Part shown: one piece after another, positions 1 to 64,000 of the stretch
How positions within the stretch are numbered: the stretch's first letter is position 1
Layout of the letters: each line of letters opens with the position of its first letter
NCBI GenBank assembly: GCA_030710605.1
Contig: CP092864.1
Location: 139,359,418 to 139,423,417, forward strand
Source of the DNA: Cordylochernes scorpioides
Taxonomy: Eukaryota
DNA length: 64,000 nucleotides
Reading direction: 5' to 3'
Notes under the pieces: generated by a model
Seen by the model: the letters and a program-made list of their open reading frames with translations, nothing else
The model's database searches: none
What the model was told of the DNA's origin: nothing
Made by a program: the position numbers and the translations under genes

Positions 1-24
1 GAGGATAAACAGCACAGCAAAACT

Positions 25-392
25 TCTTCTTTCATATCTCCACTCAATCATATTAGGGTATCAAGTTGTGACCCTTGATGGTGTCTGTTTGACAACCATC
101 ATGACTAGGTGAAGTAGAATGCGTCTGCCTTTATCATTAAGACTGGGAACACTACTCAGTAGCAGACCGACTTAGCTCCAAAAGAAATGGCCGCCTCTGA
201 CATGAAGAACAGATGCCATGTGCAGCCACTCCTAACGTGGAGTACAAACGCTGCTCATCCTGTATCCCTGGATTAGGAGCCCTACAGGGTACTATCAGCA
301 GGGCCAGCTGAACCCAGGTTTTTTAGCGAGCTTGTTACTGCTCCCCCTCCTCCTTTTTCATCCGGGCTCGGGACCGGCAAAGGCGAAGCAAA
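25..392 (-). mobile_element. SINE-1 (~370-bp SINE with (GAA)n 3' tail), full copy
   Basis: The + strand reads 'cttctttcatatctccactcaatcatattagggtatcaag…gggtgaagtagaatgcgtctgcc…catccgggctcgggaccggcaaaggcg', the reverse complement of the family consensus. The family has about 17 copies in the window. Confidence 0.7.
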
Positions 393-469
393 ACTTCTGA
401 ACTCCTTGAAATCTTTCTGTTACTGAAAAAGTCTCAGTTTATTTAGTCCCACATTTGAAAAGGCACAAT

Positions 470-612
470 TTTGATTAGAGATTATAAACACAAGGTAATA
501 AGAACAAATCCAATTAAATAAATAGTGTATGACATTTTGGTAACAGCGTTGTTACCGAAACATCACACACTATTTATTTATTTGTATTTGGTCTTATTAC
601 CTTGTGTTTGGT
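470..612. mobile_element. MITE-1 (foldback MITE; arms 'ataaacacaaggtaataagaccaaatccaaataaataaatagtgtgtgacgtttcggtaacagcgttgttacc')
   Basis: The hairpin has its two arms back to back. The family has about 20 copies in the window. Confidence 0.7.
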
Positions 613-672
613 CACACATTTGATTCTTTCATTTTTAATTTTTCCATATTTTTCAAAAATATATATTTATAT

Positions 673-1265
673 CTTACTAGCGGACGTACCCGGCTTCGCC
701 CGGGTTTTACCCGAGTAAAAGTTTGTCTAACGAATCTCTCGATAAAGTGAACATTTTTTTCCCGGTCCCTTGAAAAATACTCGATAAGTTGAATAAAATC
801 AATATTAATTGGTTCCCTCGGTAATTGGAAGTAAAAGGAATAGTATCTTGCCTTGGAATTGTATCATTATTCTTGTATGGATGTACCCGGCTTCGCCCGG
901 GTTTTACCCGAGTAAAGGTTTGTTTAACGAATCTCTCGATAAAGTGAACATTTTTTTCCCGGTCCCTTGAAAAATACTCGATAAGTTGAATAAAATCAAT
1001 ATTAATTGGTTCCCTCGGTAATTGGAAGTTAAAGGAATAGTATCTTGCCTTGGAATTGTATCATTATTCTTGTATGGATGTACCCGGCTTCGCCCGGGTT
1101 TTACCCGAGTAAAGGTTTGTTTAACGAATCTCTCGATGAAGTGAACATTTTTTTCCCGGTCCCTTGAAAAATACTCGATAAGTTGAATAAAATCAATATT
1201 AATTGGTTCCCTCGGTAATTGGAAGTTAAAGGAATAGTATCTTGCCTTTGAATTGTATCATTATT
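673..1265. repeat. Tandem repeat, about 3 × 190 bp, inside Helitron-like family A
   Basis: The unit 'gtacccggcttcgcccgggttttacccgagtaaaggtttgt…ggaattgtatcattattcttgtatggat' repeats at about 690, 880 and 1070. Confidence 0.8.
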
Positions 1266-1590
1266 CTTGTCTCAAATAAATTGCCGTGTCATCCTGAATT
1301 TTGTCTTTCCTAATTTTCTACATTACAAAATCATCGTATCATCATGATAATATTTAGAGCAGATTGTTGAATTATAACAGATAAATTAGAATATTTATCT
1401 TGATTATTTCTAGGCGAAAAGTTATTTCAAAAATTTTATTTGCTAGAAACCTTCCCAGTACTATACTAAATAACTTCCCAAAGTTTCATGGCGATCCAAT
1501 GAGTGGTTTGGTCAGGCATAAAGGACAAACAAACAAACAAACAGACACACATACATTCATTTTTATATATATTATCTTATTTAATGCTTA
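673..1590 (-). mobile_element. Helitron-like non-autonomous element, family A (3 internal ~190-bp tandem units)
   Basis: On the - strand it ends …CCGGGCGAAGCCGGGTACGTCCGCTAG followed by T (CTAG at 673-676 on +). The other end is …acattcatttttatatatat (1560-1585). Copies of the same ~900 bp are at 41640-42330 and 62405-62896. Confidence 0.55.
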
Positions 1591-1599
1591 GAACTAGTA

Positions 1600-1740
1600 A
1601 AGATACATTTCCAGTCTTTGATTTCCAGACTTAAGTCTGGTCATCTACGGACAATGACTTTCCAGAATGGTTGCAAAGTTTTCCCACTATGTACTAAGTG
1701 CAATTCTCAACCTGCAACCCCAAAACACATTATTGACTGT
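1600..1740 (-). mobile_element. LINE-b internal fragment
   Basis: Reverse complement of the 42690-42800 block. Confidence 0.4.
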
Positions 1741-1747
1741 ATTGACT

Positions 1748-2036
1748 TATTTTCGACCGCTACGACCCAGGATTGAATCCTGCATTGGGAAATTTTTGTT
1801 ATAAAAAATAATTTTAAAAAATGCTCTAATGGCCCCTGATTCTTGCAAAAGTCCAACTCCATCAGCGAGTGCAAGTAACCAAATGGGGCTCTGGCACATT
1901 TGCAAGTGCAAAAGTTAAACTGCCTTTCACATGTGTAGACATGTGGTGCACTTACAGTAAAAGCAGTTACCTAACTTCTACCCACCCCATGATTATCATA
2001 GCTTGTACTGTGTGTACTAAGGATAAGTAAAAATTG
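1748..2036 (+). mobile_element. SINE-2 (tRNA-derived SINE), 5'-truncated
   Basis: …ttttcgaccgctacgacccaggattgaatcctgcattggg… gctctaatggcccctgattcttgcaaaagtccaac… ctacccaccccatgattatcatagc…ctaaggataagtaaaaa. Confidence 0.65.
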
Positions 2037-2454
2037 TTCCATAAATTATGGGTTACCCATGGTGAGCCAATGAGCTGAGGTAAAGGCTGGAGTTCCCCCA
2101 TAAGGGTTAAAATGAAAACAATTCTCATTTAATATAGGTTCTCTCTGGGCAACTCTGTGCTTCACTCCCATCAATAATTGACAATATGACCCAGAATAAG
2201 TATATTGCTACGGCGTTTTATGGTTTCCACAAGTCCATATCTCAGAAGAAGGCCAAGTGACACTCACTCCTCACTTTCTTAATGCTACTCTTTTTGTGTT
2301 GTTTTTCTTGCTTCCCTCTTTCTCTTTCTTGTTTTTTTTTCTCTTTTTTTTTTCTTTTTCTTCTGTCTATATCGTTGTTTCCTTTGTCTCACTGCTTTGT
2401 TCTTATGCATACCTCTGGTGAATCCTGTATAGGTTCTCTCACACACAAACATCT

Positions 2455-2690
2455 ACAAGGTAATAAAGACCAAATCCAAATAAATAGTGTGTGGCATTTC
2501 AGTAACAGCGTTGTAACCATCATCAGACAAAAGACCTGTCTTTATTATCTTGTAGTTCTAATCTATAATCTAGTATTTTTTTCTGATGATGGTAACAACG
2601 TTGTTGCAGAAACATCGCACACTATTTATTCATATGTATTTGGTGTTATTACCTTTTAGATTTAATCTATAATCCAAATTGTGCTTCTTT
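2455..2690. mobile_element. MITE-1 copy
   Basis: Arms 'caaggtaataaagaccaaatccaaataaatagtgtgtggcatttcagtaacagcgttgtaaccatcatcagacaaaag' and its reverse complement. Confidence 0.65.
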
Positions 2691-2799
2691 ATCAGGTTCT
2701 TTTTTTTTTTTTTGGCAATTGTGATAGAATATAGGTCACCTGCTGTTTGGCACAGTACCTAAATAATGGTATTGTCGAACCTCTTTAAATTAACACCCC

Positions 2800-2895
2800 A
2801 AAGAATCAAAAGGTAATAAGACCAATCCCAAATTATTGAAATGTTTGTGTCATTTTGTAAACAGGATTGTTACCATCATCAGACAAAGTACTAAA
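2800..2895. mobile_element. MITE-1 half copy
   Basis: aaaaggtaataagaccaatcccaaattattgaaatgtttgtgtcattttgtaaacaggattgttaccatcatcagacaaag. Confidence 0.5.
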
Positions 2896-2965
2896 TACAG
2901 TCGAACCTCTTTAATTCAACACCCCAAGGGATCAGGGCTTTCGGTTGAATTAAAGGAAGTGTTGA
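2890..2965. mobile_element. 'ttaattcaac' mini-MITE (palindrome 'ctttaattcaacaccccaagggatc|agggctttcggttgaattaaagg')
   Basis: Relatives at 25790-25895, 33960-34150, 34950-35040 and 53490-53610. Confidence 0.45.
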
Positions 2966-3699
2966 ATTAAGGTTATATGATTAGGTAATCATCTAACTCG
3001 CTAAAATAATATTTTTTTTAAATAGCTTTGTAATATAAATTAATGATATTAATTGAAACCATTGTGTGTTTTTATATTATTTTCATGATTAACTTTTAGA
3101 ATCAGTGACCAAATGGCATTAATACATATTTTAGAAACATAAATAATTGTAACAAATAAATTTATTGGCAATGTGTTTCTTTTCAGTAATATATTCAAAT
3201 ATTAACTCTACAGACATTAAAATATTAAATATAATATATTAAATAATATTTTATTCTAATTGAAAAATATAGCAGTTGAAAGGAAATAAATATGGTAAAT
3301 ATATAAAAAGAAAATTTTAAAATATTATTTTAAAATAATCATGAAGAGATCTTTTAAAAAATTCCTTTATAGATATCTGTTTTTGCACTGAAATCCTATT
3401 CAGGATGTATTCCAGATGGCATTTTGAAAAAACATGCATGCCTTTCTTCCTCTGAAATGTCTTTTAATAAATAAATTTTAATGTATTAAAGGCATCCACT
3501 GCTGCTGCAGGTGTTATTGATTTTGTGTTTAAATCTTTTATAATAACACAGAAATGGAATATTGAAATAAAATGTTATCATAATTATTGTTGGATCATTT
3601 TATAAAGATTTATTTATTTAAAAAGAAATTATTTATAAATTTAAAAATAGCTAAAATATTTTAATGTTAAAAATAAAAAAATAAAATTATTATTAGTTA

Positions 3700-4070
3700 G
3701 CGCATGATGCCGAAATTCCCGCGTAAAAAAAAACCAACAATAACATCCGCGAAATTGCGCAACGGCACTGCAAAGTGAAACTTAAACTAACCAGAAACCA
3801 AAAGTGCGCAGGCGCGATCGTATCGGCGCCCGCCGATGCCGATCGTCGCCGCCGTAATACCGTTTAGCGGTAAAGTTGCATGTAAAATAACATTCAACTG
3901 TCGAAATTCGAATTTTAAAATGGTCGAACTATCGGAACTGTCGTATTATCGATACTGTCGAATTACGGTTTGTTATTTGATAGGCTGGAGGTCGGGACAT
4001 CGGAACATGGTCGAATTATCGCCGAGTGTCGAATTGGGGTGTGTCGAATTAACGAGGTTATACTGTATTT
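3700..4070 (+). promoter_or_regulatory. Candidate CpG island / promoter region upstream of the syntaxin-1-like gene
   Basis: High local CpG density (gcgcaggcgcgatcgtatcggcgcccgccgatgccgatcgtcgccgccg) in an otherwise CpG-poor, AT-rich window. It lies about 3.8 kb upstream of the first coding exon, of which about 1.8 kb is TE. This is an inference only. Confidence 0.3.
3895..4065. repeat. CpG-rich cluster of about 7 reiterated 'GTCGAA(T/C)TA' motifs
   Basis: ctgtcgaaattcgaa / ggtcgaactatcgg / ctgtcgtattatcgatactgtcgaattacgg / ggtcgaattatcgccgagtgtcgaattggggtgtgtcgaattaacg. Confidence 0.6.
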
Positions 4071-4074
4071 TATT

Positions 4075-4172
4075 CTATTTAAGACTTTTGTCTAAGGATG
4101 ATAACAATGCTATTACCGAAATGTCACAAACCTTTCCTTTATTTAGATTTGATCTTGTTACCTTTTGATTCT
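4075..4172. mobile_element. MITE-1 half copy
   Basis: tctaaggatgataacaatgctattaccgaaatgtcacaaacctttcctttatttagatttgatcttgttacctttt. Confidence 0.5.
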
Positions 4173-4183
4173 AATACAGTAGA

Positions 4184-4353
4184 ACCTCCCTGTAAAGGAC
4201 ATCTAATTGTAGAGCCAAAGTGTCCTTTAGAGAGAGGTGACCTCTTACAGGAGAGTTGCTAAATATTAAAAATGGTAATTTTACAAATGAAAACTGTCCT
4301 TTATAGAGAGGTGTCTACTAGCAGGTTGTCCGCTAAGAGGAGGTTCTACTGTA
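4184..4353. mobile_element. MITE-2 (Tc1/mariner-like Stowaway-type MITE; TIR 'atacagtagaacctccctgtaaaggacacctaattg.agagccaaagtgtcctttagagagaggtg')
   Basis: Long TIRs, about 170-200 bp in total, TA at both ends. About 13 copies in the window. Confidence 0.7.
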
Positions 4354-5212
4354 TATAATCCAATTTATATACACCTTATCATTTTGACACCACCCCAAAG
4401 GTTAGATGCTTCTGGTTAAATTAAAGTAGGTAATTTGGTTGAAACTTGAAAACTCTGACTGAACTATGGTATGTGTTGAATTATAGTCTGTTGAATTAAC
4501 TGTACATTAATACCAATTAGTACCAATTAGGTTAATTAAGAAGATGTTTGTCTGCTACGCAGTCTTGCTTGCTTTTATACAGACAAACCCTACATTTAAA
4601 ATTATCTGAAATAAAGATTGAGGATCTGAAATTACTCCACCTCCAAAGAGAAGATAACCAAAAGTTTGAAGGTTTTTTTTTTTAGTTATTTCCACATGTT
4701 GATTAGTTTGGTGTCTATTTTGATGGGAGAGACAACCTTTATTTTTATAGATCAATTTACTCACCGCAAGATCTATATATATGTTATATATAAAAACAAA
4801 TGAGATTTGATTTTCTGCTTGATTTTTGATCATGTTGAGGATTATGGTAATGTAATGCAGTCGTGGTTAAATCTTGAAAGTATATGATAATAAAAATAAT
4901 TTTGATCAGTAATTTAATTGAACTAAAGGAATATATAAAAGAACATAATTTGATAAAAGTAATGCCTGGCTTAAGGCAAGTAAAACAAGGAAAAACAAAA
5001 GAATATTTACATAATGTAAAAAAGTTTTGAGCCGGCCATTGGGATAAAACAACAACAATGAGTATTTATAGAGAAAGCGTGACCTCTGGCGGTCGATTTA
5101 AACAGAGTATTTGAATCGATGAAATATAATTTTAAAATAATACCTTTATATAACATACTAAACGAATGACCCGGGCAACGCCCGGGTTTACACGATTAAA
5201 TGTATATTATTA

Positions 5213-6468
5213 GGAGTACAAATAAGTTTTGAGGGATTTTTTTATAAATTCGAAGCTTTATTCAGAGAAATTAGTACAATATATTTCATTCAAAGTATTG
5301 TCCATCTTTAGCTACGACTTTTTCCCATCTTTCAGGCAGCATACGGATATCGTGTCGAAAAAATTCCTCGTCTTTTGAGGCGATCCAAACATTGACCCAA
5401 TTTTTCGCCTCTTCGTAAGAAGTGAAGTGCTGCTCGGCCAGGCCATGTGTCATCGAACGGAACATGTGGTATTCTGAAGGAGCAATGTCTGGTGAATACA
5501 GCGGGTGGGGTAGGACATCCCATTGAAGCGCCTCCAAAGTCTCCTTGACAACTTTTGCAACATGTGGCCGAGCGTTGTCGTGCTGATAGATCACCTTGTC
5601 ATGTCTTTTGGCATATAGTGGGCATTTAATCTTCAATGCTCGGCTTAATCGCATCAATTGTTGTTGGTAACGTTCTCCAGTGATGGTTTCGTTAGGCTGA
5701 AGTAGCTCATAGTAGATCACTCCGAGCTGATCCCACCAGATGCACAGCATTTGCTTCTTGCCATGAATATTCGGTTTGGCCGTTGAAGTTGATGCATGAC
5801 CGGGCTTAACCCACGATTTTCCGCGCTTTGGGTTGTCGTAGTGAATCCACTTTTCGTCCCCCGTCACGATTCGATGCAAAAAAACCCTTCCGATTTTGTC
5901 TTTTGAGCAGTAGTTCGCACGTGCAAATACGGCGCTCGATGTTTCCTGGCTTGAGTTCATATGTAACCCAATTTCCTTGTTTTTGCACCATACCCATGAC
6001 CTTGAGACGGTTCGAAATCGCTTGTTGAGTCACTCCCAAGGTTTCAGCGAGCTCCTCTTGAGTTTGGCTTGAATCTTCGTCCAATAAAGCCTCCAACTCA
6101 GCGTCTTCGAACTTTATTGGCCTCACTCCGCGTTCTTTGTCTCTGGTGTCAAAATTGCCACTTTTGAAACGCCGAAACCAGTACTCACATGATTTTATTG
6201 ATAGAGCATGTTTACCATATGCCTCACACAGCAATCGATGTCCATCAGTTGCACTTTTCTTCAAATTAAAACAAAAAAGCAGCGCTTCCCGCAAATTGTG
6301 TTTTGTTGGCAAAAAAGTTGACATGGTTAGAGCACCAAAAAAAAGTTCCTTACACTTGAGTAAAAGACTTCTTCTGATTTTTTTGGGGAAATGATGAAGG
6401 TCTGATGCTATTTATATAATATTTGTTGTGGCTTCTTTTGCAAATCCCTCAAAACTTATTTGTACTCC
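5213..6468 (-). mobile_element. Tc1/mariner (Mos1-like) DNA transposon, defective copy
   Basis: About 27-bp TIRs: ggagtacaaataagttttgagggattt (5213-5239) and its reverse complement (6442-6468). The internal transposase shows close similarity to Mos1. Confidence 0.85.
5286..6324 (-). pseudogene. mariner (Mos1-like) transposase, frameshifted. N-terminal HTH part is ORF 5806-6324; DDE/D part is ORF 5286-5960.
   Basis: Peptides match Mos1: 'LLFCF.LKK.A...HR.L.EA.G', 'HRIVTGDEKWI.Y.NPKR', 'WWDQ.GVIYYELL', 'HDNARPHVA', 'PHP.YSPD.APS.YH'. The two ORFs overlap in different frames, which indicates a frameshift. Confidence 0.85.
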
Positions 6469-6929
6469 AAATACATATGGAAGATGGACGTAGTTCCCGC
6501 AGGTCACCCGCGAGGCTTTTTTCTGTGTCACCAACTCTGCCCCCGCGCGCCAGGACCTCTTGATCCCTCTGATTGGTCGGTGGGAACTTGGACTGTCCAA
6601 CCGGCCGGCAGCCAGACGATTACATTTTCTCGGAGGGGGGGGGGGCCCGGGGGCAGGGAAGTCACATGCTTGCCGGCAGCCAATGGGCGCGTGCCGCCGT
6701 CAGATCGCCTGCGTTCTAGAGGGCGCTGCTCGTGAGCTAAGTAGAATAATTTGAATATATAGTTTTAATAATTGATTTATATATTTTTTAAAATAGCCTA
6801 TCGTCATCCCCGTTAATTTTTACCTATGTATGGAAATTTTGGTTTGAATTAGTGAACTACTGCGAATTTGTATACCGTGCATACAGACCAACAGACAAAC
6901 ATACAAACATTCATTTTTATATATATAGA

Positions 6930-7210
6930 TATATATGTGGCAATATAATAAGGTGGGGAAAGAGAAATAATCACACCACAAGTTTGGAAGAGGAACCCAG
7001 GCAACCAGAGAGAGAGAGAGAGAGAGCCGGGCCCGGCAAAGCCGGGCGTCCGTTCGTGTCGCCCACAATCCCCCAACTGTCTTAATAGTCCCGAGGTTCC
7101 AAGTAACAGGCCCCAGTGGTCGCCCCTTGGAATGTCGCTGATGTCTAAAGGGACCGGACTTTACCCGCCTGTCTCTCTCTGGGTCGACTGTAGGTTTGCT
7201 TTATTATTCC
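6930..7210. repeat. Unclassified ~280-bp interspersed repeat (2 copies: here and 49935-50245), flanked by (TA)n
   Basis: About 85% identity between the two copies. It contains (GA)n and 'gggcccggcaaagccgggcgtccgttcgtgtcgc'. Confidence 0.6.
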
Positions 7211-7504
7211 TGGAAGAGTATATATTGTGACATATACCTATATCATTTTGTGAAAATATAAGAAAAAAATAGAAAAATCCTGACCTTTCACAAGAACATT
7301 TAAGATTGCAGAGTGCCATCTAGTAGAACAAATATCACATGATTAGCATGACCTTTATACCAAGTGTACTAGGGATAATAATAATAATTATAAGAAGACA
7401 TTTGTCATTTTCATTTTGTAGTTTCCCCATTGAATATAGGTCAATAAAATATATTGAGAATTTGAAACTATTATAGATGCGTATGATTATTATTATTATT
7501 TTTT

Positions 7505-7690
7505 TTTTATTTAACAATTTTCTACTGCCCTTACTGCAATAAAAAAATTAATAGGAGAAGCTCATCAGTGGTGACCCCTCATAGCAGTTTCGCCAGTTTA
7601 ATCTACCATTCACTGCTGAGCCAGGCCCTACCATTAATTTTTCATTGCAGTAAGGGCAGTAGAAAATTGTTAAATAAAAAAAGAATCATA
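7505..7690. mobile_element. Palindromic foldback element P1 (arms 'caattttctactgcccttactgcaat.aaaaattaat.g…ctcatcagtggtgacccctc')
   Basis: Near-perfect inverted arms. Relatives are at 10848-10915, 27290-27360, 28346-28547 and 54180-54320. Confidence 0.6.
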
Positions 7691-7814
7691 CGCGTCTATA
7701 ATAGTTTCAAATTTTCATGACAGATGGCGCGCTAAAATATATTGAGTTGTCCCTCTTATGTGGGAGATTGGTTGTGCTATAGAAGAATATCTTTCCACTT
7801 CCAAGGTCCACTTG

Positions 7815-7907
7815 ATGTTCCAGAAACTGGCTCCCAGGAGTGAGGAAGATAGCTGCAGAGTCCAGATCTACACGGATAGTCCGAGGTTGGAGGAATTCTT
7901 CACGGAG
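7815..7907 (+). CDS. STX1: syntaxin-1-like t-SNARE, first coding exon (N-terminus 'MFQKLAPRSEEDSCRVQIYTDSPRLEEFFTE')
   Basis: ATG at 7815. The exon ends ...acg gag|gtaagt (donor GT at 7908). 'RLEEFFTE' aligns with the conserved syntaxin-1 'RDRFMDEFFEQ' that precedes the Habc helix. The phase-0 end joins the next exon in frame. The 5' boundary is uncertain: an in-frame ATG also exists at 7758. Confidence 0.5.
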
Positions 7908-8340
7908 GTAAGTCCCAACCTCCAGGAATGCCCATAATATGAGGAGTTACCATTATGGTTGAACACTAGGACACACAAGGGACATCTTAGAAACATATGG
8001 CCTCCCTGACATTTCTGTCCATAAGTCTGCCCTCACAGAGAAATTTGTTGATCCAAAATGCTGAACTTGTTTGAAGTCTCTCCCATACTTTCCAATAATA
8101 ACATTTTTTTAAAATAAAAAAGTCATTAAGAGCTGAAGTTTGAAAAAGGAAGGAACTCTATGAATAAAACTGACACCTAGAAAATCTTTAAGACTCTAAG
8201 CTTTTTCTACAGGCTAAATAGCTCGGCTATTTCAGATTTAAAAAGTTTTCTAATATGGAATGTCATCATCTTCCTTCTTGGACAAGTTAATTTTCACATC
8301 TACCTGTTTAAGGCCCAACATTTCTTTAGCTTATTTAAAT

Positions 8341-8444
8341 ATACAGTAGAACACCTCTTTGTAAAGGAAAACACCTAGTTGCTGGGCCAAAGTGTCCTTT
8401 AGGGTGAGGTGTGCTCCAATGGAAAAGTTTCTTTTTAGTAAAAA
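8341..8444. mobile_element. MITE-2 left half, a duplicate of 8848-8951
   Basis: 104 bp identical to the start of the full copy downstream. The two are separated by the Helitron-like element. Confidence 0.6.
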
Positions 8445-8850
8445 CTAGCCGAATGACCCTGGCAACGCCCGTGTTTTACCCGATTGATTGTTTTGATTCA
8501 AATACTATTTGTTACAATTATAAATTGGCGCCTTAAATAAATGCATATATTAGTTAATAACTATAGCCTATGTGCTTTATCTGTCTATGTACTGTTGGCT
8601 TCCGTAGGCGTCTCTTACTGGGAAAAAGAAAGAGAGGATTCCATTTAGTTATTAACTAATATATGCATTTTTATTTAAGGAGCGACCTGCTCCAACACAA
8701 TAGTTACAAAAACCAAAAAGCGAGTGGGGGGGGGGCAAAGGTGGCGTGATCGTAGCCAACCAATAGGAGAGCGCCATTCCAGAAAAAAAGCAAACGGTGA
8801 CAGAGATGAAGAATTAAGAATGCATGACGCTCGTAACTGTATATAGAATA
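8445..8850 (-). mobile_element. Helitron-like element, family X (~410 bp)
   Basis: It begins CTAGccgaatgaccctggcaacgcccgtgttttacccgatt (reverse complement: hairpin, ~8 nt, CTAG|T). It ends …caaacggtgacagagatgaa…gacgctcgtaactgtatatagaata. Near-identical copies are at 10062-10470, 38440-38865 and 27764-28165. Confidence 0.6.
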
Positions 8851-9036
8851 CAGTAGAACACCTCTTTGTAAAGGAAAACACCTAGTTGCTGGGCCAAAGT
8901 GTCCTTTAGGGTGAGGTGTGCTCCAATGGAAAAGTTTCTTTTTAGTAAAAATGGTCATTTGGGTGATATGAAAACTGTTCTTTGTAGAGAAATGTCTGAT
9001 GAAAGTCTCTTCCTCTCATGGAGGATTTTCTACTGT
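8848..9036. mobile_element. MITE-2 full copy
   Basis: atacagtagaacacctctttgtaaaggaaaacacctagttgctgggcc… through …catggaggattttctactgtat. Confidence 0.7.
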
Positions 9037-9828
9037 ATCATAAAATAGTGTTCAAATGCTCTCAAGAGCCCCTTAGACTACAGTAGGTTCCCAAACACCT
9101 TCAACTTCACATCTATTTTATAATGCCCCCCCCCCCCCCCAACAAAGTCTTCTATAAGAAGAACTAATCCCCTCTAAAAGTTTTCATTGCCCACTGGAAG
9201 GTTGAACTTACCGCCCACTTTGAGATAATTCCTATCTTTTCTTGTTTCTTGGAAAGTTCCCCTCCAAGAGTTGGTTTACTACCAGACCCACAGTCCACTC
9301 CTGACACTTGGTGGGTTTGCCAGTCTGCAGGTTTAACAGGAGCCACCAAAAGGGATTTATTACAAATATCTATCTTACAGTAATTTGTGGATTTACCCTA
9401 GAATTTGATATGCTTTGGTTAATGCCTCTCCTTTTACCCCACTGAACCGAGAGACTAAAAATGCTCACTAATCTTGGAAGTTGTCATTCTTTGGAAGATC
9501 ACAACTGCATGTATATATCTTACAAACTCTTTATTTTCCTTCAATTTGTTTTCTAAGCAATCTCTGTAAAGAACACTTGGCTTATGACTTGGCATTATCT
9601 AAGTTATCCCAATTTCATACATGCTCTGCAGCTTCTCACATTCAAGTCTAGCAGCTTTAACAACACCTAGCTATGAGAATGATGTAAAACTGATCTGTAT
9701 CAGTGAAATAGAAAATGTGAATTGACAGAAGTGGAGTACTAGCATTAAAACACATTGAAACTAATGCCATATATCAACCATTATCTGAACTACACTCATG
9801 GACAATACATAAAGAAGTTGTACCTTGA

Positions 9829-10058
9829 TTAGGCACAATTTGGATTATAGATTATAAACACAAGGTAATAAGACCAAATCCAAATAAATAAATAGTGTGT
9901 GACGTTTCGGTAACAGCGTTGTTACCATCTTCAGACAAAAGTACTGAATAAGAAAATTTTACCACAGCATGTGGCTGAAAATGGTAACAACGCTGTTACC
10001 AAAACGTCAAACACTATTTATTTATTTGGATTTGGTCTTATTACTTTGTGTTTATAAT
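9829..10058. mobile_element. MITE-1 full copy
   Basis: Both arms are near-perfect. It abuts the Helitron-like element at 10062. Confidence 0.75.
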
Positions 10059-10061
10059 CTA

Positions 10062-10470
10062 CTAGCCGAATGACCCGGGCAACGCCCGTGTTTTACCCGA
10101 TTGAGTGTTTTTATTCAAATACTATTTGTTACAATTATAAATTGGCGCCTTTTATAAATGCATATGTTAGTTAATAACTATAGCCTATGTGCTTTATCTG
10201 TCTATGTACTGTTGGCTTCCGTAGGCATCTCTTAGTGGGGAAAAAGAAAGAGAGGATTCCATTTAGTTATTAACTAATATATGCATTTATTTAAGGGGCG
10301 ACCCGCTCCAACACAATAGTTACAAAACGAAATAGCGAGTGGGGGGGGGCAAAGGTGGCGTGATCGTAGCCAACCAATAGGAAAGCGCCATTCCAAAAAA
10401 AAAGCAAATGGTGACAGAGATGAAAAATTATTAAAAACGCATGACGCTCGTAACTGTATATAGAATAATC
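10062..10470 (-). mobile_element. Helitron-like element, family X
   Basis: Same termini and body as 8445-8850. CTAG at 10062-10065 is preceded by T on the complementary strand. Confidence 0.6.
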
Positions 10471-10919
10471 CAAATTGCGCCTTATCAACTAATAGAGAGT
10501 ATTATTTTTCATGGAGTGGGGGAATAATTCTGACCCATGATTTAGCATCTTGTGTTGCCAACACATAAAACATTGCTAGTTGATGGCCTTTCTTGTACTG
10601 CCTAGTGTATGGTACTAACTATGAGAGGGAGGGATTGGTTTCTGAAAAGCAAGCCTAGAGTGTTTTGACATTTCCCAGGTGTTCACTATATCCAGTTTCA
10701 CTGAGCTACCCACTCACAAAATAAACACAGCTCTAATTGCTGCTGCATAAACTGACCAGAAAGTTTCCTCAAGTGAAACTATAAATAAGGATAGATCTAT
10801 GAGAAATTAACACTATTTTTGTAGTGTATGATTCTTTTCAAAATAAAATAATTTTCTACTGGCCTTATTGCAATGATAAAATTAGTAAGGGCGACAGAAA
10901 ATTATATATATATTTTTAA

Positions 10920-13339
10920 CCCTTAAGCGGTCGCAATGGGTAAAAATTACCCAGAAGGAACTTTTCGAAAATATTTCTATATTAAAAAATATATATATTT
11001 AAAATATATTCTCAGTACCTTTCTAAATCTATCTAAAGATTATTATAATAAACCTATAATTTTAATTTTATGACATATATTCATTTTATTAGCATGTTTG
11101 GGTCAATTTTACCCAGTGCGACCTTTTGAGTTCTCATCATTGGGTAATTTTTACCCAGCGCGACCTTTTAACGCTTTTGGTTTTGGTTTGCGTAATTAAG
11201 TTTCGAGTTACTTTCTGGCTTCTTGTTGTTTGGTTTTGCTGCCCCAAGTGCAATAATACAATCTATTCTTCCAACAATAAGGTAGGATTTATATTTTATT
11301 TCCTCTTTTTACATTATTTTACATAAAATGCTTTCAAATGCTGATTTTCTCCGTGATTATAATAATATTCCAAATCCCGATGATGAGGAATCAGAAACTG
11401 ATGATCATATAGAAGAGAGGAATTGGAGTACAGACACTGAACAGTATACATTATCAGAAGAAGAAAACAATGAGGATCCAAGCTTCAATTACTATATAGG
11501 AAAGGACCAAAAGACTAAATGGAAGAAAGCTCTTCCCCCAAAAAATGTTCGAACTCGCAGTGAAAATATTATCACCCATCTACCAGGGGTAAAGGGTGAA
11601 GCAAAAAATGCTAAATCGATATTAGATTGTTGGAATCTCTTTATAAATGACAATATACTTGAATGCATAGTTACAAATACTAATATTTACATTAGGAATA
11701 TTCAGCAGAACTATAGCAGAGAAAGAGATGCTAATTTGACAAACCTACAGGAAATTAAAGCTTTATTGGGAATTATTTACTTTCTTGGGGTCATGAAAGC
11801 GAATAAATTGAATGGGCAAGAGATAGTACTGGATTTGAATTGTGTAGAATAGCTATGTCTGAAAACAGATTCCGATTTCTTCTCAGAGTAATTCGTTTTG
11901 ATGACAAAGCTAAAAGAAATGAAAGACTTCGTCAAGATGAATTAGCAGCTGTGAGATTGATTCTTGATACTTTTGTAAAAAATTGCCAAAAGCATTATTC
12001 TCCTTCGGAATATATAACGGTGGATGAAAAGCTTGACGCTTTCAGAGGGAAATGCAATTTCAGGCAGTATATTCCGAGTAAACACAATAAATATGGAATA
12101 AAATTATTTGCTCTCGTGGATTCAAAAATGTTTTATACTTGTAACTTGGAGATTTATTCAGGAAAAAACCCTGAAGGTCCTTACAATGTCAGCAACAGTC
12201 CAAGTGACGTTGTGGAACGATTGTGTGAGCCAATCAAGGGAACTGGCCGCAATGTAACAATGGATAACTGGTTCACCAGTTATTCTTTAGCTCTAAAACC
12301 TTTACAACAATTTTGACTAACAATTGTTGGTACCTTAAAAAGAAATAAAAAGGAAATCCCCTCAGAGTTTGTCATCAGCAGAGGTAGAAATGTACACACT
12401 AGTGTTTTTGGCTTTCAAAGTGAAATGACACTTCTTTCATACAAGCCTAAAGAGAATAAAGTTGTACTTATGCTTTCAACTCTGCACCACGATGCAAATA
12501 TAGATGATTCAACGGGAGAATTGAAAAAGCCAGAGATGATAATGTTTTATAATATGACAAAGGGTGGTGTAGATATGATGGACGAAATGACAGCTACATA
12601 TAACTGTGCTAGAAATTCAAGAAGATGACCCATGGTTATTTTTTATTCACTTTTAAATATTGGGGCAATAAATTCCCAGATAATTCATTTTGCAAATGGC
12701 AACGCATCAAAGGTTAAATCAAGACGTCATTTTTTAAAAACCTTATCCTTAGATCTTATTGAAGTGATGGTCAAAGTTCGCACAGTAAACGGAAGAATAC
12801 CATGTGAAATAAAGGAAAAGGCATCCGATATTTCTAATTTGTTAGAGCCTGGTCCATCTAAAAAGCCAAAAATAGGAAAAAGACATCGATGCAAGAAATG
12901 CCAGAAAGAAAAAAAGGACAAAAACTATTCAACATTGCCAGTACTGTTTTGCTTTTTTGTGTAAGGAACACTCTGTAATAATTTGTCAAGAATGTCATAA
13001 AGGACGAAACAAGTCCTAATTTCTATGAAAGGAAGTGATAACTTTCATACAAATTTATATTTTATAACCTATCTTCAATATATATTTTTATTTTCATAAA
13101 ATAGTCGAATATATCATAAATATTTGATATTTTGATTTGTTATTAATAAAATAAATAAAATATGATTTTTATATCTCAAAATTTTATGTAAAGTTATTTA
13201 ATAGACAAATCATTATTCTAACATAGAAAACAATAAAAATATTGAAAAGAATATTTGATTTATTTAGGTTTTTAAAAGTGGGTAAATTTTACCCACCGCG
13301 ACCTTTCAAGGTATAAAAGAGGGCGCGACCGCTGCCGGG
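10920..13339 (+). mobile_element. piggyBac-superfamily DNA transposon (family 1), near full length but decayed
   Basis: Flanked by TTAA (10916-10919 and 13340-13343). Termini are cccttaagcggtcgc… and …gcgaccgctgccggg (TIR ccc..agcggtcgc). Subterminal repeats 'gggtaaa(a)ttttacccag.gcgacctttt' occur at 10940, 11100-11170 and 13275. Confidence 0.8.
11328..13018 (+). pseudogene. piggyBac transposase (DDD domain plus C-terminal Cys-rich domain), broken into 4 ORFs
   Basis: Peptides 'FRFLLRVIRFDD', 'VDEKLDAFRGKCNFRQYIPSKHNKYGIKLFALVD', 'NVTMDNWFTS', 'MFYNMTKGGVDMMD', and the C-terminal 'RCKKCQKEKKDK…CQYCFAFLCKEHSVIICQECHKG' CRD. The ORFs sit in different frames. Confidence 0.85.
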
Positions 13340-13365
13340 TTAAAGAATCATACGTGTCGATAAGG

Positions 13366-13700
13366 CACAATTTGGATTATAGATTATAAACACAAGGTAA
13401 TAAGACCTAATACAAATAAATAAATAGTGTGTGACGTTTCGGTAACAGCGTTGTTACCATCTTCAGACAAAAGTACTGAATCATATATATCAGAAATGGA
13501 AATTTGCACATCACATACTTTGAGGACTATTAGAAGATCATCTTTTGACCATTTTCTATGACTGTCCTAACTCTACACAGAAGTGAGATTGTTTGATTCA
13601 GTACTTTTGTACTAAGATGGTAACAACGCTGTTACCGAAACGTCACACACTATTTATTTATTTGGATTTAGGTCTTATTACCTTGTGTTTATAATCATAC
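13366..13700. mobile_element. MITE-1 full copy with a ~120-bp internal insert shared with 18445-18545
   Basis: Both arms are intact. The internal 'atcagaaatggaaatttgcacatcacatactttgaggactattag…' also occurs at 18448. Confidence 0.7.
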
Positions 13701-13758
13701 GTGTCAAAAATAGTTTAGATATCTCATAACAGATGACATGCTAGTGCATCATATGTAG

Positions 13759-13934
13759 TACAGTAGAACTATCTCCCTATAAAGGACAGCACCTAGTTGC
13801 AGAGCCAAAGTGTCCTTTAGGGAGAGGTGTCCTCTTACTGAAGAGCTACTAAATAGTAAAAATGGTAATTTTTCAAATGAAGTGTAGAGAAGTGTCCTCT
13901 AGCGCGAGTGTCCTCTCATGGAGGTTCTACTGTA
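13759..13934. mobile_element. MITE-2 full copy
   Basis: TIRs 'tacagtagaactatctccctataaaggacagcacctagttgcagagccaaagtgtcctttagggagaggtgtcctc' and its reverse complement. Confidence 0.7.
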
Positions 13935-14079
13935 TCTATCAACAAAGATTCAGATTAAGCTGGAGTTTAAAATTAATAGCTTGATTATTTTAGACCTTTT
14001 ATTACCCACCCTATGTATTAGTTCCGCTCTGTGTATCTGAGCTTATACTATTGGTTATTACGAAAATGATAACGCACAA

Positions 14080-14285
14080 TTTGGATTATAGATTATAATA
14101 AAAGAAAATAAGACCTAATCCAAATAATTTATTAGTGTGTGACGTTTCAGCAACAACATTGTCACCATCATCAGACAAAAGAATAAATGTTGAATAAAAT
14201 TTGTCTGATGATGGTGACAATGTTGTTGCCGAAACGTCACACACTAATAAATTATTTGGATTAGGTCTTATTTTCTATTATTATT
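14080..14285. mobile_element. MITE-1 (divergent subfamily 'taataagacctaatccaaataatttattagtgtgtgacgtttc.gcaacaa.attgtcaccatcatcagacaaaagaat')
   Basis: Perfect foldback with both arms. Confidence 0.7.
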
Positions 14286-14402
14286 GGTTATTACATCCAT
14301 CTTTGAGATTGGGACGGTCCAAGGACATTAAAATGTAGCCCTGATTACAAAAATAAGTATTTTTGTCAAATGAAAAGTTAACAAATTGTGTTTTTATTCA
14401 AG

Positions 14403-14960
14403 ACTAGACGAATGACCCGGGCAACGCCCGGGATTATTCGATTAAATGTTTTATTCAAACACTATGCGTTATAATTATAAATTTGGCGCCGTGGATGTCA
14501 CTCTTGTGAAACGTCCCGTCCAAACTTTACATGTACATTAGGTCAGCTGATATTACCTCCCATCTTCACCGCTAGAGGCGCTTCTCGCGAGCAAAAGGGC
14601 AAACTCGACGAATATTCGGGAAAGAGACCTGAAAATTTCACTAGAAGTTTTTCCAGATTCTACTCTATATACTGTTAAAATTTCAGTCAGATTAGTTACG
14701 ATATAAATCTTCAAATCGAGCGAGCGTCTATAAATATTTCGATTTAGATCAACTATTCTAAATATTAAGCGAACTATTATTAAGAAACCTTTTTAGAAGA
14801 TTTCAATTTTAAATGTATTTATAACCTTGATAGAGGGCGCTGTTCGTGAGCTAAGTAGAATAATTTGAATATACAGTTTTAATATTTAATTTATATATAA
14901 TTTAAAATAACCTATCGTTTTCCTCGTATTTTTTTTTTTTACCTATGTATGGAAATTTAG
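14403..14960 (-). mobile_element. Helitron-like element, family B-type, divergent or truncated
   Basis: CTAGacgaatgacccgggcaacgcccgggattattcgattaaatg terminus. The body shares '…ttggcgccgtggatgtca…' and 'tagagggcgctgttcgtgagctaagtagaataatttgaatat…' with the other copies. Confidence 0.45.
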
Positions 14961-15169
14961 GTACTGTAAAAAAAAACTTTGCTTCAATAATATATATATA
15001 AAAAAAAACCACCCAGGTTAAGTTTCGAACCAAGGTTGCAGAAATACGAAGCCATACACCTAACCATTAAGCTACGCTTGGCATAATAAATATTCGCATG
15101 TAAAGCTATTTCAGGCCTTACATATTACTAACGACCTTTTTGAAACATGGAAATTATAATACTTCAAAT

Positions 15170-15420
15170 AAATAGAAATAGAGTGAACACAAATAAAGCG
15201 TACCAAATATTTCGAATTAGAGCAGGCATTTTAAACGGCGAATTAGATAAGTTATATCTAAAGATGAAAATATATAAATAAATAAAACATACCAAATATT
15301 GCAAGAGAAGTTATTTTAAACGGCGAATTAGATCAGTTATAGCTAAAAATGAAAATATATACGTAAATAAAACCTACCAAATATTTCAAATTAGAGCAGC
15401 TATTACAGTAAAACCCCTCT
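15170..15420. repeat. Tandem ~80-bp units (taccaaatatttcgaattagagcag…ttttaaacggcgaattagat.agttat..ctaaa.atgaaaatatat) belonging to the family-B body
   Basis: About 3 units. The same unit recurs at 18040-18125. Confidence 0.6.
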
Positions 15421-15668
15421 ATAGTGAACCCCAATGGGACAGAGCTTTTGGTTCACTATAGCCACGGTTCACTATAGCCACGGTTTGGCTATTTTTTTTT
15501 ACTTTTCAAAATTTTTAGACCGTATAATTAAAGGACAGCTATACACACAAGAAGAGGCTTCTTCTTAATAGTGGTCACTTTGTTTTAATTCCCTTAATTG
15601 ACCAATTTCCTTACAATAATACTGAATGATAATAGAAATCATTAGATGATGGTTCTTCTTATCATTAA

Positions 15669-16964
15669 CCCGTAATTACTGGCGTTCGGCTTGAAAGGCC
15701 GTGTGAAAATTTAAAATGTTTGCGAAATTTTCAAAATGCAATATTTTTCATCAAAATTTTAGGTAGCTTAATAAAATGCATTTATTTGAAGAACTTTTCA
15801 TTTTAAGAGAAATCTCTTTTGTATACCCCGAGTTATTAAATCAAACGGCCTTTAAAGCCGAGCGCCAGTAATTACGTCACTGGGAATTTTAGCGCTCCTA
15901 TTATTGGCCGTTTCACTTTTGGTTTTATAGACGTTCAAACGCAACAAATAAGTTGAGCATTCGTTTTTTTATTACTCTTGCTTCAATTATATGCATTCTA
16001 AATTGTGTTTTGTGATTGTAATTTTGTATAATATAATAGAAGTTCGGTTCCACTTTTGGTTTTTCAAAAAACAAAAATTTGGTATCCTATGTCTCTAAAA
16101 TTGGAAAATCTGTTATATTACTCTCCACAATGCATTTGACCACAACAATTGATCAAGAAACTGCTGAACAATAAAAGCCCGAGATAATCACATTTTATAA
16201 TATGACCAAAGGTGGTGTAGATGTAGTTGATCAGACATGTATTCAGTTGGAAGAAGAACCAAAAGATGGCCTCTGTGTTTATTTTTCAACTTTTTGGATG
16301 TGGTTGCAATAAATTTAGCAGTAATTTATAAGGCTGTCAACCAAGACGGTGGAATGGCTCGAAAAGATTTTATAAAGCAGCTTGCTCTACAACTAATGAA
16401 AGATGCCTTGAATATGAGAAATCAAGCCAAATATTTGTCAAGAGATCTGCAAGTATTAATTCAGAAGCATGCTGGAACTTCATCACTTGAGGTAGGCAAA
16501 TATTTATTTGATATTCAAAGGAAATATCAATAATATGTGTTATCTAGGAATCCACAAGCGGCAGTCCTTGGTCCAAAAAAACGCAAAAGATGCTACCCAT
16601 GTAAAAAAGATCGTCGAACTCAAATGCAATTCAAAAAATGCAAAGAACCAATCTGCAAAGATCATTCTATTGAAATATGCTTGAATTGTGCATCTAATCT
16701 TGAATAAAATATTTTAGATAGAATTTTTTAGAATATATATAGAATATTTTAGATAGAAAGAGTTTCTTGTACATTTTCATTTAATTTTGTTTAGAGCTCT
16801 GTTTATTTGAAAAAAACAAAATATTTATTCTTTGTAAATTATGTGTATACGTTTAATTTCTTTTTATTTTATAAATAACATGGTTTATTATTGATTTTAA
16901 AAGACGGCCTGAGAGGCCGAACGCCAGTAATTGTGTAAGGAAAATAGGCGCCAGTAACTAAGGG
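15669..16964 (+). mobile_element. piggyBac-superfamily element (family 2), internally deleted non-autonomous copy
   Basis: TTAA at 15665-15668 and 16965-16968. The TIRs are cccgtaattactggcg… and …cgccagtaactaaggg. A subterminal inverted copy 'gccgagcgccagtaattacg' is at about 15860. Confidence 0.7.
16190..16682 (+). pseudogene. piggyBac transposase C-terminal fragment (…FYNMTKGGVDVVDQ… plus Cys-rich domain CYPCKKDRRTQMQFKKCKEPICKDHSIEICLNCASNLE)
   Basis: It carries a C-terminal cysteine-rich domain and a …NMTKGGVD… motif of the same kind as family 1's transposase, but at clearly different nucleotide sequence. It has a stop codon and is missing the N-terminal two-thirds. Confidence 0.75.
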
Positions 16965-17799
16965 TTAACATACATGTACCTCTATGTCTAATTTAAAAAT
17001 TAAGACAAATCCTAGGCAAAGTTTTATTAAATATATATTCAAATATATAAAATGATTTTAAAGCATCGTTATCACATTATATAAAACATTGTTTACTTGG
17101 AAAAATGGCTCTAACACCTTGTTGCTTCAAAACATTCTTCAAGCATTGCACCATTCAAATAAAGTTAGTGTTTTTCTTCCATTTCATTTTCCCACATATA
17201 CTTCTAGGTCTAGATTTCGTTTTTTTTTTTTTAAACCTGTCATGCAAAACATTGCTGACTTTAAAATCACCATAGTTAATGGCATAAAAATAGTTTTTGT
17301 TTCATCACGGGACTATTTATTTGTATTTTTTTTTTTTTTAGCCCTAAAACGTACGATCGCGTTCGCGGCAAAAGTTGAGGTCGATTTCTCTTTGTAACAA
17401 TTTTTAATAGCTTTATATTTTGTCTTTTATAATAGAAATTCTTAACATTTTGCCTGTGTTGTTTCACTTTGAAAAGTTCTGAAAATGGCCTTTTTTTTTT
17501 TAAAGAAATAACGCTTTTGTTTTTAAAATGCCTTTGTTTTCTTCATTTTGGAAGCCATTTGTATTTTTATATTTCAAATTTAATGGATGCAAATATATTT
17601 TATTTAATAAAAAGTATAATGTGTTAAAATTTATACAACATACAGCAAAAATAAAGTGCAAAATTCAAAGCAAACAATGCCGCTAAATGTATTGTTTTGA
17701 AATCGCGATCCGCGAGCTGAAACATGCGTAAAATTTGGTTGTTTTAATTTTTTTTTAATTACAAAATTCAAGTTCGTTATAAGCATAGTATTTTAAATA

Positions 17800-17990
17800 G
17801 ATTTTATCATTTTGGGACCAAAAATAGGTTCGTTATAGGGGTAGTTCGTTATTCTAAAAATCGCAAAGTTCGTTATAACGATGGTATTTTCAATGAAATG
17901 GAATTGGGAATCGACGTGGGTTCGTTATAAGGGAAGGTTCGTTATATCCAGGGTTCGTATTAGAGGGGTTTTACTGTATATAAATATTTA
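17800..17990. repeat. Repeat family with reiterated 'GTTCGTTATA' motif (6-7 times), ending '…gggttttactgtat'
   Basis: Copies at 33385-33530 and 61265-61345. A CpG-decayed relative 'gttcactatagcca' is at 15400-15490 and 26335-26600. Confidence 0.5.
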
Positions 17991-17994
17991 TATT

Positions 17995-18442
17995 ATATGT
18001 GTTATTAAGCGAACTATTATTAGTTATTTTAAAAGGCGAATTAGATCAGTTATATCTAAAAATGAAAATATATAAATAAATAAAACCTACCAAATATTTC
18101 AAATTAGAGCAGTTATTATATAAATATTTATATTATATGTGTTATTAAGTGAACTATTATTAATAAAATATTGAGAAGATTTAGATTTTAAACGTATTTA
18201 TAACCTTTTAGTACTTGATAGAGGGCGCTGTTCATGAGCTAAGTAGAATAATTTGAATATATAGTTTTAATAATTGATTTATATATTTTTTAAAATAGCC
18301 TATCGTCATCCCCGTTATTTTTTACCTATGTATGGAAATTTTGGTTTGAATTAGTGAACTACTGCGAATTTGTATACCGGGCATACAGACCAACAGACAA
18401 ACATACAAACATTCATTTTTATATATATAGATAGATATATAT
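17995..18442 (-). mobile_element. Helitron-like family B partial copy (5'-terminal part)
   Basis: It ends '…caaacattcatttttatatatatag' at 18440 and shares the 18215-18440 block with 6716-6928 and 38235-38420. Confidence 0.45.
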
Positions 18443-18595
18443 ATCAGAAATGGAAATTTGCACATCACATACTTTGAGGACTATTAGGTGATCATCTTTT
18501 GACCATTTTCTATGACTGTCCTAACTTTACACAGAAGTGAGATAGTTCCCAGATCTAAATGATTTACTCTCTTATACCAACCACTTTGTTTATAT

Positions 18596-18951
18596 CTTCT
18601 TCTTCTTTCTTATCTCCACTCAATCATATCAGGTTATCAAGCTTGTAGAGCTTGAAACTTGACAACCACCATGACTGGGTGAAGTAGAATGCGTCTGCCT
18701 TTGTCATTAAGACTGGGAGCACTACTCAGTGGCAGGCCGACTTAGCTCCAAAAGAAATGGCCGCCTCTGACATGAGGAACAGACGCCATGTGCAGCCGCT
18801 CCTAACATGGAGTACAAACGCTGCTCATCCTGTATCCCTGGATTAGGAGCCCTTACAGGGTACTATCAGCCGGACCAGCTGAACCCAGGTTTTTTAGTGA
18901 GCTTGTTACTGCTCCCCCTCCTCCTTTTTCATCCGGGCTTGGGACCGGCAA
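18596..18951 (-). mobile_element. SINE-1 full copy
   Basis: Same consensus as 25-392. It ends 'ccgggcttgggaccggcaa' at 18951. Confidence 0.7.
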
Positions 18952-19744
18952 GTGTTTATATACATTTTATAAACTGTTGCTTCATAAAGAACAGTATCAA
19001 CAGGAGAATAGACATCCCAGAATAATTCTGTTATACTCCAAATCAAGATTAAATAGCAACCATTTAATAAATCTTTCCCCCCCTTCCCTTCCCGTGCTCA
19101 CTGTTACTTTGCCTGTTGAAAAGTGAGAGCTCAAAAGCTCACGCTGTTTTTGTAAAAAAGAAACATATTGTGTACACTCTCAGATTGGTGCACTATGATG
19201 TTGGTACGTTTAGATTAAAATGGTCTCAAGCAAAGGTGACAATATATATATTTAAAGAGGATCAACTTTGTATACAAAAAGCAAACTAAAACGAATAAAA
19301 ACAACTGGTTTCTTTTTCCCGTAGATTACATAAGGCCTAGCGACGAAGTACGTCCATCTCATCAAGCAAGCTGTGCGCTCTACTCTACAAGCCTCACTAC
19401 CCTACCACGACAACTGCCGGCACAGGCAACATCGCCTTTTATATAGGCAAAAGATAAAACAATAGAAAAATGCAAAATAGCTATTTACATAAAATATAAA
19501 ATACAAATTATCTATGTTCCTAACAAAACATATTGTGTAAAGTTTTTTAAAATATTTTATACATGTAAATCTGTAAATATTTAATGCTAAGTTTCAGTTT
19601 GTTTGTTATGTTTCCTCTGTAATAGCCACAAATACTTCAATACTGCGTCTTAGAGGATAATAAATTTTAAAAATAATAAATCTTTTGACCCTCCATGTAA
19701 TGGAGAGCTATAGGCCTCTTGGAGAATGAAGGAAGAACCAATAA

Positions 19745-19835
19745 AGAAACAAGGTAATAAGACCTAATCCAAATAAATTAATAGTGTGTGACGTTTCGGC
19801 AACAGTGTTGTTACCATCATTAGACAAAAGAATTG
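19745..19835. mobile_element. MITE-1 half copy (divergent subfamily)
   Basis: aaacaaggtaataagacctaatccaaataaattaatagtgtgtgacgtttcggcaacagtgttgttaccatcattagacaaaag. Confidence 0.5.
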
Positions 19836-19864
19836 AAATCTCATGATAAGGAGATGCCTTTTTA

Positions 19865-20625
19865 AAAATGTATCCACCTAAAACCGGTACAATTTCACAT
19901 TTGTACTATTTTTTCACATTAAAGAAGTGTTGTTCTCAAAGGGAGGTCTGAAATAGGTAATTTTTTTTTGTTGCTTATCCCAAGTACACGTGGTACAGGC
20001 CATGATAATCATGGTGGGTAGAAGTACCTAAACCCAGTACAATTTCACATTTGTACTATTTTTTTCACATTAAAGAAGTGTTGTTCTCAAAGGGAGGTCT
20101 GAAATAGGTAGTTTTTTTTTTGCTTATTCCTAGTACACGTGGTACAGGCCATGATAATCATGGTGGGTAGAAGTACCTAAACCCAGTACAATTTCACAAT
20201 TGTACTATTTTTTTCACATTAAAGAAGTGTTGTTCTCAAAGGGTGGTCTGAAATAGGTAGTTTTTTTTTGCTTATTCCTAGTACACGTGGTACAGGCCAT
20301 GATAATCATGGTGGGTAGAAGTACCTAAACCCAGTGCAATTTCACATTTGTACTATTTTTTTCACATTAAAGAAGTGTTGTTCTCAAAGGGAGGCCTGAA
20401 ATAGGTAGTTTTTTTTTGCTTATTCCTAGTACACGTGGTACAGGCCATGATAATCATGGTGGGTAGAAGTACCTAAACCCAGTACAATTTCACATTTGTA
20501 CTATTTTTTCACATTAAAGAAGTGTTGTTCTCAAAGGGTGGTCTGAAATAGGTAGTTTTTTTTTTGCTTATTCCTAGTACACGTGGTACAGGCCATGATA
20601 ATCATGGTGGGTAGAAGTAGGCGAA
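19865..20625. repeat. Satellite, ~127-bp unit × 6, derived from a SINE-2 3' end plus flanking sequence
   Basis: Each unit contains the reverse complement of 'ctacccaccatgattatcatggcctgtaccacgtgtactagg' and 'gggataagcaaaaaaaa'. Confidence 0.85.
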
Positions 20626-20775
20626 TGCTTTTACTGTAAGTACACCACATGTCTACACATGCGAAAAGCAGTTCAACTTTCACTTACAAATGCGCCAGAG
20701 CCCCATTTGATTACTTGCACTCGCTGGTGGGGTTGGACTTTTGCAAGAATCGGGCCATTGGAGCATTTTTTTTTA
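20560..20775 (-). mobile_element. SINE-2 copy (3' part) abutting the SINE-derived satellite
   Basis: Reverse complement of 'gctccaatggcccgattcttgcaaaagtccaaccccaccagcgagtgcaagtaa… gtagacatgtggtgtac…ctacccaccatgattatcatggcctgtaccacgt'. Confidence 0.6.
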
Positions 20776-21383
20776 GAATAGTTAGTATATGTAGAGAGGT
20801 AAATTACATAGTGGGATGGTGTTCCATGATGACCAGAGATGGCTGTACTAAAATGATTGGGAATGACTTGTTGAATGAAATGGACCACTGAGAGTTAGTT
20901 AACTGTCAATGTAACCAAACAGGTCAGCACTCTATTGGTGTGTTGCTTCATATTAATCCCATTTGTCTTAATTAGTGCATTGAGAGAGATTTGAGATTTA
21001 AAAATATTTTATTGACCTCATACACAAGTCAATGGTGGCAGTATATAATAATTATAAAAGAGGGATAAAATAAATTAGGGATAAAATAAAAGAGTAAAAT
21101 ATATACAGTTATGTACAGTCGAGGAGATTCCCCCAACGACAGAGAGTCCTCCTCCAGACAGTAAGGAGGTTTTCACGTTTCTCCCCTCATCTCAAGGCTC
21201 AGAAAGAACCTGTGTATGGATGACTTGGCAGCCGCAAGGATTGCGAGGGCGTCGTCATCCAGCCCTTGACCGAAAAGCCAGCCCTGCAGGTCGGGTGGTT
21301 GCTGTATGATGTTGAAGGCCTCCCGTATGAGGGGCCTGATGGAGCTGCAGGACCAGTAGAGGTGGAGTGCATTGAGAGAGATA

Positions 21384-21520
21384 TACAGTAGAACTTCCCT
21401 GTAAATGACATCTAATTGCAGAGCCTTATTGTCCTTTAGGGAGAGGTGTACTCTTACTGGAGAGTTGCTAAATAGTAATAATGGTAATTTTCCAAATTGT
21501 GTAGAGAGACCTGATGTAGG
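21384..21520. mobile_element. MITE-2 partial copy
   Basis: atacagtagaacttccctgtaaatgacatctaattgcagagccttattgtcctttagggagaggtgtactcttactggagagttgctaaatag…. Confidence 0.55.
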
Positions 21521-21904
21521 ATGTTGAGTAACTTATAAATAACTCTAGGACTTAGAGATAGTTGTTCCATCCTGTTAGATTTCACCTCCTGTGCTCAATT
21601 CTACTCTCATCCTCTCTCTCTCTCTCTTGAGTTGGGTAATGTCAGCCATCACATCGACCTGCCCACTCTGTGGGAAAGAACTCTCGCAGTCCATCGGTGG
21701 TAGAGTCTTTCTCGCGGTGGGCGCCACCAATGAAGACCTTGAATATATATATGTATATTTATCAATTATTGTATCTATTCATATCTATTTATTCATATAT
21801 CTATCATTATTAATCTTATTTATTCATTTTATGTATTTAAACTTATATAATCTTATATGGACACTTTGAAATAAAAAACAGTTCAATCAATCTCTCTCTC
21901 TTAG

Positions 21905-22232
21905 TTAGAAAAAGGAGGAGGGGGAGCAGTAACAAGCTCACTAAAAAACCTGGGCTCAGCTGGCCCAGCTGATAGTACCCTGTTAGGGCTCCTAATCCAG
22001 GGATACAGGATGAGCAGCATTTGTACTCCATGTTAGGAGCAGCTGCACATAGCGTTTGTTCCTCATGTCAGAAGCGGCCATTTCTTTTGAAGATAAGTCA
22101 GCCTACCACTGAGTAGTGCTCCCATTCTTAATGACAAAGGCAGACGCATTCTACTTCACACAGTCATGATGGTTGTCAAACAAGCTTGATACCCTAATAT
22201 GATTGAGTGGAGATAAGAAAGAAGAAGAAGAG
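21905..22232 (+). mobile_element. SINE-1 copy (+)
   Basis: aaaaaggaggagggggagcagtaacaagctcactaaaaaacctgggctcagctggcc … gattgagtggagataagaaagaagaagaag. Confidence 0.7.
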
Positions 22233-22323
22233 ATCATTATGCTACTTCCCCTCGCAGTAAGGACAGTTGAAGTTTGTTTTATATTTTAAAGAAACATTTG
22301 TTCTTTAATGCCTTCATTTCTTA

Positions 22324-22503
22324 TACAGTAGAACCTCCATGAGAGGACACTCCTGCTAGAGGACACCTCTCTACAAAGGACAGTTTTCATTGTCAAAATT
22401 ACCATCTTTTCTATTTAGAAACTCTCCGGTAAGAGGACACCTCTCCCTAAAGGACACTTAGGCTCTGAAATTAGGTGTCCTTTACAGGGAGGTTCTACTG
22501 TAT
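22324..22503. mobile_element. MITE-2 full copy
   Basis: atacagtagaacctccatgagaggacactcctgctagaggacacctctctacaaaggacag… through …ctttacagggaggttctactgtat. Confidence 0.7.
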
Positions 22504-22575
22504 ATAGATGGCACATTATCGGCTTATAAATAATTATACTACTTCTTGAGCTAGGTCCATTACAGATGATACATT

Positions 22576-22885
22576 ATCTTCTTCTTCTTTCTTATCTCCA
22601 CACTGGGTGAAGTAGAATGCGTCTGCCTTTGTCATTAAGACTGGGAGCACTACTCAGTGGCAGACCGACTTAGCTCCAAAATAAATGGCCGCCTCTGACA
22701 TGAGGAACAGACACCATGTGCAGCCGCTCCTAACATGGAGTACAAACGCTGCTCATCCTGTATTTCTGGATTAGAAGCCTTTACAGGGTAATATCAGCCG
22801 GGCCAGCTGAGCCCAGGTTTTTTAGTGAGCTTGTTACTGCTCCCCCTCCTCCTTTTTCATCCGGGCTTGTGACCGGCAAGGGCGG
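22576..22885 (-). mobile_element. SINE-1 copy with an internal/tail deletion
   Basis: tcttcttctttcttatctccacac|tgggtgaagtagaatgcg… It lacks the 'tcaatcatattagggtatcaag…' segment. Confidence 0.65.
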
Positions 22886-22894
22886 AGTTATGAT

Positions 22895-23120
22895 ACATTA
22901 TGATAAAGCACAATTTGGATTATAGATTAGAAACATAAGGTAACAAAATCACCTCCAAATCAATACATTGTTCATGAGGTTTGGGTAACATTATTGTTAC
23001 CATCTTCAGACAAAATACTGGATTTAGTGAATGAAGAATCATTTAGTACTTTGGTAACAAAGCTGTTACTGAAATGACACACTATTTATTTGGATTTGGT
23101 CATATTTCCATGTGTTTCTG
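22895..23120. mobile_element. MITE-1 copy (diverged)
   Basis: Arms 'gattagaaacataaggtaacaaaatcacctccaaatcaatacattgttcatgaggtttgggtaacattattgttaccatcttcagacaaaatac' and '…ggtaacaaagctgttactgaaatgacacactatttatttggatttggtcatatttccatgtgtttc'. Confidence 0.55.
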
Positions 23121-23194
23121 ATACAGTAGAACTTCTATAAGAAGACCCCCTGTCTACAAAGGACAGTTTTACCTATTATTGTACTTCTTCTTCT

Positions 23195-23815
23195 TCTTCT
23201 TTCTCATCTCCACTCAACAATCATATTAGGGTATCAAGCCTTTAGAGCTTGAGAGGTTTGATGGTATCTACTGAGTAGATCTCATCATCAGCCTGGTGAT
23301 CTGAAGATAGAAAATAACAACAAAATCTACTCCACTTGCACAAAATGTAACTTGTCACCTGCAGCTCCAGAACACATTTTGGCTTGCATTGGATGTACCA
23401 AACAGGACCTTTGGGAGAGGCCTCTGCTTATGATCAAACAGCTCGAGGAGCATGAACTCATGGAATTCGTGTAATTTTTACACAAGGGGATAAGAAACAC
23501 AGATCTCATCGAAAGAAATTTGACTTTCATAATGATCGGGTGAAGTAGAATGCATCTGCTTTTGTCAAAAGGACTGGAAGCACTACTCAGTAGCAGGCTG
23601 ACTTAGCTCCAATATGAAATGGCCACCTCTGACATGAGGAACAGATGCCATGTACAGCCGCTCTAACATGGAGTACAGACTCATCCTATATACCTGGATC
23701 AGGAGCCCATACAGGGTACTATCAGCCAGGCCAGCTGAGCCCAGGTTTTTTAGCGAGCTTGTTACTGCTCCCCCTCCTCCTTTTTCATCCGGGCTTGGGA
23801 CAGGCAAAGACGGAA
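23195..23815 (-). mobile_element. SINE-1 copy split by a LINE-a 3' fragment at 23300-23530
   Basis: SINE tail part at 23195-23290, SINE body at 23530-23815, LINE-a coding 3' end between them. Confidence 0.55.
23300..23535 (+). mobile_element. LINE-a 3' end (ORF2 C-terminal CCHC zinc knuckle plus 3' UTR)
   Basis: Translates to 'CTKCNLSPAAPEHILACIGCTKQDLWERPLLMIKQLEEHELMEFV*' (C-x2-C-x9-H-x3-C) and then 'tttttacacaaggggataagaaac'. There are 8 such fragments in the window. Confidence 0.55.
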
Positions 23816-23939
23816 TTAATTATACCTATGAAACAATTTAATAGGGGCTAACTAATATTTTGTTAATGAGAATGGCCTGTGAAGAGAGTCCTGTCATGGT
23901 ATTAAGGAATGTTGCAAGCAAAGAGGGAAGGTAGATTTT

Positions 23940-24253
23940 AACTGTCTTCTTCTTCTTTCTTATCTCCACACTGGGTGAAGTAGAATGCGTCTGCCTTTGT
24001 CATTAAGACTGGGAGCACTACTCAGTGGCAGGCCGACTTAGCTCCAAAAAAAAAATGGCCGCCTCTGACATGAGGAACAGATGCCATGTGCAGCCGCTCC
24101 TAACATGGAGTACAAACGCTGCTCATCCTGTATCCCTGGATCAGGAGCCCTTACAGGGTACTATCAGCCGGGCCAGCTGAACCCAGGTTTTTTTAGTGAG
24201 CTTGTTACTGCTCCCCCTCCTCCTTTTTCATCCGGGCTTGGGACCGGCAAAGG
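23940..24253 (-). mobile_element. SINE-1 copy, short-tail variant
   Basis: Same deletion variant as 22576-22885. Confidence 0.65.
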
Positions 24254-24284
24254 CGAAAGTAGATTTTAACTGTAAGTTTTGCCA

Positions 24285-24560
24285 GTGTGCAAACTGTCCC
24301 ACACACACAATGTGTAATTTGGCTCTCACCAATCAGATCAGATTACTCCCAAATAGAATGGGAGATTAGGTGACTGTTTTAATCTCATTGCTTCCATAAC
24401 AATTCTTTTAGTCACAAGAATTTTTTTTTTATTGGGCTTAATGACTTTTTTAAAGTAGCAAGTAACTTATTTATTTCAATTTAAAGTGCTATGTCCCCCT
24501 AGGGACACTTGCACTGTCAAACATGTATGTCTTTACATTTGTATATACATATTTACGATA
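24285..24560 (-). mobile_element. LINE-b 3'-UTR fragment
   Basis: Contains the reverse complement of 'cgcaagtgtccctagggggacatagcactttaaattgaaataaataagttacttgc'. Confidence 0.4.
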
Positions 24561-25346
24561 ATTTTAGGCCATGAAGAATAGTCATATGATATTAACAAGG
24601 AGAAAGAGGGGGAAAAAAGTGAGAACAGAAAATTGTGTACAAAAGAAAGAAATGTCTGGCAATATATACAATCAACATAATATAAATTATCAGTTTCTTA
24701 AAAGATGTTTGTTCCCCATGTTTCCCACTCTCATACACAGAGAAATAAAAATAATAAATCAGAAGAAAAAGAGTAAATTAAAAGAAGATTTTTTTTCATT
24801 CAAAAGAAATATGTTCTACAATTAACAGAATGGAAGAAAAAAAATTATTAATAGCATTTACACAAATATGCTTTCAATTATATCCATCTATTTTTTTTTT
24901 GTCACCTATACTTTTATAAGTATATTAGGGATCTTAGAAAACATATTTTTCATCAGTACTTTTATTTTCTATTCCTGTTTACACAACTAATAACAGTACC
25001 AACTATCTAAATTACCAATAAATAAACCAATTATGCACTTTTTTTTATACACCTTTCCCCCGATTTACACGGTAGATACGTTCCTGAGAAAAACGTGTAA
25101 ATCGGGGGATAGGTGTACACAGAAATAAAAAATAAAATGCATTGACAGGTTAAAATATGTAATCAGCACATAAGCTCGGGATTCCTCGTGAGATGTGTAC
25201 ACAGCGCATGTGTTCAATCACAGTAGCATTTAGTATAGTGCGATAAAAACAAAAAAAAAAACTTATTTGGAAAACCGTGTAAAAGCGAAAACGTGTAAAA
25301 CAAGTACCGTGTAAATCGGGGGATAGGTGTATATATTTATATATAT

Positions 25347-25560
25347 AAAAAGCTCAATGTCCCCAAATTCTTGCAAAAGTCCAAAACCACTAGTGAGTGC
25401 AAGTAATCAAATGGTGCTCTGGCAAACTTGTAAGGGCAAAAGTCAAACCAATTTCTATATATGTAGAGGCATTTGGTACACTTACAGTAAAAGCAGTCGC
25501 CAAATTCTACCCACCATGATTATCATGGCCTGTACCACGTGTACTAGGGATAATAATAAG
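25347..25560 (+). mobile_element. SINE-2 copy, 5'-truncated
   Basis: aaaagctcaatgtccccaaattcttgcaaaagtccaaaacc… ctacccaccatgattatcatggcctgtaccacgtgtactagggataataat. Confidence 0.6.
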
Positions 25561-26143
25561 AAGAAAGAGGTCATGCTATATATTTTTTAACCATTTTCTA
25601 TGATTTTGCTCTCATCTCTCTCTTTATCTGGGGTGCATAGCTTTCTTCTGACTGCTTTCAAACTTTAATCTGATTTTCTTGAGAGCTTTTAAAATAGTTA
25701 TTTTTATAATATACATAACCCCCCTCTTTTTTTTTTTTTTTTTATTCATCAACCTTATACTATTTTTGATTAAAATTAACTGTCGTTAAAACAATTTTTC
25801 AAATCGCAATCAGGCTATTTACTTTAATTTAGCCAACTATAATTCAATACTGACAGAAATTTCTGATCCCCATCGGGTGTTGAATTAAAGAAGTTTGATT
25901 GTATTTTGGTACATCTTGTCATTCTATTGGTTCACTTTTGAACAATCAGGTTTGAATATAGGGAAATGTTTCAAATGAATCTTTTTTTTTTTTGTTTATG
26001 CTCTCAAAATATCACTTTGTTAGCTTGCATCTACAATATTGCCTGAGGCATAGTTCCCATGAAATGTCTGGAAGAGGTATTGCTGTTCACTCCTTCTGTA
26101 CAAAGCATCTTCACAGAGTTTTCAAGTTGGAAGATGTTTGCAG

Positions 26144-26243
26144 CTTCAAGAGGTCTATGACATCCTGACCAGCCTTTTCATCGACATTGAAGAACTCAAG
26201 AAAGACCATTCCATAATCCTCACTTCACCCTATGACAATAAAG
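26144..26243 (+). CDS. STX1: syntaxin-1-like exon (Habc region: LQEVYDILTSLFIDIEELKKDHSIILTSPYDNK)
   Basis: Acceptor tttgcag|ctt at 26143, donor aaa g|gtaggt at 26244. 'EELKKDHSIILTSPYDNK' aligns with syntaxin-1 'EEVKRKHSAILASPNPDEK'. The exon ends in phase 1, matching the next exon. Confidence 0.7.
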
Positions 26244-26469
26244 GTAGGTTCCTCTCTTCCCTGCACTCACTAATCAAGAAATTGTTGTTGATGTTCCTTT
26301 TCTTTTTCTAAAATGATTAAAAACTACAATAAAATCCCTCTATAGTGAACCCCAATGGGAGTGAACCTCTAGTTCACTATAGCCATGGTTTGTAATAGCC
26401 ATAGTTCACCGTATTATAAAATGAGGATTATTTCAGGTTTGGTAAAGCCCCTCTATGGCCAATAGCCAT

Positions 26470-26565
26470 TTCTATGCATGTTGGAGCTCGAAGAGCATGA
26501 ACTCATGGAGAATTTGTGTTATCTTCAAACAAGGGGATAAGAAACATGGTTCACATCGTTATAGC
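26470..26565 (+). mobile_element. LINE-a 3' fragment
   Basis: …ggagctcgaagagcatgaactcatggagaatttgtgttatcttcaaacaaggggataagaaac. Confidence 0.5.
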
Positions 26566-26756
26566 CATAGTTCACTGCATTTTAAAATAAACATGGGGAT
26601 TATATCAAACATATATAAAATGGACTTATTTTTGTGAATTTTTGGGTGTTTTAGAGCATACTTACTAAAATATCAGGTGTATGTCGTTCAGCATAACCTT
26701 CTAAAGAGATAGCGCAGAGAGAAAGGCACACACAAGAGAATAAATTAATACAAAGT

Positions 26757-27072
26757 CTTCTTCTTCTTCTTTCTTATCTCCACACTGGGTGAAGTAGAAT
26801 GTGTCTGCCTTTGTCATTAAGACTGGGAGCACTACTCAGTGGCAGGCCGACTTAGCTCCAAAAGAAATGGCCGCCTCTGACATGAGGAACAGACGCCATA
26901 TGCAGCTGCTCCTAACATGGAGTACAAACACTGCTCATCCTTTATCCCTGGATTAGGAGCCCTTACAGGGTACTATCAGCCGGGCCAGCTGAGCCCAGGT
27001 TTTTTAGTGAGCTTGTTACTGCTCCCCCTCCTCCTTTTTCATCTGGGCTTGGGACCGGCAAAGGCGGAGTTA
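26757..27072 (-). mobile_element. SINE-1 copy, short-tail variant
   Basis: tcttcttcttctttcttatctccacactgggtgaag… through …gggaccggcaaaggcggagtta. Confidence 0.65.
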
Positions 27073-27763
27073 ATACAAAGTAATAACGCGTCACTATATA
27101 TAACGAATGAAGACATTATTTAAATGTAATTCTACTATCCTAAAAGCTTATATCCATAGTTTGCTTAAATACCATTTCTAAGATTCCACCCTTCAGCGCA
27201 GCATATAAAAGCAAAATGATCCAATACAGTATTGGTGCTCTAAAGAAGCGGTCTGGTAGATTAAAAAAAAAAAAAATTGGCAAAATCACTAGGAGGGTTC
27301 ACCACTGATGAGCCAAGCTCTCCTAATATTTTTCATCGCAGTAAGGACAGTAAAAGTTTGATTTATGTATGAAAAGAAACATTTGCATCTTAATGTCTTC
27401 AAGAGAATAAATGATCATTATAAAGCATCAATGCCACAAAATCTTGATTTTTTAGATGAAAAGTCAAACCCTAGAACAAATACGCCATTGGACATCATGT
27501 TGACATCAGCAGCTGTAGATTCCTCCATTGTACAAGCCGGCCCAACTTGATACAGCAAATGTCTGACAACAACCTCAGGTAGGGAAGTTGAATCAGGAGG
27601 AAGGAGCGTGGAGACAATGGAGGTGTTGGTTGGGTCAGCTCCCCCATACCAATTAAGAATTTCATCACAGAGTTGAAATACTTCCTCCCACATATCATTA
27701 TTTTTGGTGGTGGTGGTGGTCATTGAATCACACTTCTTTCTTCCCCTTCCCCCTTTAAGGAAT

Positions 27764-28165
27764 TCTATATACTGTTACGAGTGTCATGCGTTCTTAATAA
27801 TTTTTCATCTCTGTCACCGTTTGCTTTTTTTTGGAATGGCGCTCTTCTATTGGTTGGCTACGATCACGCCACCTTTGCCCCCCCCCCCACTCGCTTCTTC
27901 GTTTTTGTAACTATTGTGTTGGAGCGGGTCGCTCCTTAAATAAATGCATATATTAGTTAATAACTAAATGGAATCCTCTCTTTCTTTTTCCCAGTAAGAG
28001 ACGCCTACGGAAGCCAACAGTACATAGACAGATAAAGCACATAGGCTATAGTTATTAACTAACATATGCATTTATTTAAGGCGCCAAATTATAATTGTAA
28101 CAAATAGTATTTGAATCAAAACATTCAATCGGGTAAAACACGGGCGTTGCCCGGGTCATTCGGCT
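27764..28165 (+). mobile_element. Helitron-like element, family X, + orientation
   Basis: Reverse complement of the 10062-10470 copy. It ends …cgggcgttgcccgggtcattcggCTAG|T at 28165. Confidence 0.6.
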
Positions 28166-28345
28166 AGTGTGAAGAGAAGAGAGATTAAGGTTGAAACTAC
28201 TTTATTACAATCCATATAAGTTTAAATATAAAATACTGAATATAAATAAGGCTAAATAATGATAAATATATGGATAAAATAAATATAAATGTATAAGGTA
28301 ATTTATAAATATACATATACAGTTATTTAAGAGGCGTAATATTCT

Positions 28346-28547
28346 TTTTAAAATAAAACAATTTCTACTGTCCTTACTGCGATGGAAAAATTAAAGGGAG
28401 GGCCTGGCTCATCAGTGGTGAACCCTCCCAGCGGTTTCGCCAGTTTAAACTGGCGAAACCGCTGGGAGGGTTCACCACTGATGAGCCAGGCCCTCCCTTT
28501 AATTTTTCCATCGCAGTAAGGACAGTAGAAATTGTTTTATTTTAAAA
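28346..28547. repeat. Perfect ~200-bp palindrome (P1 family), centre at 28446/28447 in 'cagtttaaactg'
   Basis: Arms 'aaacaatttctactgtccttactgcgatggaaaaattaaagggagggcctggctcatcagtggtgaaccctcccagcggtttcgccagttt' read identically on both strands. Confidence 0.8.
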
Positions 28548-28615
28548 AGAATATTACGCCTCTTAAATAGTTTTATAATTTGATAACAGATGGCGCTCTA
28601 GTACATCGTAATACA

Positions 28616-28797
28616 TATACAGTAGAACCTCCATGATAGGACACTCATGCTAGAGAACACCTCTCTATAAAGGACAGTTTTCACTTGCAAAATTACCATT
28701 TTTACAACTTAGCAACTCCCCGGTAAGAGGACACTTCTCCCTAAAGGACACTTTAGCTCTTCAATTATGTGTCCTTTACAGGGAGGTTCAACTGTAT
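28616..28797. mobile_element. MITE-2 full copy
   Basis: Both TIRs present. Confidence 0.7.
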
Positions 28798-29046
28798 CTA
28801 TAATTATATAAAAGTTCTTCATTGGTGGCCCCCCACTGCAGGAAAGATACCACCACCGCAGAGTTCTTTCCCCACAAAGTGGGCAAGTCGATGTGATGGC
28901 TGGCGTTACTCACCTCAAGACCAAGATGGTACTTGTAGAGAGAGAGAGAGCACTATGACTTTATTTTAAGTTATTCCTATTAAAGAAATAAGATTTTTAT
29001 CTTTAGAGCTATCAAGGGTTACTATTTTTAAAATAATTGTTTTTAT

Positions 29047-29372
29047 TTGTGTTGGGGGGGGGGGGGTCAGTGGAAGGCTGGTTAAACCGTTTGGTTTTCG
29101 ACCACTACGACCCGGGTTCGATTCCCGCATTGGACACTTTTTTCTGTTTAAAAAAAAAAAAATGCTCCAATGGCCCCCCCGATTCTTGCAAAAGTCCAAC
29201 CCCACCAGCGAGTGCAAGTAACCAAACGGGGCTCTGGCACATTTGTAAGTGCAAAGTCGAACTGCTTTTCACATGTGTAGACATGTGGTGCGCTTACAGT
29301 AAAAAGCAGTCGCTAACTACCCACCATGATTATCATGGCCTGTACCACGTGTACTAGGGATAAGCAAAAAAA
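29047..29372 (+). mobile_element. SINE-2 full copy (tRNA-like head plus body plus 'gggataagcaaaaaaaa' tail)
   Basis: The head 'gggtcagtggaaggctggttaaaccgtttggttttcgaccactacgacccgGGTTCGATTCCcgcattgg' has box-B-like GGTTCGATTCC, which indicates tRNA derivation. The tail is poly-A. Confidence 0.7.
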
Positions 29373-29509
29373 ATTGTGTTGGGAAAAAAATGACGCTTTT
29401 CAATCTCATTCGTCTCTTTTGAGTTATTATATAGAAGTTATTTTGAGAGATGCAGGAAAAGAATCATGGAAGTAATACATTTATTTGGAAGAGCAGATAG
29501 TCTTCTTCT

Positions 29510-29872
29510 TCTTCTTTCTTATCTCCACTCAATCATATTAGGGTATCAAGTTGTGACCCTTGATGGTATTTGACAACCATCATGTCTGGGTGAAGTAGGA
29601 TGCGTCTGCCTTTGTCATTAAGACTGGGAGCACTACTCAGTGGCAGGCCGACTTAGCTCCGAAAGAAATGGCCGCCTCAGTCATGAGGAACAGACGCCAT
29701 GTGCAGCCGCTCCTAACAAGGAGTACAAACGCTGCTCATCCTGTATCCCTGGATTAGGAGCCCTTACAGGGTACTATCAGCCGGGCCAGCTGAACCCAGG
29801 TTTTTTAGTGAGCTTGTTACTGCTCTCCCTCCTCCTTTTTCATCCGGGCTTGGGACCGGCAAAGGCGGAGTT
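29510..29872 (-). mobile_element. SINE-1 full copy
   Basis: Consensus match along the full length. Confidence 0.7.
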
Positions 29873-30059
29873 AGAGCAGATAGTAGAGTGTGGTAACAGT
29901 GGTTTGGTCTTGATGATGGAGATCTCCTTGTAGTGAAGCCACTGAGGTTGTTGAGAGGATCTTCTTACATGTTCACACCATTGCCCACACTGGGATGTTG
30001 TCCCTGAGTCAACAGCCTAGTCACAAATATATTTCTCTGTCTCTATGATAAACATGATA

Positions 30060-30365
30060 GACCCCCCCTAGTACACATGGTCCAGGCTATGATAATCATC
30101 TTCTTCTTCTTTCTTATCTCCACTCAATCACACTAAGGTATCAAGCTTGTAAAGCTTGAGATATGATAATCATGTTGGGTAGTAGTTGGCAACTGCTTTT
30201 ACTGTAAGTGTACCACATGTCTATACATGGGAAAAGCAGTTTGACTTTTGCGCTTATAAGTATGCTGGAATCCCGTTTGGTTACTTACACTTGCTGGTGG
30301 AGTTGGACTGTACAAGAATCAGGGGCCATTGGAGCATATTTTTTTTTATCAGAAAAAAGTTCTCA
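30060..30365 (-). mobile_element. SINE-2 copy carrying an inserted SINE-1 tail fragment (30090-30160)
   Basis: Reverse complement of the SINE-2 3' region, interrupted by 'cttcttcttctttcttatctccactcaatcacactaaggtatcaagc…'. Confidence 0.55.
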
Positions 30366-30419
30366 ATGCAAGATTCTCATGGAATATTATAGTTACTACG
30401 TATATAACATCTCTATGAT

Positions 30420-30545
30420 AAGGTACAATTTGGATTATAGATTAGAAACATATGTAACTAAAGTACTTTTGTCTGATGATGGTAACAATGCTGTTACCGA
30501 AACGTCACACACTATTTATTTGGATTTGGCCTTTTTACCTATGTT
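30420..30545. mobile_element. MITE-1 partial copy
   Basis: ggtacaatttggattatagattagaaacatatgtaact…ctgatgatggtaacaatgctgttaccgaaacgtcacacactatttatttggatttggcc. Confidence 0.55.
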
Positions 30546-30774
30546 TCAAACCCTCAAATAAATAAAGAGCCCGTATATAAAGGTAATATTCTGAGGAAAA
30601 CAAAATTAACAAGTCTGTTGATTAAAGCTTCCTGTTGCAACATCATGCTCTCTTCCTGACTCCAGTTTATCTGTGCTGTGGTTTCCATCTCAAGTTTTAC
30701 AAATTGATGAGACACAAGAGTTTCCATTTCCCCCATTGTTGCTTACATTCAACTGGATAGAAACTCCACCTTTG

Positions 30775-31165
30775 CTGGTCCCAAGCCCAGATCAAAAAGG
30801 AGGAAGGGGAGCAGTAACAAACCCACTAAAAAACCTGGACTCAGCTGGCCCGGTTGATAGTGCCCTGTAAGGGCTCCTGATCTAGGGATACAGGATGAGC
30901 AGTGTCTGTACTCCATGTTAGGAGCGGCTATATCCTGTATCCCTGGATCAAAAGCCCTTACAAGGTACAGGATGAGCAGCGTCTGTACTCCATGTTAAGA
31001 ACAGTTATACTTTGCGTCTGTTCCTCAAATCAGAGGTGGCCATTTCATATTGGAGCTAAGTCAGCCAACTAATAAGTAGTGCTCCCAGTCTTAATGACAA
31101 AGGCAGACACAATATAGCTTGATACCCTAATATGATTGTTGAGTGGATAAGAAGGAAGAAGTACA
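30775..31165 (+). mobile_element. SINE-1 copy with an internal ~60-bp duplication (30900-30990)
   Basis: 'ggatacaggatgagcag.gtctgtactccatgttag' occurs twice. Confidence 0.6.
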
Positions 31166-31589
31166 GGTTAGAAACTCCTGGTGGCTTCCTCGTTGTCCTT
31201 TTGGTTGGGTCAGTTTTGTACTGGTGGTTGGTCAAATAGGAGATTATTTTCTAAGATTTGTAACTCCTGAGATCATGTGACATGGGCAGGAAGTAGGTCT
31301 CCCGATAAACCTTGTTGAATGATTCAGTGAGAACTTGTGGGAAATCCCATCCATAATTCAACAAACCTTCCGGTTGTGTCAAATACAAGCTGTGAACTCA
31401 TTACATGTCATTTCAATACCTTTGTTCTGTAAACTTCCTGCACAATTCCCACTGACTCTCAATTAAACTCACTGTGGGGAGGAGATGATTAATCTTATTG
31501 CTTATTTTTTTCTATACTCTCCTAATTTGACTTACAATAACTGAAATTACTACTTTTCACATGTGTAGACATGGTGCGTGTACAGTAAA

Positions 31590-32280
31590 AACAGTCACCT
31601 ACTTTTATCCACCGTGATTATCATGGCCTGTACCATATTTGTGTGTATTAGGGATAATAATAAAAAATAGTAATAACTGAAATGGGCATGTGTCAAAATA
31701 AGCAGTCGCCAACTACCCACCATGATTATCATGGCCACATGTACTATGGATAATAATAAAAAATAGTAATAACTGAAATGGGCATGTGTCAAAATAAGCA
31801 GTCGCCAACTACCCACCATGATTATCATGGCCACATGTACTATGGATAATAAGAAAAATAGTAATAACTGAAATGGGCATGTGTCAAAATAAGCAGTCGC
31901 CAACTACCCACCATGATTATCATGGCCACATGTACTATGGATAATAAGAAAAATAGTAATAACTGAAATGGGCATGTGTCAAAATAAGCAGTCGCCAACT
32001 TCCCACCATGATTATCATGGCCACATGTACTATGGATAATAAGAAAAATAGTAATAACTGAAATGGGCATGTGTCAAAATAAGCAGTCGCCAACTACCCA
32101 CCATGATTATCATGGCCACATGTACTATGGATAATAAGAAAAATAGTAATAACTGAAATGGGCATGTGTCAAAATAAGCAGTCGCCAACTTCCCACCATG
32201 ATTATCATGGCCTGTACCACATGTACTATGGATAATAAGAAAAATAAAATAACTGAAATGGGCATGTGTCAAAATAAATA
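31590..32280. repeat. Satellite, ~121-bp unit × ~5.5, derived from the SINE-2 3' region
   Basis: Unit 'aaaaatagtaataactgaaatgggcatgtgtcaaaataagcagtcgccaactacccaccatgattatcatggccacatgtactatggataataag'. It causes the spurious overlapping ORFs at 31595-32272. Confidence 0.85.
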
Positions 32281-32496
32281 GTCGCCAATTATTTGTAGAA
32301 GGAGCATGGGAATATCAGAACCTTGTGGCACATGGTTTGCCATGGATCAAGAAATGCCAGGATGCTCAATCACCTCACAATGCTCTGAAGATTTTACCAT
32401 ACACAAAAAGAGAAATCGAATTTCAAAATCTCAAAAGAGATGAAATAATCTCAATAGAACTAGGCATATATCAATTTGTTTCAAGTCTCCCTGTAA

Positions 32497-32665
32497 CCTC
32501 CCTGTAAAGGACACCAAATTGTGGAGTAAAAGTGTCCTTTAAGGAGAGGTGTCCTCTTACCGGAGAGTTGTTAAATAGTAAAAATGGTAATTTTGATAAT
32601 GAAAACTCTCCTTTGTAGAGAGGTGTCCTCTAGCTGGAGTGTCCTCTCATGGAGGTTCTACTGTT
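32497..32665. mobile_element. MITE-2 copy, left end truncated
   Basis: cctccctgtaaaggacaccaaattgtggagtaaaagtgtcctttaaggagaggtgtcctcttaccgg… through …catggaggttctactgt. Confidence 0.6.
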
Positions 32666-32699
32666 TATGTAAAAAGAAACACATTTCCAAAAAAATAAT

Positions 32700-33050
32700 T
32701 TTTACAAATTTTTAAACACAAGGTAATAAGACCAAATCCAAATAAATAAATAGTGTGTGACGTTTCGGTAACAGCGTTGTTACCATCTTCAGACAAAAGT
32801 GCTGAATGAGAAAAAATATCATAGCATGTTTTAAATAGTTACTGTTATCAAGTGAATATATTACACATGATATATTTACTTATATACACTTATATTCACT
32901 TGATAACAGTAACTATTTAAAACATGCTGCGATATTTTTTCTCATTCAGTACTTTTGTCTGAAGATGGTAGCAATTCTGTTACCAAAATGTCACACACTA
33001 TTCATTTATTTGGATTTGGTCTTTTATTACCTTGTGTTTATAAATTTATA
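32700..33050. mobile_element. MITE-1 full copy with a ~150-bp palindromic internal insert (32815-32945)
   Basis: Arms are at 32705-32810 and 32945-33045. The internal 'atcatagcatgttttaaatagttactgttatcaagtgaatata…' is itself a palindrome. Confidence 0.7.
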
Positions 33051-33384
33051 TACACAAAAAAAATCCTTTAATTTTAAATTATCCCTATATATAGGATGGA
33101 TTTTATTTAATTCAAAGAAAGAGGTTAGATAAGCAGAGAGAGAGCTGTTAAATAATCAATGAGAGGGAATCACATAAAGGATTTCCATGTTTCCATCCTT
33201 TAAGTAACGGTCAGTGTCACAAGGAGCAACAACAATGGAGTTATTGCACATCTCCAGTAAATCATCTCTTTGTCCCACATACTCTGGTACCTTCATTTAC
33301 CTCACAGTTCTGAAGATCATTGGAAGTTGATTCAGAGAAAAACAGCCACATCAAACAATCTTACCTCACATTGCCATTATTATT

Positions 33385-33530
33385 TTGGGACTTGAAATAG
33401 GTTCGTTATTTTAAAAATCGCAAAGTTCATTATAACGATGGTATTTTCAATGGAATGGAATTGGGAATCACCTTAGGTTTTTTATAAGGGAAGGTTCACT
33501 ATACCAAGGTTTTACTGTATTTACAAATTA
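33385..33530. repeat. Second copy of the 'gttcgttata' family
   Basis: Colinear with 17810-17990. Confidence 0.5.
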
Positions 33531-34152
33531 TTTGTATCAGACGAATCCCACTGGGTGTCGTCTGGTTCAATGTCACATTCTGCCTTGAAGTCGGACAGGT
33601 CTAGATCGGAGTCCTTGTCCCCGACATGGGCGATTGCCATGTCAAGGAATTTCTTCAGAGTAGAACTCTGCTCGGACGAGAGAAACTCGAGAGAGAGAGA
33701 TTGACACAAAAGTTTAAATTATTAACATACAAAGTGTGTGACTGCTAGAATGGAAATAATGATAGAGGAAAACCATTGTCTCTTTGTCACACCATCCATT
33801 TCCCTAAGAAGTTATAAAATAATTATGGCCGAATAAAATTGGACAATATATTTTTATTGAATTTGACTTTCTTTTAATAAATGCTTAGAGCCTAAAAGTT
33901 TCTGTTTGTGGAAACTGAAGTTTCCTAAATTTGCTGCCTTTAAGGACACCACAATATATTACAGTATAATCTCTTTAATTCAAAATTTACCTTAATTCAA
34001 CACTTACTTTAGTTCAATCATTTTTTTATTTTTCAAATTGCAATCAGCCTATTTACTTTAGTTTAACCACCTATAATTAAATACCAACTTTAATTCAACT
34101 ATTTTTCTTAGTCCCAATCAGCCTATTTAGTTTAATTCAACCACTCAACACT

Positions 34153-34408
34153 TGCCGGTCCCAAGCCCGGATGAAGAAGGAGGAGGGAGAGCAGTAACAA
34201 GCTCGCTAAAAAACCTGGGCTCAGCTGGCCCAGCTGATAGTACTTTGTAAGGGCTCCTAATCCAGGGATACAGGATAAGCAGCGTTTGTACTCCATGTTA
34301 GGAGCGGCAGCTTCACTTGGCGTATGTTCCTCATGTCAGAGGTGGCCATTTCTTTTGGAGCTAAGTCGGCAATTTCACCCAATCATGAAGTTAAGAAAGA
34401 AGAAGAAG
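34153..34408 (+). mobile_element. SINE-1 copy, internally deleted, adjacent to the minisatellite
   Basis: The head 'ttgccggtcccaagcccggatgaagaaggaggagggagagcagtaac…' runs to 'gaagttaagaaagaagaagaag'. Confidence 0.6.
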
Positions 34409-34950
34409 ACTCAACACTGACTTTAATTCAACCACCTATAACTCAACACTGACTTTAATTCAACCACTTATAACTCAACACTGACTTTAATTCAACCACC
34501 TATAACTCAACACTGACTTTAATTCAACCACCTATAACTCAACACTGACTTTAATTCAACCACCTATAACTCAACACTGACTTTAATTCAACCACCTATA
34601 ACTCAACACTGACTTTAATTCAACCACCTATAACTCAACACTGACTTTAATTCAACCACCTATAACTCAACACTGACTTTAATTCAACCACCTATAACTC
34701 AACACTGACTTTAATTCAACCACCTATAACTCAACACTGACTTTAATTCAACCACCTATAACTCAACACTGACTTTAATTCAACCACCTATAACTCAACA
34801 CTGACTTTAATTCAACCACTTATAACTCAACACTGACTTTAATTCAACCACCTATAACTCAACACTGACTTTAATTCAACCACCTATAACTCAACACTGT
34901 CTTTAATTCAACCACCTATAACTCAACACTGACTTTAATTCAACCAATTT
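34395..34950. repeat. Minisatellite, 31-bp unit 'tcaacactgactttaattcaaccacctataac' × ~18
   Basis: Strictly contiguous units with occasional single-base variants. It is embedded in a 'ttaattcaac' MITE-family element (33960-35040). Confidence 0.9.
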
Positions 34951-35529
34951 TTCACTTACCAATTAGCCTTTTTACTTAAGTTCAACCAACTATTAAAGCA
35001 ACCAAAAATTGGGATCCCATGGGATGTTGAATTAAAGGAGTTGGAGAGACTGTATACATCTACAGAGTATAAGAGAAAAAGACTGATGATCCTTGAGTAG
35101 AGAAACATCTACAAACACATAATTGTATAAAGTAATGGCAGGTATGTTGCATTCTATGTCGCTGACGGGGAAAGTTAAATAAAGAGATGATGAGAGAGTG
35201 GCCAGCCATTTAGAATTGGCTTCCAGGGTCACGCCGTCAGGCTGCTGAGGTGGAGGAAGTTGGTTGACTCATTCAAGGTTTCCCACTCTGGGAATTTCTT
35301 CTGACTGACAACTACCTGTTGTTGTGACTACACTTAGTGCATGTGAGAAATGGTCTGCCCTGTTCATTTAAATAACTCTGAGGAATGTGCTCTATAGCCT
35401 AAACTTGATCCTTTTTTCAAGTCCAATTCTCTTACTTTCCAACTTCTACATCTGCTGCTTCTAAAAACATTGTAGCAAATTACACATGACTAAAAATATA
35501 TTTTGAGAAATCCTTTTTTTTTTTAATAA

Positions 35530-35835
35530 ACTAGCCGAATGACCCGGGCAACGCCCGGGTTTTACCCGATTAAATACTTTTATTCAAATACTATTCGTTA
35601 CAATTATAAATTGGCGCCGTGGATGTCATTCTTGTATAATATATAAATGAGTTTTAAAAATTGTAAAAAAATGCATCGGCCGGGAATTGAACCCGGACTG
35701 CCCTCGTGGCAGGCAAGCATTCTACCACTGAACCACCGATGGTTATGAGAAATGGCCATATTTGGGTATTTATTCCATTCACAAAGCAAACGGTGACAGA
35801 ATTGATTAAGAAAGAATTGATTATGACGCTGATAA
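35530..35835 (-). mobile_element. Helitron-like element, tRNA-Gly-carrying variant
   Basis: CTAGccgaatgacccgggcaacgcccgggttttacccgatt terminus at 35530. The internal family-X segment is replaced by '…ggcgccgtggatgtcattcttgtataatatataaatgagttttaaaaattgtaaaaaaa' plus the tRNA-Gly-like copy. It then rejoins 'caaacggtgacagaattgatta…gacgctgataactgtatat'. Confidence 0.55.
35672..35743 (-). pseudogene. tRNA-Gly(GCC)-like copy inside a Helitron-like element, acceptor stem degenerate
   Basis: Reverse complement is accatcggtggttcagtggtagaatgcttgcctGCCacgagggcagtccgggttcaattcccggccgatgca. The 5' end CCATCGG fails to pair with the 3' end at position 1. Confidence 0.55.
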
Positions 35836-36232
35836 CTGTATATATTAATACTCTAATGAATGTATCACAGTTAATAGATTTTTTAAAAAGTATCCTTGCA
35901 ATACACTTGAATCTCTCTGTAACAACATCACTTGGGACCAATACACTCGAGGACATAACTGAAGAATCTGTTCCTTTTAGCACATATATCAGGATTCAGA
36001 CAATAACTGAAAAATGTTTGGTACAAAGTGACCTTTATTGAAGACACATGAGATAACCAATGTGAACAAAATTGCCTGTCTCCTTAAAAAAATAGATGAC
36101 AGGTGGCATCAAAGACTTTCCACTTCTTCAAGTTTTGTCCGTGAGTGTATTTTATTTTGTTATAAACAACATTAGTTATTAAAGAGGTTTTATAAGGACT
36201 TCGATATATATATATATATTGTTTTGAAAATA

Positions 36233-37098
36233 GAGCAATCCATACTTAATTCATTAGATAATAAATGGCATATATTGGATTTAATAAAATATTTATTTTG
36301 CCAATATTTCGGCTGGCTGAACGCCAACCTTTATCGAGGCATTACATTTTTGTATACACAAACTCAGCGCCGCATAGTGTTATAATATCACAGTTGAAAT
36401 CAATTAAAATACAGAGTAGGTGGAAGAAAATTTGTGTATGAAAAAATTATTATAAAAAATGCAATCAAAAATGTAAAATATCTTAAAATATAAAAGGAAA
36501 AAAAGTTCTATCTTATATTTAAAAAATTGTAATAAGTACATAAAATAATTCATTAATAACTCATAAAGAGATAAATGTAAAAATGTGTGTATCTATTAAA
36601 ACATTTGAAAATAAATTTTAAATGATTTAAACAATAAACTGTAAGAACCTTATAAAAAGTTTTTAAATACCCACATTTTTAAAAACTTTTTATAAGGTTC
36701 TTACAGTTTATTGTTTAAATCATTTAAAATTTATTTTCAAATGTTTTAATAGATACACACATTTTTACATTTATCTCTTTATGAGTTATTAATGAATTAT
36801 TTTATGTACTTATTACAATTTTTTAAATATAAGATAGAACTTTTTTTCCTTTTATATTTTAAGATATTTTACATTTTTGATTGCATTTTTTATAATAATT
36901 TTTTCATACACAAATTTTCTTCCACCTACTCTGTATTTTAATTGATTTCAACTGTGATATTATAACACTATGCGGCGCTGAGTTTGTGTATACAAAAATG
37001 TAATGCCTCGATAAAGGTTGGCGTTCAGCCAGCCGAAATATTGGCAAAATAAATATTTTATTAAATCCAATATATGCCATTTATTATCTAATATATAT
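36233..37098. repeat. Giant near-perfect palindrome (about 430-bp arms, about 9-nt centre 'tacccacat' at about 36672)
   Basis: I checked the right arm against the reverse complement of the left arm at several points (36300-36660 vs 36680-37040). The left arm at 36210-36400 is homologous to 46205-46400. Confidence 0.8.
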
Positions 37099-37099
37099 A

Positions 37100-37437
37100 T
37101 ATATTAAAAATAAAAAAGGCATCTCCTGACCACGAGCACATGTGCTTTTTATAAATTTGGCCTTAAATACCCATTTTCTGATTTCTCAGGAAGCCATTGG
37201 GACCAAAAATCTTTTTTGGTCGCAGTTGTTACAGCCTTCTCCACGCTGACGAGCGCCAACAGCGCGAAACGCGTTCGTGGATGGCTTTTCTTGATAAATC
37301 AAGAAATTGGGTTGGCCAAATATCACGGAGCAAGCTAAATAAACGTTTAGTTTATTTTTGCTCCACTAGATGGCGCTCTGCCATCTAAAAAGCACATGTG
37401 CTCGTGGTCAGGAGATGCCTTTTTTATTTTTAATATC
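37100..37437. mobile_element. TIR-MITE (~50-bp TIR 'atattaaaaataaaaaaggcatctcctgaccacgagcacatgtgcttttt')
   Basis: The TIRs at 37100-37150 and 37388-37437 are reverse complements. Related 'aggcatctcctgat…' ends occur at 52885-52960, 55610-55680, 59340-59400 and 59790-59880. Confidence 0.65.
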
Positions 37438-37494
37438 AACACCTGATCCACTTATCTTTAATTTTTTCTATTGTTTTTTCATATATATATATAT

Positions 37495-37785
37495 ATATAG
37501 ATGGAAAATTTCCCGAGAGGAAATTGATCCATAGAAGCATAGGGCGCCTCTCCCGTCAAAATAAACGTCAAAACCTGACGCCATCTATTGACCGTTGCCG
37601 CAACTAGTGGCCTCGGGTCGGTGACAAAGCCACAACACCAGCTTTGGCAAACTGAGAAGTGTCCACCTAGAGACCATGGTTTCGGGCTAATGGCCCTCGT
37701 CATGGCGCCTCGTCGTTGACTTTTATTTTGACGGGAGAAGCGCCCTATGCTTCTATGAATCAATTTCCTCCCAGCAAATTTTCCA
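37495..37785. mobile_element. Foldback element P2 (~75-bp TIRs 'agatggaaaatttcccgagaggaaattgatccatagaagcatagggcgcctctcccgtcaaaataaacgtcaa')
   Basis: Inverted arms at 37497-37570 and 37712-37785. Relatives are at 62895-63110, 56580-56690 and 4690-4790. Confidence 0.65.
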
Positions 37786-37830
37786 TCTATATTCTAGCCA
37801 TAGATTAATCTATATTCTAGCCATAGATTA

Positions 37831-38075
37831 AGACTGGGAGCACCACTCAGTGGCAGGCCGACTTGGCTCCAAAAGAAATGGCCGCATCTGACATGAGGAA
37901 CAGACGCCTTGTGAAGCCTCTCCTAACATGGAGTATAGACCCATCCTGTATCCCTGGATCAGGAGCCATTACAGGGTACTATCAGCCAAGCCAGCTGTGC
38001 CCAGGTTTTTAGCAAGCTTGTTACTTACTGCTCCCCCTCCTCCTTTTTCATCCGGGCTCAGGACTGGTAAAGGCA
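37831..38075 (-). mobile_element. SINE-1 copy lacking the 3' tail part
   Basis: It starts within 'agactgggagcaccactcagtggcaggccgact…'. Confidence 0.6.
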
Positions 38076-38224
38076 GAGTTATATATTATACTAGATGGGT
38101 GACCCGGGCTTCGCCCCGGGATTGACCTGTGTGCATATCTACCCGAGTGATATATATTTAGATAAGATTTTTTTTTATAATTGTTTGTTATTAGCATTAT
38201 CTATTTATTTGCATCAGAATAATT

Positions 38225-38425
38225 TAATCTAATCTTTTATAGAGGGCGCTGTTCGTGAGCTAAGTAGAATAATTTGAATATATAGTTTTAATAATTGATT
38301 TATATATTTTTTAAATAGCCTATCGTCTTCCCCATATTTTTTTACCTATGTATGGAAATTTTGGTTTGAATTAGTGAACTACTGCGAATTTGTATACCGG
38401 ACATACAAACAAACAAACATTGATT
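38225..38425 (-). mobile_element. Helitron-like family B fragment (5'-terminal part)
   Basis: Shares 'tagagggcgctgttcgtgagctaagtagaataatttgaatat…ccg.acatacaaacaaacaaacattgatttatatat' with the 6716-6928 copy. Confidence 0.45.
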
Positions 38426-38439
38426 TATATATTATTACT

Positions 38440-38865
38440 AGCCGAATGGCCCGGGCAACGCCCGTGTTTTACCCGATTGAATGTTTTTATTCAAATACTA
38501 TTTGTTACAATTATAAATTGGCGCCTTAAATAAATGCATATATTAGTTAATAACTATAGCCTATGTGCTTTATCTGTCTATGTACTGTTGGCTTCCGTAG
38601 GCGTCTCATACTGGGAAAAGGAAAGAGAGGATTCCATTTAGTTATTAACTAATATATGCATTTATTTAAAGAGCGACCCGCTCCAAAACAATAGTTACAA
38701 AAACGAAAGAGCGAGTGGGGGAGGCATGATGGGGGGGGCGAGGGCAAAGGTGGTGTGATCGTAGCCAACCAATAGGAGTGCGCCATTCCAAAAAAAAAAG
38801 CAAAAGATGACAGAGACGACTGATGAGGAATGACGCTCGTAACTGTATATAGAATTACTATATGA
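38440..38865 (-). mobile_element. Helitron-like element, family X
   Basis: CTAGccgaatggcccgggcaacgcccgtg… through …gacgctcgtaactgtatatagaat. It lies directly adjacent to the previous fragment. Confidence 0.6.
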
Positions 38866-39342
38866 GTAATAATGGTTAAAGAAGGCAAATTTATCCCATT
38901 AAAAGAAATAAAATCACGGCACTTTTTGAATTTGTCAATTGGTTCTGACAGAATCAGATTATTTTGAATATGCTGCCCAACCAGCTTCAAGAAAATAATT
39001 TTGAAAAAGCTATGGTGTTGTGAATGAGCTATGCCATTAATAATAAAGTAAAATTAGGTTTTAATGAGATCCTATGGGACAATATATACGGATCATCCAA
39101 ATCTGCTAAAAATATATTTCAGCACACCAAAAATCTTATGAAATTCTAAGGGAAAATACATGTACTTAATATGGATCGAGGGCTATCCAGCTTTTTTCTC
39201 TCTCTCTCTATATATAATCTTATTTATTCATATTTTTATTTATTCTGTATTTAACCTTATATAATCTTATATGGACGTTTAAATAAATCAGTTTCAATCT
39301 CAATCTCTCTCTCTCTCTCCCTCTCTTTTTTTTTTCTTTTAT

Positions 39343-39590
39343 TAACCCTTAGTACACATGGTACAGGCCATGATAATCATGGCGGGTAGAAGTTGGCGAC
39401 TGCTTTTACTGTAAATATGCTACATTTCTGCACATATAGAAAGCAGTTTGACTTTTGCACTTACAAATGTGTTAGAGCCCCGTTTGGTTACTTGCACACA
39501 ATGGTGTTCTTGAACTTTCACAAGAATCGGGAGCCATTGGGGAGCAATTTTTTATTCGGAAAAAAGAAGAGCCCAATGCAGGATTTGACC
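39343..39590 (-). mobile_element. SINE-2 copy (3' two-thirds)
   Basis: Reverse complement of '…gctccccaatggctcccgattcttgtgaaagttcaag… ctacccgccatgattatcatggcctgtaccatgtgtactaaggg'. Confidence 0.6.
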
Positions 39591-39691
39591 CTGAGTTGTT
39601 GCTGTTAGAAAGTTTTTACCATTCGTTGAATGAATCTATTGAGCCCAGCAGAGTCCATCAGTGTTGTGAGACCTTCCTTCTAATGTTCCAG

Positions 39692-39766
39692 AGACCGAGG
39701 CCAAGGTGGACGAGCTGATGCAGGACTTCAAGGTCAGGTCAAAGAAGGTGAAGACCAAGTTAAAAG
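39692..39766 (+). CDS. STX1: syntaxin-1-like exon (…TEAKVDELMQDFKVRSKKVKTKLK)
   Basis: Acceptor tgttccag|ag at 39691, donor aaaag|gtgagt at 39767. The peptide aligns with syntaxin-1 '[25 protein letters not shown]'. Phase is consistent with the flanking exons. Confidence 0.75.
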
Positions 39767-39889
39767 GTGAGTAGTTGATCCATTCTTTCTTTTCCACTTA
39801 ACTTCACCCTCTCGCTGATTAACATGATTGTTTAAAAGGCATTGTCCTTTTATTTATGAGTCTTATATCCATTGTTTTGCCAACCTATA

Positions 39890-40265
39890 TACTCAGAGAT
39901 GGCTAAACCTGACACCTCTACATCTCAAATTTTTGTATCAATTGACTAAGAGGGTCAATAAAATATTCTTGAATTGTCAATTGTCTACATCTCAAATTTT
40001 TGTATCAATTGACTAAGAGGGTCAATAAAATATTCTTGAATTGTCAATTGTCTACATCTCAAATTTTTGTATCAATTGACTAAGAGGGTCAATAAAATAT
40101 TCTTGAATTGTCAATTGTCTACATCTCAAATTTTTGTATCAATTGACTAAGAGGGTCAATAAAATATTTTTGAATTGTCAATTGTCTACATCTCAAATTT
40201 TTGTATCAATTGACTAAGAGGGTCAATAAAATATTTTTGAATTGTCAATTGTCTACATCTCAAAT
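39890..40265. repeat. Tandem repeat, ~61-bp unit × 6 ('tctacatctcaaatttttgtatcaattgactaagagggtcaataaaatattcttgaattgtcaattg')
   Basis: Near-identical units about 120 bp downstream of syntaxin exon 3. Confidence 0.85.
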
Positions 40266-40429
40266 CCCCTAAATATCAAACAAGAATTTGCGATTATTAA
40301 GGTGGTAAATATCGTGCACTTCCAGGTGGAAAAGTTTCTTTTCAAAATCTTCAATTCACAAATCCCACAAGCTTCACCTTAATAATGATGCAAGAGATTA
40401 TTTTGTTGAAGCATTTGTGGTGATGATTA

Positions 40430-40525
40430 GGTACAATTTGGATTATAGATTAGAAACACTAGGTATAATACGACCAAATAACATAGTGTGTGATGTTTCT
40501 GTAACAGCATTGTTACTACCAATCT
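40430..40525. mobile_element. MITE-1 half copy (left), immediately upstream of the nested composite
   Basis: ggtacaatttggattatagattagaaacactaggtataatacgaccaaataacatagtgtgtgatgtttctgtaacagcattgttac. Confidence 0.5.
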
Positions 40526-40671
40526 TCAAATGCAAGACACAAAGCCACAACCTCACAAATGCTTAGAAACACAAGGAAATAAGACCAAATAAATAGTGTG
40601 TGGCATTTCAGTAATATCACTGTTATTTTATCATCAGACAAACGCACTAAATGATTTTAAAAAATCATCAT

Positions 40672-40968
40672 GTAGAGGGGGTCGGTTGAAGGCTCGTTAA
40701 ACCGTTTGGTTTTCGACCACAAGGACCCGGGTTCGATTCCCGCATTGGGCACTTTTTCTGATAAAAAAAAAAAAAATGCTCCAATGGCCCCCGATTCTTG
40801 CAAAAGTCCAACCCCACCAGTGAGTGCAAGTAACCAAACGGGGCTCTGGCACATTTGTAAGTGCAAAGTCGAACTGCTTTTCACATTACAGTAAAAGCAG
40901 TCACTAACTACCCACCATGATTATCATGGCCTGTACCACGTGTACTAGGAATAAGCAAAAAAAAAAAA
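40672..40968 (+). mobile_element. SINE-2 full copy nested inside a MITE
   Basis: Head 'ggggtcggttgaaggctcgttaaaccgtttggttttcgaccacaaggacccgggttcgattcccgcattggg', tail 'ctaggaataagcaaaaaaaaaaaa'. Confidence 0.7.
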
Positions 40969-40970
40969 TC

Positions 40971-41283
40971 ATGTATCATTCTGTGCATAACCCGGACTCT
41001 TGAAGTGTGCCAAAGTCACCAACTGTTCAGAAGAGAAAAAATATCACAGAATGCTTCAGAAACTTCTAAGAATAATATTTTAGGATTCTTAGAAAACTAT
41101 TTACTTCTGATTAGCTATTTTTATCATACACTTTTGTTAGAAGCCTGTAAAACCATTTTCTCTCCATCTTTGTTCACACATTTGATAACTGCACTAAAAG
41201 CATTCTGTGATATTTTTTCTCTTCTGAACAGTTGGTGACTTTGACACACTTCAAGAGTCCGGGTTATGCACAGAATGATACAT
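40971..41283. mobile_element. Nested TIR-MITE (~85-bp TIRs 'catgtatcattctgtgcataacccggactcttgaagtgtgccaaagtcaccaactgttcagaagagaaaaaatatcacagaatgc')
   Basis: The TIRs are reverse complements of each other at 40971-41057 and 41197-41283. Confidence 0.65.
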
Positions 41284-41639
41284 GATGATTTTTTAAAAAT
41301 CATTCAGTACTTTTGTCTGATGATAAAATAACAGTGATATTACTGAAATGTCACACACTATTTATTTGATTTGGTCTTATTTCCTTGTGTTTCTAAGCAT
41401 TTGTGAGGTTGTGGCCTTGTGTCTTGCATTTAAGGATTGGTTGAGAACAATTGCTGGAAACAGAATGTGAGCAGAGAAACTTGTGTTTTGCACATTAACT
41501 GGAAACCTCCTCCCAATATTACAAATTACAGTAGAACCTGGCTTTAACAACATCCCTTGACATCATGATATCATGTTGTTGTTAACCAGGGTTAAAACAA
41601 TAGGAATTTATAACTTTGGACCACTTAGAATTATAATGG

Positions 41640-42330
41640 TACTAGCGGACGTACCCGGCTTCGCCCGGGTAAAACCCGAGTAAAGGTTTGTCTAACGAAT
41701 CTCTCGATAAAGTGAACATTTTTTCCCGGTCCCTTGAAAAATACTCGATAAGTTGAATAAAATCAATATTAATTGGTTCTCTCGGTAATTGGAAGTTAAA
41801 AGAATAGTATCTTGCCTTGGAATTGTATCATTATTCTTGTATGGATGTACCTGGCTTCGCCCGGGTTTTACCCGAGTAAAGGTTTGTCTAACGAATTTCT
41901 CGATAAAGTGAACATTTTTTCCCGGTCCCTTTAAAAATACTTGATAAGTTGAATAAAATCAATATTAATTGGTTCCCTCGGTAATTGGAAGTTAAAAGAA
42001 TAGTATCTTGCCTTGAAATTGTATCATTATTCTTGTCTCAAATAAATTGCCGTGTCATCCTGAATTTTGACTTTCCTAATTTTCTACATTACAAAATCAT
42101 CGTATCATCATGATAATATTTAGAGCAGATTGTTGAATTATAACAGATAAATTAAAATATTTATCTTGATTATTTTTAGGCGAAAAGTTATTTCAAAAAT
42201 TTTATTTGCTAGAAACCTTCCCAGTACTATACTCAATAACTTCCCAAAGTTTCATGGCGTTCCAATGAGTGGTTTGGTCAGGCATAAAGGACACACACAC
42301 ATACATTCATTTTTATATATATAGATTTAC
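41640..42330 (-). mobile_element. Helitron-like element, family A (2 internal tandem units)
   Basis: CTAGcggacgtacccggcttcgcccgggtaaaacccgag… through …cacacatacattcatttttatatatatag. Colinear with 673-1590. Confidence 0.55.
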
Positions 42331-42606
42331 ACAAGTTGTGCTGTAATAATGACTTTTTTGGTCAGATATTTTGTAAGAATATGTTTTTAATACCTGCTAG
42401 TTGACAATTGATTGACAACCAAGGTGACATCAGCACAAAATAGCAGGCTTCCTGGTGTAGACAGAGCTTCTCACAAACTTCTGCTGATAGCTTATTTAGA
42501 GACAAAAGCCTCATTTAACTACCTTCAATCAGCTTGCAGGAAACCCTAAATTAATATCCCATTTAATTCAGCTCTCAAATTTACATTTTAAAAACTTTGG
42601 GAATTG

Positions 42607-42668
42607 TCCTCTTCTTCTTTCTTATCTCCACTCAACAATCATATTAGGGTATCAAGTTTGTAGAGCTT
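42607..42668 (-). mobile_element. SINE-1 3'-tail fragment
   Basis: tcttcttctttcttatctccactcaacaatcatattagggtatcaagtttgtagagcttg. Confidence 0.5.
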
Positions 42669-42669
42669 G

Positions 42670-43430
42670 TTGATGTGGTTGATGTGGTTTGGGGTTGCAG
42701 GCTGAGAATTGCACTTAGTACACAGTGGGAAAACCTTGCAATCATTCTGGAAAGTCATTGTCTGTAGATGAGCAGACTTAAGTCTGGAAATCAAGGACTG
42801 TTGTTCTCTTGGGAGGACAGAATTGGTGCTTGTCCCTCCTGCTCTGTACCAGTCATGTGAAGCAGTAGATTTCCAGTTTGGGACTTGAGCTAATTAGGAT
42901 TGATATTCTGCTTTCCCAGCAAATGCCATTTAATGGGGATTTTCAGAATGATTTTCAGATGGGAATTTCAGAAGCTTTTTAAAAAGAATTAAAGCAGTGG
43001 AAGACTCGAGTTGTTTTTTGTGGACATGAGGAACAAACCTCAATACATCTTTTACTAGATTGCCCTGTTTTTCCAGACTATAGAATCAACAATAATTTAA
43101 TAGTAACAGATGTAAGTATTTTTATTTCCAGTAAAGAAATGTATATTAAATTTAATACCTTTGTAGATATATTTTAAATTATATAGCAACAAATATCTTT
43201 TAAGAAACTGATCATTTATATTATGTTGATTGTACATATTGCCAGACACTTCTTTCTTTTGTACACAGTTCTTTTTTCTCGTTTTTTTACTCTCTTTCTC
43301 ATTGTTAACATCATTTGACTATTGTATTCTCGGCCTAAAATTATTGTATATATATGTATACACAAATGTAAAGACATACATGTATGACAGCGCAAGTGTC
43401 CGTAGGGGGACATAGCGCTTTAAATTGAAA
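42670..43430 (+). mobile_element. LINE-b 3' region (second non-LTR family)
   Basis: It contains '…FCGHEEQTSIHLLLDCPVF…' (zinc-knuckle-like) and a 3' UTR ending 'gtgtccgtagggggacatagcgctttaaattgaaataaaat'. Homologous blocks are at 48185-48680, 44995-45160, 1600-1740 (-) and 24285-24560 (-). Confidence 0.45.
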
Positions 43431-43918
43431 TAAAATTAAAAAAAAATAAATAAAAATTTAATGAGGATTTAACAACAGTGTAAACACAAGTAATGTAAGT
43501 ATGCAACAGTGTTAGCCAGCCACCACATTTCATTAACCTAGTCACATATTTCCCTTATCTCCCAGCAGGGTGATCCAGAATCTCTTATCTCTCCCACCAC
43601 TTATCTCTTATCACTTCTTGCCTTATAACAGCTTCCTTTTGGTTCATCAGGTATTATAACTAAACCTCGTTTAGTCAAATAATTCAGGGTTGAATCTAAT
43701 TAATGACAATTGTGACACTTTCCAAATATATTTTATTGACATTGGTTAAATATTAAAAGATAAAAGAAAAAAATGATTAGGAAAGATATTTAAAACTTTT
43801 TCTCAGTAAGGAGGCTTCTCTATTTTGTGAGAGTCTTCCTCCAGACAAGGACAGGATCTACCTGAACTGCTGCAGTTTAATATTGAGATGGGACCTATAT
43901 AGGCAACTCTTGGCAGAT

Positions 43919-44165
43919 GCCTTCTTCTTCTTTCTTATCTCCACTCAATCATATTAAGGTATCAAGCTTGTAAAGCTTGAGATTTTTGATGGTGTCTGAT
44001 TTGACAACCATCATGATTGGGTAAAGTAAAATGCGTCTGTCTTTGTCATTAAAACTGGGAGCACTACTCAGTGGCAGGCCGACTTAGCTCCAAAAGAAAT
44101 GCCGCCTCTGACATGAGGAACAGACGCCATGTGCAGCTGCTCCTAACATGGAATACAAACGCTGC
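43919..44165 (-). mobile_element. SINE-1 copy, head truncated
   Basis: Consensus from the tail to '…catggaatacaaacgctgc'. Confidence 0.6.
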
Positions 44166-44223
44166 AGATGCCTGGATTGCCAGGTAGCCTAATTAATGAT
44201 ATATAGTTATATATATCATTTAA

Positions 44224-44392
44224 TACAGTAGAACCTCCATGAGAGGACACTCTACAACGGACAGTTTTTATTTGTAAAATTAAATTTTTTACTATTTAGC
44301 AACTCGCTGGAAAGAGAACACCTCTCCCTAAAGGACACTTTGGTTCTGTAATTAGATGGCCTTTACAGGGAGGTTCTACTGTATATCATTTA
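44224..44392. mobile_element. MITE-2 full copy
   Basis: Both TIRs present. Confidence 0.7.
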
Positions 44393-44789
44393 ATAAATAT
44401 TTTACATAACATACCTCTAAAACCTAGTTATAAAGGGACAAAACTTTGATACTTACAGTGGAACCTCTCTATAGCAGTAATTTGGTTAGAACCTATTTTA
44501 TTCTCAATACCTTTTGAAGGTGATCATCTTGAAATTTCTTGGAAGAAAATTGTTCAAGCTGTTAGAAGTTATGTATGCAAATTCCTTATTGTAAAAAGTA
44601 TTTTTTTAATTAGATTTATTTGCATATCTGAAGAATGTATATAGAATTTTTTTTTTCTTCAGTTAGTTGCTGGTGAAGTGTAGATGAGTGTATAGCAATG
44701 TACAATAAATAATTTTTTTGTGGGATAATAGAACTTATTGATTTTATAGAAGATTTAATTTAAAAAGGTAAGATAAAAAATCACTGCAC

Positions 44790-44945
44790 AACAACAATAC
44801 CTTTATATAACTACAACGTAATAAGACCATATCCAATTGAAGATTCTGTTTTAAAGAGTTCAGGATCTGAAGCTTTGGATTTGGTCTTACATATAGATAG
44901 AACTTACATTGTATTTCTAATTTAATCCAAATTGTACCCTATCAA
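44790..44945. mobile_element. MITE-1-related degenerate copy
   Basis: caacgtaataagaccatatccaattgaag…tggatttggtcttacatatag…ctaatttaatccaaattgtaccc. Confidence 0.4.
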
Positions 44946-44994
44946 CATTAGTGGGTGCAATGAGAAGAAAGTGAAGATGCAACCATGAAGAGCC

Positions 44995-45160
44995 AAAGCC
45001 AACTTTAATCACAGAATTTAAACAAAACTCGGACAAGATTTCCAGACTCAAGTCCAGACAATGACTTTCCAGAATGGTTTCAAGGTTTTCCCACTATGTA
45101 CTAAGTGTCAACCTGCAATCCCAAACCACATCATTGACTGTATTAACTCATCCATTGATG
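44995..45160 (+). mobile_element. LINE-b internal fragment
   Basis: Matches 42700-42790 and 1600-1740 ('…gacaatgactttccagaatggtt.caa.gttttcccactatgtactaagtg…'). Confidence 0.4.
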
Positions 45161-45164
45161 AGCT

Positions 45165-45250
45165 CTACTCATCCCCAGCAGATACCATCAACAAGCTCTA
45201 CAAGCTTGATACCTTGATATGATTCAGTGGAGATAAGAAAGAAGAAGAAA
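45165..45250 (+). mobile_element. SINE-1 3' fragment
   Basis: …caagcttgataccttgatatgattcagtggagataagaaagaagaagaaac. Confidence 0.45.
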
Positions 45251-46139
45251 CAAAACTCGGAAACTGTAAAAAAAAAAGCCTTTCACAAAGGATGTTTGGA
45301 AACCTACAGGAAAATTTAAGAAGTTGAACATAAATGTTGAAGACTTATGAAAGTTTAAAACTGACCAGTTTCTGAGTATTTTTTAAGAATAAAATAAAAT
45401 TTCAATGTTTAATTGAATTTAACAAGTACAACAACAACAAAAAGCTTTATTAAGACAATTTAGTCTTATACAGATTCTCCAAGCACAGAAATGTAGGGTA
45501 CATACAAGAATAACAGTAGTAACAACAACAAAAGTCCCTGTTATGACCTTTTGGTCTTATACAACTTTTCCACGTAGAAGAGAATATGTACAATAGTTAC
45601 AATAATTAGCAATGTTATTTACAATGTGTAAAGGGAGATAGTAGCAGGAAAGGGGTTGTTGGGGAACTAGAATATTAACATGGGTAGATGTTATTATATC
45701 TCTTGAGGAAAGATTACGCGACAATAAAGTTGGGATATCCAGCAGGTTAAGAAAGTCTCCAAGATGGTTGGTGCGAATGTTTAGTTCACCATATAAAATT
45801 ATCTCCAGTCCATTGTGTATCTTGATCATAATATATATATTCTCTAGTTGGAGTTTGTTAGGAGGTAGATACATAAAAGTTATACAAGTCAGCAATGAAT
45901 CTAAGTTTGGTTATTTTTGTTATAAATTCCTACAATGATGCCTTCAGAGCTTCTTCCCTGACCCAAGGTTTTTCTGAATTTAACAAGTATACTTTTTTAT
46001 AAACAAGCAGATAATAAGGAAACAAAAGCCTATCCTGATCGTGCAACTGAATATTGCTGATGTCATAAAGCCATCTGCAACTTTTAGTTGCATAATCAGG
46101 AGATTCCTTTTCCTTAATTTATCCACCTGTGATCCCAGT

Positions 46140-46420
46140 ACAATATCATATTAGTACTATTTATTTTAATGCTTATAAGGCTATTTTACAAATTTTAACA
46201 TAAATAATGGTTCTGAAAATAGAGCAATCCATATTTAAATCTTTAGATCATAAAAAGGCGTATAGTGGATTAAATAAAAGATTTATTTGCTAATATTTCG
46301 GTTGGCTAAACGCCAACCTTTGTCAAGACATTACTACATTTTGTATAAACAAACTAAGCGCTGCATAGTGTTATAATATCACAGTTTAAATAATAGTTTG
46401 ATTTTTTTTAAAGGCAATCC
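46140..46420. repeat. Single-arm copy of the giant-palindrome family, abutting the mariner-2 TIR
   Basis: '…aatagagcaatccatatttaaatctttagat…ttgctaatatttcggttggctaaacgccaacctttgtcaagacattac…cgctgcatagtgttataatatcacag…' versus 36215-36400. Confidence 0.55.
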
Positions 46421-46427
46421 ATTGAAT

Positions 46428-47776
46428 ATACAAGGTGTGTCCAATAAATAATGAGACCGGTCAAAAATAGAAAGCTTCAGCTACACTGCGGTATATCACA
46501 TCACGTTATTGCGCGCGCAGTCGATAAATTGTAAGCTTGTAAAAAGAACGCCTTGCATAACAACTTCTAATTTGTAATGGATAGAAAATTCGAACAACGA
46601 ATTTGTATTAAATTTTGCTACAAAATTGGGAAATCAGCTTCAGAAACTTTAGATTTGTTGAAATTGGCATTTGGAAAGGAAAATGTAAATAAGCCCACCA
46701 CATTTAGATGGTTTTCACGATTTAAAAAAGGAATGGAATCGGTGAAAGATGAGAAGCGTGTTGAACGTCCATTTCTGCACAGGAACCCTGAAAAGGTGAG
46801 CCAAATTTCAAATTTTATAAAAGATAATCCACGAATAGGGTTACGGGACATTGAGGAAGAAACAGGGATATCAAAATCATTAGTTGGATCGATAATTAAA
46901 GAAGACACCTTCAAAATTTATCCCTAAAATGCTCACAATCCAACAAAAGGAGAATCACGTTGAAGTTGCCAAAAAAATGCTTGAAATGGTGGAAGAAAAC
47001 CCTAATTGGAAGGAAAAAGTAATAACTGGAGACGAGACATGGGTTTACGGGTATGACCCGGAAACAAAACGCCAATCCATGGAGTGGAAAGGAAAATATG
47101 AAACAAGAACGAAGAAATCCCGACTTTGCAAGTCAAAAAACAAAGTCTTATTGGTCACGTTCTTTGACATAAAGGGAATTGTGCATTATGAATATCTAAC
47201 AGAGCTCCAACATCGGGTCGCTCGAATCAGCTTCCGCCTTTTTTTAGGCATTACTCGGCCGAGTCCGTTTAAATCAGCCCTGCCAGGCTCCTAGAGGAAG
47301 GTCAAACAATCAATAAGGAGTCTTATTTAAACATTATGAGACGTGTACATGAATCAATTCGTCTGAAAAGAAGTGAAATGTGGAGTTAAAAATTGGATTA
47401 TCCATCATGATAATGCACCACCACACACCGCTACATCTGTACTGACTTATTTGGCTAAACACGGCATCCAAATACAACAACCTCCCTATTCCCCAGACCT
47501 AGCTCCAAATGATTTTTTTCTCTTTCCAAAACTCAAAATGGCTCTAAAAGGAAGGAGATTTGACACTAGAGTCCATCATAGCGGATTCGAAAAAGGTCTT
47601 GAAGAACATCCTGAAAGATGCCTTTTATAAATGTTTTAAATCATGGGAGAAGAGATGGAAATTATGTATAGATGCGGGAGGGGACTATTTTGAAAAATAC
47701 TAATAAAATTTTTTTTATCATTCTATTTTTTCTTTATTTTTGACCAGTCTCATTATTTATTGGACACACCTTGTAT
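46428..47776 (+). mobile_element. Tc1/mariner-superfamily DNA transposon (second family), defective
   Basis: About 40-bp TIRs: tacaaggtgtgtccaataaataatgagaccggtcaaaaata (46429-46469) and its reverse complement (47735-47775). TA is at both junctions. Confidence 0.8.
46577..47630 (+). pseudogene. mariner-like transposase, split over three frames (ORFs 46577-46927, 46929-47294, 47373-47630)
   Basis: Peptides 'ITGDETWV', 'HHDNAPPH', 'PPYSPDLAPNDFFLFPKLK' are typical of the mariner/HTH_48+DDE_3 type. Frameshifts and stops separate the ORFs. Confidence 0.8.
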
Positions 47777-47994
47777 TTATATAAAAAAGACGCACCTTGA
47801 TCTGTATAAGAAAGAAAAATAATTTTTCTCAAAATATTTTGAGAATACCTAAAGAATTTTTGTAAATTACTTTTTGAGTTTATTGTGCAATAAAGAGGGA
47901 GAATTCCCTCAAAATATTTTGAGATAAAATTGCTTTTTTTTTTTCTTTCACAATTCCATGTAGACCTTTTCATATAAAAAATAATAGTGACTCT

Positions 47995-48077
47995 TTGGTA
48001 AGAGGACACCTCCCCCTAAAGGACACTTTGGCTCTTCAATTAGGTATTGTCTTTGATAGTGAGATTCTACTGTACCA
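47995..48077. mobile_element. MITE-2 right half
   Basis: ggtaagaggacacctccccctaaaggacactttggctcttcaattaggtattgtctttgatagtgagattctactgtac. Confidence 0.5.
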
Positions 48078-48184
48078 CACTAGCTTTAAAATACGATTAG
48101 AAACTGAAAATGCAGTCGAACCTTTCTATAGCAACATCGCTTGGGACAATGATTTTATATTGTTATAACCATGTTGTTTTTTCT

Positions 48185-48680
48185 TAAGAAAATTCAGGCT
48201 ATACAAGATTCGACATGTTTCTGTGGATTGGGGGAACAAACTTCAATACATCTTGTGCCCTGTCTTTCAAGATTACAGAGTCAACAACGGTTTAATAGCT
48301 TTAGGCCCTAGTGATTTAATTTCAAGTAAGGACACATATATAAAATTTAATTTCCTTTGTAAATATATTTTGGATTTCATTAAGAAAAATGGTCTTTGAT
48401 GTAACGATCTCAAGGAAATATTGGACATATCTTGTGGTTGTAAAAAATATATAGGTGTATGCGTGTATATATGTGTATATATGTATATTTTTTAAAATTT
48501 AATGATGCAACTGTAAATCAAATTCAAAGAATATCTCTATATGTAAATAATATTTATGATTCTTTCTAAGTCACTTTCTGTGTAACTTTCCATGTTGAAT
48601 ATTTTCTTTGTTATATTTGTATGTACATTTAGCGTAAGTGTCCCTAGGGGGACATAGCGTTTTGAATTGAAATAAATAAA
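48185..48680 (+). mobile_element. LINE-b 3' region
   Basis: '…CFCGLGEQTSIHLVPC…' and the tail 'gtgtccctagggggacatagcgttttgaattgaaataaataaatg'. Confidence 0.45.
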
Positions 48681-48956
48681 TGTTGTTGTTGTAAAATATT
48701 TATAATTGGGTGGAGAATTTAAAACTTGGAACTTGATAATTATGATGCTAGAACCAAAGTTACTGTACTTTATCATAGCCTCATCCATGCAAGTTTCCAA
48801 ACTTTTCAACAAGCACATCTACCCAAATTGCTCTATTCCCCACCATACTTTATATACTGGCACCAACATCAAACAAAAGGAACCATTAGTTAGATTAAAA
48901 AAAAAGTTGAAATTAAGAGTGATACAACTACAAGTTGATAACGGTTCTATTTAAGA

Positions 48957-49100
48957 ACATGCTGTAATATTTTTTCTCATTTATTCTTTTGTCTGATATG
49001 GTAACAACGCTGTTACCGAAAGGTCACACACTATTAATTTATTTGGATTAGGTCTTATTTTCTTGTAGCTATAATCTATAATCCAAATTGTGCTTTATCA
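48957..49100. mobile_element. MITE-1 partial copy
   Basis: …tctgatatggtaacaacgctgttaccgaaaggtcacacactattaatttatttggattaggtcttattttcttgtagctataatctataatccaaattgtgc. Confidence 0.55.
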
Positions 49101-49559
49101 TAAGAGTGATACAAGTTATTTTATTTTATAGAAGATACATATGTCACCTATTCTCTTCAAAGCTATCTTCCCCCAATGATGAAGTAAAGAAAGTGTTGGA
49201 GAAGGATGTATGTTGGAGGATGGCAAAGACATGGTGGGTCCACTGAAGAGGATTCCAATGGCATTCTGCCAAGTTCCACCTCACCTTGTCACTGGCTCCA
49301 CCCAACTTGTCCCATCCTTGTTCCTCACCCTTGCTGATGAGCTAACTCTCACAGCTTTGTTTGATGTGCTGCCAGAGCTTTGCTTTTACAAATGGTTTAA
49401 ACTTTGCTCAAATTCAAAGTAGTTTCACTCTCGAACAAGATCAGGATTAACCCTGGAATTCCTTCTTTAATAAATATTTTTTAAGAAAATGGTGAGGATT
49501 CAATTTGGATAAGAATCACAAAGTAGCATGACCAAATCTAAATAAGTAAATTATAGTTG

Positions 49560-49725
49560 ATGAGGCACAATTTGGATTGTAGATTATAAACACAAGGTAA
49601 TAAGACCAAATCCAAATAAATAAATAGTGTGTGACGTTTCGGTAACAATGCTGTTATCGAAACGTCACACACTATTTATTTATTTGGATTTGGGTTTATT
49701 ACCTTGTGAAGTAAATTATAGGTGA
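49560..49725. mobile_element. MITE-1 copy with a deleted central loop
   Basis: gcacaatttggattgtagattataaacacaaggtaataagaccaaatccaaataaataaatagtgtgtgacgtttcggtaacaatgctgttatcgaaacgtcacacactatttatttatttggatttgggtttattaccttgtg. Confidence 0.65.
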
Positions 49726-49934
49726 TGTTTTGGTAATGACGCTGTTAATGAAATGTCCCTTTTTATTTTCTTTTTGGTCTTGTTGCCTTGTGTGGTTCTT
49801 AAAGGATCTTTTTGTTGGATTAGAGATGGGGAGTGGATTTAAACCTAAAGCAATCTCTCTCTCCTATCCAACCTACTAGAACACTTGTGTAGAGCAGTAG
49901 TCTTATATTTCAACGCCCCAATGAAACAACAATG

Positions 49935-50245
49935 GGTATAATCCGGTATATATATATGTGGTATAATATAATAAGGTGGGAAAAGAAATAATCACACCGC
50001 CAAGAACCCAGACAACCAGAGAGAGAGGGGGAGAGACGGGCCCAACAACAGTTGGGCGTCCGTTCGTGTTGCACACAATCCCCAACTGTCTTAATAGTCC
50101 CGAGGTTCCAAGTAACGGGCCCCAGTGGTCGCCCCTTGGAATGTCGCTAATGTCTAAAGTGACCGGACTTTACCCTCCCGTCTCTCTCTGGGTTGACTGT
50201 GGGTTTGCATTATTATTCCTGGAAGAGTATATATTATGACATATA
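49935..50245. repeat. Second copy of the ~280-bp repeat
   Basis: Matches 6930-7210. Confidence 0.6.
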
Positions 50246-50403
50246 TATATATAAACCAGACTATAATGGCATATTGATTTCTCTCCATGACAACCTGGAT
50301 CAATAGCTCTCCAATAGAGGATTCATTACTATAATAAGAACACCAAACTGAAAACTTGTGTTTGTGAATAATTTTTAAAATAATTAACTTTAAATATACA
50401 CAC

Positions 50404-50586
50404 AGTGTAGAACTCTCATAGGATAACACTCTCACTAGAGAACATCTCTCTACAAGGAGAGTTTTCTTTTTTAAAATGACCGTTTTTACTATTTAACAGC
50501 TTTCTGGTAAAAGGACACACCTCTCCCTAAATGACTCTTTGACTCTGAAACTAGATATCCTTTACAGAGAGCTAGTTCTACTGTAT
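50404..50586. mobile_element. MITE-2 full copy
   Basis: Both TIRs present. Confidence 0.65.
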
Positions 50587-50895
50587 TTGTAAGTTTTGGA
50601 GACAAATTTTGCAAATTCAATAAAAATATCTTTATAAATAGAAAAATGATAGGCACAATTTGGATTATCTCTATATATATAAAAGTCAATGTCTGTCTGT
50701 TTCGTGATAAACTCAAAAACTACTGAACCAATTGGTACCAAATTTTGTATGTCGCTTTTTATAAACCTGAGGAAAATTTTAGGCTACATTTTGATTAGTA
50801 TTTTTGGCTATTTCTTTTTTTCATTTGAAGAACTTTTTTTTACGCAGAGTAATCCGGAATTGAATGAATACCCAAATATGGCCATTTTTTTATAA

Positions 50896-50966
50896 GCATC
50901 CGTGGTTCAGTGGTAGAATGCTCGCCTGCCACGCGGGCAATCCGGGTTCGATTCCCGGCCGATGCA
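50896..50966 (+). tRNA. tRNA-Gly (anticodon GCC), near-canonical, embedded in a Helitron-like repeat
   Basis: gcatccgtggttcagtggtagaatgctcgcctGCCacgcgggcaatccgggttcgattcccggccgatgca. It is close to the canonical eukaryotic tRNA-Gly-GCC. The D-arm and T-arm (GGTTCGATTCC) are intact, with one acceptor-stem mismatch (C6:C67). An oligo-T follows immediately. Confidence 0.65.
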
Positions 50967-50983
50967 TTTTTTTTTTTTTTTTT
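50967..50983 (+). terminator. RNA polymerase III terminator (T17 run) directly after the tRNA-Gly
   Basis: An uninterrupted run of 17 T starts one base after the tRNA 3' end. Confidence 0.6.
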
Positions 50984-51237
50984 ACAATTTTTAAAACTCA
51001 TTTATATTATATATAATATAAATATATATTATTATATCAACTATATTAATTAAATCAAATACCTAAACACTAATATAATATAATTTTTGCCATCACACAC
51101 ACTTTTTTCCTGTAGTTTGTGTTACTTCTGTATTGCTATTCTATGGCACTTCTAATATTTATTATTGATGTACTTTCAGTATGAAGGAAATTGCAATCCG
51201 GGGAATTCTCTGGCGAAGCCGGGTCATACGTCTAGTA

Positions 51238-51333
51238 GATTATAAACACAAGGTAATAAGACCAATTCCAAATAAATAATTTATATTTATTTATTTGGAT
51301 TTTGTCTTATTACCTTGTGTTTATAAATAGAAA
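51238..51333. mobile_element. MITE-1 mini copy (arms fused)
   Basis: agattataaacacaaggtaataagaccaattccaaataaataatttatatttatttatttggattttgtcttattaccttgtgtttataa. It lies immediately after the CTAG end of the Helitron-like element. Confidence 0.55.
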
Positions 51334-51630
51334 AACTTTCTCAGAACTTGCCCACCCATCCTTGTTTCACCATGTTGTGGTCACACCATACTTACTTTTT
51401 ATGTAAGGAAGGAAAAACACGTGGAAACTAAAAAATCCACAGAAAAAATTAATGAGTTTCTATATTTGGAGATAACATCTTTTTTTTTATTAATCTACAA
51501 AACAAATTTATAAGCACCTTAGGAAATCATTTAAGAATTTAAAAGATTTAAGATTGAAGGTGTTTTTATAGCAAAAAAAACTGAGATTTAAAAAGAATTA
51601 TATATAAAAGAACCTGAAATTCTTCCCTTA

Positions 51631-51813
51631 TAGTAGAGCTTAAATGAGAGAACACTCTTGCTAGAGGACACCTCTCTACAAAGGACAGTTTTCATCACCA
51701 AAATTGACATTTTTACTATTTGGCAACTCTCCAATAAGAGGACACCTCTCTCTAAAGGACACTTTGGTTCTGCAATTAGGTGATGTACTTTACAGGAAGG
51801 TTCTACTGTATTT
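51631..51813. mobile_element. MITE-2 full copy
   Basis: Both TIRs present. It is adjacent to the LINE-a fragment and a SINE-1. Confidence 0.65.
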
Positions 51814-51834
51814 ATAATTTTTCTCCAAAATCGA

Positions 51835-51975
51835 CTCACTTGCCCAAAATGTAACTTGGCCCCTGCAGCTCCAGAACACATTTTGGCTTGCATTAGATGC
51901 AATGAATAGGACCTTTGGCAGAGGCCAATGCTTATCATCAAACAGCTTGAGGAGCATGGGCTAATGAAATTCATT
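51835..51975 (+). mobile_element. LINE-a 3' fragment (degenerate)
   Basis: ccaaaatgtaacttggcccctgcagctccagaacacattttggcttgcattagatgcaatgaatag…caaacagcttgaggagcatgggc. Confidence 0.5.
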
Positions 51976-51980
51976 TAAAG

Positions 51981-52322
51981 CCCGGATGAAAAAGGAGGAG
52001 GGGGAGCAGTAACAAGCTCACTAAAAAACCTGGGTTCAGCTGGCCTGGCTGATAGTACCCTGTTAGGGCTCCTAATCCAGGGATACAGGATGAGCAGCGT
52101 TTGTACTCCATGTTAGGAGCGGTTGCACATGGCGTCTGTTCCTCATGTCAGAGGCGGCCATTTCTTTTGGAGCTAAGTCGGCCTGCCACTGAGTAGTGCT
52201 CCCAGTCTTAATGACAAAGGCAGACGCATTCTACTTCACACAGTCATGATGGTTGTCAAACAAGCTTGATGACCTAATATGATTGAGTGGAGATAAGAAA
52301 GAAGAAGAAGAGATTTAATCTT
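51981..52322 (+). mobile_element. SINE-1 full copy (+)
   Basis: It starts immediately after a LINE-a 3' fragment and ends '…gattgagtggagataagaaagaagaagaag'. Confidence 0.7.
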
Positions 52323-52989
52323 TGCACAAAGGGATAAGAAACAACAACAATAATTATTCCCTAAGCTCTTTGAAATAATGTTTTATATCCCCATTTATTT
52401 TGTTTGTGCCACACATCACTGTCAAATGGTTTCTCCATAAACCAGTGATCTATTCTCCAAGAAATCCCTGAAATGATCAAAACATTGCTGAGAAATGACA
52501 AAGGTATTTGTTAACTCACCTTTTTTATAGGTTCTCCATGCTTCTCTGAATAATTTTGCTGTTCCTTCAAGATGTTATACAAAACCATTTTAATTGGGCT
52601 TTACTCTTTGAATTATGTGTTTTTGTCCCCTTTCTACAGATTACTTTTGATTCTATACAGTAAACCATCTGACCTCTTTAACAACTCTACCTCGTTCAGG
52701 AAAAAAAAAAGAACAGCTCTTTTTTGTGCTGTTGAATGTTACCTTTTATTGAGAAAATATAAACTGGTCGTTCAATTTTTTCCAGAAAAATTGACCAATA
52801 CTCTTTCTTTTGAATTATCAGGAGAAAAAAGACAACCCTATACAGCATAATTTTCTAATTCAAACTATTTTGATTGATATTATGAAAAATGCATCTCCTG
52901 ATTGTTCAACTAAAATCAGCAACTTTTAGTTGCAGGATCAGGAGATGCCTTTTTCATAATTTATCAACCTGATCTCAGTACATTTTTAC

Positions 52990-53092
52990 TTTTGTACCAT
53001 CTATAAAAGGAAATAAGACCTAATCCAAATAATTTATTAGTGTGTGACGTTTCGGCAACAAAATTGTCACCATCATCAGACAAAAGAATCTT
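52990..53092. mobile_element. MITE-1 half copy (divergent subfamily)
   Basis: ggaaataagacctaatccaaataatttattagtgtgtgacgtttcggcaacaaaattgtcaccatcatcagacaaaagaat. Confidence 0.5.
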
Positions 53093-53099
53093 CTTCATT

Positions 53100-53410
53100 C
53101 TTCTTCTTCTTCTTTCTTATCTCCATTCAATCATATTAGGGTATCTAGCTTGTAAAGCTTGAGACTTTTGATAGTGTCTGCTGACAATCATTAGACTGGG
53201 TGAAGTAGAATGCGTCTGCCTTTGTCATTAAGACTGAGAGCACTACTCAGTGGCAGGCCGACTTAGCTCTAAAATAAATGGCCGCCTCTGACATGAGGAA
53301 CAGACGCCATGTGCAGCCGCTCCTAACATGGAGTACAAACGCTGCTCATCCTGTATCCCTGGATTGGAGCCCTTACAGGGTACTATCAGCAGGGCCAGCT
53401 GAGCCCAGGC
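53100..53410 (-). mobile_element. SINE-1 copy, head truncated
   Basis: Tail 'ttcttcttcttctttcttatctccattcaatcatattagggtatc…', truncated at '…gccagctgagcccagg'. Confidence 0.6.
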
Positions 53411-54179
53411 AAATGCGGAGTTTGAAAAAAGAATAAATTCATACAATCCAAACTGTGCTTTGTCATTTTGTACCATCTTTTCACTTAATTCAAATGTTTC
53501 TCGTAATTCCAATTAGCCTATTTGCTTTAATTTAACCGGCTTTAATTCACCATGACTTTAATCCAGCCAAAAATTCAGATCCCTTGGGCTGTTGAATTAA
53601 AGAATTTTGACTGCATAGGCTGTTGGCCATCATCATTTAGCAACTCCCTTCGGGTTGCCTTGCCCAATCCGAGGTCGATAGTTGTGGTAAAATCTAGCGC
53701 GCCACTCTCCTGACGCGCGTGGTTCGTTTCGCTCCAAACCCGCCAAAGACGATGATCCCTCCGTTATATCGCTCGCACAGACCACCACGAGATCCGTGAA
53801 ACAGGGGACCCGTCCGAGCTCCCGCGGATTTTCGAACAGCGACAGATGTACCGCCCCAGCCAAGCTCCCCGCCTGAAAGATGCATATTCTCTTCCTATAC
53901 AAATACTTATTGCCTTGATAAACACCCCAAATTCTTGGTTACATTGTCATTGAGGAGGTTTAAAATGATCAGAGAATGGTGTGTGAGAATAGTTATTTCA
54001 GGGCTAGACATATAGGTTAGGGCAGGGATCATCAAACTTTTGGGTTAGAAGAGTCAAAAAGTACAATTTACAAAATTTCAAAGTTTTTTAAAGAGCCACA
54101 TAATTTGTTCTTGCCAACAATAAATAGTTAAAATTTTACACAAATAAATTTACTGGTAATGCGTTTCTTTTAAATATCA

Positions 54180-54320
54180 TCAAATATTATCTCTACTATT
54201 ATCTCCACAGACCTTACTGCAATGATATGAGTTATTGAATGAGAGGGCTTGGTTCATCAGTAGTGAACCCTCTCAGCGGTTTCGCCAAATTAATCTCTAT
54301 TTATCTCTAATATATCTCTA
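54180..54320. mobile_element. P1-family half copy
   Basis: ctccacagaccttactgcaatgatatgagttattgaatgagagggcttggttcatcagtagtgaaccctctcagcggtttcgccaaattaatc. Confidence 0.45.
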
Positions 54321-54560
54321 TCCAGTAAATTTATTTGTGTAAAATTTTAATGATATGTGGCAATAAAATTTAATTTACTAAAACAATAAGTAGTACCCAC
54401 ATAAAAAATATTTACATATGAAACTATATAAACAGTTTCACATCCAAAGAACTACATGTGGCTCGCCAGCCACAGTTTGCCGACCCTGGTCTGGACATAT
54501 AAGTTAGGGAAGATTACTCTAAGGAAAGACCTGTTGTCTGACAATATTGTTGTGGTGCAG

Positions 54561-54637
54561 AGATTGAACAAGAAAAGAAGAAGCTGGAGAAAGAGGAATC
54601 CACCAACTCAGCCGTGTACAGGATATACCAGATGCAG
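54561..54637 (+). CDS. STX1: syntaxin-1-like exon (EIEQEKKKLEKEESTNSAVYRIYQMQ)
   Basis: Acceptor ggtgcag|ag at 54560, donor atgcag|gtagct at 54638. The peptide aligns with '[25 protein letters not shown]'. The 1-base carry-over from the previous exon restores the frame. Confidence 0.7.
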
Positions 54638-54961
54638 GTAGCTACTATACCACCTCTTATCACCACTTCCCTATTGATATATTTATTGTGTTTTCCTTTC
54701 CATGGTTACCATAGCCCTTTCTAGTTATTGTGGATTGGTGGCTAATTACCTTTAAGACACCAAGAAAATAATGTTTTTCTGTTGCAGAACATATTGATGC
54801 TGCTAACAGAGTATTCTAGATGTCTTTAATTAAGTTGCAATGAACATTGGATTCTATGTTGATAATGTTCTGTTCTTTCTTACACAGAAATCTTCTAGTC
54901 TATTTGGTATTGCTCTCTTGTTACCTTCAAATCTTTCTTTTGATTTATTACTTCCTTTATC

Positions 54962-55185
54962 TGATAAAGGCACAATTTGGATTATAGATTATAGCTACAA
55001 GAAAATAAGACCTAATCCAAATAATTTAATAGTGCGTAATGTTTCTGCAACAGCATTGTTACTATAATCAGATAAAAGAATAAAATCATTTTTATTCTTT
55101 TGTCTGATGATGGTAACAACCGAAATGTCACACACTATTAAATTATTTGGATTAGGTCTTATTTTCTTGTAGCTACTTCCTTTAT
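54962..55185. mobile_element. MITE-1 full copy (divergent subfamily)
   Basis: Arms are 'gcacaatttggattatagattatagctacaagaaaataagacctaatccaaataatttaatagtgcgtaatgtttctgcaacagcattgttact' and its reverse complement. Confidence 0.65.
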
Positions 55186-55890
55186 CTCTTTGTTAGGGTC
55201 GCAGCGGACAAATGGTCTAAACCGTTGGTTCCCACAGTTCAACTGGTTCACAACTTCTATCTCTTTGTGCAAAAATATACAAATGTGAAATTGTACTGGG
55301 ATAAGATGCATAAATTAAGAAAAAGGCATCTTCTTATAATGCAACTGAAAGTTCTGTCGGAATTTATCCACCATATCCCAGTACAATTTCACATTTTTTG
55401 CGTTCTCACGTTCTTCTGGCCTTAACTACCTGTTTCATGATTTTTCAGGATGCCTTAATGACCAGTTTTTGGTCATTGAGGTACAGCTTGCACCACACTG
55501 ACGAGGGCCAACAGCCTGAAACCCATATATGGTTAGCTTTTCTTGGTTAATCAAGAATGAGTATTTGGCCAATTGTGTAATAATTAAAAATCAACGAATA
55601 GTTGATATTTATTCTGGCAGATGGCACAAGCCATCAGCAATTTTAAGTTGCACGATAAAGAGATGCCTTTTTTTCTTATTTTTATCTCTCTGTTTACTTT
55701 CTCCTTGTCTTTTTTCAACACTTTCCTTGAATCAACTAATTTATTAGCTTTTCTCTGAATTATTCTCTACACTTTTTCTCTTACAAAGGTGATGAGGGCT
55801 CTGCTAACATCTCGTGGTGTGAAATTCTCTATTATTCCCATGGATGGTTGTTTGTACACAGCTGAAACAGAGTGTTGTACCTGTGTGCAG

Positions 55891-55999
55891 CACATGGCCA
55901 TCCTATACTGGTTCACCCAGGCCATGGTAACTTACAACAAGGTCCAGACTGATTTCCGAGATGCCTGTAAAAGCAGGATCAAACATCATTTGAAAATTA
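55891..55999 (+). CDS. STX1: syntaxin-1-like exon (HMAILYWFTQAMVTYNKVQTDFRDACKSRIKHHLKI)
   Basis: Acceptor tgtgtgcag|cac at 55890, donor att a|gtaagg at 56000. 'F..AMVTYNKVQTDFRDACKSRIKHHLKI' aligns with '[29 protein letters not shown]'. Confidence 0.8.
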
Positions 56000-56058
56000 G
56001 TAAGGCATTATTTTTATGTTTGTTTATTTTTGTTTCTTTTCTTTATTTATTTATTATA

Positions 56059-56246
56059 TACAGTAGAACCTCCATGAGAGGATACCCGCGCTAGAAAACA
56101 CCTCTCTACAAAGGACAGTTTTCATTTGCAAATTGATCATTTTTACTATTAACAACTCTCCGGTAGGAGGACAACTCTTCATAAAGGAAATTTCGGCTCT
56201 GCAATTAGGTGTCCTTTACATGGAGGTTCTACTGTATTTTTGTTTA
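56059..56246. mobile_element. MITE-2 full copy, 60 bp downstream of syntaxin exon 5
   Basis: atacagtagaacctccatgagaggatacccgcgctagaaaacacctctctacaaaggacag… through …catggaggttctactgtat. Confidence 0.7.
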
Positions 56247-57839
56247 TTTTTATATATTTTATTTTTTGTTTTGTTTGAGGTAGGTAAAAAGTAAAAAAAA
56301 AGCTTCCGACTCCTACTAATCTATAGAAAATGTGGGACAAGCTATTTGGTCCCCTTAATATATTAGAAATTATTTTATTTATTGCAGTTTTTTTTTTTTA
56401 TTTCCCCGTATTTGATTTGTGAACAAGAAATGTGAAGCTGATGCATTTTTTTCAGCACACTTTTGTTAGTCCATAATCAAACTCTTAACTTTACCAGTAA
56501 TATCCCTTTTATAAATATTTATTTTATTAAAAAAAAAAAAAAAGGTAAATCTCCCATGATAATAGATACTAATGTCAAAGCTAAACCCCATCTATTGACC
56601 GTCGCCGCAAACTAGCGGCCTCAGGCATCCTTTGTCTTTTTAGATCAATATCCTCCCAGGAAAATTTCCATATATATATATATATCGTAATTTAAACAAT
56701 GTGATATGTAAATAATAAAGTATGACGTCCTTTCTAGTCATCTCAAAGTGACACCAGCTTGCGACCTGACACCTGGGGGATCCAGGTGGGGGAAAAAAGG
56801 GCGTTGGTCCAGATGTTGACAGTTAGTCAACATACAGGGGATATTTTCGGACAGCCTCGCTCAGTGGTACGCCATCATCATCTCATGACGGTCCCAGCAG
56901 CTTCAGGCTGGACGCCGAGCTTTTCCACAGTTAATTCTCAACTTTCCCCTGGCCCTGGTGCCACGTGAGACGTACTAGGAGAGCGTCTTTTGATCCCAAA
57001 CTTTGTCGTTACTGTCCCGTGCGGACTTCCCACTCTGGACACCTTGCCACTCAACCCCGACTGCTTCCAACTCACTGGTTGTCTTACCCAGGTTTACGAA
57101 ATATATATATTTCAATTCTTTCTCCTTTAGTTTCTTTTTTCATATTGCAGCCTTTTGAAGGACATATTATCCGAAAGCTCGCCAAGCTTACACCTCTTCA
57201 ATAAGGAAACTAGTTACTTTTACCTTTGGTCTCTTCCTAGCAATGGTACCCTGCGATTCCTCTCTCTCTCTCATACGAATCCTACTCAAAACCTTCAAGA
57301 CCCTGCTGAAAAATCAGCAAAAGAATCAAAGGAGGTGGTGGTGTCTTGTCCAATCATGGAAAGGGGAGTGCCATTGCCCCATTAGTCAGCCACATTTAAG
57401 AGTTCCCTGTTCACAGTTACCGTAGCAGCTTGGGGTTCACGGCACTGTACTTTGCCCTATAGGGCAGGCACTTACTTGTGCTGCTTCTCCCGCCTGCCAA
57501 GGAGGGGTTGGACTTCTGGGGAGCAAAAGAATCAATGACAAACATTTCAATTTTGAGCCTGAGGCAGACAACAAGCATGCAAATTCTTGCCACAATTGGG
57601 CTGATTGCCTGGAGCAGGAAGACCAGCTTTTCTCTCTCTCCTTTTGGAATTAGGCCCTATGTATTGACATCGCTCCAACCTAGCTGACTGACTGCAGTCT
57701 TCTAGATGGGGCAAAGCCTGTCAACTCATGTTATCTAGTTTTTGTGTCTTTTTTGATAGGAGATTTATTTTTCCTCTCTTTTCAATTATTGATTTTTCTC
57801 TCCAGGAAAAAAAATCATCTCTATTCGGTCATAATATTT

Positions 57840-57958
57840 ATTTTCACATTTGTAGACATGTGGTGCACTTATAGTAAAAGCAGTCACTTACTTCTACTTC
57901 TACCCACCTTGATTATCATGGCCCGTACCACGTGTACTAGGGATAAGCAAAAAAAAAA
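57840..57958 (+). mobile_element. SINE-2 3' part
   Basis: tttcacatttgtagacatgtggtgcacttatagtaaaagcagtcac…ctacccaccttgattatcatggcccgtaccacgtgtactagggataagcaaaaaaaaaaa. Confidence 0.6.
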
Positions 57959-57959
57959 A

Positions 57960-58245
57960 CCCGATTAAATGCTTTTATTCAAATACTATTCGTTACAATT
58001 ATAAATTGGCACCGTGGATGTCATTCTTGTATAATATATAAATGAGTTTTAAAAATTGTAAAAAAAAAAAAAATGCATCGGCCGGGAATCAAACCCGGGC
58101 CGCCCGCGTGGCAGGCGAGCATTCTACCACTGAACCACCAATGGTTATGAGAAATGGCCATATTTGGGTATTTATTCCATTCACAAAAGCAAACGGTGAC
58201 AGAATTGATTACGAAAGAATTGATTATGACGCTGATAACTGTATT
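57960..58245 (-). mobile_element. Helitron-like tRNA-Gly-carrying variant, 3'-truncated (no CTAG or hairpin)
   Basis: It starts 'cccgattaaatgcttttattcaaatactattcgttacaattataaattggcaccgtggatgtcattc…' and is colinear with 35569-35835. It abuts a SINE-2 tail at 57958. Confidence 0.5.
58074..58145 (-). pseudogene. tRNA-Gly(GCC)-like copy inside a Helitron-like element, acceptor stem degenerate
   Basis: Reverse complement is ccattggtggttcagtggtagaatgctcgcctGCCacgcgggcggcccgggtttgattcccggccgatgca. It has an A-run (oligo-T on the - strand) after the 3' end. Confidence 0.55.
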
Positions 58246-58416
58246 ATACTTAATAATAAAGTCTCTGAAATGTTTGCCTAATGGAGATGTGACATGTCAT
58301 CTCATGGCTTATTGGATCTCCCTAGCTACTACCAGCTGTCAGAGTTGGTGGTATCTAGGAGTTAAACACGTGGATCTACTCTCACTTTGATAAACTGACT
58401 GTCTTCTGTGTGCCAG

Positions 58417-58490
58417 CCGGCAGACTCACCACAGACGATGAAGTGGAGGAAATGTTGGAATCCGGTAATGCTGAGGTCTTCTCTCAAGGA
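58417..58490 (+). CDS. STX1: syntaxin-1-like exon (TGRLTTDDEVEEMLESGNAEVFSQG)
   Basis: Acceptor tgtgtgccag|cc at 58416, donor caa gga|gtaagt at 58491. The peptide aligns with 'TGRTTTSEELEDMLESGNPAIFASG'. Confidence 0.85.
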
Positions 58491-58859
58491 GTAAGTTTAT
58501 AAATTTATGATTAAAACATCTCTAAAAAACTCAATAGCATAAATAAGAAAATAGACAATCCTGACATCTATGGTGTTTTCCTTACTGGTATCTCTTAAAG
58601 CTTTAATGTAATAGTTTCTGTGTTATCTCGAGCCTTTTCTCCATCTATATTTATTTAATAGCATTTTTTTCTACTTTGCATCTTCTTTCTTTTCACGCTG
58701 TTTATACAAATTACCTCTGCTATATATATTTGAGAAGCTCTTGCCATTGGTATCCATCTTGCTATGTGATAGCCGCCTGTAGAAGGGTTTTTACCCGAAA
58801 GCTTGTGCTCGTTTTATATAAAAAAAGACACCCATCTTCCTTATCGCCTGGTTCATTTA

Positions 58860-59230
58860 AAAAAAACACAATTTGGATTATATATAATCCAAATATATAT
58901 ATATAATAGTGTGACATTTCGGTAGCAGCATTGTTACCATCATCAAACAAAAGAATAGATGAGTTATTTATTCTTTTGTCTGATAATGGTAACAATACTC
59001 TTACCAAAACGTCACACACTATTAAATTATTATAAAGAATAAATGAGTTATTTATTCTTTTGTCTGATGATGGTAACAATGCTGTTACCAAAACGTCACA
59101 CACTATTAAATTATTATAAAGAATAGATGAGTCATTTATTCTTTTGTCTGATGATGGTAACAATGCTGTTACCAAAACGTCACACGCTATTAAATTATTT
59201 GGATTAGGTCTTATTTTCTTGTATTAATAA
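58860..59230. mobile_element. MITE-1 copy whose right arm is triplicated in tandem (~88-bp unit × 3)
   Basis: The unit 'aatagatgagttatttattcttttgtctgatgatggtaacaatgctgttaccaaaacgtcacacactattaaattattataaag' repeats at 58965, 59040 and 59125. Confidence 0.6.
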
Positions 59231-60049
59231 ATGTATATAGTAGCTCTATAGATAACTACTTCTCTACACCAAATTCCCTGATAGGTTCTTTACTCAAACA
59301 TGGACAAAGCTTAAGGAAGTGGAAAGTCTTTGATGTTGTCTTCAAAGAAACTTTGAATGAAACAGAGGCATCTCCTGATGGTGCAACTAAAAGTATCTGA
59401 TGGCTTTCACCAAGCATGTCAAACTCAAATCCTAACACTGGCCAAATAAAAAAGTAATAAGATTATGTGGGCCGCAAAAAAAAAGAAAACAAGTAATTAA
59501 ATTTTTATAGTAACATATATGTAGGCTTATTTTAAAAAATACTAATAAGAAAAAAGAAAGTAAAGTTAATATTTTCTCCCTGATATTTGGCATCTCTTTT
59601 CTGCTACCATCTTTCCTACTTATTTTATATTTTTTTTTATTAAAATATATTGTCTGGTGGGCCGCAAATTTATTCGTTGTGGGCCGCATGAGGCCCGCAG
59701 GCCGCAAGTTTGACATGCTTGGCTTACCCCATCTGTCAGAAATAATATCATCGTTGATTTTTAATTATGCCAGAAAAATCAATGATTAGGTGATATATAT
59801 TCCAACAGATAGTACAAGCCATCAGCAAATTTCAGTTGCACCATCAGGAGATGCCACTTTCTTAATTTATCAACCTGATCTCAGTACAATTTCACTTTTG
59901 TACTGTTTTTTTTTCACGGAGGCAATTTTGTTAACACTTAGTTATCTCATGTCTTAAATAAAGGTCACTGTAATATCTTTCAGAGTTATTGTCTGAATCT
60001 CGATATTCCTGCTAAAAGGTACAATTTCCTTGTTGTTGTTGTTGTTTCT

Positions 60050-60145
60050 TATCCCCTCATGTAAAGATTACACAAATTCCATGAGTTCATGCTCCTCGAG
60101 CTGTTTTATGATAAGCAGCGGTCTCTCTCAAAGGTCCTGTTTAAC
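60050..60145 (-). mobile_element. LINE-a 3' fragment with (AAC)n tail
   Basis: + strand 'gttgttgttgttgtttcttatcccctcatgtaaagattacacaaattccatgagttcatgctcctcgagctg…'. Confidence 0.5.
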
Positions 60146-60466
60146 AACTTCCTTAAGTTTTCATTATGTTTTTTTTTTTTTGGCTTAATTTCCGAGTTGA
60201 GTACTTCATTTTTTCTTTTCAGGGAAGAATTTTTCATTAATAAAATCAATTTCTTTATACTTGCAGAATAATTTTAGCATGTCATTGTTTCTTTAAAATA
60301 CCTTCTTTCTTTTTAAAATGGCCTTTTTGAATTTTTAAGCTCTAAATTCACTTTAAAATGATGTTTATTATTTCAAAAGATAGGTGGATGACTCCATTTT
60401 ATTTATTAATCAGGAAAGTGAACAAAAAAATATTGGATACTTTCAACGATGTGTGAAACTCCACCT

Positions 60467-60770
60467 TTGCCGGTCCCAAGCCCGGATGAAAAAGGAGGAG
60501 GGGGGGGCAGTAAAAAAGCTCACTAAAAAAACCTGGGCTCAGCTGGCCCGGCTGATAGTACCCTGTAAGGGCTCCTGATCCAGGTATACAGGATGAACAG
60601 CGTTTGTACTCCGTGTTATGAGCGGCTGCACATGGTGTCTGTTCCTTATGTAAGAGGCAACCATTTCTTTTGGAGCTAAGTTGGCCTTGCCACTGAGTAG
60701 TGCTCCCCATCTTAATGAATAAGGCAGATGCATTCTACTTCACCCAGTGTGGAGATAAGAAAGAAGAGAA
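60467..60770 (+). mobile_element. SINE-1 copy, short-tail variant (+)
   Basis: ttgccggtcccaagcccggatgaaaaaggaggagggggggg… through …cacccagtgtggagataagaaagaagagaac. Confidence 0.65.
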
Positions 60771-61089
60771 CAATCTATGTCCTGATATCAATTCCTTAAG
60801 ATTTGTCCATGAGTGTATCTTCTCAGAATTGGATGTGGGGAAAAATGTTTCCTACCTTGGAAAACTCTTGCAATAAAGAACCTCATTGAAGCCTTCTCTT
60901 TTCAAAGTCAATGAAGAGTTATAGAGAAGAATCCTAAGGTAACAAGACAAATGATTATTCTAGAAATGATGTTTTAATCAGAAATATTGCATATAGAGTA
61001 ACCTCTGTAATATACAACACTTGCAATAATTCCATGGTCAAGTTCATACCCAATTTAACAGCCTATAAATCAACATCCCCTCAAATGCC

Positions 61090-61235
61090 CTCTAGAGTTT
61101 AGATTTTTTTGGCTTGCATTAGATGCACTAAAAAAGGACCTTTGGGACAGGCAGCTGCTTATCATGAAATAGCTCGAGGAGCATGAACTCATGAAATATG
61201 TGTAATTTTTACACAAGGGGATAAAAAACGTCAGA
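61090..61235 (+). mobile_element. LINE-a 3' fragment
   Basis: ggcttgcattagatgcactaaaaaaggacctttgggacaggcagctgcttatcatgaaatagctcgaggagcatgaactcatg…ttacacaaggggataaaaaac. Confidence 0.5.
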
Positions 61236-61439
61236 GTTCAGAGAGATATTTGCAATGAGTATAATTGGAGATTACCTTAGGTTTTTATAAGGGAAGATTC
61301 ATTATATCCCAGGTTTGTTTTAGTGGGGTTTCACCGTACTTGTAACAAAGATACTTGTTGCTCTTTTATTTTCTTTTTATCAAATGTGGATAGATAGATA
61401 TATTCCCCTTCCACTTGATCTGGTGGACTGTAAGAGCAA

Positions 61440-61545
61440 TTAAAGAATGCATAAAGCTGCTTATCATCAAACAGCTCGAGGAGCAGGAAACTCATGGAAT
61501 CTGTGTAATCTATGCACAAAAGGATAAGAAACATCACAAAGCTGC
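61440..61545 (+). mobile_element. LINE-a 3' fragment
   Basis: …gctgcttatcatcaaacagctcgaggagcaggaaactcatggaatctgtgtaatctatgcacaaaaggataagaaac. Confidence 0.5.
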
Positions 61546-61602
61546 TGCCTGCTTTGAATCCAAGTTATCGCTACAACTTGTGTTTGCTGACTTGTGTTGT
61601 TT

Positions 61603-61758
61603 CTTATCCTCTTGTGTAAAGACTCAACAAATTCCATGTGTTCATGCTCCTCGAGCTGTTTGATGATAAGCAGCGGCCTCTCCCAAAGGTCCTGTTTAAA
61701 TGCAAGACAAAATGTGTTCTGAAGCTGCAGGTGCCAAGCTATATTTTGGGCAAGTGGG
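61603..61758 (-). mobile_element. LINE-a 3' fragment, inverted relative to the 61440-61545 copy
   Basis: Reverse complement of '…ccacttgcccaaaatatagcttggcacctgcagcttcagaacacattttgtcttgcatttaaacaggacctttgggagaggccgctgcttatcatcaaacagctcgaggagcatgaacacatggaatttgttgagtctttacacaagaggataagaaac'. Confidence 0.5.
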
Positions 61759-61952
61759 GTAGATTTTGTTATTATTTTCTATCTTCGATGGGCTGTTCTA
61801 AATCTTGTTAGTGTTTTGATGCTGTCTATTTCTGAATTTCAGAGCTCCTCCTGGGTCCACTTCATTGTACCAGTTGTGCTTATGTGGGATCTTCCAGTTC
61901 TTGTTTATTTTTGTTTTAGCTACTGTCTCTATTTTGCTGGGTGTGGTGGCAG

Positions 61953-62087
61953 ATCGTGATCACCCAGAATGCCAGACAGACCCTGGCAGACATCGAAGCT
62001 CGCCACGAGGACATCACCAAGTTGGAGAAGAGCATCAGGGAACTCCACGAGATGTTTGTGGACTTGGCACTTCTGGTGGAGAATCAG
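61953..62087 (+). CDS. STX1: syntaxin-1-like exon, SNARE motif ([45 protein letters not shown])
   Basis: Acceptor ggtggcag|atc at 61952, donor aat cag|gtagct at 62088. The peptide is near-identical to the conserved syntaxin-1 SNARE helix '[37 protein letters not shown]'. Confidence 0.9.
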
Positions 62088-62339
62088 GTAGCTTACCTCT
62101 GCTCTGCTCTGGCTTCCTTCTAGCCCCTTCTTCTTCTTCTTTTTTTTTAATTAAAATCTAAATTGTTTTTGTATAATGTGTTCTTTCCCAATTCTTACAT
62201 AATTAGTATCATCACTGAATCTTTATTAAACCCTCTCCTCTCATTTGTTGGACTTCAAATGGGTTGGAATGGTTTTTCAATGAAGCTATTGAATCTTAAC
62301 CCAAACTTGACAATCTTGTTATGGAAATACCAAATTGAT

Positions 62340-62400
62340 TATAACTAGAGTAAAATACAATTTAGATTAAAATCACAAGGTAACAAGACTTGAAACATAT
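62340..62400. mobile_element. MITE-1 fragment
   Basis: ctagagtaaaatacaatttagattaaaatcacaaggtaacaagacttgaaac. Confidence 0.35.
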
Positions 62401-62404
62401 ATAA

Positions 62405-62896
62405 GCAATGGATGGATATAATCTATATTTATATAAAAATGAATGTATGTGTGTCTGTCCTTTATGCCTGACCAAACCACTCATTGGAACGCCATGAAAC
62501 TTTGGGAAGTTATTTAGTATAGTACTGGGAAGGTTTCTAGCAAATAAAATTTTTGAAATAACTTTTCGCCTAAAAATAATCAAAATAAATATTCTAATTT
62601 ATCTGTTATAATTCAACAATCTACTCTAAATATTATCATGATTTTGTAATGTAGAAAATTAGGAAAGACAAAATTCAGGATGACACGGCAATTTATTTGA
62701 GACAAGAATAATGATACAATTCCAAGGCAAGATACTATTCCTTTAACTTCCAATTACCGAGGGAACCAATTAATATTGATTTTATTCAACTTATCGAGTA
62801 TTTTTCAAGGGATCGGGAAAAAATGTTCACTTTATCGAGAGATTCGTTAGATAAATCTTTACTCTGGTAAAACCCGGGCGAAGCCGGGTACATCCT
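62405..62896 (+). mobile_element. Helitron-like element, family A, + orientation, 5' part shortened
   Basis: The 5' end is 'atatttatataaaaatgaatgtatgtgtgtctgtcc'. The 3' end is …aaacccgggcgaagccgggtacatcctCTAG|T (62893-62896). Confidence 0.55.
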
Positions 62897-63110
62897 CTAG
62901 TGATCTATAAAAATAAAGGTTGGCTCTCCCATCAAGTAGATGTCAAAACTAGACACCACCTAGTGACTGTCTCTGTAACTAGTGGACTCGAGTCGTTGAC
63001 AAAGCCAGAACACCCTCACTGATATGAGTTCACTAGTTAGTCTAGACAGTCAATAGATGGTGTCTAGGTTTGACATCTACTTTGATGGGAGAGCCAACTT
63101 TTATTCCTAT
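62895..63110. mobile_element. P2-family foldback element
   Basis: Arms are 'aaaggttggctctcccatcaagtagatgtcaaaactagacaccacctagtgactgtc' and its reverse complement. Confidence 0.6.
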
Positions 63111-63571
63111 ATATAATTAATCTGCCAAATACATATTTGACAATGACAATGAAAAGAAACTTTATTGACTATTTAGTCAATGATTACACTCAGCCAAGAG
63201 TCAATAATGGAAATATTTACAATCATCTGGATTCCGTCAGGAGCCCAGAGCCAGCCTGAGTTCAGACAATCCCCTGTGAATCATGGGATGGCAGTCGCGA
63301 ACATGCTCGGTGACAGTGCCGAGAAACTCAGCAAGAGCCAAATACATATTTGGATTTGGTCTTATTATCTTGGGGTTTTAGATCATATTTTAATGTGACC
63401 TATGTTCAAATTTTGATAACCATATTCATTGCAACAAGGATTTGATTAAGTTTTTATTAACCTTTTTGTGTTTTTAAATAGAAGTTTGTCATATTGTGAT
63501 CCATTCCTCTCTTCTTTCTCTCTTCTGAGCATCATTGATGATGAACAAACCAACCAAGTGAGACTGTGTAG

Positions 63572-63682
63572 GGGGAACTGATCAACAACATAGCCAGGAA
63601 TGTATCTACCACTGTGGACTACACTGTCAAAGGCAAGGAAGACATCGTCAAAGCACGGACACTACAGTCCAAGTACCTAAAG
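63572..63682 (+). CDS. STX1: syntaxin-1-like exon (GELINNIARNVSTTVDYTVKGKEDIVKARTLQSKYLK)
   Basis: Acceptor ctgtgtag|ggg at 63571, donor cta aag|gtaact at 63683. The peptide aligns with '[38 protein letters not shown]'. The TM-domain exon must be downstream of the window. Confidence 0.8.
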
Positions 63683-63769
63683 GTAACTACATTGTTTGAG
63701 AAAGGCTCAAGTATCCCTTTGTCCTGTAGGAATCCCTTTGATTTTGTTCATCTATAATCTCTCTCTGTT

Positions 63770-63885
63770 GTTGTTGTTGTTTCTTATCCCCTTGTGTAAA
63801 GATTACACAAATTCCATGAGTTCATGCTCCTCGAGCTGTTTTATGATGAGCAGCGGCCTCTCCCAAAGGTCCTGTTTAGTGCATC
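63770..63885 (-). mobile_element. LINE-a 3' fragment with (AAC)n tail
   Basis: + strand 'ctgttgttgttgttgtttcttatccccttgtgtaaagattacacaaattccatgagttcatgctcctcgagctgttttatgatgagcagcggcctctcccaaaggtcctgtttag'. Confidence 0.5.
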
Positions 63886-63944
63886 TCTCTCTGTGGATAA
63901 CTTAATCTCCAGCTTGTTTACATTGTTGAGCTACCGCACTATAT

Positions 63945-64000
63945 ACAGTAGAACCTCCACGAGAGGACACTAATGCTAGAAAACACCTCTCTATAAAGGA
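63945..64000. mobile_element. MITE-2 copy truncated by the window end
   Basis: atacagtagaacctccacgagaggacactaatgctagaaaacacctctctataaagga. Confidence 0.6.

Follow-up and report, generated by a model that had tools for sequence, protein, structure and literature searches.

Canonical syntaxin-1A, as represented by rat STX1A and arthropod Syx1A, carries an Habc domain, a linker and a SNARE motif in that order. Its primary interface with synaptotagmin includes D231 and E238, and the substitutions D231N,R232N in STX1A weaken vesicle clamping and priming (PMC10957171). Two groups of related genes offer the closest comparisons. A genome duplication common to pseudoscorpions and arachnopulmonates has been documented (PMC8136511), and spiders, as arachnids that share it, possess beside the canonical gene a second Syx1-type gene, a divergent 'syntaxin-1A' paralogue (Parasteatoda P0015, gene L001; Stegodyphus P0014; Uloborus P0016). 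The spider copies, 61–64% identical to the canonical protein, still have its N-peptide, its TM anchor and D231/R232/E234. In vertebrate STX2 (elephant-shark P0050, gene L002), the product of a vertebrate-specific duplication, positions 230–232 read INN, a state shown to alter clamping and priming once introduced into STX1A (PMC10957171).

We characterized a 64,000-nt stretch of DNA from the chernetid pseudoscorpion Cordylochernes scorpioides (the window), which very probably contains exons 2–9 of an intact, rapidly evolving gene of the syntaxin-1 family of plasma-membrane Qa-SNAREs, a paralogue of this species' canonical STX1A. Eight exons on the forward strand, with AG...GT at each internal boundary, concatenate to 774 nt, a number divisible by three, and encode 258 amino acids without a stop (Table 1). 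The introns measure 18236, 13448, 14794, 1253, 2417, 3462 and 1484 bp; the gene spans more than 56 kb, with an exonic share of 1.4%. Residues 23–177 of the protein align with positions 2–157 of the 157 in Pfam Syntaxin PF00804, the three-helix N-terminal Habc domain (E = 6.8e-31; 107.6 bits, cutoff 26.7), and the protein is colinear with rat syntaxin-1A residues 14–260 (E = 2.5e-57). When all six frames of the whole window were searched with a Syx1 HMM, each of the eight exons scored best for its own part of the profile; their order was colinear, and no rival exons were detected. The match of the first exon is weak, at 4.8 bits; the intron that follows its ...FFxE/Q ending coincides in position and phase with one in the spider and shark genes. 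Using three homologues as tblastn queries, we recovered the last four exons at their exact coordinates.

Table 1. Positions of gene and repeat features within the window
Feature	Position	Strand	Details
Candidate 5′ extension of first window exon	7806–7814	+	acceptor tctttccacttccaag/GTC, phase 0; adds VHL
First window exon (exon 2 of family plan)	7815–7907	+	encodes MFQKLAPRSEEDSCRVQIYTDSPRLEEFFTE; donor GAG/gtaagt
Exon, Habc helix a	26144–26243	+	100 nt (also 100 in spider, shark); HMM 11.8 bits
Exon, Habc helix b	39692–39766	+	75 nt (also 75 in spider, shark); HMM 13.7 bits
Exon, variable Hb-Hc linker	54561–54637	+	77 nt; ends ...RIYQMQ; HMM 6.1 bits
Exon, Habc helix c	55891–55999	+	109 nt (also 109 in spider, shark); tblastn; HMM 34.4 bits
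Exon, linker region with EEMLESGN	58417–58490	+	74 nt; tblastn; HMM 30.0 bits
Exon, SNARE motif N-terminal half to zero-layer Q	61953–62087	+	135 nt; tblastn; HMM 78.9 bits
Last window exon	63572–63682	+	111 nt; donor AAG/gtaact; tblastn; HMM 26.9 bits
Mariner (Mos1-type) transposase remnant	5289–6267	-	frameshifted; upstream of gene; Pfam Transposase_1 + HTH_48
piggyBac transposase remnant	11093–12961	+	frameshift-broken; first intron; Pfam DDE_Tnp_1_7, E = 1.9e-60
Second piggyBac remnant	16049–16623	+	C-terminal part only; first intron; tblastn with first piggyBac
Second mariner-type transposase remnant	46631–47694	+	different family; third intron; Pfam HTH_48 + Transposase_1
Palindromic MITE family, reference copy	13356–13698	.	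150–340 bp; long terminal inverted repeats
Family A, reference copy	26754–27077	-	~320-nt SINE-like retroposon; target-site duplication ACTTTGTATTAA
Family A, loci 1–5	104–388, 18595–18951, 21908–22231, 22577–22897, 23538–23820		
Family A, loci 6–10	23945–24255, 26754–27077, 29499–29873, 30762–31111, 34152–34370		
Family A, loci 11–15	37827–38081, 43921–44165, 51978–52311, 53099–53409, 60457–60767		

An earlier, sequence-only reading had placed these eight AG/GT-bounded exons in an open frame and given approximate intron lengths. The 774-nt splice, the Pfam match, the rat alignment and the HMM scan bear out the exons, and the measured introns agree with its lengths. The HMM scan put all eight exons, and tblastn the last four, at the coordinates that it gave. 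Its intron phases (0,1,0,1,0,0,0) need correction to 0,1,1,0,1,0,0, and the N-terminus that it included is incomplete, as its first exon is the counterpart of exon 2 in homologous genes and the N-peptide was not found.

All seven introns share their positions and phases with the spider gene and shark STX2. The sizes of the window exons (100, 75, 77, 109, 74, 135 and 111 nt) and their phases match those of the spider gene (100, 75, 74, 109, 74, 138 and 111) and of elephant-shark STX2 (100, 75, 71, 109, 74, 138 and 111); the variable Hb-Hc linker exon is 2 mod 3 in all three genes, and the 135-nt exon, 138 nt in the other two, has undergone a one-codon deletion. We show that the exon plan and its phases were inherited unaltered from an ancestral Stx1/2/3-type gene and that inflation occurred in the introns only. 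The small size of the exons, previously singled out as noteworthy, is an ancestral trait common to the spider and shark genes and nothing special.

Since the window exons are exons 2–9 of a 10-exon plan, the exons for the N-peptide and for the TM anchor both fall outside the window. The Munc18-binding N-peptide (M-x-[KN]-D-R-L/T-x-x-L) is absent from the first window exon, and positions 1–7805 hold no candidate mini-exon for it. In homologues it occupies a separate 30–33 nt exon followed by a phase-0 intron, and in this gene that exon could lie upstream of the window. By analogy with the same arrangement, the first window exon may possibly begin nine nucleotides earlier (Table 1); the frame upstream is open from 7746, with a further in-frame ATG at 7758. 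At the other end, the final exon stops at ...QSKYLK/gt and 318 bases of the window remain. The TM exon of the spider and shark genes is found a further 0.9–2.6 kb downstream, and by this analogy it should be beyond the window here.

The SNARE motif and the pattern of divergence both suggest retained function. The zero layer is a Q at the Q226 position, and rat has the identical residue in 11 of the 16 layers; conservation extends from layer -7 to layer +3, M219L being conservative, while substitutions affect layers +4 to +7 (A to T, V to T at V244T, A to G and T to I). The Pfam SNARE model PF05739 scores 18.8 bits against a cutoff of 26.8 because the model extends past the end of the window. 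Among 63 near-invariant family columns, 52 are retained and 11 altered. Identity varies strongly among the exons, at 28–44% in some and 73–76% in others (exon 58417–58490 is 76% identical to canonical C. scorpioides STX1A), and exon GC3 is 67% compared to a window GC of 35.7%. Judged by its Q226, its rat-like layers and its GC3, the gene still looks functional.

We considered whether the gene could instead be a silent or recently dead duplicate, its frame kept by chance or its death recent, with no expression. We found no transcript or annotated protein for it among some 15 billion proteins, Logan transcriptome assemblies included (best match, 55% identical). Conserved motifs show odd changes (RIRKTQ to RIYQMQ and IDRIEY to INNIAR), layers +4 and +5 are polar, and the start and TM exons are not visible within the window. 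However, 258 codons remain open over eight exons with canonical splice sites throughout, divergence is concentrated in certain exons, most of the near-invariant columns persist, and high GC3 is kept amid 36%-GC, AT-rich surroundings. Such a combination is unexpected after long neutral decay to 46% identity, and we regard a dead duplicate as quite improbable.

Besides the window gene, C. scorpioides has a canonical STX1A of its own (P0220), with 93% identity to scorpion Syx1A, 71% to rat STX1A and 46% to the window protein. The window protein is 41–47% identical to every one of 39 compared Syx1-family members, a set without bona fide Syx4-type sequences, and in a neighbour-joining tree it has the longest ingroup branch and is placed near the base. 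It is very improbable that the window gene is the one true syntaxin-1 orthologue of this species, evolving quickly as pseudoscorpions are a long-branch lineage: its best database and PDB matches are all syntaxin-1A, its gene structure is of the Stx1/2/3 type and pseudoscorpions are known long-branch taxa (PMC8136511), but the near-identity of P0220 to the scorpion protein shows that the canonical copy of the lineage is not fast-evolving, and the window protein is less similar to arthropod Syx1A than P0220 is to rat STX1A. The sequence-only reading was therefore right to see a multi-exon syntaxin-1-family gene of more than 56 kb and wrong to call it the orthologue, since P0220 is the canonical copy. 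The window gene is a highly divergent paralogue, a co-orthologue at best.

Identities of 41–47% are in the range between different plasma-membrane syntaxin classes. That range, together with the near-basal position in the tree, would suit an orthologue of an older, Syx4- or Stx11-like class and not a duplicate derived from Syx1. We consider this extremely improbable, as the named matches are all syntaxin-1A, syntaxin, syntaxin-2 or UNC-64, with no syntaxin-4 among them, and the exons at 58417–58490 and 61953–62087 are 73–76% identical to arthropod Syx1A, including a protostome-type block. At sites distinguishing the arthropod from the vertebrate Syx1, moreover, the window protein carries the arthropod state 5:1. 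The basal placement is consistent with long-branch attraction, as other divergent copies that are clearly lineage-specific were likewise pulled down the tree. The paralogue of STX1A may be a relic of the whole-genome duplication shared by arachnopulmonates and pseudoscorpions; the tree does not single out one duplication as its origin.

Most likely the product remains a working Qa-SNARE, whose closed Habc/linker module would gate a SNARE helix that zippers, at the plasma membrane, with partners of the SNAP-25 and VAMP types. Its surface has changed at D231N/R232N (the vertebrate STX2 state), E234A and Y235R, by a loss of charge at 238, and at the RIYQMQ motif. These substitutions, with the N-peptide not in sight, point to a role other than fast, synaptotagmin-clamped neuronal release, which may be constitutive or gland-type exocytosis. 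It is rather unlikely that this is a pseudoscorpion-lineage duplicate freed from neuronal constraint, with remodelled Munc18- and synaptotagmin-facing surfaces, that serves non-synaptic secretion in silk gland, venom gland or spermatophore, its introns being a landing pad for a twister-headed SINE. The remodelling set in that proposal comprises INN at 230–232, E234A, a possible N-peptide loss and an altered juxtamembrane basic patch.

Our annotation shows that SINE-like retroposons, MITEs and the remnants of DNA transposons account for the growth of the introns; introns this long and this rich in repeats are usual in large arthropod genomes. Repeats or TE-derived sequence make up at least 55% of the gene span; the heavy mobile-DNA load previously described is thus real, while the assertion that all recognisable intron content is mobile went too far. 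Both of the mariners counted within the introns exist, one of them located upstream of the claimed span. That copy (5289–6267) is 94–96% identical to several C. scorpioides proteins, with the next best matches at 88% or less. The two piggyBacs were confirmed as remnants, the shorter one 53% identical to the first over 62 amino acids (tblastn, E = 7e-18). A palindromic MITE family occupies about 22 loci in the window, each matched on both strands.

The roughly 15 elements formerly called Helitron-like proved to be a SINE-like retroposon (family A; 15 loci in the window) with, in sense orientation, a twister-ribozyme motif at its start and a (GAA)n-like tail at its end. The classification follows from the target-site duplications and the 5′ twister motif, and the elements are LINE-mobilised. 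Helitrons make no target-site duplication, insert between A and T, have 5′-TC and 3′-CTRR ends and encode Rep/helicase in autonomous copies. That identity was rejected: seven copies are flanked by 8–15 bp direct repeats, or target-site duplications, and some are 5′-truncated. No Rep or helicase domain was found by Pfam in any window ORF segment of at least 70 aa. The 3′ hairpin CCGGGCTTGGGACCGG is P4 of the twister motif, read from the opposite strand.

The twister core motif is present at 11 family A loci, and twister-P1 (RF03160) matches 10 loci at 28–49 bits (lowest E = 5.8e-8 for the whole window). These scores are below the gathering score of 67.2 because the optional P3 stem is missing. 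In one copy, a C-G pair of P4 has become U-A, a compensatory change. In the three sense-oriented copies within introns, the cores are all disabled. Compared to the known twister core, that of family A is nearly identical (UAA-CUCC-GC...CCG-GUCCCAAGC-CCGG...GGAG-GAGGG), though self-cleavage is only predicted here. Also in common is the target-site duplication, which adjoins the U^AA cleavage site and provides the P1 5′ strand. Like the basic form Osa-1-4, the motif does without P3; what differs is that in this arachnid it stands at the head of a non-coding, SINE-like element of ~320 nt.

Placed beside the described syntaxins, the window gene combines an inherited framework with an unusual surface. 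With canonical syntaxin-1A, including P0220, it shares domain order, intron positions, Q226, layers -7 to +3 and F34. It differs by D231N, R232N, E234A, Y235R, R116Y, K117Q and T118M, by KYLK in place of KARR and by the unseen N-peptide; the LE linker motif, counted as conserved, reads V/E. While canonical chelicerate copies are 83–93% identical to C. scorpioides STX1A, the window protein reaches only 41–47%. The spider paralogue has an identical 10-exon plan, a gene span of 16.5 kb rather than more than 56 kb, and in common with the window protein the MFVDxALLVENQGELI state and one further 14-residue stretch; the two are about 45–46% identical and do not group in the tree. Vertebrate STX2 has the same exon phases and matching sizes, and is 41% identical to the window protein. 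Their shared INN at 230–232 is, at 231/232, a convergent resemblance.

We found that the eight plus-strand exons of 74-135 bp described as syntaxin exons in the sequence-only reading lie where it had placed them. All of their internal boundaries have acceptors ending in AG and donors starting with GT, and the spliced exons form a stop-free frame of 774 nt that encodes 258 aa. The product covers the entire Habc model of Pfam Syntaxin (E=6.8e-31) and aligns end to end with residues 14-260 of rat syntaxin-1A (E=2.5e-57). We scanned all stop-to-stop segments in six frames across the whole window with a profile from homologues of 270-320 aa; the eight exons were the best profile matches for their ranges, in colinear order, and no rival exon in the window rose above noise. 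Scorpion, spider and shark proteins searched against the window by tblastn recovered exons 5-8 at exactly the same coordinates. The introns measure 18236, 13448, 14794, 1253, 2417, 3462 and 1484 bp, in keeping with the earlier estimates, and leave the exons 1.4% of the 55,868-bp gene span. The phases, previously read as 0,1,0,1,0,0,0, are 0,1,1,0,1,0,0 when derived from the spliced exons. The exon-level observation is correct, and the locus is of an ordinary kind for a large, repeat-rich arthropod genome.

Features located in the window (exon numbering of the sequence-only reading; identity is to P0220, the canonical STX1A of C. scorpioides)
Feature	Position	Strand	Basis or remark
Syntaxin exon 1	7815-7907	+	93 nt; donor gtaagt; identity 0.33
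Syntaxin exon 2	26144-26243	+	100 nt; gtaggt; 0.33
Syntaxin exon 3	39692-39766	+	75 nt; gtgagt; 0.28
Syntaxin exon 4	54561-54637	+	77 nt; gtagct; 0.40
Syntaxin exon 5	55891-55999	+	109 nt; gtaagg; 0.44
Syntaxin exon 6	58417-58490	+	74 nt; gtaagt; 0.76
Syntaxin exon 7	61953-62087	+	135 nt; gtagct; 0.73
Syntaxin exon 8	63572-63682	+	111 nt; gtaact; 0.32
MITE-like inverted-repeat element	7455-7734		80 bp upstream of exon 1
Mariner 1	5.3-6.3 kb		Pfam; upstream of gene
Mariner 2	46.6-47.7 kb		Pfam
PiggyBac 1	11.1-13.0 kb		Pfam
PiggyBac 2 remnant	16.05-16.6 kb		tblastn
Twister motif	27000-27094	-	
Twister motif	22818-22912	-	
Twister motif	29801-29895	-	
Twister motif	23746-23840	-	
Twister motif	24189-24283	-	
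Twister motif	18890-18984	-	
Twister motif	38009-38103	-	
Twister motif	319-413	-	
Twister motif	30739-30833	+	
Twister motif	34119-34213	+	
Twister motif	60434-60528	+	
Tandem array	682-1270		three ~195-bp units
Short tandem array	41640-42329		
Short tandem array	62420-63114		
Short tandem array	19846-20774		
Short tandem array	31538-32253		
tRNA-Gly(GCC)-like unit	35672-35742	-	
tRNA-Gly(GCC)-like unit	50896-50966	+	
tRNA-Gly(GCC)-like unit	58074-58144	-	
MITE hairpin	28393-28500	both	perfect 108-nt palindrome
MITE hairpin	14133-14244		
MITE hairpin	9897-10012		
Hammerhead-like motif	37230-37295	+	

We rebuilt the exact exon structures of two homologous genes, a divergent Parasteatoda syntaxin (protein P0015, locus L001; coding exons of 33, 87, 100, 75, 74, 109, 74, 138, 111 and 75 nt) and elephant-shark STX2 (protein P0050, locus L002; 30, 75, 100, 75, 71, 109, 74, 138, 111 and 81 nt). 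By size and phase, the window exons are exons 2-9 of the plan common to both genes. Consequently, the small exon sizes are ancestral rather than a peculiarity of this locus, and growth has taken place in the introns only. It also follows that a first exon of 30-33 nt and a last exon of 75-81 nt are missing, which in the homologues encode the Munc18-binding N-peptide (MxxDRLxxL) and the TM anchor, respectively. Only 318 bases of the window remain after the final donor. At the other end, the frame into the first visible exon is open from 7746, with in-frame ATGs at 7758 and 7815, and a plausible phase-0 acceptor (tctttccacttccaag/GTC) precedes that exon at 7805/7806. The N-terminus had been counted as part of the protein; the model starts instead at exon 2 of the plan, and window positions 1-7805 hold no credible candidate for an N-peptide mini-exon. 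That exon may sit upstream of the window, since the gene's 5′ introns are 13-18 kb long, or it may be lost from this copy. The nearby MITE-like element separates the first visible exon from any promoter or further exon upstream of it.

A best match named "syntaxin-1A" can be mistaken for orthology, and this gene shows how. Against a collection of 5.8 billion protein clusters its best identities are 45-55%, far below the conservation of canonical Syx1A, and no annotated or transcript-derived protein in the collection searched matches it. Searching with scorpion Syx1A found a separate "STX1A [Cordylochernes scorpioides]" (P0220), which over 257 aligned columns is 93% identical to scorpion Syx1A, 87-91% to the horseshoe-crab and tick copies and 71% to rat STX1A, but only 46% to the window protein. 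The window protein is 41-47% identical to each of 37 ingroup sequences and 31% to two distant outgroup sequences. In a neighbour-joining tree (300 bootstraps), P0220 has a short branch nested among scorpions, while the window protein has the longest ingroup branch, basal and without a stable sister group; its sister across the tree is variously all other sequences, an outgroup, schistosomes or a mite paralogue. The description of the gene as a syntaxin-1 orthologue gives way before these comparisons: judged by its sequence, it is not the conserved neuronal Syx1A copy but probably a very divergent paralogue, a second syntaxin-1-type gene in this arachnid lineage, and would be at most a co-orthologue of Syx1A.

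Signature sites bear on where such a copy could have come from. Arthropod states outnumber vertebrate states by 5:1, which hints at a protostome Syx1 origin. Chelicerate and mandibulate states are balanced (2:2), as are the spider-divergent states (4:4), and the states shared with a trombidiform mite paralogue (13:11) are matched by a similar count for an outgroup (8:7), so that these counts tie the protein to neither the spider nor the mite divergent paralogues. The genome duplication of arachnopulmonates extends to pseudoscorpions (PMC8136511), which makes an ohnologue from that event plausible. The family is very well known, and this gene is a new member of it, unusually divergent and apparently unannotated. 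Public syntaxin-1 gene models in these arachnids are flawed. In P0220 the N-terminus is wrong and 18 aa of retained intron are inserted beside the zero-layer Q, and the Blomia model P0001 fuses a canonical copy with a second, partial divergent syntaxin. P0001 is one of four mite "Syntaxin-1A, partial" proteins of 366-431 aa; the other three (P0198, P0204 and P0208) may resemble the Blomia fusion, as candidates judged by length alone. These over-long models hint at tandem syntaxin paralogues in Acariformes.

Aligned exon by exon with P0220, the window protein displays selective, not uniform, decay. The zero-layer Q and SNARE layers -7 to +3 are retained, except for M219L, as are 52 of the 63 columns that are near-invariant in the family. 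Counting against function, along with the lack of a matching annotated or transcript-derived protein, layers +4 to +7 are changed (A to T, V to T, A to G and T to I), and several otherwise invariant residues are altered, including R116Y, K117Q, T118M, R151H, Q152H and R232N. The exons have a GC content of 47.8% and a GC3 of 67%, compared to 35.7% GC for the window. Intact splicing and frame, selective divergence, the kept SNARE layers and the exon GC3 together make it probable that the product still works as a Qa-SNARE, with its surface remodelled. Positions 231, 234 and 238 are N, A and S; vertebrate STX2 likewise carries N,N at 231/232. In STX1A, the change D231N,R232N makes the pool of primed vesicles less stable and lifts the clamp on spontaneous release; the primary interface with synaptotagmin-1 includes D231 and E238, while D231 and E234 touch Munc18-1 (PMC10957171). 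From these residues, we infer that the protein would act elsewhere than in fast, clamped synaptic release. The gene is a natural experiment on which parts of the syntaxin-1 surface can vary when a canonical copy already serves synaptic release, and it carries the very D231N/R232N state that was examined experimentally in STX1A.

All recognisable intron content had been described as mobile DNA. Repeats and transposase remnants do make up at least 55% of the gene span, though not the whole of it; 49% of the window's sequence recurs elsewhere inside the window, and the syntaxin exons have no repeated copies there. Repeat families were counted from seeds, as single-linkage clustering of self-hits fuses all families into one. 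Among all 155 ORF segments of at least 70 aa in the window, Pfam recognised only two mariners and one piggyBac, and neither a reverse transcriptase nor a Helitron Rep/helicase; tblastn added a second piggyBac. All four transposons counted earlier are thus present, with one mariner lying outside the introns. Its ORF (5289-5960, minus strand) shares 94-96% identity with at least six different C. scorpioides proteins on different chromosome-sized contigs, and the next-best matches are at 88% or lower; by this single transposon family, the window very probably derives from that chernetid pseudoscorpion or a near relative. A palindromic MITE family occupies about 22 loci. Rfam matches resembling miRNAs were rejected as MITE hairpins, including the 28393-28500 palindrome (62 bits to the mir-629 model on both strands) and two further cases of the same artefact. 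The short tandem arrays, two of them in introns of the syntaxin gene, are members of dispersed repeat families and resemble satellite-like stretches inside TEs. Three tRNA-Gly(GCC)-like units score 45-60 bits, which exceeds the Rfam tRNA cutoff, and have slightly degenerate acceptor stems. They represent copies of one dispersed repeat that includes a tRNA-like unit; they have in common ~35 bp of upstream flank and a downstream poly-T plus ACAATTTTTAAAACTCATTTATAT, and two share >100 bp on either side. A single minimal hammerhead-like motif (CCACG-CUGACGAG-CGCCAACAGCG-CGAAAC-GCGUU-CGUGG), with palindromic ACGCGU replacing helix III, scores 28 bits against Rfam HH9 (gathering score 52; E=0.008 for the whole window) and resembles the dimeric hammerheads of Penelope-like elements.

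One repeat, family A, has about 15 copies of ~320 bp that are 85-97% identical to a reference copy, and presumably is the set of about 15 elements previously called Helitron-like. Seven copies are flanked by direct repeats of 8-15 bp (for example ATAATGTATCAT, ACTATCTGCTCT and ACAGTTAAAATCTAC), 5′-truncated copies with target-site duplications occur, and the copies end in a (GAA)n-like tail. These features are characteristic of LINE-mediated retroposition and not of Helitron transposition. The apparent Helitron 3′ hairpin was rejected, being P4 of a twister motif on the opposite strand.

A permissive Rfam scan placed type-P1 twister matches at 10 loci, each at the 5′ end of a family A copy in that family's own sense orientation. 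Scores of 28-49 bits (lowest E 5.8e-8 for the whole window) fall below the gathering score of 67.2 because CUUUG stands in place of the optional P3 stem; P3 is missing in about 22% of known twisters and in the crystallised Osa-1-4 form (PMC6154101). The aligned core, UAA / CUCC-GC / CCG-GUCCCAAGC-CCGG / GGAG-GAGGG, is intact, the copy at 30739 has a compensatory change in P4, and the target-site duplication adjoins the predicted U^AA cleavage site. Three of the 11 motif-bearing copies are sense to the syntaxin gene, and the core is mutated or truncated in every one of them; the numbers are too small to support a conclusion. By its predicted motif, family A is a SINE-like retroposon with a P3-less twister ribozyme at its 5′ end, and it adds a new case to an arrangement that was described only recently. 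In Schistosoma mansoni, Perere-3 retrotransposons carry twister variants at their 5′ end with the target-site duplication abutting U^AA (PMC8501958). Family A has the same junction and an almost identical core sequence, and takes the Perere-3 arrangement beyond Schistosoma, into an arachnid and an element that is non-coding.

Follow-up and report, generated by a model that had tools for sequence, protein, structure and literature searches.

The best explanation for a 103-bp direct repeat on the two sides of a 404-bp Helitron, to which a probability of roughly 0.5 can be given, is one aberrant integration of this element, in which the two joins would have been made at AT sites 103 bp apart, leaving a 103-bp target-site duplication. 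The locus lies in the window, meaning here the whole 64-kb stretch of DNA that was analyzed. Both elements involved are ordinary: a non-autonomous Helitron, called X below, is nested in a mariner-type MITE. The identity of X, its intact ends, the AT dinucleotide at both breakpoints and the exactness of the repeat can be read directly in the DNA.

The copy of X at the locus (c1, 404 bp) occupies 8445-8848 on the minus strand and reads in its sense direction 5′-TTCTATATACAGTTACGAG...GGTCATTCGGCTAG-3′, with boundaries conserved in four full copies. The other three, 88.6-95.3% identical to c1, are c2 (10062-10465, minus strand), c3 (27763-28167, plus strand) and c4 (38438-38854, minus strand). All four are flanked by A at the 5′ side and T at the 3′ side, and c3 and c4 lie between these two bases without a flanking duplication. 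In the sense direction, the full copies (n = 4) follow the scheme A/TTCTATATAC...CGGGC-GTT-GCCCG-GGTCATTCGG-CTAG/T, where the slash marks the edge of an element, or below a point of insertion or joining, and where the hairpin is degenerate in c1. The 5′ TC typical of the class is found in each of the four, which start with TTCTATATAC, so that TC follows one extra T; a relative at ~50668 that carries a tRNA-Gly gene starts with TCTCTATATA. The 3′ CTRR motif is contained in GGTCATTCGGCTAG, which ends c1-c4 and the relative v1, with GTCTAG or GTTTAG as variants.

The subterminal 3′ hairpin CGGGC-GTT-GCCCG is located 10 nt upstream of CTAG in c2-c4, where it is present in the minimum-free-energy folds (-7.4 to -10.2 kcal/mol, z -1.5 to -2.7), and v1 has a hairpin in the same place with a longer stem, CCCGGGC/GCCCGGG. 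In c1, the hairpin position (8459-8471, minus strand) is degenerate: a private G>T at 8460 (plus strand) abolishes the structure, and the region folds at -4.0 kcal/mol (z -0.5). This mutation could be decay after insertion or could be tied to the aberrant event. A repeat search of 7000-10500 found no terminal inverted repeats pairing the ends of X, and the sole inverted repeat inside the element is internal (8528-8563 and 8646-8683). This internal repeat has arms of about 36 bp and a spacer of 82 bp and is situated where related elements hold a tRNA-Gly gene; a nested fold-back element and a captured segment are possible origins. The relatives of X in the window have their ends in common and differ in their interiors.

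The insertion site of c2 defines the element to the base. This copy interrupts the right arm of a fold-back MITE-3 (9825-10061 and 10466-10488), where it lies between A and T with no duplication. Once X is taken out, the sequence on its two sides matches seven uninterrupted MITE-3 arms at every base (...ATAATCTA/TAATCCAAATTG), and the paralogous empty site around the insertion point reads ATAATCTA/TAATCC. The insertion is exactly between A and T, and target bases are neither gained nor lost. This empty site fixes the plus-strand limits of X as CTAG...TATAGAA and assigns the extra 5′ T to the element; the plus-strand end is ...TATAGAA and not ...GAATA, which corrects the 'tatatagaATA' given in an earlier note on this DNA.

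Because of the termini, the hairpin, the empty site between A and T and the lack of terminal inverted repeats, X is shown, by the published definitions (PMC4778049, PMC5876387), to have the characters of a canonical non-autonomous Helitron with its sense strand on the minus strand at c1. The earlier note had described a Helitron-like element of 404 bp exactly between the repeats, and both statements are confirmed, the first by the termini, the hairpin, the A/T target and the empty site and the second by the limits 8445-8848; the orientation of X and the AT dinucleotides at both breakpoints were absent from it. A Helentron or Helitron2, characterized by insertion between T and T and by asymmetric terminal inverted repeats, is ruled out by the A/T empty site, and no terminal inverted repeat was found. 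X resembles the canonical non-autonomous Helitrons (Helitron1 type, such as the HelibatN families mobilized by Helraiser and the lepidopteran Hel-2) in its 5′-TC-type and 3′-CTAG ends (PMC4778049, PMC4344730), in the GC-rich hairpin about 10 nt from the 3′ end, in its small size and absence of terminal inverted repeats, in the combination of conserved ends with variable or captured interiors, and in the A/T insertion of c2 without duplication. It differs from them in the 5′ T-TC instead of TC and in having no RepHel partner in the window, where the ORFs of at least 110 aa hold no RepHel gene and are mariner or piggyBac remnants or repeat read-throughs. The family is therefore canonical, but c1 is a non-canonical insertion, with A and T at both joins and with a 103-bp direct target repeat, which is never found at canonical insertions (PMC5876387).

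The target of this insertion is a complete MITE-2 (8849-9037, plus strand), with TA at 8849-8850, a body of 185 bp at 8851-9035 and TA at 9036-9037, which reads TA/CAGTAGAAC...TTCTACTG/TA. In the alignment of the family (n = 11 copies) the form is TA/CAGTAGAAC...GTTCTACTG/TA with a length of ~180-190 bp, and CAGTAGAAC and GTTCTACTG are the terminal inverted repeats. The TA duplication and the terminal inverted repeats starting with CAGT show MITE-2, as judged from these features, to be a Tc1/mariner-type MITE, resident with its TA duplication before X. The right-hand MITE-2 is full-length and collinear with 10 paralogs through position 101/102, without interruption, and this breakpoint is therefore not a natural boundary of the family. 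Since the right-hand MITE keeps its full length and its collinearity with the family, and since the original left flank and TA are found at the left copy, the ancestral locus can be reconstructed as flankL-TA-MITE-TA-flankR. As single-stranded DNA, MITE-2 folds with z = -4.0; one breakpoint (S1) lies at the base of its terminal stem and the other (S2) in the central unpaired region, an arrangement that is not decisive. Where the 5′ end of X meets the terminus of MITE-2, a 7-bp palindrome, ACTGTAT-ATAGA-ATACAGT, spans the junction (8836-8854), but the fold of ACTGTAT/ATACAGT is not significant (z -1.7). The 5′ region of X, TACAGTTAC, is similar to the MITE-2 terminal repeat TACAGTAGAAC.

The repeat search found 104 nt with 100% identity between 8341-8444 and 8848-8951, so the base-for-base identity reported earlier for these positions stands at 104/104 nt. 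The target-derived repeat is 103 nt long (8342-8444 and 8849-8951) and is composed of the TA target duplication and MITE-2 positions 1-101, which agrees with its earlier description as half of a MITE, the whole MITE being 185 bp. The 104th matching base (A at 8341 and A at 8848) is the own last base of X, coinciding with the A of the AT target; the real ambiguity at the junction is 1 nt, and not the ATA overlap that had been proposed. The left copy (8342-8444, plus strand) has TA at 8342-8343 and MITE-2 positions 1-101 at 8344-8444; it adjoins the left flank, which is unique, and can be aligned with the MITE-2 family as far as position 101, where X follows. The right copy (8849-8951, plus strand) contains the same TA and positions 1-101 and runs on into the remaining MITE. 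Each of the two flanks of the locus is found once in the window. Read along the sense strand of the Helitron, the order is right flank, MITE(185-102), MITE(101-1) with TA, X from 5′ to 3′, MITE(101-1) with TA, and left flank.

MITE-2 copies elsewhere in the window are only 71-79% identical to the copy at this locus; on these identities, both copies of the repeat must derive from one and the same MITE, and the duplication must be local. The remaining exact direct repeats of comparable length within 2 kb are tandem arrays or copies of a ~310-bp dispersed family. The earlier judgment that the repeat is far too long for a TSD holds, as 103 bp exceeds any canonical target duplication and Helitrons canonically produce none (PMC5876387). 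The simple tandem duplication proposed with it does not: head-to-tail adjacency is lacking, exactly the 404-bp element keeps the copies apart, and each of them abuts an exact end of it. A second identical MITE-2 jumping into a TA beside X was also rejected. Such an event presupposes the fusion of a truncated MITE to the right flank, with X inserted exactly at this fusion, and in addition a 100%-identical donor in a family with ~25% divergence.

Both breakpoints are AT dinucleotides. S1 (8341-8342) is located at the outer edge of the left TA of the MITE, and S2 (8951-8952) at MITE-2 position 101/102 (aaaaa/tggtc). The 5′ end of the Helitron (TTC) is joined to the A of the S1 copy at 8848/8849, and its 3′ CTAG to the T of the S2 copy at 8444/8445; the ends of X in c1 are the exact termini of the family, both intact. 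With an AT frequency of 0.096 in the window, both breakpoints would be AT by chance in ~0.9% of cases. Because both breakpoints are AT and both element ends are exact, both junctions look as if they were made by a Helitron transposase, as opposed to slippage, random end-joining or ordinary assembly joins. The contexts of S1 and S2 are both AT-rich, and Helraiser favors AT-rich targets, above all on the 3′ side (PMC4778049).

These junctions also bear on a sequence of unrelated events, in which either a partial tandem duplication was followed by X at its junction, or a canonical insertion of X was followed by duplication or gap repair. Local duplication and template-switch repair are common in repeat-rich DNA, and the tandem junction (...AAAAA/TACAG...) would itself be an AT site. 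However, an unrelated breakpoint would have to match the Helitron terminus to the base and the second would have to be AT (~10% more), while the chance of one particular AT among all AT sites is well below 1%. As the ends of X are intact, with no filler and with microhomology of at most 1 nt, such a history is very unlikely.

The age of the copies was considered in the same way. Of the four private substitutions of c1, three are at CpG sites; X contains 15 CpG and the duplicated segment 0. Between the repeats, 0 differences were observed where ~0.5 (non-CpG rate) to ~2 (overall rate) are expected. The duplication may be as old as the insertion of X, and on these counts the timing is compatible with one event, and neither a later event nor an artefact has to be invoked; a repeat younger than the insertion, which was considered and set aside, cannot be shown from four private c1 substitutions, three at CpG, and a repeat without CpG. 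A generic assembly error, in which one of the copies came from a chimeric read or from the collapse or expansion of a repeat, draws on the fact that a 100% identical local repeat looks like an artefactual duplication, but with c1 of this age and a segment free of CpG, such identity is expected anyway. Such an error would also have to invent the 8848/8849 junction, with an intact Helitron 5′ terminus at an AT site, whereas overlap-based joins form within homologous sequence and do not yield junctions of this kind. This origin of the repeat is highly improbable.

The single aberrant integration would start from an X-free locus with MITE-2 and its TA duplication already resident. At S1, the outer edge of the left TA of the MITE, the A would receive the 5′ end of X, and at S2 (MITE 101/102), which is upstream of S1 on the sense strand of X, the T would receive the 3′ CTAG. 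The upstream DNA would then continue to S1 and the downstream DNA would resume at S2, which would place the S2-S1 segment on both sides of the element. Two routes could lead to this outcome. In the first, a double-stranded circle would be opened and the 5′ end of each strand would be joined to a target 3′-OH, on opposite strands and at staggered AT sites; the resulting 103-nt 3′ overhangs would be filled in from the 3′-OH ends of X. Each AT site is a valid target on both strands because AT is self-complementary, and a check of the geometry of this route gives a duplication, not a deletion. In the second route, the target strand would be present in two copies, at a replication fork or on sister duplexes, and one copy would take the 5′ join and the other the 3′ join. 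In HUH chemistry, the target 3′-OH attacks the 5′-phosphotyrosine-linked end of the element, and both routes would be compatible with such chemistry. A related idea, the one-ended sister-chromatid exchange from a resident X, was rejected, as the sister would also carry X and the product would hold two X elements.

Parts of this mechanism have precedents. Double-stranded Helitron circles are transposition-competent, and in vitro the purified Helraiser transposase cuts the right end on both strands (PMC4778049). Target duplications result when both strands of a transposon are transferred, each to a different strand of the target and with a stagger between the two positions, and the integration of Helitrons is thought to be a single-strand transfer without target duplication (PMC5876387). 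As a tentative generalization, for which we would not give even odds, the two strand-joining steps may be separable and may be aimed at separate AT sites, on opposite strands or on sister copies, which would occasionally produce long TSDs and the reciprocal deletions.

Several points count against the single integration. It is based on one locus in one assembly, and c1 is alone among eight X-type elements in the window, the other seven having no flanking duplication (0/7). The literature searched gave no case of a Helitron with a long target duplication. S1 lies only 2 nt outside the terminal repeat of the MITE, a coincidence of ~1 in 10 that the single integration does not explain. The defective hairpin of c1 fits read-through models at least as well.

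In one read-through model, a canonical insertion of X at S2 would come first. With the hairpin defective, CTAG would be passed and 103 nt would be taken, ending at S1, to give a circle of X and TA-MITE(1-101). A single crossover with an X-free MITE on the homologue, that is, a Campbell-type integration, would then automatically flank X with two direct copies of the homologous 103 bp. The structure of the locus corresponds to ~1.25 turns of such a circle (X with 103 bp), the private mutation of c1 abolishes the 3′ hairpin, and the 8848/8849 junction resembles the circle junction expected after termination at S1. Helraiser shows more read-through and transduction when the hairpin is lost, and joined-end circles are real, double-stranded and stable enough for recovery (PMC4778049). 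This pathway nevertheless requires three steps and an X-free homologue, and hence a heterozygote, and for homologous integration to be efficient in animals, 103 bp is short. S1 carries no terminator mark, as the sense strand there ends with ...CTACTGTA and not with CTRR; the composite of X and the 103 bp has no further copy in the window or in the public collections scanned; and the hairpin mutation may be mere post-insertion decay. The read-through circle is accordingly regarded as unlikely.

Read-through capture in its simple form had been suggested in the earlier note, together with a search for other copies of the family carrying the same MITE segment. The locus is like Helitron 3′ read-through (end-bypass) transduction in having host DNA just 3′ of an element whose termination hairpin is defective. 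The difference is that in transduction the element takes the captured DNA along when it moves to another locus, as a composite with a de novo 3′ end, whereas at c1 the 'captured' DNA is still on its original left flank, its twin is continuous with the remaining MITE, and no second composite was found. Simple transduction leaves unexplained the segment that is identical to the resident MITE and continuous with it, and the search suggested in the note, carried out within the window, found MITE-2 sequence at 0/12 flanks of other X-type elements. Two candidate read-through composites, at the X-type 3′ ends 28167 and 14404 with MITE-2 ~450 bp downstream, were rejected, the intervening DNA being unrelated. 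The pair 22577-22663 and 23945-24031 was rejected as a second example of the duplication, as this 87-nt exact repeat is due to two copies of the abundant ~310-bp family.

Public collections were scanned as well. A 27-mer across the junction of the X 5′ end and the MITE was absent from the metagenome contigs scanned, and a 26-mer of the X 3′ terminus was absent from the viral contigs scanned. A 22-mer of the conserved X 3′ end had one metagenome match (L001, Ga0134127_10681864, 815-836), rejected as a chance match in a high-GC bacterial contig; a GC-rich pattern of 22 nt is not specific enough at the size of the metagenome collection. Look-ups of exact products returned no record for three junction-spanning ORFs and the neighboring mariner ORF, or for four mariner proteins annotated in Cordylochernes scorpioides. 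The 84-aa ORF that spans a junction, used as a protein query against ORFs from raw-run assemblies, gave no candidates.

A further explanation includes no aberrant integration at all. Two insertions of X in the same orientation, one at S1 and one at S2 on two haplotypes, could be followed by unequal crossover or by an assembler switch inside X. The product, flankL-M-X-M-rest of MITE, would be real in the case of a crossover and a chimeric artefact in the case of the assembler. Canonical insertions alone would in this way provide perfect A/T junctions at both ends, and the reuse of sites is known, as c2 and the tRNA-Gly Helitron at ~50668-51235 are found at an identical MITE-3 position. Against this, two elements of the same family and the same orientation, 103 bp apart, would have to segregate at one locus, and the density of X of ~1 per 10 kb in the window gives this a very low prior. 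The published draft of C. scorpioides is Illumina-based and fragmented (PMC8136511), and the 0 N in 64 kb of dense repeats suggests that the window comes from a later long-read assembly; the 507-bp spacing would then be trivially spanned, which speaks against an assembler chimera. This double insertion is improbable.

The comparison of the shared site was made between 50650-50667 and 51236-51250 around the tRNA-Gly Helitron and 10040-10061 and 10466-10490 around c2. Both elements are inserted at GGATTA/TAGATTATAAAC in two MITE-3 copies. This coincidence in sequence indicates either a sequence-specific insertion hotspot or co-mobilization as a MITE-3 composite. MITE-3 itself is a very abundant fold-back MITE with arms of ~110 nt, found at 9825-10488 and at more than 20 other sites, e.g., 13356-13481, 49554-49656, 54962-55170 and 2455-2684. 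The recurrent peptide '...DDGNNAVTETSH...' of several long, spurious ORFs comes from its hairpin core GGTAACAGCGTTGTTACC.

All three tRNA-Gly(GCC) genes of the window (ARAGORN; 44.6-59.9 bits with Rfam) are located inside Helitron-like elements: 35672-35742 (minus strand) in ~35531-35848, 58074-58144 (minus strand) in ~57959-58248, and 50896-50966 (plus strand) in ~50668-51235. The three elements have common sequence on both sides of the tRNA, including the T-run terminator, and 2/3 have the ends of X. By these likenesses, this is a putative Helitron lineage with a captured tRNA-Gly gene, which it would be dispersing; no paper on such a lineage was found in the literature searched.

Long target repeats are known from other classes of elements. 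Classical exact target repeats are expected when breaks made at a stagger on the two strands are filled in. In common with classical TSDs and with the long target duplications of LINE-1 and Alu, c1 has an exact direct repeat of the target abutting both intact ends. The TSDs of DDE transposons are 2-20 bp long, compared with 103 bp at c1. The HUH/Y2 RepHel joins 5′ ends to the target 3′-OH, which gives a stagger of opposite polarity (3′ overhangs) to that of cut-and-paste TSDs. The case of X differs from LINE-1 and Alu in that no reverse transcription is involved. The alternative and sister-chromatid transposition of Ac/Ds and P is alike in that the ends engage different target positions or molecules, and its aberrant products carry a local duplication on one molecule and, predictably, a deletion on the other; the chemistry and the element class are different from those of X. 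No description of such alternative transposition for Helitrons was found in the literature searched.

The rest of the window is rich in other repeats. Mariner (Mos1-like) transposase remnants are present at 5286-6324 (minus strand) and 46577-47294 (plus strand), and a piggyBac-like remnant at 11328-12964 (plus strand); the first mariner remnant (5286-5960) has 94-96% identity to several Cordylochernes scorpioides proteins annotated as 'SETMAR' or hypothetical, which points to this pseudoscorpion or a near relative as the probable host. The ~310-bp dispersed repeat, possibly SINE-like, has at least 12 copies with 85-96% identity, among them 22577-22897, 23945-24255, 26759-27077, 18674-18952 and 60457-60767. 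Tandem-repeat (satellite-like) arrays, with exact blocks of 80-160 nt, are found at 728-1248, 19983-20619, 31663-32190, 34409-34899 and 39917-40168.

The locus, the only one of its kind observed, is an unusual product of an element class already known, and it is a lead, not a new system. Integration is the least understood step of Helitron transposition, and the accepted picture includes one strand, one AT site and no duplication. If the single aberrant integration is true, the 5′ and 3′ joins of a Helitron can happen at different sites. It would then be a clue that double-stranded or fork-associated intermediates can integrate, and local segmental duplication with reciprocal deletion, previously undescribed, would be added to the ways in which Helitrons remodel genomes.

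Follow-up and report, generated by a model that had tools for sequence, protein, structure and literature searches.

Dispersed mosaic elements with Helitron-type termini, some carrying a tRNA-Gly sequence, in a 64-kb window of the Cordylochernes scorpioides genome

Introduction

What kind of mobile element ends repeatedly in the same G+C-rich hairpin and CTAG around bodies that differ from copy to copy? The question is raised by a 64-kb stretch of the Cordylochernes scorpioides genome, referred to here as the window, in which an original prediction made from sequence described about 15 copies of a tentatively Helitron-like family. The checks proposed at that time were whether the hairpin and CTAG are terminal in a multi-copy alignment, whether TSDs or TIRs occur at the copy boundaries, and whether empty-site paralogues reveal insertion between A and T. 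The analysis presented here indicates that the copies are very probably non-autonomous members of one canonical group of Helitrons, the rolling-circle DNA transposons. The window is AT-rich, with about 35% G+C, and comparison of the window with itself returns 619 repeat pairs.

Copies in the window

Thirteen copies were delimited, 10 of which lie on the same strand. Positions are those of the window; the caret marks the bond of insertion.

677 to 1572, minus strand: A1, A-type with three 197-bp units in its 3' part; starts ATATATATAAAAATG with the 5' TC missing, ends GCCGGGTACGTCCGCTAG before host T; 96% identical to A2.
5158 to 6929, minus strand: C1, A/C-type 5' end (TCTATATATATAAAAATG after host A) and GTT-loop 3' end (TTTAG before host T); contains a mariner at 5210 to 6471 whose ORFs match Pfam HTH_48 and Transposase_1.
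8445 to 8848, minus strand: X1, X-type, 404 bp, from TTCTATATACAG after host A to GGCTAG before host T; borders sharp in the four-copy X alignment.
10062 to 10465, minus strand: X2, X-type, 404 bp, located at A^T within one arm of a palindromic MITE.
14404 to 18435, minus strand: BC, an element of roughly 1.46 kb, from TCTATCTATATATATAAAAATG after host A to TCGTCTAG before host T, with 85-bp internal repeats, a tRNA-like relic (15001 to 15082) and a nested TIR transposon (15406 to 17976).
27763 to 28167, plus strand: X3, X-type, 405 bp.
35531 to 35846, minus strand: T1, X-type termini around a tRNA-Gly(GCC) fragment (tRNA at 35672 to 35742); 5' TC mutated (TAATATATACAG).
38091 to 38437, minus strand: C3, short C-type copy with GAA-loop 3' end; its 5' end adjoins the CTAG of X4, and its exact 5' border is uncertain.
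38438 to 38854, minus strand: X4, X-type, 417 bp, head-to-tail with C3.
41642 to 42325, minus strand: A2, A-type, from TCTATATATATAAAAATG after host A to CCGCTAG before host T; two 197-bp units.
50668 to 51235, plus strand: T3, complete, from TCTCTATATATATAAAAG after host A to GTCTAG before host T; tRNA-Gly(GCC) at 50896 to 50966; same MITE A^T site as X2.
57959 to 58250, minus strand: T2, T-type with tRNA-Gly(GCC) at 58074 to 58144; 5' end degenerate, 3' hairpin and CTAG lost, truncated at AATCGGGT.
62422 to 62900, plus strand: A3, A-type, from TCTATATTTATATAAAAATG after host A to CCTCTAG before host T; one 197-bp unit.

The stretch from 8445 to 10470, under which the family was first described, is not a single element; two X copies of 404 bp (8445-8848 and 10062-10465) lie in it, separated by unrelated repeats.

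The 3' ends

The window contains 12 terminal 3' ends, each consisting of a palindrome, a constant 8 nt and CTAG (n = 11) or TTAG (n = 1), and the next host base is T in 12 of 12, as had been claimed. The predicted rule of a palindrome, about 8 nt and CTAG at every end is accordingly borne out at 11 of the 12, the exception being C1, the only copy in which CTAG has decayed to TTAG. The motif is present at all ten coordinates named in the original prediction, and two further 3' ends were located at 5158 and 38091. In all families the palindrome is 17 nt long and ends 12 nt from the end of the element. It occurs as CCCGGGC-GTT-GCCCGGG in X1 to X4, T1, BC and C1, and as CCCGGGC-GAA-GCC(C)GGG in A1 to A3, C3 and T3.

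A profile built from the 12 ends recovers exactly 15 modules in the window and no others down to E = 1e-8. Three of the 15 lie within the tandem 197-bp arrays of A1 and A2 and have ATAC in place of CTAG. The earlier figure of about 15 copies is thus correct for hairpin modules and too high for element copies, which number 13, the 3' end of T2 having been lost. The exact pattern GCCCGGG-N(4-14)-CTAG is observed six times in the window, compared with 0.03 expected from shuffles. Most of the palindromes fold as single-stranded DNA at -7 to -12 kcal/mol; that of T3 is degenerate and forms a weak hairpin (-2.2 kcal/mol). What sets the variants apart is the loop, either GTT or GAA, together with single bulges. 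Compensatory pairs were not seen, and covariation therefore lends the structure no independent support, the pattern being one of conservation.

The 5' ends and the target site

Nine of the 13 left ends start with TC (TCTATATA...), and a host A directly precedes it in all nine. C1, BC, A2, A3 and T3 start with TC(TA)TATATATAAAAATGAATG; X1 to X4 start with TTCTATATACAGTTACGAGCGTCAT (TTC), so that the X family has one extra 5' T; in both groups host A is immediately 5'. Variants of the start are TTC, TCTC and TCTATC, and the TC is lost or mutated in the remaining four left ends (A1, T1, T2 and C3). The lack of a canonical TC, on account of which the classification had been left tentative, arose because the 5' boundary had been drawn too far inward by a few bases; the TC lies just upstream of the start then chosen. 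The first bases, TCTATATA, are common to two types of left end, which read TATATATAAAAATGAATGT in A/C-type copies and TATATACAGTTAYSAGCGTCAT in X/T-type copies. The predicted convergence of all left ends on TATATATAAAAATGAATGT consequently applies to the A/C-type copies and fails for the X and T copies. In the alignment of X1 to X4, identity extends from the TTC that follows host A to the CTAG that precedes host T and collapses on both sides into unrelated flanks, which places the hairpin and CTAG at the very terminus.

The target is revealed by empty sites. X2 and the unrelated T3 split a palindromic MITE at the identical bond, GGATTA^TAGATT, and ten further sites in the window have the MITE sequence GGCACAATTTGGATTATAGATTATAAACAC uninterrupted and serve as paralogous empty sites. 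The empty-site sequence GGCACAATTTGGATTA^TAGATTATAAACAC is cut exactly at A^T by both copies with no base duplicated or deleted, and the one base gained is the extra T of X2. The empty-site check thereby revealed the precise insertion without TSD for which it was proposed. Across the copies there is no flanking repeat of constant length (TSD). No TIRs were found in a comparison of each 5' end with the reverse complement of the 3' end (2-5 matches per 25 bases), and subterminally, the first 50 nt and the last 100 nt contain no inverted match better than those of shuffled controls. Tc1/mariner-type MITEs are densely packed throughout the window.

Some features of the flanks depart from this pattern. 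A perfect duplication of 104 bp of the target (8341-8444 = 8848-8951) surrounds X1; it is made up of 'TA' and roughly 100 bp from the start of a Tc1-type MITE. A1, which lacks the TC, has the 7-bp TAAGATA on both sides. Neither repeat is predicted by textbook Helitron insertion. There is also an apparent target preference in the family. The MITE site occupied by the two Helitron copies is GGATTA^TAGATTATAA, and the same bond is taken in 2 of the 12 copies of this site, for which a rough upper bound on chance is about 0.04. TATAA lies within 16 nt downstream in 7 of 11 targets, compared with a background of 6%, for a motif picked post hoc after the data had been seen.

Mosaic bodies and later insertions

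The copies are mosaics in which two types of 5' end and two types of 3' end are reassorted around unrelated bodies. A 3' end module of about 88-105 bp is common to X, T1 and BC, and a 5' end module is common to A, C1, BC and T3. The four members of family X (404-417 bp, 87-95% identical) have their own left end and a GTT-loop right end, and are most strongly conserved in an internal hairpin whose stem is about 33 bp long; an Rfam search with the X body returned only sub-threshold matches to miRNA precursors, which reflect this long hairpin. T1 and T2 retain parts of both X ends, about 60 bp on the left and about 90 bp on the right. Their interior is instead a 160-bp fragment in which tRNA-Gly(GCC) is preceded by about 35 bp of its flank and followed by a T-run terminator. 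In T3 the 159-bp tRNA fragment that it shares with T1 and T2 has an A/C-type end on its left and a GAA-loop end on its right. In C1 and BC an A/C left end is paired with a GTT-loop right end.

The three members of family A are 94-96% identical. They consist of an A/C left end, a (TGTN)n microsatellite, a unique part of 280-300 bp and a 3' part of 197-bp units in tandem, each with the hairpin. One unit is present in A3, two in A2 and three in A1, with CTAG on the last only. The three units of A1 differ from each other at 2-5 positions, compared with 6-10 between elements, so that at least the third unit arose in place.

Two copies are interrupted by other transposons. C1 is split by the 1.26-kb mariner, with a TA duplication, and BC by a 2.57-kb Tc1-like element whose removal restores the repeat sequence ATATTTATATAATARCTGCTC. 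These insertions imply that the Helitron copies are not very young. The treatment of 14404 to about 15400 and 17977 to 18435 as two elements was considered and rejected, as the repeat is continuous once the nested TIR element is taken out. The "family B" of the original prediction consequently loses its standing as a separate family: its repeat units, 85 bp in length, are the interior of the long element at 14404-18435, split by a nested 2.6-kb TIR transposon. The window further contains remnants of mariner (Pfam HTH_48, Transposase_1) and piggyBac (DDE_Tnp_1_7) elements, which mark it as nuclear DNA of an animal and not of a prokaryote; its tRNA-Gly(GCC) sequences probably point to an arthropod.

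The reassorted termini and the common tRNA fragment fit the "template switching or capture" put forward in the original prediction; the mechanism by which the mosaics formed is our inference. End bypass, template switching or recombination may have produced the chimeras, and the data fit each of them alike.

tRNA-Gly cargo

Both ARAGORN and Rfam detect three tRNA-Gly(GCC) sequences in the window, and all three lie inside Helitron copies (T1, T2 and T3) in Helitron orientation; the original prediction had assigned a tRNA to one variant. They score 45-60 bits with one or two broken stem pairs each, and are decaying genes. An Rfam scan of the tRNA-like relic in BC gave no match. A stretch of 159 bp that includes the tRNA is common to T1, T2 and T3. 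The tRNAs of T1 and T2 have the same G1-to-C change, so that the ancestor of both was defective before it spread.

T1 and T2 are 93% identical over the left module, the tRNA and the right module, whereas their flanks are unrelated. In T3 the tRNA lies 228 bp inside an element whose borders are intact at a site with empty paralogues. The homology of T1 and T2 across the modules and the intact borders of T3 at a verified empty site together identify the tRNA as cargo and not as a neighbour. As of 2023, Helitron capture of a non-coding RNA gene was described as not yet demonstrated (PMC10701932), and the T copies provide a testable example of this type of capture. We regard it as possible, on the doubtful side, that the T copies represent a clean canonical Helitron capture and dispersal of a Pol III RNA gene (tRNA-Gly-GCC with its flanks); a second such possibility is that the X1 duplication and the repeated MITE hits reflect non-textbook integration or sequence-specific targeting.

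Identity and proposed mechanism

Canonical Helitrons are defined by a 5' TC, a 3' CTRR, a palindrome of 16-20 nt about 10-12 nt from the 3' end, insertion at A^T and no TSD (PMC4067079, PMC6544945). Each of these features is found in the family described here, together with the lack of TIRs. The Helitron reading of the original prediction is hence supported more strongly than its author supposed, the TC 5' ends and the A^T empty sites having been added to the 3' structure. No ORF or motif of a Rep/helicase was recognized within the 64-kb window, and the copies are therefore classed as non-autonomous. A regular-expression search for RepHel motifs in the six frames of the window gave two chance matches only, and is a weak test. 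As Helitrons, the copies are essentially textbook examples; unusual are only the tRNA cargo, the 104-bp flanking duplication and the apparent target preference.

By analogy, the copies were probably mobilized in trans by a RepHel transposase, and a route can be proposed with steps taken from work on Helraiser (PMC4778049, PMC5876387). The cis signals kept by each copy would be the left TC(TATATA...) and, on the right, the G+C-rich hairpin, 8 nt and CTAG. RepHel, encoded elsewhere in the genome, would nick the top strand between host A and the 5' TC, and its 5'-3' helicase would peel off the nicked strand. The hairpin and CTAG may then act as the signal to stop and cut, after which the single strand would be circularized and a copy of it would enter AT-rich DNA at a new A^T site. 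Because only the two short ends would be needed, the bodies would be free to change.

No related sequence turned up in the collections searched, and exact-protein look-ups with three transposase ORFs of the window retrieved no record. A full-text literature search with six terminal strings retrieved no Helitron paper, the sole match being an unrelated Mycobacterium paper. Exact and degenerate patterns of the 3' end had no match in IMG/VR viral contigs or JGI metagenome contigs, and in prokaryotic genomes the 3' end pattern gave one chance match, in a GC-rich Myxococcales MAG without CTAG.

Alternative explanations

Several other classes of repeat have traits in common with these copies. Helentron-associated elements (HINE/DINE-1-like), moved by an endonuclease-encoding Helentron, are suggested by the (TGTT)n/(TGTC)n microsatellite after the 5' end in several copies, the internal tandem repeats and the 3' stem-loop, all of which are traits of HINEs such as Drosophila DINE-1 (PMC4067079). 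HINEs have, however, 13-bp subterminal inverted repeats, border T-strings and TT targets (PMC4067079), all of which are absent here; the target is A^T, and the TC...CTAG ends of the copies are absent from HINEs. The HINE reading is largely refuted and we consider it highly improbable. Cut-and-paste MITEs, or a composite of repeats that merely have a GC-rich palindrome in common, come to mind in a window packed with Tc1/mariner-type MITEs, the more so given the long direct repeat that flanks X1 and the 7-bp repeat at A1. The lack of TIRs, the asymmetric ends with orientation-specific insertion, and the lack of a constant-length TSD, with none at the two sites controlled by empty paralogues, make this explanation almost certainly wrong. 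Replitrons were rejected as candidates: they have short direct terminal repeats and are known from plants, algae and protists (PMC10288648), and the copies have TCTATATA... at one end and ...CTAG at the other, which do not form direct repeats.

Two further alternatives concern the spread of the copies and the tRNA within them. Local segmental or tandem duplication, in the manner of a satellite, would account for the tandem 197-bp units inside A1 and A2 and for the predominance of one strand. It would not be expected to yield copies scattered across 62 kb, each sharply bounded at the same nucleotides and set in unrelated flanks, nor to place two copies at the same bond in different copies of one MITE, and it is extremely improbable in our judgement. 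For T1 to T3, it can be proposed that they are tRNA-derived SINEs, or tRNA genes beside chance Helitron landings, given that a Pol III-type tRNA-Gly sequence is followed by a T-run and that the 5' TC is lost in T1 and T2. Yet the tRNA lies in the middle of a unit whose Helitron 5' module, tRNA and 3' module are conserved together, and T3 has its terminal A^TC and CTAG^T junctions intact. A T-run right after the tRNA would moreover terminate Pol III, so that no SINE body would be transcribed, and there is no poly(A) or LINE-type tail and no TSD. This explanation is accordingly very unlikely, and the T copies are treated as Helitrons with cargo.

Significance

For genome annotation, the 13 copies together amount to 7.2 kb, or about 11% of the window, in a Helitron family that is easily missed or misfiled because what its members have in common, despite different bodies, is limited to about 10 nt on the left and 35 nt on the right. 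These copies are a compact illustration of known Helitron behaviours, namely the reassortment of ends, tandem amplification of a terminator module with CTAG on the last copy only, head-to-tail insertion and the targeting of AT-rich repeats. The tRNA-Gly cargo is of wider interest, as it indicates that Helitrons can acquire and disperse a Pol III gene, and it bears on counts of tRNA genes and on small RNAs derived from tRNAs in the genome. Should the family prove abundant genome-wide, much of the count of tRNA-Gly genes and pseudogenes could be due to it.

Comparison with known systems

In Helraiser, the left terminal sequence (LTS) TC is joined to A and the right terminal sequence (RTS) CTAG to T, with an AT-rich preference that is strongest on the 3' side, and Helitrons abut head-to-tail (PMC4778049); AT-rich targets and abutting Helitrons are also seen in this window. 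The closest likeness is to animal Helitrons of the Helitron1 type, such as insect Lep1/Hel1 and bat HelibatN, non-autonomous elements mobilized by Helraiser-like RepHel (PMC4038834, PMC6544945, PMC3789558, PMC4778049). Features in common are the 5' TC, the 3' CTAG, a palindrome about 8-11 nt from the end, the A^T target with no TSD or TIR, short protein-less copies, a preference for AT-rich targets, chimeric bodies, reassorted ends and head-to-tail neighbours. Unlike these elements, one subfamily in the window starts with TTC, another terminates in its own hairpin module, present 1-3 times in tandem, and some copies carry a tRNA gene. The carriage of tRNA finds a parallel in the Arabidopsis tRNA-Cys cluster, in which tRNA genes lie within Helitron-annotated sequence and for which the authors discuss tRNA amplification by Helitron activity (PMC10701932). 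In Arabidopsis the genes form a local tandem cluster whose Helitron structure was confirmed by no predictor, whereas in the window the tRNA-Gly sequences lie within verified Helitron ends and in dispersed copies.

Target sites of the Helitrons

Insertion of the Helitrons is suggestive of a preference for a particular target provided by another repeat. The site ATTTGGATTA^TAGATTATAAAC, in which the caret denotes the insertion point, is supplied by a palindromic MITE family and is present in 12 copies in the window. Two of the 12 are occupied by unrelated Helitrons, the X-type copy X2 and the tRNA-Gly(GCC)-carrying copy T3, which entered at the identical bond and in the identical orientation, thereby suggesting that Helitrons prefer this target.

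MITE site ATTTGGATTA^TAGATTATAAAC
9838-9859, 13370-13391, 49570-49591 and seven more: copies of the site
10061/10466: site occupied by X2
50667/51236: site occupied by T3

Among 11 Helitron target sites, seven contain TATAA on the downstream side, no more than 16 nt from where the element inserted, compared with a background of 6%, a difference to be read in light of the small sample and of a motif chosen post hoc. The downstream TATAA resembles the 5′ end of the Helitrons themselves, TCTATATATATAAAAA.

Direct repeats flanking X1 and A1

Two Helitrons are bordered by direct repeats. X1, an X-type copy, lies between two perfect 104-bp direct duplicates (8341-8444 and 8848-8951), each consisting of 'TA' and the first ∼100 bp of a ∼190-bp Tc1/mariner-type MITE, such that the order on the plus strand is MITE[1-104], X1, and the complete MITE. 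The duplicate is much too long for a TSD, and it is not present at the remaining X copies. At the A-type copy A1, which is devoid of the 5′ TC, the 7-bp TAAGATA exactly abuts the element on each side (1573-1579 and 670-676). A1 may be a 5′-truncated insertion with a short duplication, or TAAGATA may have arisen by chance in TA-rich DNA.

Nested transposons and other repeats

Two of the Helitrons, C1 and BC, are split by transposons. The mariner shows a TA duplication, and its TIRs (TTAGGAGTACAAATAAG / TTTGGAGTACAAATAAG) are imperfect; the larger element sits within the 85-bp repeat array of BC. A SINE-like family, separate from the Helitrons, begins with poly-G and bears a head resembling a tRNA (GGTTCGATTCCC). 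The 3′ portion of this family has expanded into tandem arrays, and one of its copies truncates the tRNA-Gly-carrying Helitron T2. The commonest repeat family in the window (∼300-360 bp) has at least 15 copies of 84-97% identity.

Transposons and repeats
5210-6471: 1.26-kb mariner in C1; Mos1-type HTH_48 and Transposase_1 ORFs, frameshifted
15406-17976: 2.57-kb Tc1/mariner-like element in BC; inverted ends CAGTAAAACCCCTCTA, TA flanks
11286-12625: PiggyBac-type transposase remnant; DDE_Tnp_1_7, broken across several frames
29062-29373, 20556-20774, 40677-40964, 1750-2033 and others: SINE-like family
19876-20619 (148 bp x5), 31644-32288 (95 bp x6.7): arrays from the SINE-like family
23-385, 18595-18951, 22577-22890, 23945-24255, 26759-27072, 29501-29873, 51978-52311 and more: ∼300-360-bp family
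34409-34946 (32 bp x 16.8, 98% identity), 39917-40265 (67 bp x 5.2, 99% identity): highly homogeneous tandem arrays

Structured elements within the Helitrons

Within the X body, conservation is greatest in a long hairpin with arms of 33-36 bp (CCTTAAATAAATGCATATATTAGTTAATAACTA) separated by ∼80 bp, for which Rfam returned only sub-threshold miRNA-precursor matches. BC harbors a tRNA-like relic, called by neither ARAGORN nor Rfam, that may represent a second, older Pol III capture.

Structured elements
8531-8670, 10145-10296, 27934-28081, 38521-38665: X-body hairpin
15001-15082, minus strand: tRNA-like relic in BC; GCGTAGCTTAATGGTTAGG ... GGTTCGAAAC ... T-run

Follow-up and report, generated by a model that had tools for sequence, protein, structure and literature searches.

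A short retroelement of Cordylochernes scorpioides with a predicted twister ribozyme at its 5' end and a LINE-like 3' end

Repeat families of the window and their 3' box

The window, a stretch of 64,000 nt of the genome of the pseudoscorpion Cordylochernes scorpioides, contains two families of short repeats, SINE-1 and SINE-2, together with the 3' ends of two LINE families. SINE-1 is found at 15 loci, 84-95% identical to the copy at 21908-22236(+). A preliminary description had placed a repeat at 21888-22255; the dispersed SINE-1 copy is indeed there, but nucleotides 21888-21907 are flank. Its medium-length tail ends as described, in gagtGGAGATAAGAAAG(AAG)n at 22209-22233 (box at 22209-22221, (AAG)n to ~22233). 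It begins at consensus nt 32 and therefore lacks the 5' half of the ribozyme presented below. Target site duplications (TSDs) of 7-13 nt flank eight SINE-1 copies, and 5'-truncated copies are also present. SINE-2 has a tRNA-like head, with a T-arm and a B box, and a poly(A) tail. The full-length copy at 29062-29374(+) has the B box GGGTTCGATTCCC, ends in ctaGGGATAAGC(A)8 and is flanked by the TSD TTGTGTTGGG; the copy at 40677-40964(+) has a head and the tail AGGAATAAGC(A)n, and the 5'-truncated copy at 57841-57956(+) ends in GGGATAAGC(A)n. The SINE-2 terminus ctaGGGATAAGC(A)n cited previously was seen at 29359 and 57942.

The LINE sequences, previously treated as the single family LINE-a, proved to belong to two families, the second of which, LINE-b, had not been separated. 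LINE-a terminates in ...EEHELMEFV* followed by GGGGATAAGAAAC(AAC)n and LINE-b in ...KLYKLDTLI* followed by ttgagtGGAGATAAGAAAG(AAG)n. Hairpins can be recognised by eye at both 3' ends, TTGTGTAAtctTTACACAA in LINE-a and TCAAGCTTtacAAGCTTGA in LINE-b. The window holds eight LINE-a 3' ends, as had been counted, but only three of them are long enough to encode the C-terminal knuckle attributed to all (23299-23499, 51826-51975 and 61597-61950), and the motif is C-x2-C-x8-H-x3-C instead of having the x9 spacing given earlier. The first of these, on the plus strand, runs through ...EEHELMEFV* into tttttacacaaGGGGATAAGAAACAC; the second carries a SINE-1 copy in its 3'UTR and resumes at 52314-52350; the third, on the minus strand, is the longest in the window and degenerate. 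The remaining ends lie at 60042-60148(-) and 63777-63886(-), both with GGGGATAAGAAAC(AAC)4, at 26485-26546(+) and 61456-61535(+), both short and the latter with AAGGATAAGAAAC, and at 61124-61229(+), where the box is mutated to GGGGATAAAAAAC. The LINE-a termini acacaaGGGGATAAGAAAC(AAC)n cited in the preliminary description were recovered at 23486(+), 60045(-) and 63780(-). Three other knuckle-encoding ends, formerly merged with LINE-a, are LINE-b: 42607-42900(-), where the ORF2 C-terminus with its CCHC knuckle is followed by the stop and ttgttgagtGGAGATAAGAAAG(AAG)n; 45040-45249(+), which reads ...FPLCTKC..PNHIIDCINSSIDELYSSPADTINKLYKLDTLI* and then ttcagtGGAGATAAGAAAG(AAG)n; and an ORF2 C-terminal fragment at 1612-1746(+), which shares 98% amino-acid identity with C. 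scorpioides protein P0151 and abuts a SINE-2 copy at 1750-2033. A 63-nt fragment of LINE-b or of a SINE-1 tail, at 30100-30162(-), sits inside another SINE-2 copy and has the TSD TGATTATCAT.

Full-length LINE-a proteins (P0013, P0004) contain Exo_endo_phos (PF03372/PF14529), RVT_1 (PF00078) and RNase_H (PF00075) domains, and LINE-a ORF2 has the combination of APE, RT and RNase H that characterises the I superfamily. RNase_H was also found in the LINE-b protein P0151, this family being seen only from its RNase H domain to its C-terminus. The ORF2 C-termini of both families count 29 residues from 'CI' to the stop, and a profile built on 86 C-termini matched LINE-a with 86 bits and LINE-b with 67. 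ORF2 of the RTE, CR1 and L2 clades, which had been suggested for the partner LINE, lacks an RNase H domain. The APE-RT-RNase H-CCHC order points instead to an I-superfamily-like lineage (I, Nimb, LOA, Ingi or Tad-type) for LINE-a and LINE-b, an assignment made by domain content; a PDB sequence search with LINE-a and with a LINE from an independent assembly (L001, see below) did not discriminate between clades. When full-length LINE proteins were compared with the window by tblastn, all matches were C-terminal fragments, so the window holds no LINE 5' end and no full-length LINE-a or LINE-b.

The box reported in both SINE families and in a LINE is real: GGRGATAAGMAA has 17 matches in the window compared to 0.09 expected from shuffles, each immediately 5' of a 3' repeat tail. 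These matches are copies of families, and the independent events are thus 3-4 families, not 17. A microsatellite is ruled out as the source of the motif, since only the AAG/AAC run that follows the box is one. That LINE-a and LINE-b have the box in common follows from their paralogy, also visible in the homology of their ORF2 C-termini. A 3' tail common to a SINE and a LINE is textbook knowledge and ordinary by itself.

Partner LINEs of SINE-1 and SINE-2

Over its last ~65 nt SINE-1 agrees with LINE-b at 58/63 and 58/62 aligned nt (92-94% identity), whereas only the 12-nt box aligns with LINE-a. The homology to LINE-b includes the last ~16 codons of ORF2, the SINE-1 tail encoding ...DTIKNLKLYKLDTLI*, which is the C-terminus of the LINE-b proteins P0050 and P0151, and both families end in (AAG)n. 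The length of this LINE-b-derived tail varies among copies. It is longest (~100 nt or more, from GATGAGaTCTACTCA on) at 23185-23830(-), a copy split at ~23285-23502 by a 5'-truncated LINE-a insertion with the TSD AGATCTCATC. Long tails are also present at 23-385(-), where ~4 nt are missing at the 5' end (TSD TTTTGCT), at 18596-18951(-), with a 5' truncation of ~10 nt (TSD TATAAACA), at 53103-53409(-), whose 5' part is deleted, and in full at 43921-44165(-), which is 5'-truncated. The copy inserted into the LINE-a 3'UTR, at 51978-52310(+), is 5'-truncated as well, starting from nt 22 (TSD ATTTAA). At the other extreme, four copies with TSDs form a short subfamily that keeps only GTGGAGATAAGAAAG(AAG)n. 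As these were transposed, the box and the (AAG)n repeat seem to be sufficient as a 3' signal, and the LINE-b hairpin, which they lack, was not treated as essential. The short subfamily constitutes a natural deletion series, by which the sequence recognised at the 3' end is reduced to (AAG)n and the ~13 nt before it.

These comparisons bear directly on the choice of partner. In the preliminary description LINE-a was the common partner, its reverse transcriptase mobilising both SINE-1 and SINE-2 through a GG.GATAAG box. The position of the box, immediately before the tail in all three families, agrees with this proposal, and if box and repeat suffice, as the short SINE-1 subfamily suggests, cross-mobilisation by LINE-a is conceivable. 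However, SINE-1 always ends in GGAGATAAGAAAG plus (AAG)n, as LINE-b does, and never in (AAC)n; its extended identity is to LINE-b, over 62-63 nt, LINE-a sharing the box only; and SINE-2 has a poly(A) tail and a homology limited to the box. We consider a common LINE-a partner improbable. SINE-1 and LINE-b form a common-tail SINE/LINE pair, which neither SINE-1 and LINE-a nor SINE-2 and either LINE do. The idea of trans-mobilisation through a common 3' end holds for SINE-1, with LINE-b rather than LINE-a as the putative partner, and the preliminary interpretation as a whole is supported in part. The TSDs, the 5' truncations, the (AAG)n tail and the 92-94% identity support the view of SINE-1 as a non-autonomous element with a LINE 3' end that is moved in trans.

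The case of SINE-2 is different, as it shares with the LINEs only GGGATAAG, a box of 8-11 nt. No further DNA or coding homology of SINE-2 to LINE-a or LINE-b was found beyond this box, and its 3' region gave no signal against the profile of 86 LINE C-termini (<= 2.9 bits). Its box may nevertheless be functional. In that case the LINE that moves SINE-2 would be a member of the RNase H-bearing group, whether LINE-a/b with a relaxed recognition of the tail or a third family with the terminus GGGATAAGC(A)n. GGGATAAG stands directly 5' of the tail as in LINE-a and matches at 10/11 positions, the probability of an anchored 8-mer match being ~1e-5 per comparison when estimated from base composition; the SINE-2 TSDs of 8-10 nt are also similar to those of SINE-1. 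On the other hand, no LINE ending in GGGATAAGC(A)n was found in the window, the C-terminal profile of the LINEs detects no coding homology in the 3' region, several copies have a degenerate box (AGGAATAAGC, AAGGATAAGT, GGGATAATAA) and a poly(A) tail is equally compatible with other types of LINE. Mobilisation of SINE-2 by the LINE-a/b group is possible, and we give a functional box a little less than an even chance; SINE-2 may also have acquired a similar box.

The 5' end of SINE-1

Searched with the Rfam model of the type-P1 twister ribozyme (RF03160), the window yielded 11 matches, every one of them at the 5' end of a SINE-1 copy. The highest score was 49.3 bits (window-wide E = 5.8e-8), below the gathering score of 67.2 bits, mainly because P3 is missing and P1 is missing or unpaired. 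Consensus and best copies alike have all conserved core nucleotides of twister (the cleavage-site AA, GCC, GGAGGG and, for P4/L4, CCGGUCCCAAGCCCGG), with the helices P2 = CUCC/GGAG and P4 = CCGG/CCGG and the loop L4 = UCCCAAGC. By these sequence features the first ~50 nt of SINE-1 are a type-P1 twister ribozyme, predicted to cleave itself at the N-A step.

Full-length SINE-1 copies start with AACUCCGCC, which corresponds to the predicted cleavage product. The element begins at (A)AAC in seven copies, and in four of them (22889, 27071, 29872, 24255) a clear TSD directly abuts this start. At 22578-22889(-), a full-length copy of the short-tail subfamily, the TSD ATAATGTATCAT is followed at once by the start AACTCCGCC, and the Rfam match (22840-22894) extends 5 nt into the 5' flank. 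The full-length copies at 26760-27071(-), also short-tailed (match 27022-27076, TSD CTTTGTATTA), and at 29505-29872(-), of the long-tail form (match 29823-29876, TSD TATCTGCTCT), and the short-tail copies at 23946-24255(-) (match 24214-24265, TSD AGTTAAAATCTAC) and 60457-60770(+) (match 60452-60506, start AAACTCC with one extra A) carry twister matches as well. So do three altered copies, one rearranged by an internal inverted duplication at 30762-31161(+) (match 30757-30811), one 3'-truncated and followed by a 32-bp tandem array at 34152-34370(+) (match 34129-34191), and one 3'-truncated and mutated at 37827-38080(-) (match 38031-38085). A ribozyme at the extreme 5' end and a TSD abutting its cleavage site, both predicted or seen in the SINE-1 copies at 22889, 27071, 29872 and 24255, mark ribozyme-processed retroelements of the Perere-3 T-variant type.

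SINE-1 had been presented as a SINE. Infernal (E <= 10) detected no pol III head of any kind in it (tRNA, 5S, 7SL), nor did ARAGORN detect a tRNA, and SINE-1 is therefore not a SINE in the strict, classical sense, which implies a pol III-derived head with an internal promoter. It could still be argued that SINE-1 is an ordinary, tRNA-derived pol III SINE, whose similarity to twister is incidental or a dead relic with no role at the 5' end. Two stretches at nt ~70-125, TGGGCTCAGCTGG and GGCTCCTAATCC, look loosely like A and B boxes by eye, and the twister scores stay under the Rfam gathering score. Yet a type-2 promoter at +70 would lead to starts near +60, and the TSDs place the start of full-length copies at +1, the predicted cleavage site; the box-like stretch belongs to a module found in a LINE 5'UTR (see below); a conserved run, TTTCTTTT, lies in the middle of the element; and the tRNA searches were negative. 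Taken together, these observations make a pol III origin of SINE-1 very unlikely.

The head of SINE-1 was also found outside the window. The translated twister head, used as a query against peptides, retrieved an exonised SINE-1 (P0194) and a second protein (P0195), which led to L001. Nucleotides 335-447 of this sequence are 82-91% identical to SINE-1 nt 1-115, and a twister spans 323-377, followed by an APE+RT ORF that runs from 809 to 2698; the ribozyme module thus lies upstream of a LINE APE/RT ORF in another assembly, not in the window. In the RT, LINE-a and the L001 LINE share only 31% identity, so separate LINEs may have contributed the head and the tail of SINE-1. Scanning metagenomes for the twister core returned one 1.2-kb contig (L002), in which the core is identical and the downstream sequence unrelated, without ORF context. 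Comparisons made to see whether the SINE-1 body corresponds to the LINE-a 5'UTR gave weak signals: 19.2 bits by tblastn, a score reached by 5/300 shuffles, and 57 against 32 ± 5.4 in a frameshift-tolerant comparison with the 5' region of the LINE-a proteins (1/200 shuffles). The sub-regions of SINE-1 were likewise weak (nt 0-125, 3/100 shuffles; nt 120-290, 16/100), and the L001 5'UTR was not significant.

Proposed cycle and comparison with known systems

We propose that SINE-1 is probably a twister-headed, non-pol III retroelement with a LINE-b 3' end, processed by its ribozyme and moved in trans by LINE-b. It would be a non-autonomous non-LTR retroelement of 330-385 nt made of three modules, each LINE-related or unique. 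The first (nt 1-~50) would be the type-P1 twister, devoid of the optional P3 and of a fixed 5' strand of P1; the second (nt ~50-115) a conserved stretch, also located 3' of the twister in the 5'UTR of the L001 APE/RT LINE, and continued by a family-specific body; the third (the last 13 to ~100 nt) the LINE-b 3' end, with the last ORF2 codons, a 6-nt UTR, GGAGATAAGAAAG and (AAG)n. SINE-1 would be transcribed by read-through from upstream sequence, and cleavage of the transcript between N-1 and A+1, suggested by homology and by the 5' ends of the copies, would release an RNA starting with AACUCCGCC. LINE-b ORF2p (APE-RT-RNase H-CCHC) could then recognise the box and (AAG)n of this RNA in trans, and target-primed reverse transcription would account for the observed footprints, the 7-13 nt TSDs and the occasional 5' truncations. 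At each new site N-1 would come from the upstream flank, together with a P1 strand of random sequence, as twisters tolerate.

In its 3' half this scheme is close to the classical common-3'-tail pairs, eel UnaSINE1/UnaL2 and the tortoise Pol III SINE/CR1, reportedly described by Ohshima and Okada and, in 2002, by Kajikawa and Okada. SINE-1 similarly shares its 3' end with a 'stringent' LINE ending in short tandem repeats, and shows TSDs and 5' truncation. Unlike these SINEs, it has no tRNA, 5S or 7SL head, and SINE-2, which does have a tRNA-like head, shares only 8-11 nt with the LINEs. On the LINE side, ORF2 of the Drosophila I factor comprises APE, RT and RNase H, in this order, with a Cys/His motif at the C-terminus. 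LINE-a ORF2 has the same organisation and its 3' end is also a trinucleotide repeat; the likeness comes from the domains, and the repeat of LINE-a/b is AAC or AAG, preceded by the conserved GGRGATAAGAAA box. For the I factor (I clade), a passage in PMC8501958 states that the 3' (UAA)n is needed for precise initiation of reverse transcription.

The overall architecture of SINE-1 recalls the SIDEs of R2 and the NARTc/SIDER of L1Tc/ingi, which are non-autonomous and have kept two parts of their parent LINE, its 3' end and its HDV-like ribozyme at the 5' end (PMC3414825, PMC3185411, PMC4035085). Like them, SINE-1 has a self-cleaving-type ribozyme (predicted) at the 5' end and, beyond a short body, a 3' end of LINE type for recognition, and in the proposed cycle it would be moved in trans by a LINE protein. 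However, its ribozyme belongs to the twister and not to the HDV-like class, its insertion is not site-specific, and its head and tail may have separate LINE origins. It is conceivable, although we think it rather unlikely, that the twister and its ~65-nt neighbour form a portable arachnid 5'-processing cassette, which short non-autonomous elements have captured and which is common to LINEs as distant as the L001 LINE and the LINE-a/b group. If so, most of the many arthropod twisters that lack an explanation would mark the 5' ends of retrotransposons, and a passenger RNA would need at its 3' end only the 13-nt box and a trinucleotide repeat.

The closest parallel for the 5' end is Perere-3, an RTE clade LINE of Schistosoma mansoni with twister variants at its 5' end and TSDs adjoining the AA (Liu et al. 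2021, PMC8501958). The 5' processing of this one flatworm LINE is the sole biological role assigned so far to eukaryotic twisters (PMC8501958); arachnid twisters have been predicted, their context remaining without explanation, and P1 is dispensable for twister cleavage (PMC11662667). SINE-1 resembles Perere-3 in that its outermost 5' sequence is a predicted type-P1 twister without conserved P1, the number of starting As is variable (AAC or AAAC in SINE-1), a short tandem repeat forms the 3' tail and an own promoter is not evident. The TSD directly adjoins the cleavage-site AA in both, which is the diagnostic footprint that SINE-1 shares with the Perere-3 twister. In contrast to Perere-3, SINE-1 is a carrier of 330-385 nt without ORF, in an arachnid host, its cleavage is predicted from sequence, and its 3' end derives from an RNase H-bearing, I-superfamily-like LINE and not from RTE. 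It is the 5' end that gives these findings their value: a second, independent setting for twister, in an arachnid, on a short ORF-less passenger with an RNase H-bearing LINE as its likely partner.

The 3' box and two LINE families

The preliminary description had proposed a LINE partner from a 3' box common to SINE-1, SINE-2 and a single LINE. The region it cited does hold a SINE-1 copy (21908-22236, +) with the 3' end gagtGGAGATAAGAAAG(AAG)n, which belongs to a dispersed family of 15 loci. The 3' ends quoted for LINE-a, the LINE with an (AAC)n tail, were found as well (n = 8), and SINE-2 ends in ctaGGGATAAGC(A)n. The motif GGRGATAAGMAA occurs 17 times in the window against 0.09 expected and stands directly before the tail in 17/17 cases; these occurrences are copies of a few families and represent three or four independent observations. 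The box is not a microsatellite, an alternative raised in the same description.

The LINE 3' ends were resolved into two families rather than one. Those of LINE-b, located at 42607-42900 (-), 45040-45249 (+), 1612-1746 (+) and 30100-30162 (-), carry GGAGATAAGAAAG(AAG)n without the SINE-1 body. The translated C-terminus of LINE-b reads ...FPLCTKC..P.HIIDCI.SSIDELYSSPADTI..LKLYKLDTLI*, with 6-9 nt between the stop codon and the box, while LINE-a terminates as ...YPTCTKCNLSPAAPEHILACIGCTKQDLWERPLLMIKQLEEHELMEFV*, followed by 11 nt and GGGGATAAGAAAC(AAC)n. Judged from their sequences, the two C-termini are homologous: 29 residues separate 'CI' from the stop in both, and a profile of 86 related C-termini scored 86 bits for LINE-a and 67 bits for LINE-b. 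The knuckle is spaced C-x2-C-x8-H-x3-C, with x8 in place of the x9 initially described. Full-length LINE-a relatives were recovered by an exhaustive HMMER search. Two of these (P0013 and P0004) contain an APE endonuclease, RVT_1 and RNase H, then a LINE-a-type C-terminal domain, and the LINE-b proteins P0050 and P0151 combine RNase H with the LINE-b C-terminus. RNase H characterises the LINEs of the I, Nimb, LOA, Ingi and Tad group and is not known from RTE, CR1 or L2; these last three clades, suggested earlier, are therefore unsupported.

Over the last ~65 nt, counted as identical over aligned nucleotides, long-form SINE-1 matched two LINE-b copies at 58/63 and 58/62 positions, whereas the box alone aligned with LINE-a unless heavy gapping was allowed. 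A common tail of the kind proposed is seen between SINE-1 and LINE-b; with LINE-a it is limited to the box. The SINE-1 tail takes in the final ~16 ORF2 codons of LINE-b, and LINE-b homology reaches about 100 nt or more in the copy at 23185-23830, which is interrupted by a LINE-a insertion (TSD AGATCTCATC). SINE-1 copies have TSDs of 7-13 nt and some are truncated at the 5' end, the traces that retroposition by a LINE leaves behind. A deletion shared by four of the copies (22578-22889, 23946-24255, 26760-27071 and 60457-60770) reduces the tail to GTGGAGATAAGAAAG(AAG)n, and three of the four have clean TSDs, indicating a subfamily that transposed with box and repeat alone at its 3' end. Of all the evidence in the window, this short-tail subfamily speaks most strongly for the box as the part of the tail that is functional.

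A predicted twister ribozyme at the 5' end of SINE-1

Alignment of the copies placed the SINE-1 5' end, which starts AACTCCGCCTTTGCCGGTCCCAAGCCCGGATGAAAAAGGAGGAGGGGGAG, ~30 nt upstream of that described initially. Scanned against Rfam with a permissive cut-off, one copy gave no match to tRNA, 5S, 7SL or snRNA; the scan returned a type-P1 twister ribozyme (43.3 bits, E = 1.7e-8). Across the window there were 11 twister matches, all at SINE-1 5' ends (top 49.3 bits, E = 5.8e-8). In the alignments the optional P3 is absent and the P1 5' strand is unpaired flanking DNA, which explains why 0/11 reach the Rfam gathering score of 67.2 bits. No conserved nucleotide of the core is missing, and helices P2 (CUCC/GGAG) and P4 (CCGG/CCGG, loop UCCCAAGC) are intact.

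Twister cleaves at the N-A step immediately 5' of the conserved AA (PMC8501958). At SINE-1 copies 22889, 29872, 27071 and 24255 the TSD stops exactly at this predicted step and the element begins AAC; two more copies begin AAAC. It is the same footprint on which Liu et al. based their argument for 5'-end processing of the Schistosoma LINE Perere-3 by twister variants, with TSDs adjoining AA, a varying A count and target DNA providing the P1 strand (PMC8501958). In high-throughput tests P1 proved dispensable for twister cleavage (PMC11662667).

A search with the twister-head peptide led to a 32-residue product in an unrelated public assembly, encoded on a 2.7-kb contig (L001, run ERR13948500). 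This contig bears a twister (323-377), a 113-nt stretch with 82-91% identity to SINE-1 nt 1-115 and, ~430 nt downstream, an ORF encoding APE and RT domains. This context identifies the SINE-1 head, including an A/B-box-like stretch (faint, by eye), as a module from the 5'UTR of a LINE with APE and RT. The RT of this LINE is 31% identical to that of LINE-a, and the contig ends before the LINE 3' end. The 5' region of LINE-a proteins (read through by gene models) gave a weak, collinear alignment with the SINE-1 body; its overall score was reached by 1/200 shuffles, and sub-regions were not significant. Separately, a 1190-bp metagenome contig (L002, JAAUXV010324525.1) carries at 401-434 the same twister core and P2 (tttAACTCCGCCGATGCCGGTCCCAAGCCCGGATGAAAAAGGAGGAGGG), with a downstream part that bears no relation to SINE-1, so that close twister relatives exist in at least one other eukaryote.

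SINE-2 and the repeat setting

SINE-2 is unrelated to SINE-1; its tRNA-like head, in which the B box is perfect, is followed by an A-rich linker and a poly(A) tail. Its DNA has nothing in common with LINE-a or LINE-b past GGGATAAG(C)AA, the LINE C-terminal profile revealed no coding homology in its 3' region, its box differs among copies, and no LINE in the window ends in a SINE-2-type tail. An anchored 8-mer match has a chance of ~1e-5 per comparison by our rough estimate. SINE-2 might use a LINE of the LINE-a/LINE-b group, an assignment that we hold tentatively and with some doubt. Tandem arrays derived from the SINE-2 3' end, including its GGAATAAGC(A)n tail, lie at 19876-20619 (148-bp units x5) and 31644-32288 (95-bp units x6.7).

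The window (64% A+T) is a mosaic of retroelement pieces and DNA transposons, and 43% of it matches its other parts on self-comparison. Translated repeat-derived peptides are 84-98% identical to proteins of the pseudoscorpion Cordylochernes scorpioides, which assigns the window to this species or to a close relative. Degenerate DNA transposons comprise two of mariner/Mos1 type (5286-6324, -; 46577-47294, +; PF01359, HTH_48) and one of piggyBac type (11328-12964, +; PF13843, E = 1e-40). Nested insertions order the activity of the families relative to one another. Nesting of LINE-a within SINE-1 (23185-23830, TSD AGATCTCATC) and of SINE-1 within a LINE-a 3'UTR (51826-52350, TSD ATTTAA) indicates overlapping activity periods of the two. 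A 63-nt LINE-b/SINE-1 tail fragment lies within SINE-2 (30040-30470, TSD TGATTATCAT). A 197-bp tandem repeat occupies two distant sites (682-1270, 3 units; 41647-42036, 2 units), and a further family (cagtagaacctccatgagaggacac...) occurs ~10 times, including 22320-22508 and 63940-64000.

The hammerhead HH9 model gave a single match at 37230-37295 (+), at 28 bits, below its gathering score of 52 (E = 3e-5, referring to a 251-nt search), with the core CUGAcGAG...CGAAAC and a very short helix III. Just before it lies an 840-bp inverted duplication (36253-37092, 99% self-identity in reverse). A MITE-like family that is abundant and has terminal inverted repeats of considerable length (9825-10467, 13356-13700, 14066-14284, 30433-30550, 32706-33050, 53003-53089, 54961-55175 and 58885-59237) holds CTGATGATGGTAACAATGCTGTTACCGAAACGTCAC in each arm, resembling by eye a hammerhead core (CUGAUGA, stem, GAAAC, GUC); cmscan at E <= 1 found no hammerhead in the arms, returning miRNA-like hairpin matches only, and the likeness may be coincidence. 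Three tRNA-Gly(GCC) genes of 45-60 bits (35672-35742, -; 50896-50966, +; 58074-58144, -) share a ~45-nt upstream flank (aataaatacccaaatatggccattt...), a T-run and then a common downstream sequence, which suggests a tRNA gene unit repeated at dispersed sites. The near-perfect ~108-nt palindrome at 28393-28500 probably represents a small inverted-repeat element; the miRNA model mir-629 gives it identical scores on the two strands, at 62 bits and below the gathering score.

Proposed mechanism and known systems

Directly supported for SINE-1 are its module structure, the match of its tail to LINE-b, its TSDs and 5' truncations, the coincidence of its 5' ends with the cleavage site that is predicted, and the LINE context of the head. 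We propose that SINE-1 would be transcribed by read-through, that its 5' end would be made by twister self-cleavage, and that LINE-b ORF2p would recognise the box and (AAG)n in trans. Because P1 is not needed, a working ribozyme would be restored at each new site after insertion.

A tail shared between a SINE and a LINE is by itself an ordinary observation. Full-text literature searches found no twister reported for a short non-autonomous element, nor any tied to a LINE with RNase H or to a retroelement of arachnids, and arachnid twisters have so far been bulk predictions alone. The arrangement of SINE-1 works like that of R2 SIDEs and NARTc, which join a 5' ribozyme to a LINE 3' end (PMC3414825, PMC3185411), and like that of twister and Perere-3 (PMC8501958).

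Follow-up and report, generated by a model that had tools for sequence, protein, structure and literature searches.

[quoted passage not shown] The primate template-switch events described with this model were filtered and are short, in the range of tens of bp (PMC5453318). In human, the palindromes PATRR11, PATRR22 and PATRR17 are near-perfect structures unrelated to transposons, with a size of about 190-600 bp (PMC1851657, PMC4940405). They have no spacer, PATRR11 and PATRR22 exceed 90% AT (PMC4940405), and PATRR17 lies in an intron of NF1. In Drosophila, hpRNA loci are young inverted duplications (PMC10317233, PMC10292708). Finally, long inverted arms separated by a short loop are found in foldback (FB-like) elements and in long-TIR MITEs.

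Here we describe a palindrome located in an intron of the pseudoscorpion Cordylochernes scorpioides, within 64,000 nucleotides of contig CP092864.1 (assembly GCA_030710605.1) that were analyzed as a whole and are called the window below (Table 1). It measures 840 bp and its two strands read identically, as both the repeat search of the window and a direct string comparison agree. The string comparison did not reveal any mismatch between the arms, which are 100% reverse-complementary over 415 nt, and complementarity is lost abruptly beyond the arm ends on both outer sides. The k-mers AAGTTTTTAAATACCCACATTTTTAAAAACTT and CCATTTATTATCTAATATATAT mark the centre and the outer junction, respectively. 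An earlier reading of this DNA, termed here the sequence-only reading, had announced a long perfect palindrome with a very short spacer and had seen no mismatches at the points that it checked. Both observations hold, the second one along the full length of the arms. The limits then given (36233-37098, about 865 bp, with arms of about 430 bp and a gap of about 9 nt) were too generous, positions 36233-36252 being flanking sequence.

Among the inverted repeats of the 64-kb window, the palindrome is the longest. Folded as single-stranded DNA, it forms a single hairpin without interruption, of -460.8 kcal/mol (-73 +/- 5 for shuffled sequences), and the RNA of the sense strand also gives one uninterrupted hairpin, of -630 kcal/mol (-134 for shuffles). 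Such a length, together with a DNA folding energy far below that of the shuffles, excludes a chance origin. The palindrome is also AT-rich (77.6%, the average of the window being 64%), with an AT content of 68.2% in the outer 148 nt of the arms and of 83.1% in the inner 267 nt. In the left arm, the outer 148 nt belong to a dispersed repeat that we call R, and the AT-rich inner 267 nt are unique within the window.

Table 1. Position of the palindrome, of repeat R and of the surrounding features, in window coordinates
Feature	Position	Strand	Description
Left arm	36253-36667	+	415 nt; putative original copy, from 100% complementarity and from continuity with the left flank, which the paralogous R copy also shows
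Centre (spacer)	36668-36677		10 nt, asymmetric, TACCCACATT; hairpin loop
Right arm	36678-37092	-	415 nt; putative inverted copy; ends directly at (AT)7
Repeat R, copy 1	36222-36400	+	dispersed repeat, about 180 bp; extends across the left arm boundary at 36252/36253; 85% identical to 46210-46391
Repeat R, copy 2	46210-46391	+	solo, no inverted partner; 37 bp upstream of the mariner 46428-47776
(TA)8 tract	36204-36219		just left of repeat R
(AT)7 tract	37091-37104		at the outer end of the right arm, where rejoining or a second switch is proposed; also TA target of the adjacent MITE
MITE	37101-37436		336 bp, 51-nt perfect TIRs; flanks compatible with a TA (or TTAA) target duplication; partial relative at 55417-55557
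(AT)9.5 tract	37481-37499		abuts the foldback-type MITE
Foldback-type MITE	37495-37792		298 bp; 77-nt arms at 92%; 144-nt loop; partial relatives at 62901-63093 and 56571-56677
Syntaxin intron	26244-39691	+	13,448 bp; holds the palindrome and both MITEs; canonical splice sites
Exon upstream of the intron	26144-26243	+	...KKDHSIILTSPYDNK; also given as ...EELKKDHSIILTSPYDNK
Exon downstream of the intron	39692-39767	+	ETEAKVDELMQDFKVRSKKVKTKLK

The palindrome had been placed inside a syntaxin intron, and the structure of the gene bears this out, the two bordering exons having AG/GT borders and joining in frame into a continuous reading frame. Further syntaxin exons follow collinearly on the + strand at about 54.6, 55.9, 58.4, 62.0 and 63.6 kb. 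The corresponding syntaxin-1-like gene (26144-63673, +) is unusually divergent, since its concatenated exons display at most 57% identity to any protein in a collection of 5.8 billion sequences. It is not among the matches to the annotated C. scorpioides proteome, and could be a paralogue that is unannotated or evolves fast.

The sole sequence of the 64-kb window similar to the palindrome is the second copy of R, a partial match on the + strand. One arm had previously been described as homologous to 46140-46420, beside a mariner. This homology is real but narrower, since it links 36222-36400 to 46210-46391, with 85% identity and in this single orientation. The mariner itself (46428-47776, 1.35 kb) possesses 42-nt TIRs and the Pfam domains HTH_48 and Transposase_1. 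Degenerate frameshifted transposase genes are present at three places in the window, at 5286-6324 (-), 11328-12964 (+) and 46428-47776 (+); two of them are mariners (HTH_48 and Transposase_1) and one is of the piggyBac type (DDE_Tnp_1_7).

Global alignment showed that the homology of R, the limits of which are defined from the two R copies only, extends leftward past the arm boundary by at least 28 bp (25 identical positions out of 28) and stops 267 bp short of the palindrome centre. As R both crosses the boundary and stops before the centre, the arm ends match no end of a repeat unit. Since the inner arm is in addition unique in the window, the duplicated segment is an arbitrary slice of DNA. 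At the boundary, the left arm passes into its flank without a break, in agreement with the paralogous R copy, whereas the right arm stops at the corresponding point, is devoid of the 28-31 nt of R present beyond the end of the left arm, and abuts the (AT)7 tract. The left arm is thus the source and the right arm a derived inverted copy. The duplication would also be much younger than R, the arms being 100% identical and the R copies only 85%. With no difference over 415 nt, the 95% upper bound for the divergence of the arms is 0.7%, and the earlier remark that such palindromes are usually young probably applies here. Part of this perfect identity could nevertheless come from consensus polishing or from gene conversion between the arms.

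The sequence-only reading made the palindrome a member of a foldback family, and a transposon origin does carry a high prior, as the window holds several true foldback families. The palindrome would then be a low-copy, non-autonomous foldback DNA transposon with long TIRs, inserted in a (TA)n tract, with a true left end near 36222, a right arm deprived of its terminal 31 bp or so, and a truncated solo arm in the form of the 46.2-kb sequence. The tracts (TA)8 and (AT)7 that border the locus are the remnant expected from an insertion into one TA microsatellite, and the adjacent MITEs indicate that TA-targeting elements were active at this place. A target duplication of 2 bp (TA or AT), being self-complementary, would merge with the arms and stay hidden within them. 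Foldback or hairpin elements in many copies moreover abound in the window, and one of their families comprises both a perfect spacer-less palindrome of 246 bp (28324-28569) and solo arms.

However, two extra events would be needed to obtain the present structure from such an element, namely the loss of exactly the last 31 bp or so of the right arm, as far as the (AT)n tract, and the truncation of the 46.2-kb copy at 46391. In foldback transposons the termini coincide with the ends of homology, whereas the arm end observed here is no homology boundary. The present left and right ends do not share any terminal inverted repeat beyond the arms themselves, and the arms are not flanked by any direct repeat reaching 3 bp (the sequence is ...CTTAATTC before the left arm and ATATATAT after the right one). 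Instead of the tandem sub-repeats of Drosophila FB-type elements, TRF detected in the arms only weak arrays with periods of 11 nt and 22 nt and 1.9 copies. Within the 64-kb window, neither another copy of the same structure nor a second copy of the inner 267 bp was found, and homology to the inner arm does not resume past the mariner, from 47777 onwards (score of 13, for a shuffled mean of 14.9). The public collections scanned, in which arachnids are barely covered, gave no matches either: the core of R and the palindrome centre yielded 0 matches among metagenome and viral contigs, and the 58-aa ORF of the arm, used as a query for homologues, produced no candidate in a public protein collection. 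For the three window ORFs located in or near the palindrome, there is no exact protein on record. We thus consider a foldback or long-TIR element an unlikely origin, and membership of a foldback family is not supported, the relative being solo and in a single orientation, with a homology that crosses the arm boundary and ends before the centre.

The 246-bp palindrome at 28324-28569 lies in the same intron and is 100% self-reverse-complementary, with 123-nt arms and no spacer. Its family includes a palindromic copy with the same centre at 7494-7707 (about 73% identity) as well as single-arm copies that end at or near this centre, at 27274-27378, beside an A/T run, and at 54201-54296. The palindromes of this family have the appearance of head-to-head dimers, the unit of which would measure about 125 bp. 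Another abundant hairpin/foldback family (190-300 bp, with 85-133-nt arms and 20-34-nt loops) is represented at 9838-10071, 14095-14284 and 32728-33023 and by more than 40 related matches; it is unrelated to the 840-bp palindrome.

We rather propose that the palindrome is a recent local inverted duplication, produced by snap-back or template-switch synthesis from the left arm, and not a mobile foldback element. In our judgement this proposal has somewhat better than even chances of being right. A slice of 415 bp of the intron, composed of the 3' 148 bp of R and of 267 bp of unique AT-rich DNA, would have been copied as its reverse complement beside itself, which would give the layout source, 10-nt centre and inverted copy. 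The most economical ancestral state would be flank-B-centre-(TA)n. The process could have started from a double-strand break or from a stalled fork, located within the (TA)n tract or beside it, the break being possibly caused by the cleavage of a cruciform or by the excision of a TA-targeting element. A 3' end would then have turned back on itself through a short inverted repeat located at the present centre and copied its own (or the complementary) strand backwards over 415 nt. Rejoining or a switch back would have followed at 37093, within the (AT)n tract. Such a course of events would be of type '3-2-1-4' in the four-point notation.

Perfect arms around a short non-palindromic centre are indeed the signature expected from fold-back priming on a short inverted repeat. 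Like the known template-switch or snap-back duplications (including quasipalindrome mutations of the Ripley type), the palindrome displays an inverted copy beside its source, a source arm in its ancestral context and a junction in a simple AT repeat. The outer junction (...CTAAT/ATAT...) permits 2 nt of AT microhomology, and up to 9 nt are permitted at the centre; this is compatible with template switching, although not diagnostic of it, and the central seed inverted repeat would be indistinguishable from the copied arms. Some differences must be mentioned. The tracts catalogued for template-switch mutations are typically of tens of bp, and 415 nt, which is far more, would be at the long end for snap-back synthesis. 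The palindromes of gene amplification are of chromosome scale, whereas the present one is interstitial and small.

Two other origins were considered and rejected. Nested self-insertion of a transposon does not agree with arms made of an arbitrary slice of R and unique DNA. Hairpin opening of the hAT type leaves P-nucleotide additions of a few nt, which are too short in comparison with 415 nt.

The inverted copy could also have arisen outside the animal, through in-vitro template switching during whole-genome amplification, chimeric or foldback long reads, or gap filling, in which case the genome would contain the left arm only. The sequence-only reading had warned that palindromes are often assembly artefacts, and this warning is appropriate here. 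Whole-genome amplification has been documented to put inverted duplications into assemblies (PMC6218980), and low-input methods are plausible for animals as tiny as pseudoscorpions. Libraries of genomic DNA sequenced with ONT contain about 0.6% of foldback reads (PMC12870357), and the 2021 draft of C. scorpioides was built with MaSuRCA, SSPACE and GapFiller (PMC8136511). The absolute identity of the arms is also what an artefact would give. On the other hand, a foldback read would run on as the reverse complement of everything upstream, whereas the inverted copy ends after 415 nt and gives way to new sequence, and both flanks are collinear with the ordered exons of the syntaxin gene. A simple foldback-read artefact is therefore unlikely, and the consensus would have to support two chimeric junctions. 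PacBio HiFi data are virtually free of foldback reads (PMC12870357). The 64-kb window does not contain any Ns despite its dense repeats, which suggests a long-read consensus. To our knowledge, the 10-nt centre matches neither the SMRTbell nor the Tn5 adapter sequences. Altogether, we regard an artefact of the assembly or of the library as decidedly improbable.

As the sequence-only reading had noted, the palindrome adjoins two further inverted-repeat elements, so that three such structures are consecutive. From the palindrome rightward, the order is (AT)7, the 336-bp MITE, 58 bp, (AT)9.5 and the 298-bp foldback-type MITE. Both neighbours had been recognized for what they are, a 338-bp TIR-MITE at 37100-37437 and a 290-bp foldback at 37495-37785, and only their limits had to be corrected (Table 1). 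Tracts of at least six TA units number 6 in the 64 kb, and 3 of them fall within 1.3 kb at this place, where they border the inverted-repeat elements. A plausible view is that this cluster of (TA)n tracts represents a hot spot for breakage or insertion.

Several other repeats surround these elements. An exact 23-bp tandem duplication (two copies of ATCTATATTCTAGCCATAGATTA, 37785-37830) extends across the right end of the foldback-type MITE and its flank. A 64-nt motif starting with ACTAGCCGAATGACCCGGGCAACGCCCGGG is present at 35530-35593, 38437-38500, 10060-10124, 28105-28168, 8444-8507 and 14403-14464, and two of its copies flank the palindrome and the MITE cluster as direct repeats, 92% identical and 2.9 kb apart. 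The reverse complement of this motif displays a GC hairpin, CCCGGGC-GTT-GCCCGGG, followed by ...CTAGT, and we take it to resemble a Helitron 3' end. Young tandem arrays are found at 34409-34946 (offset of 32 bp, about 17 units that are 98-99% identical), 39917-40265 (offset of 67 bp), 19876-20619 (about 150 bp) and 31644-32288 (about 96 bp); the first one shares the intron of the palindrome and the second one lies just past the next exon.

The window also contains, at about 17 sites, its most abundant SINE-like repeat, of about 250 bp and with 82-88% identity between copies, for instance at 37827-38080, 18706-18951, 26816-27072, 29617-29873 and 60457-60716. A profile of its ORF matched 37 proteins, 35 of which are from C. 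scorpioides and include the N-termini of the models GFER, RNF168, DAB2IP, UGP2 and ATP5I. These matches suggest that coding exons were annotated over SINE sequence in this genome. Rfam tRNA matches of 45-60 bits were obtained at 35672-35742 (-), 50896-50966 (+) and 58074-58144 (-). They belong to a repeated unit, as 35700-35850 is 95% identical to 58102-58255, and thus correspond to heads of tRNA-derived SINEs and not to tRNA genes. One of these heads sits about 500 bp to the left of the 840-bp palindrome.

A parallel can be drawn with the human PATRRs. Like them, the palindrome is near-perfect, extends over several hundred bp, becomes richer in AT towards its centre and is predicted to form a cruciform, and its intronic location recalls that of PATRR17. 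It differs from them by its length, by an AT content of 78% (83% in the inner arms) and by the presence of a 10-nt spacer. Inverted repeats whose arms are of such length and identity, with a spacer of about 12 bp between them, cause fork stalling and breakage in yeast and primate cells (PMC7999016). By analogy, the formation of a hairpin or cruciform and the stalling of replication are to be expected at this palindrome as well. The term fragile-site-like cluster, applied to the locus by the sequence-only reading, would likewise be carried over from yeast and from the human PATRRs.

The comparison with the hpRNA loci of Drosophila is based on an arm length of about 400 bp, on the youth of the inverted duplication and on a potential single-hairpin transcript. 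The palindrome lies on the transcribed strand of the intron, and a perfect dsRNA hairpin of 415 bp would be expected each time the syntaxin pre-mRNA is transcribed, by analogy with these loci. One could therefore imagine a functional locus of this kind, in which the intronic transcript would form a 415-bp dsRNA, Dicer would convert it into siRNAs directed against the R family or other targets, and the palindrome would be retained. The stability of the sense-strand hairpin, far beyond that of shuffled sequences, and the youth of the Drosophila loci would agree with this scenario. The latter, however, come from the duplication of genes, whereas intronic non-coding DNA is concerned here and the hairpin is predicted from its folding potential. 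No target gene can be identified for the arms, which are for the most part unique, AT-rich and non-coding, and youth alone explains their perfect identity. We therefore hold a functional hpRNA-like role to be extremely unlikely.

A more far-reaching view would be that the palindrome is real, newborn and segregating, and that it combines two roles, as a hot spot of PATRR-like breakage in an arachnid genome and as a proto-hpRNA, the intron of a neuronal SNARE gene delivering long perfect dsRNA. This combination appears very unlikely to us. If it were nonetheless true, the locus would offer a snapshot of template switching in the act of making hairpin-RNA loci de novo.

Taken for itself, the palindrome is a curiosity and points to no new type of element or mechanism. 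If it is real, it would represent a clean natural example of a long, perfect palindrome with a short spacer caught soon after its birth, the polarity of which can be read thanks to a paralogous repeat. Such palindromes are strongly destabilizing in yeast and human cells, provide raw material for hairpin-RNA genes and are under-represented in assemblies. The birth of palindromes, their persistence and the fidelity of their assembly in arthropod genomes could be studied on this locus.
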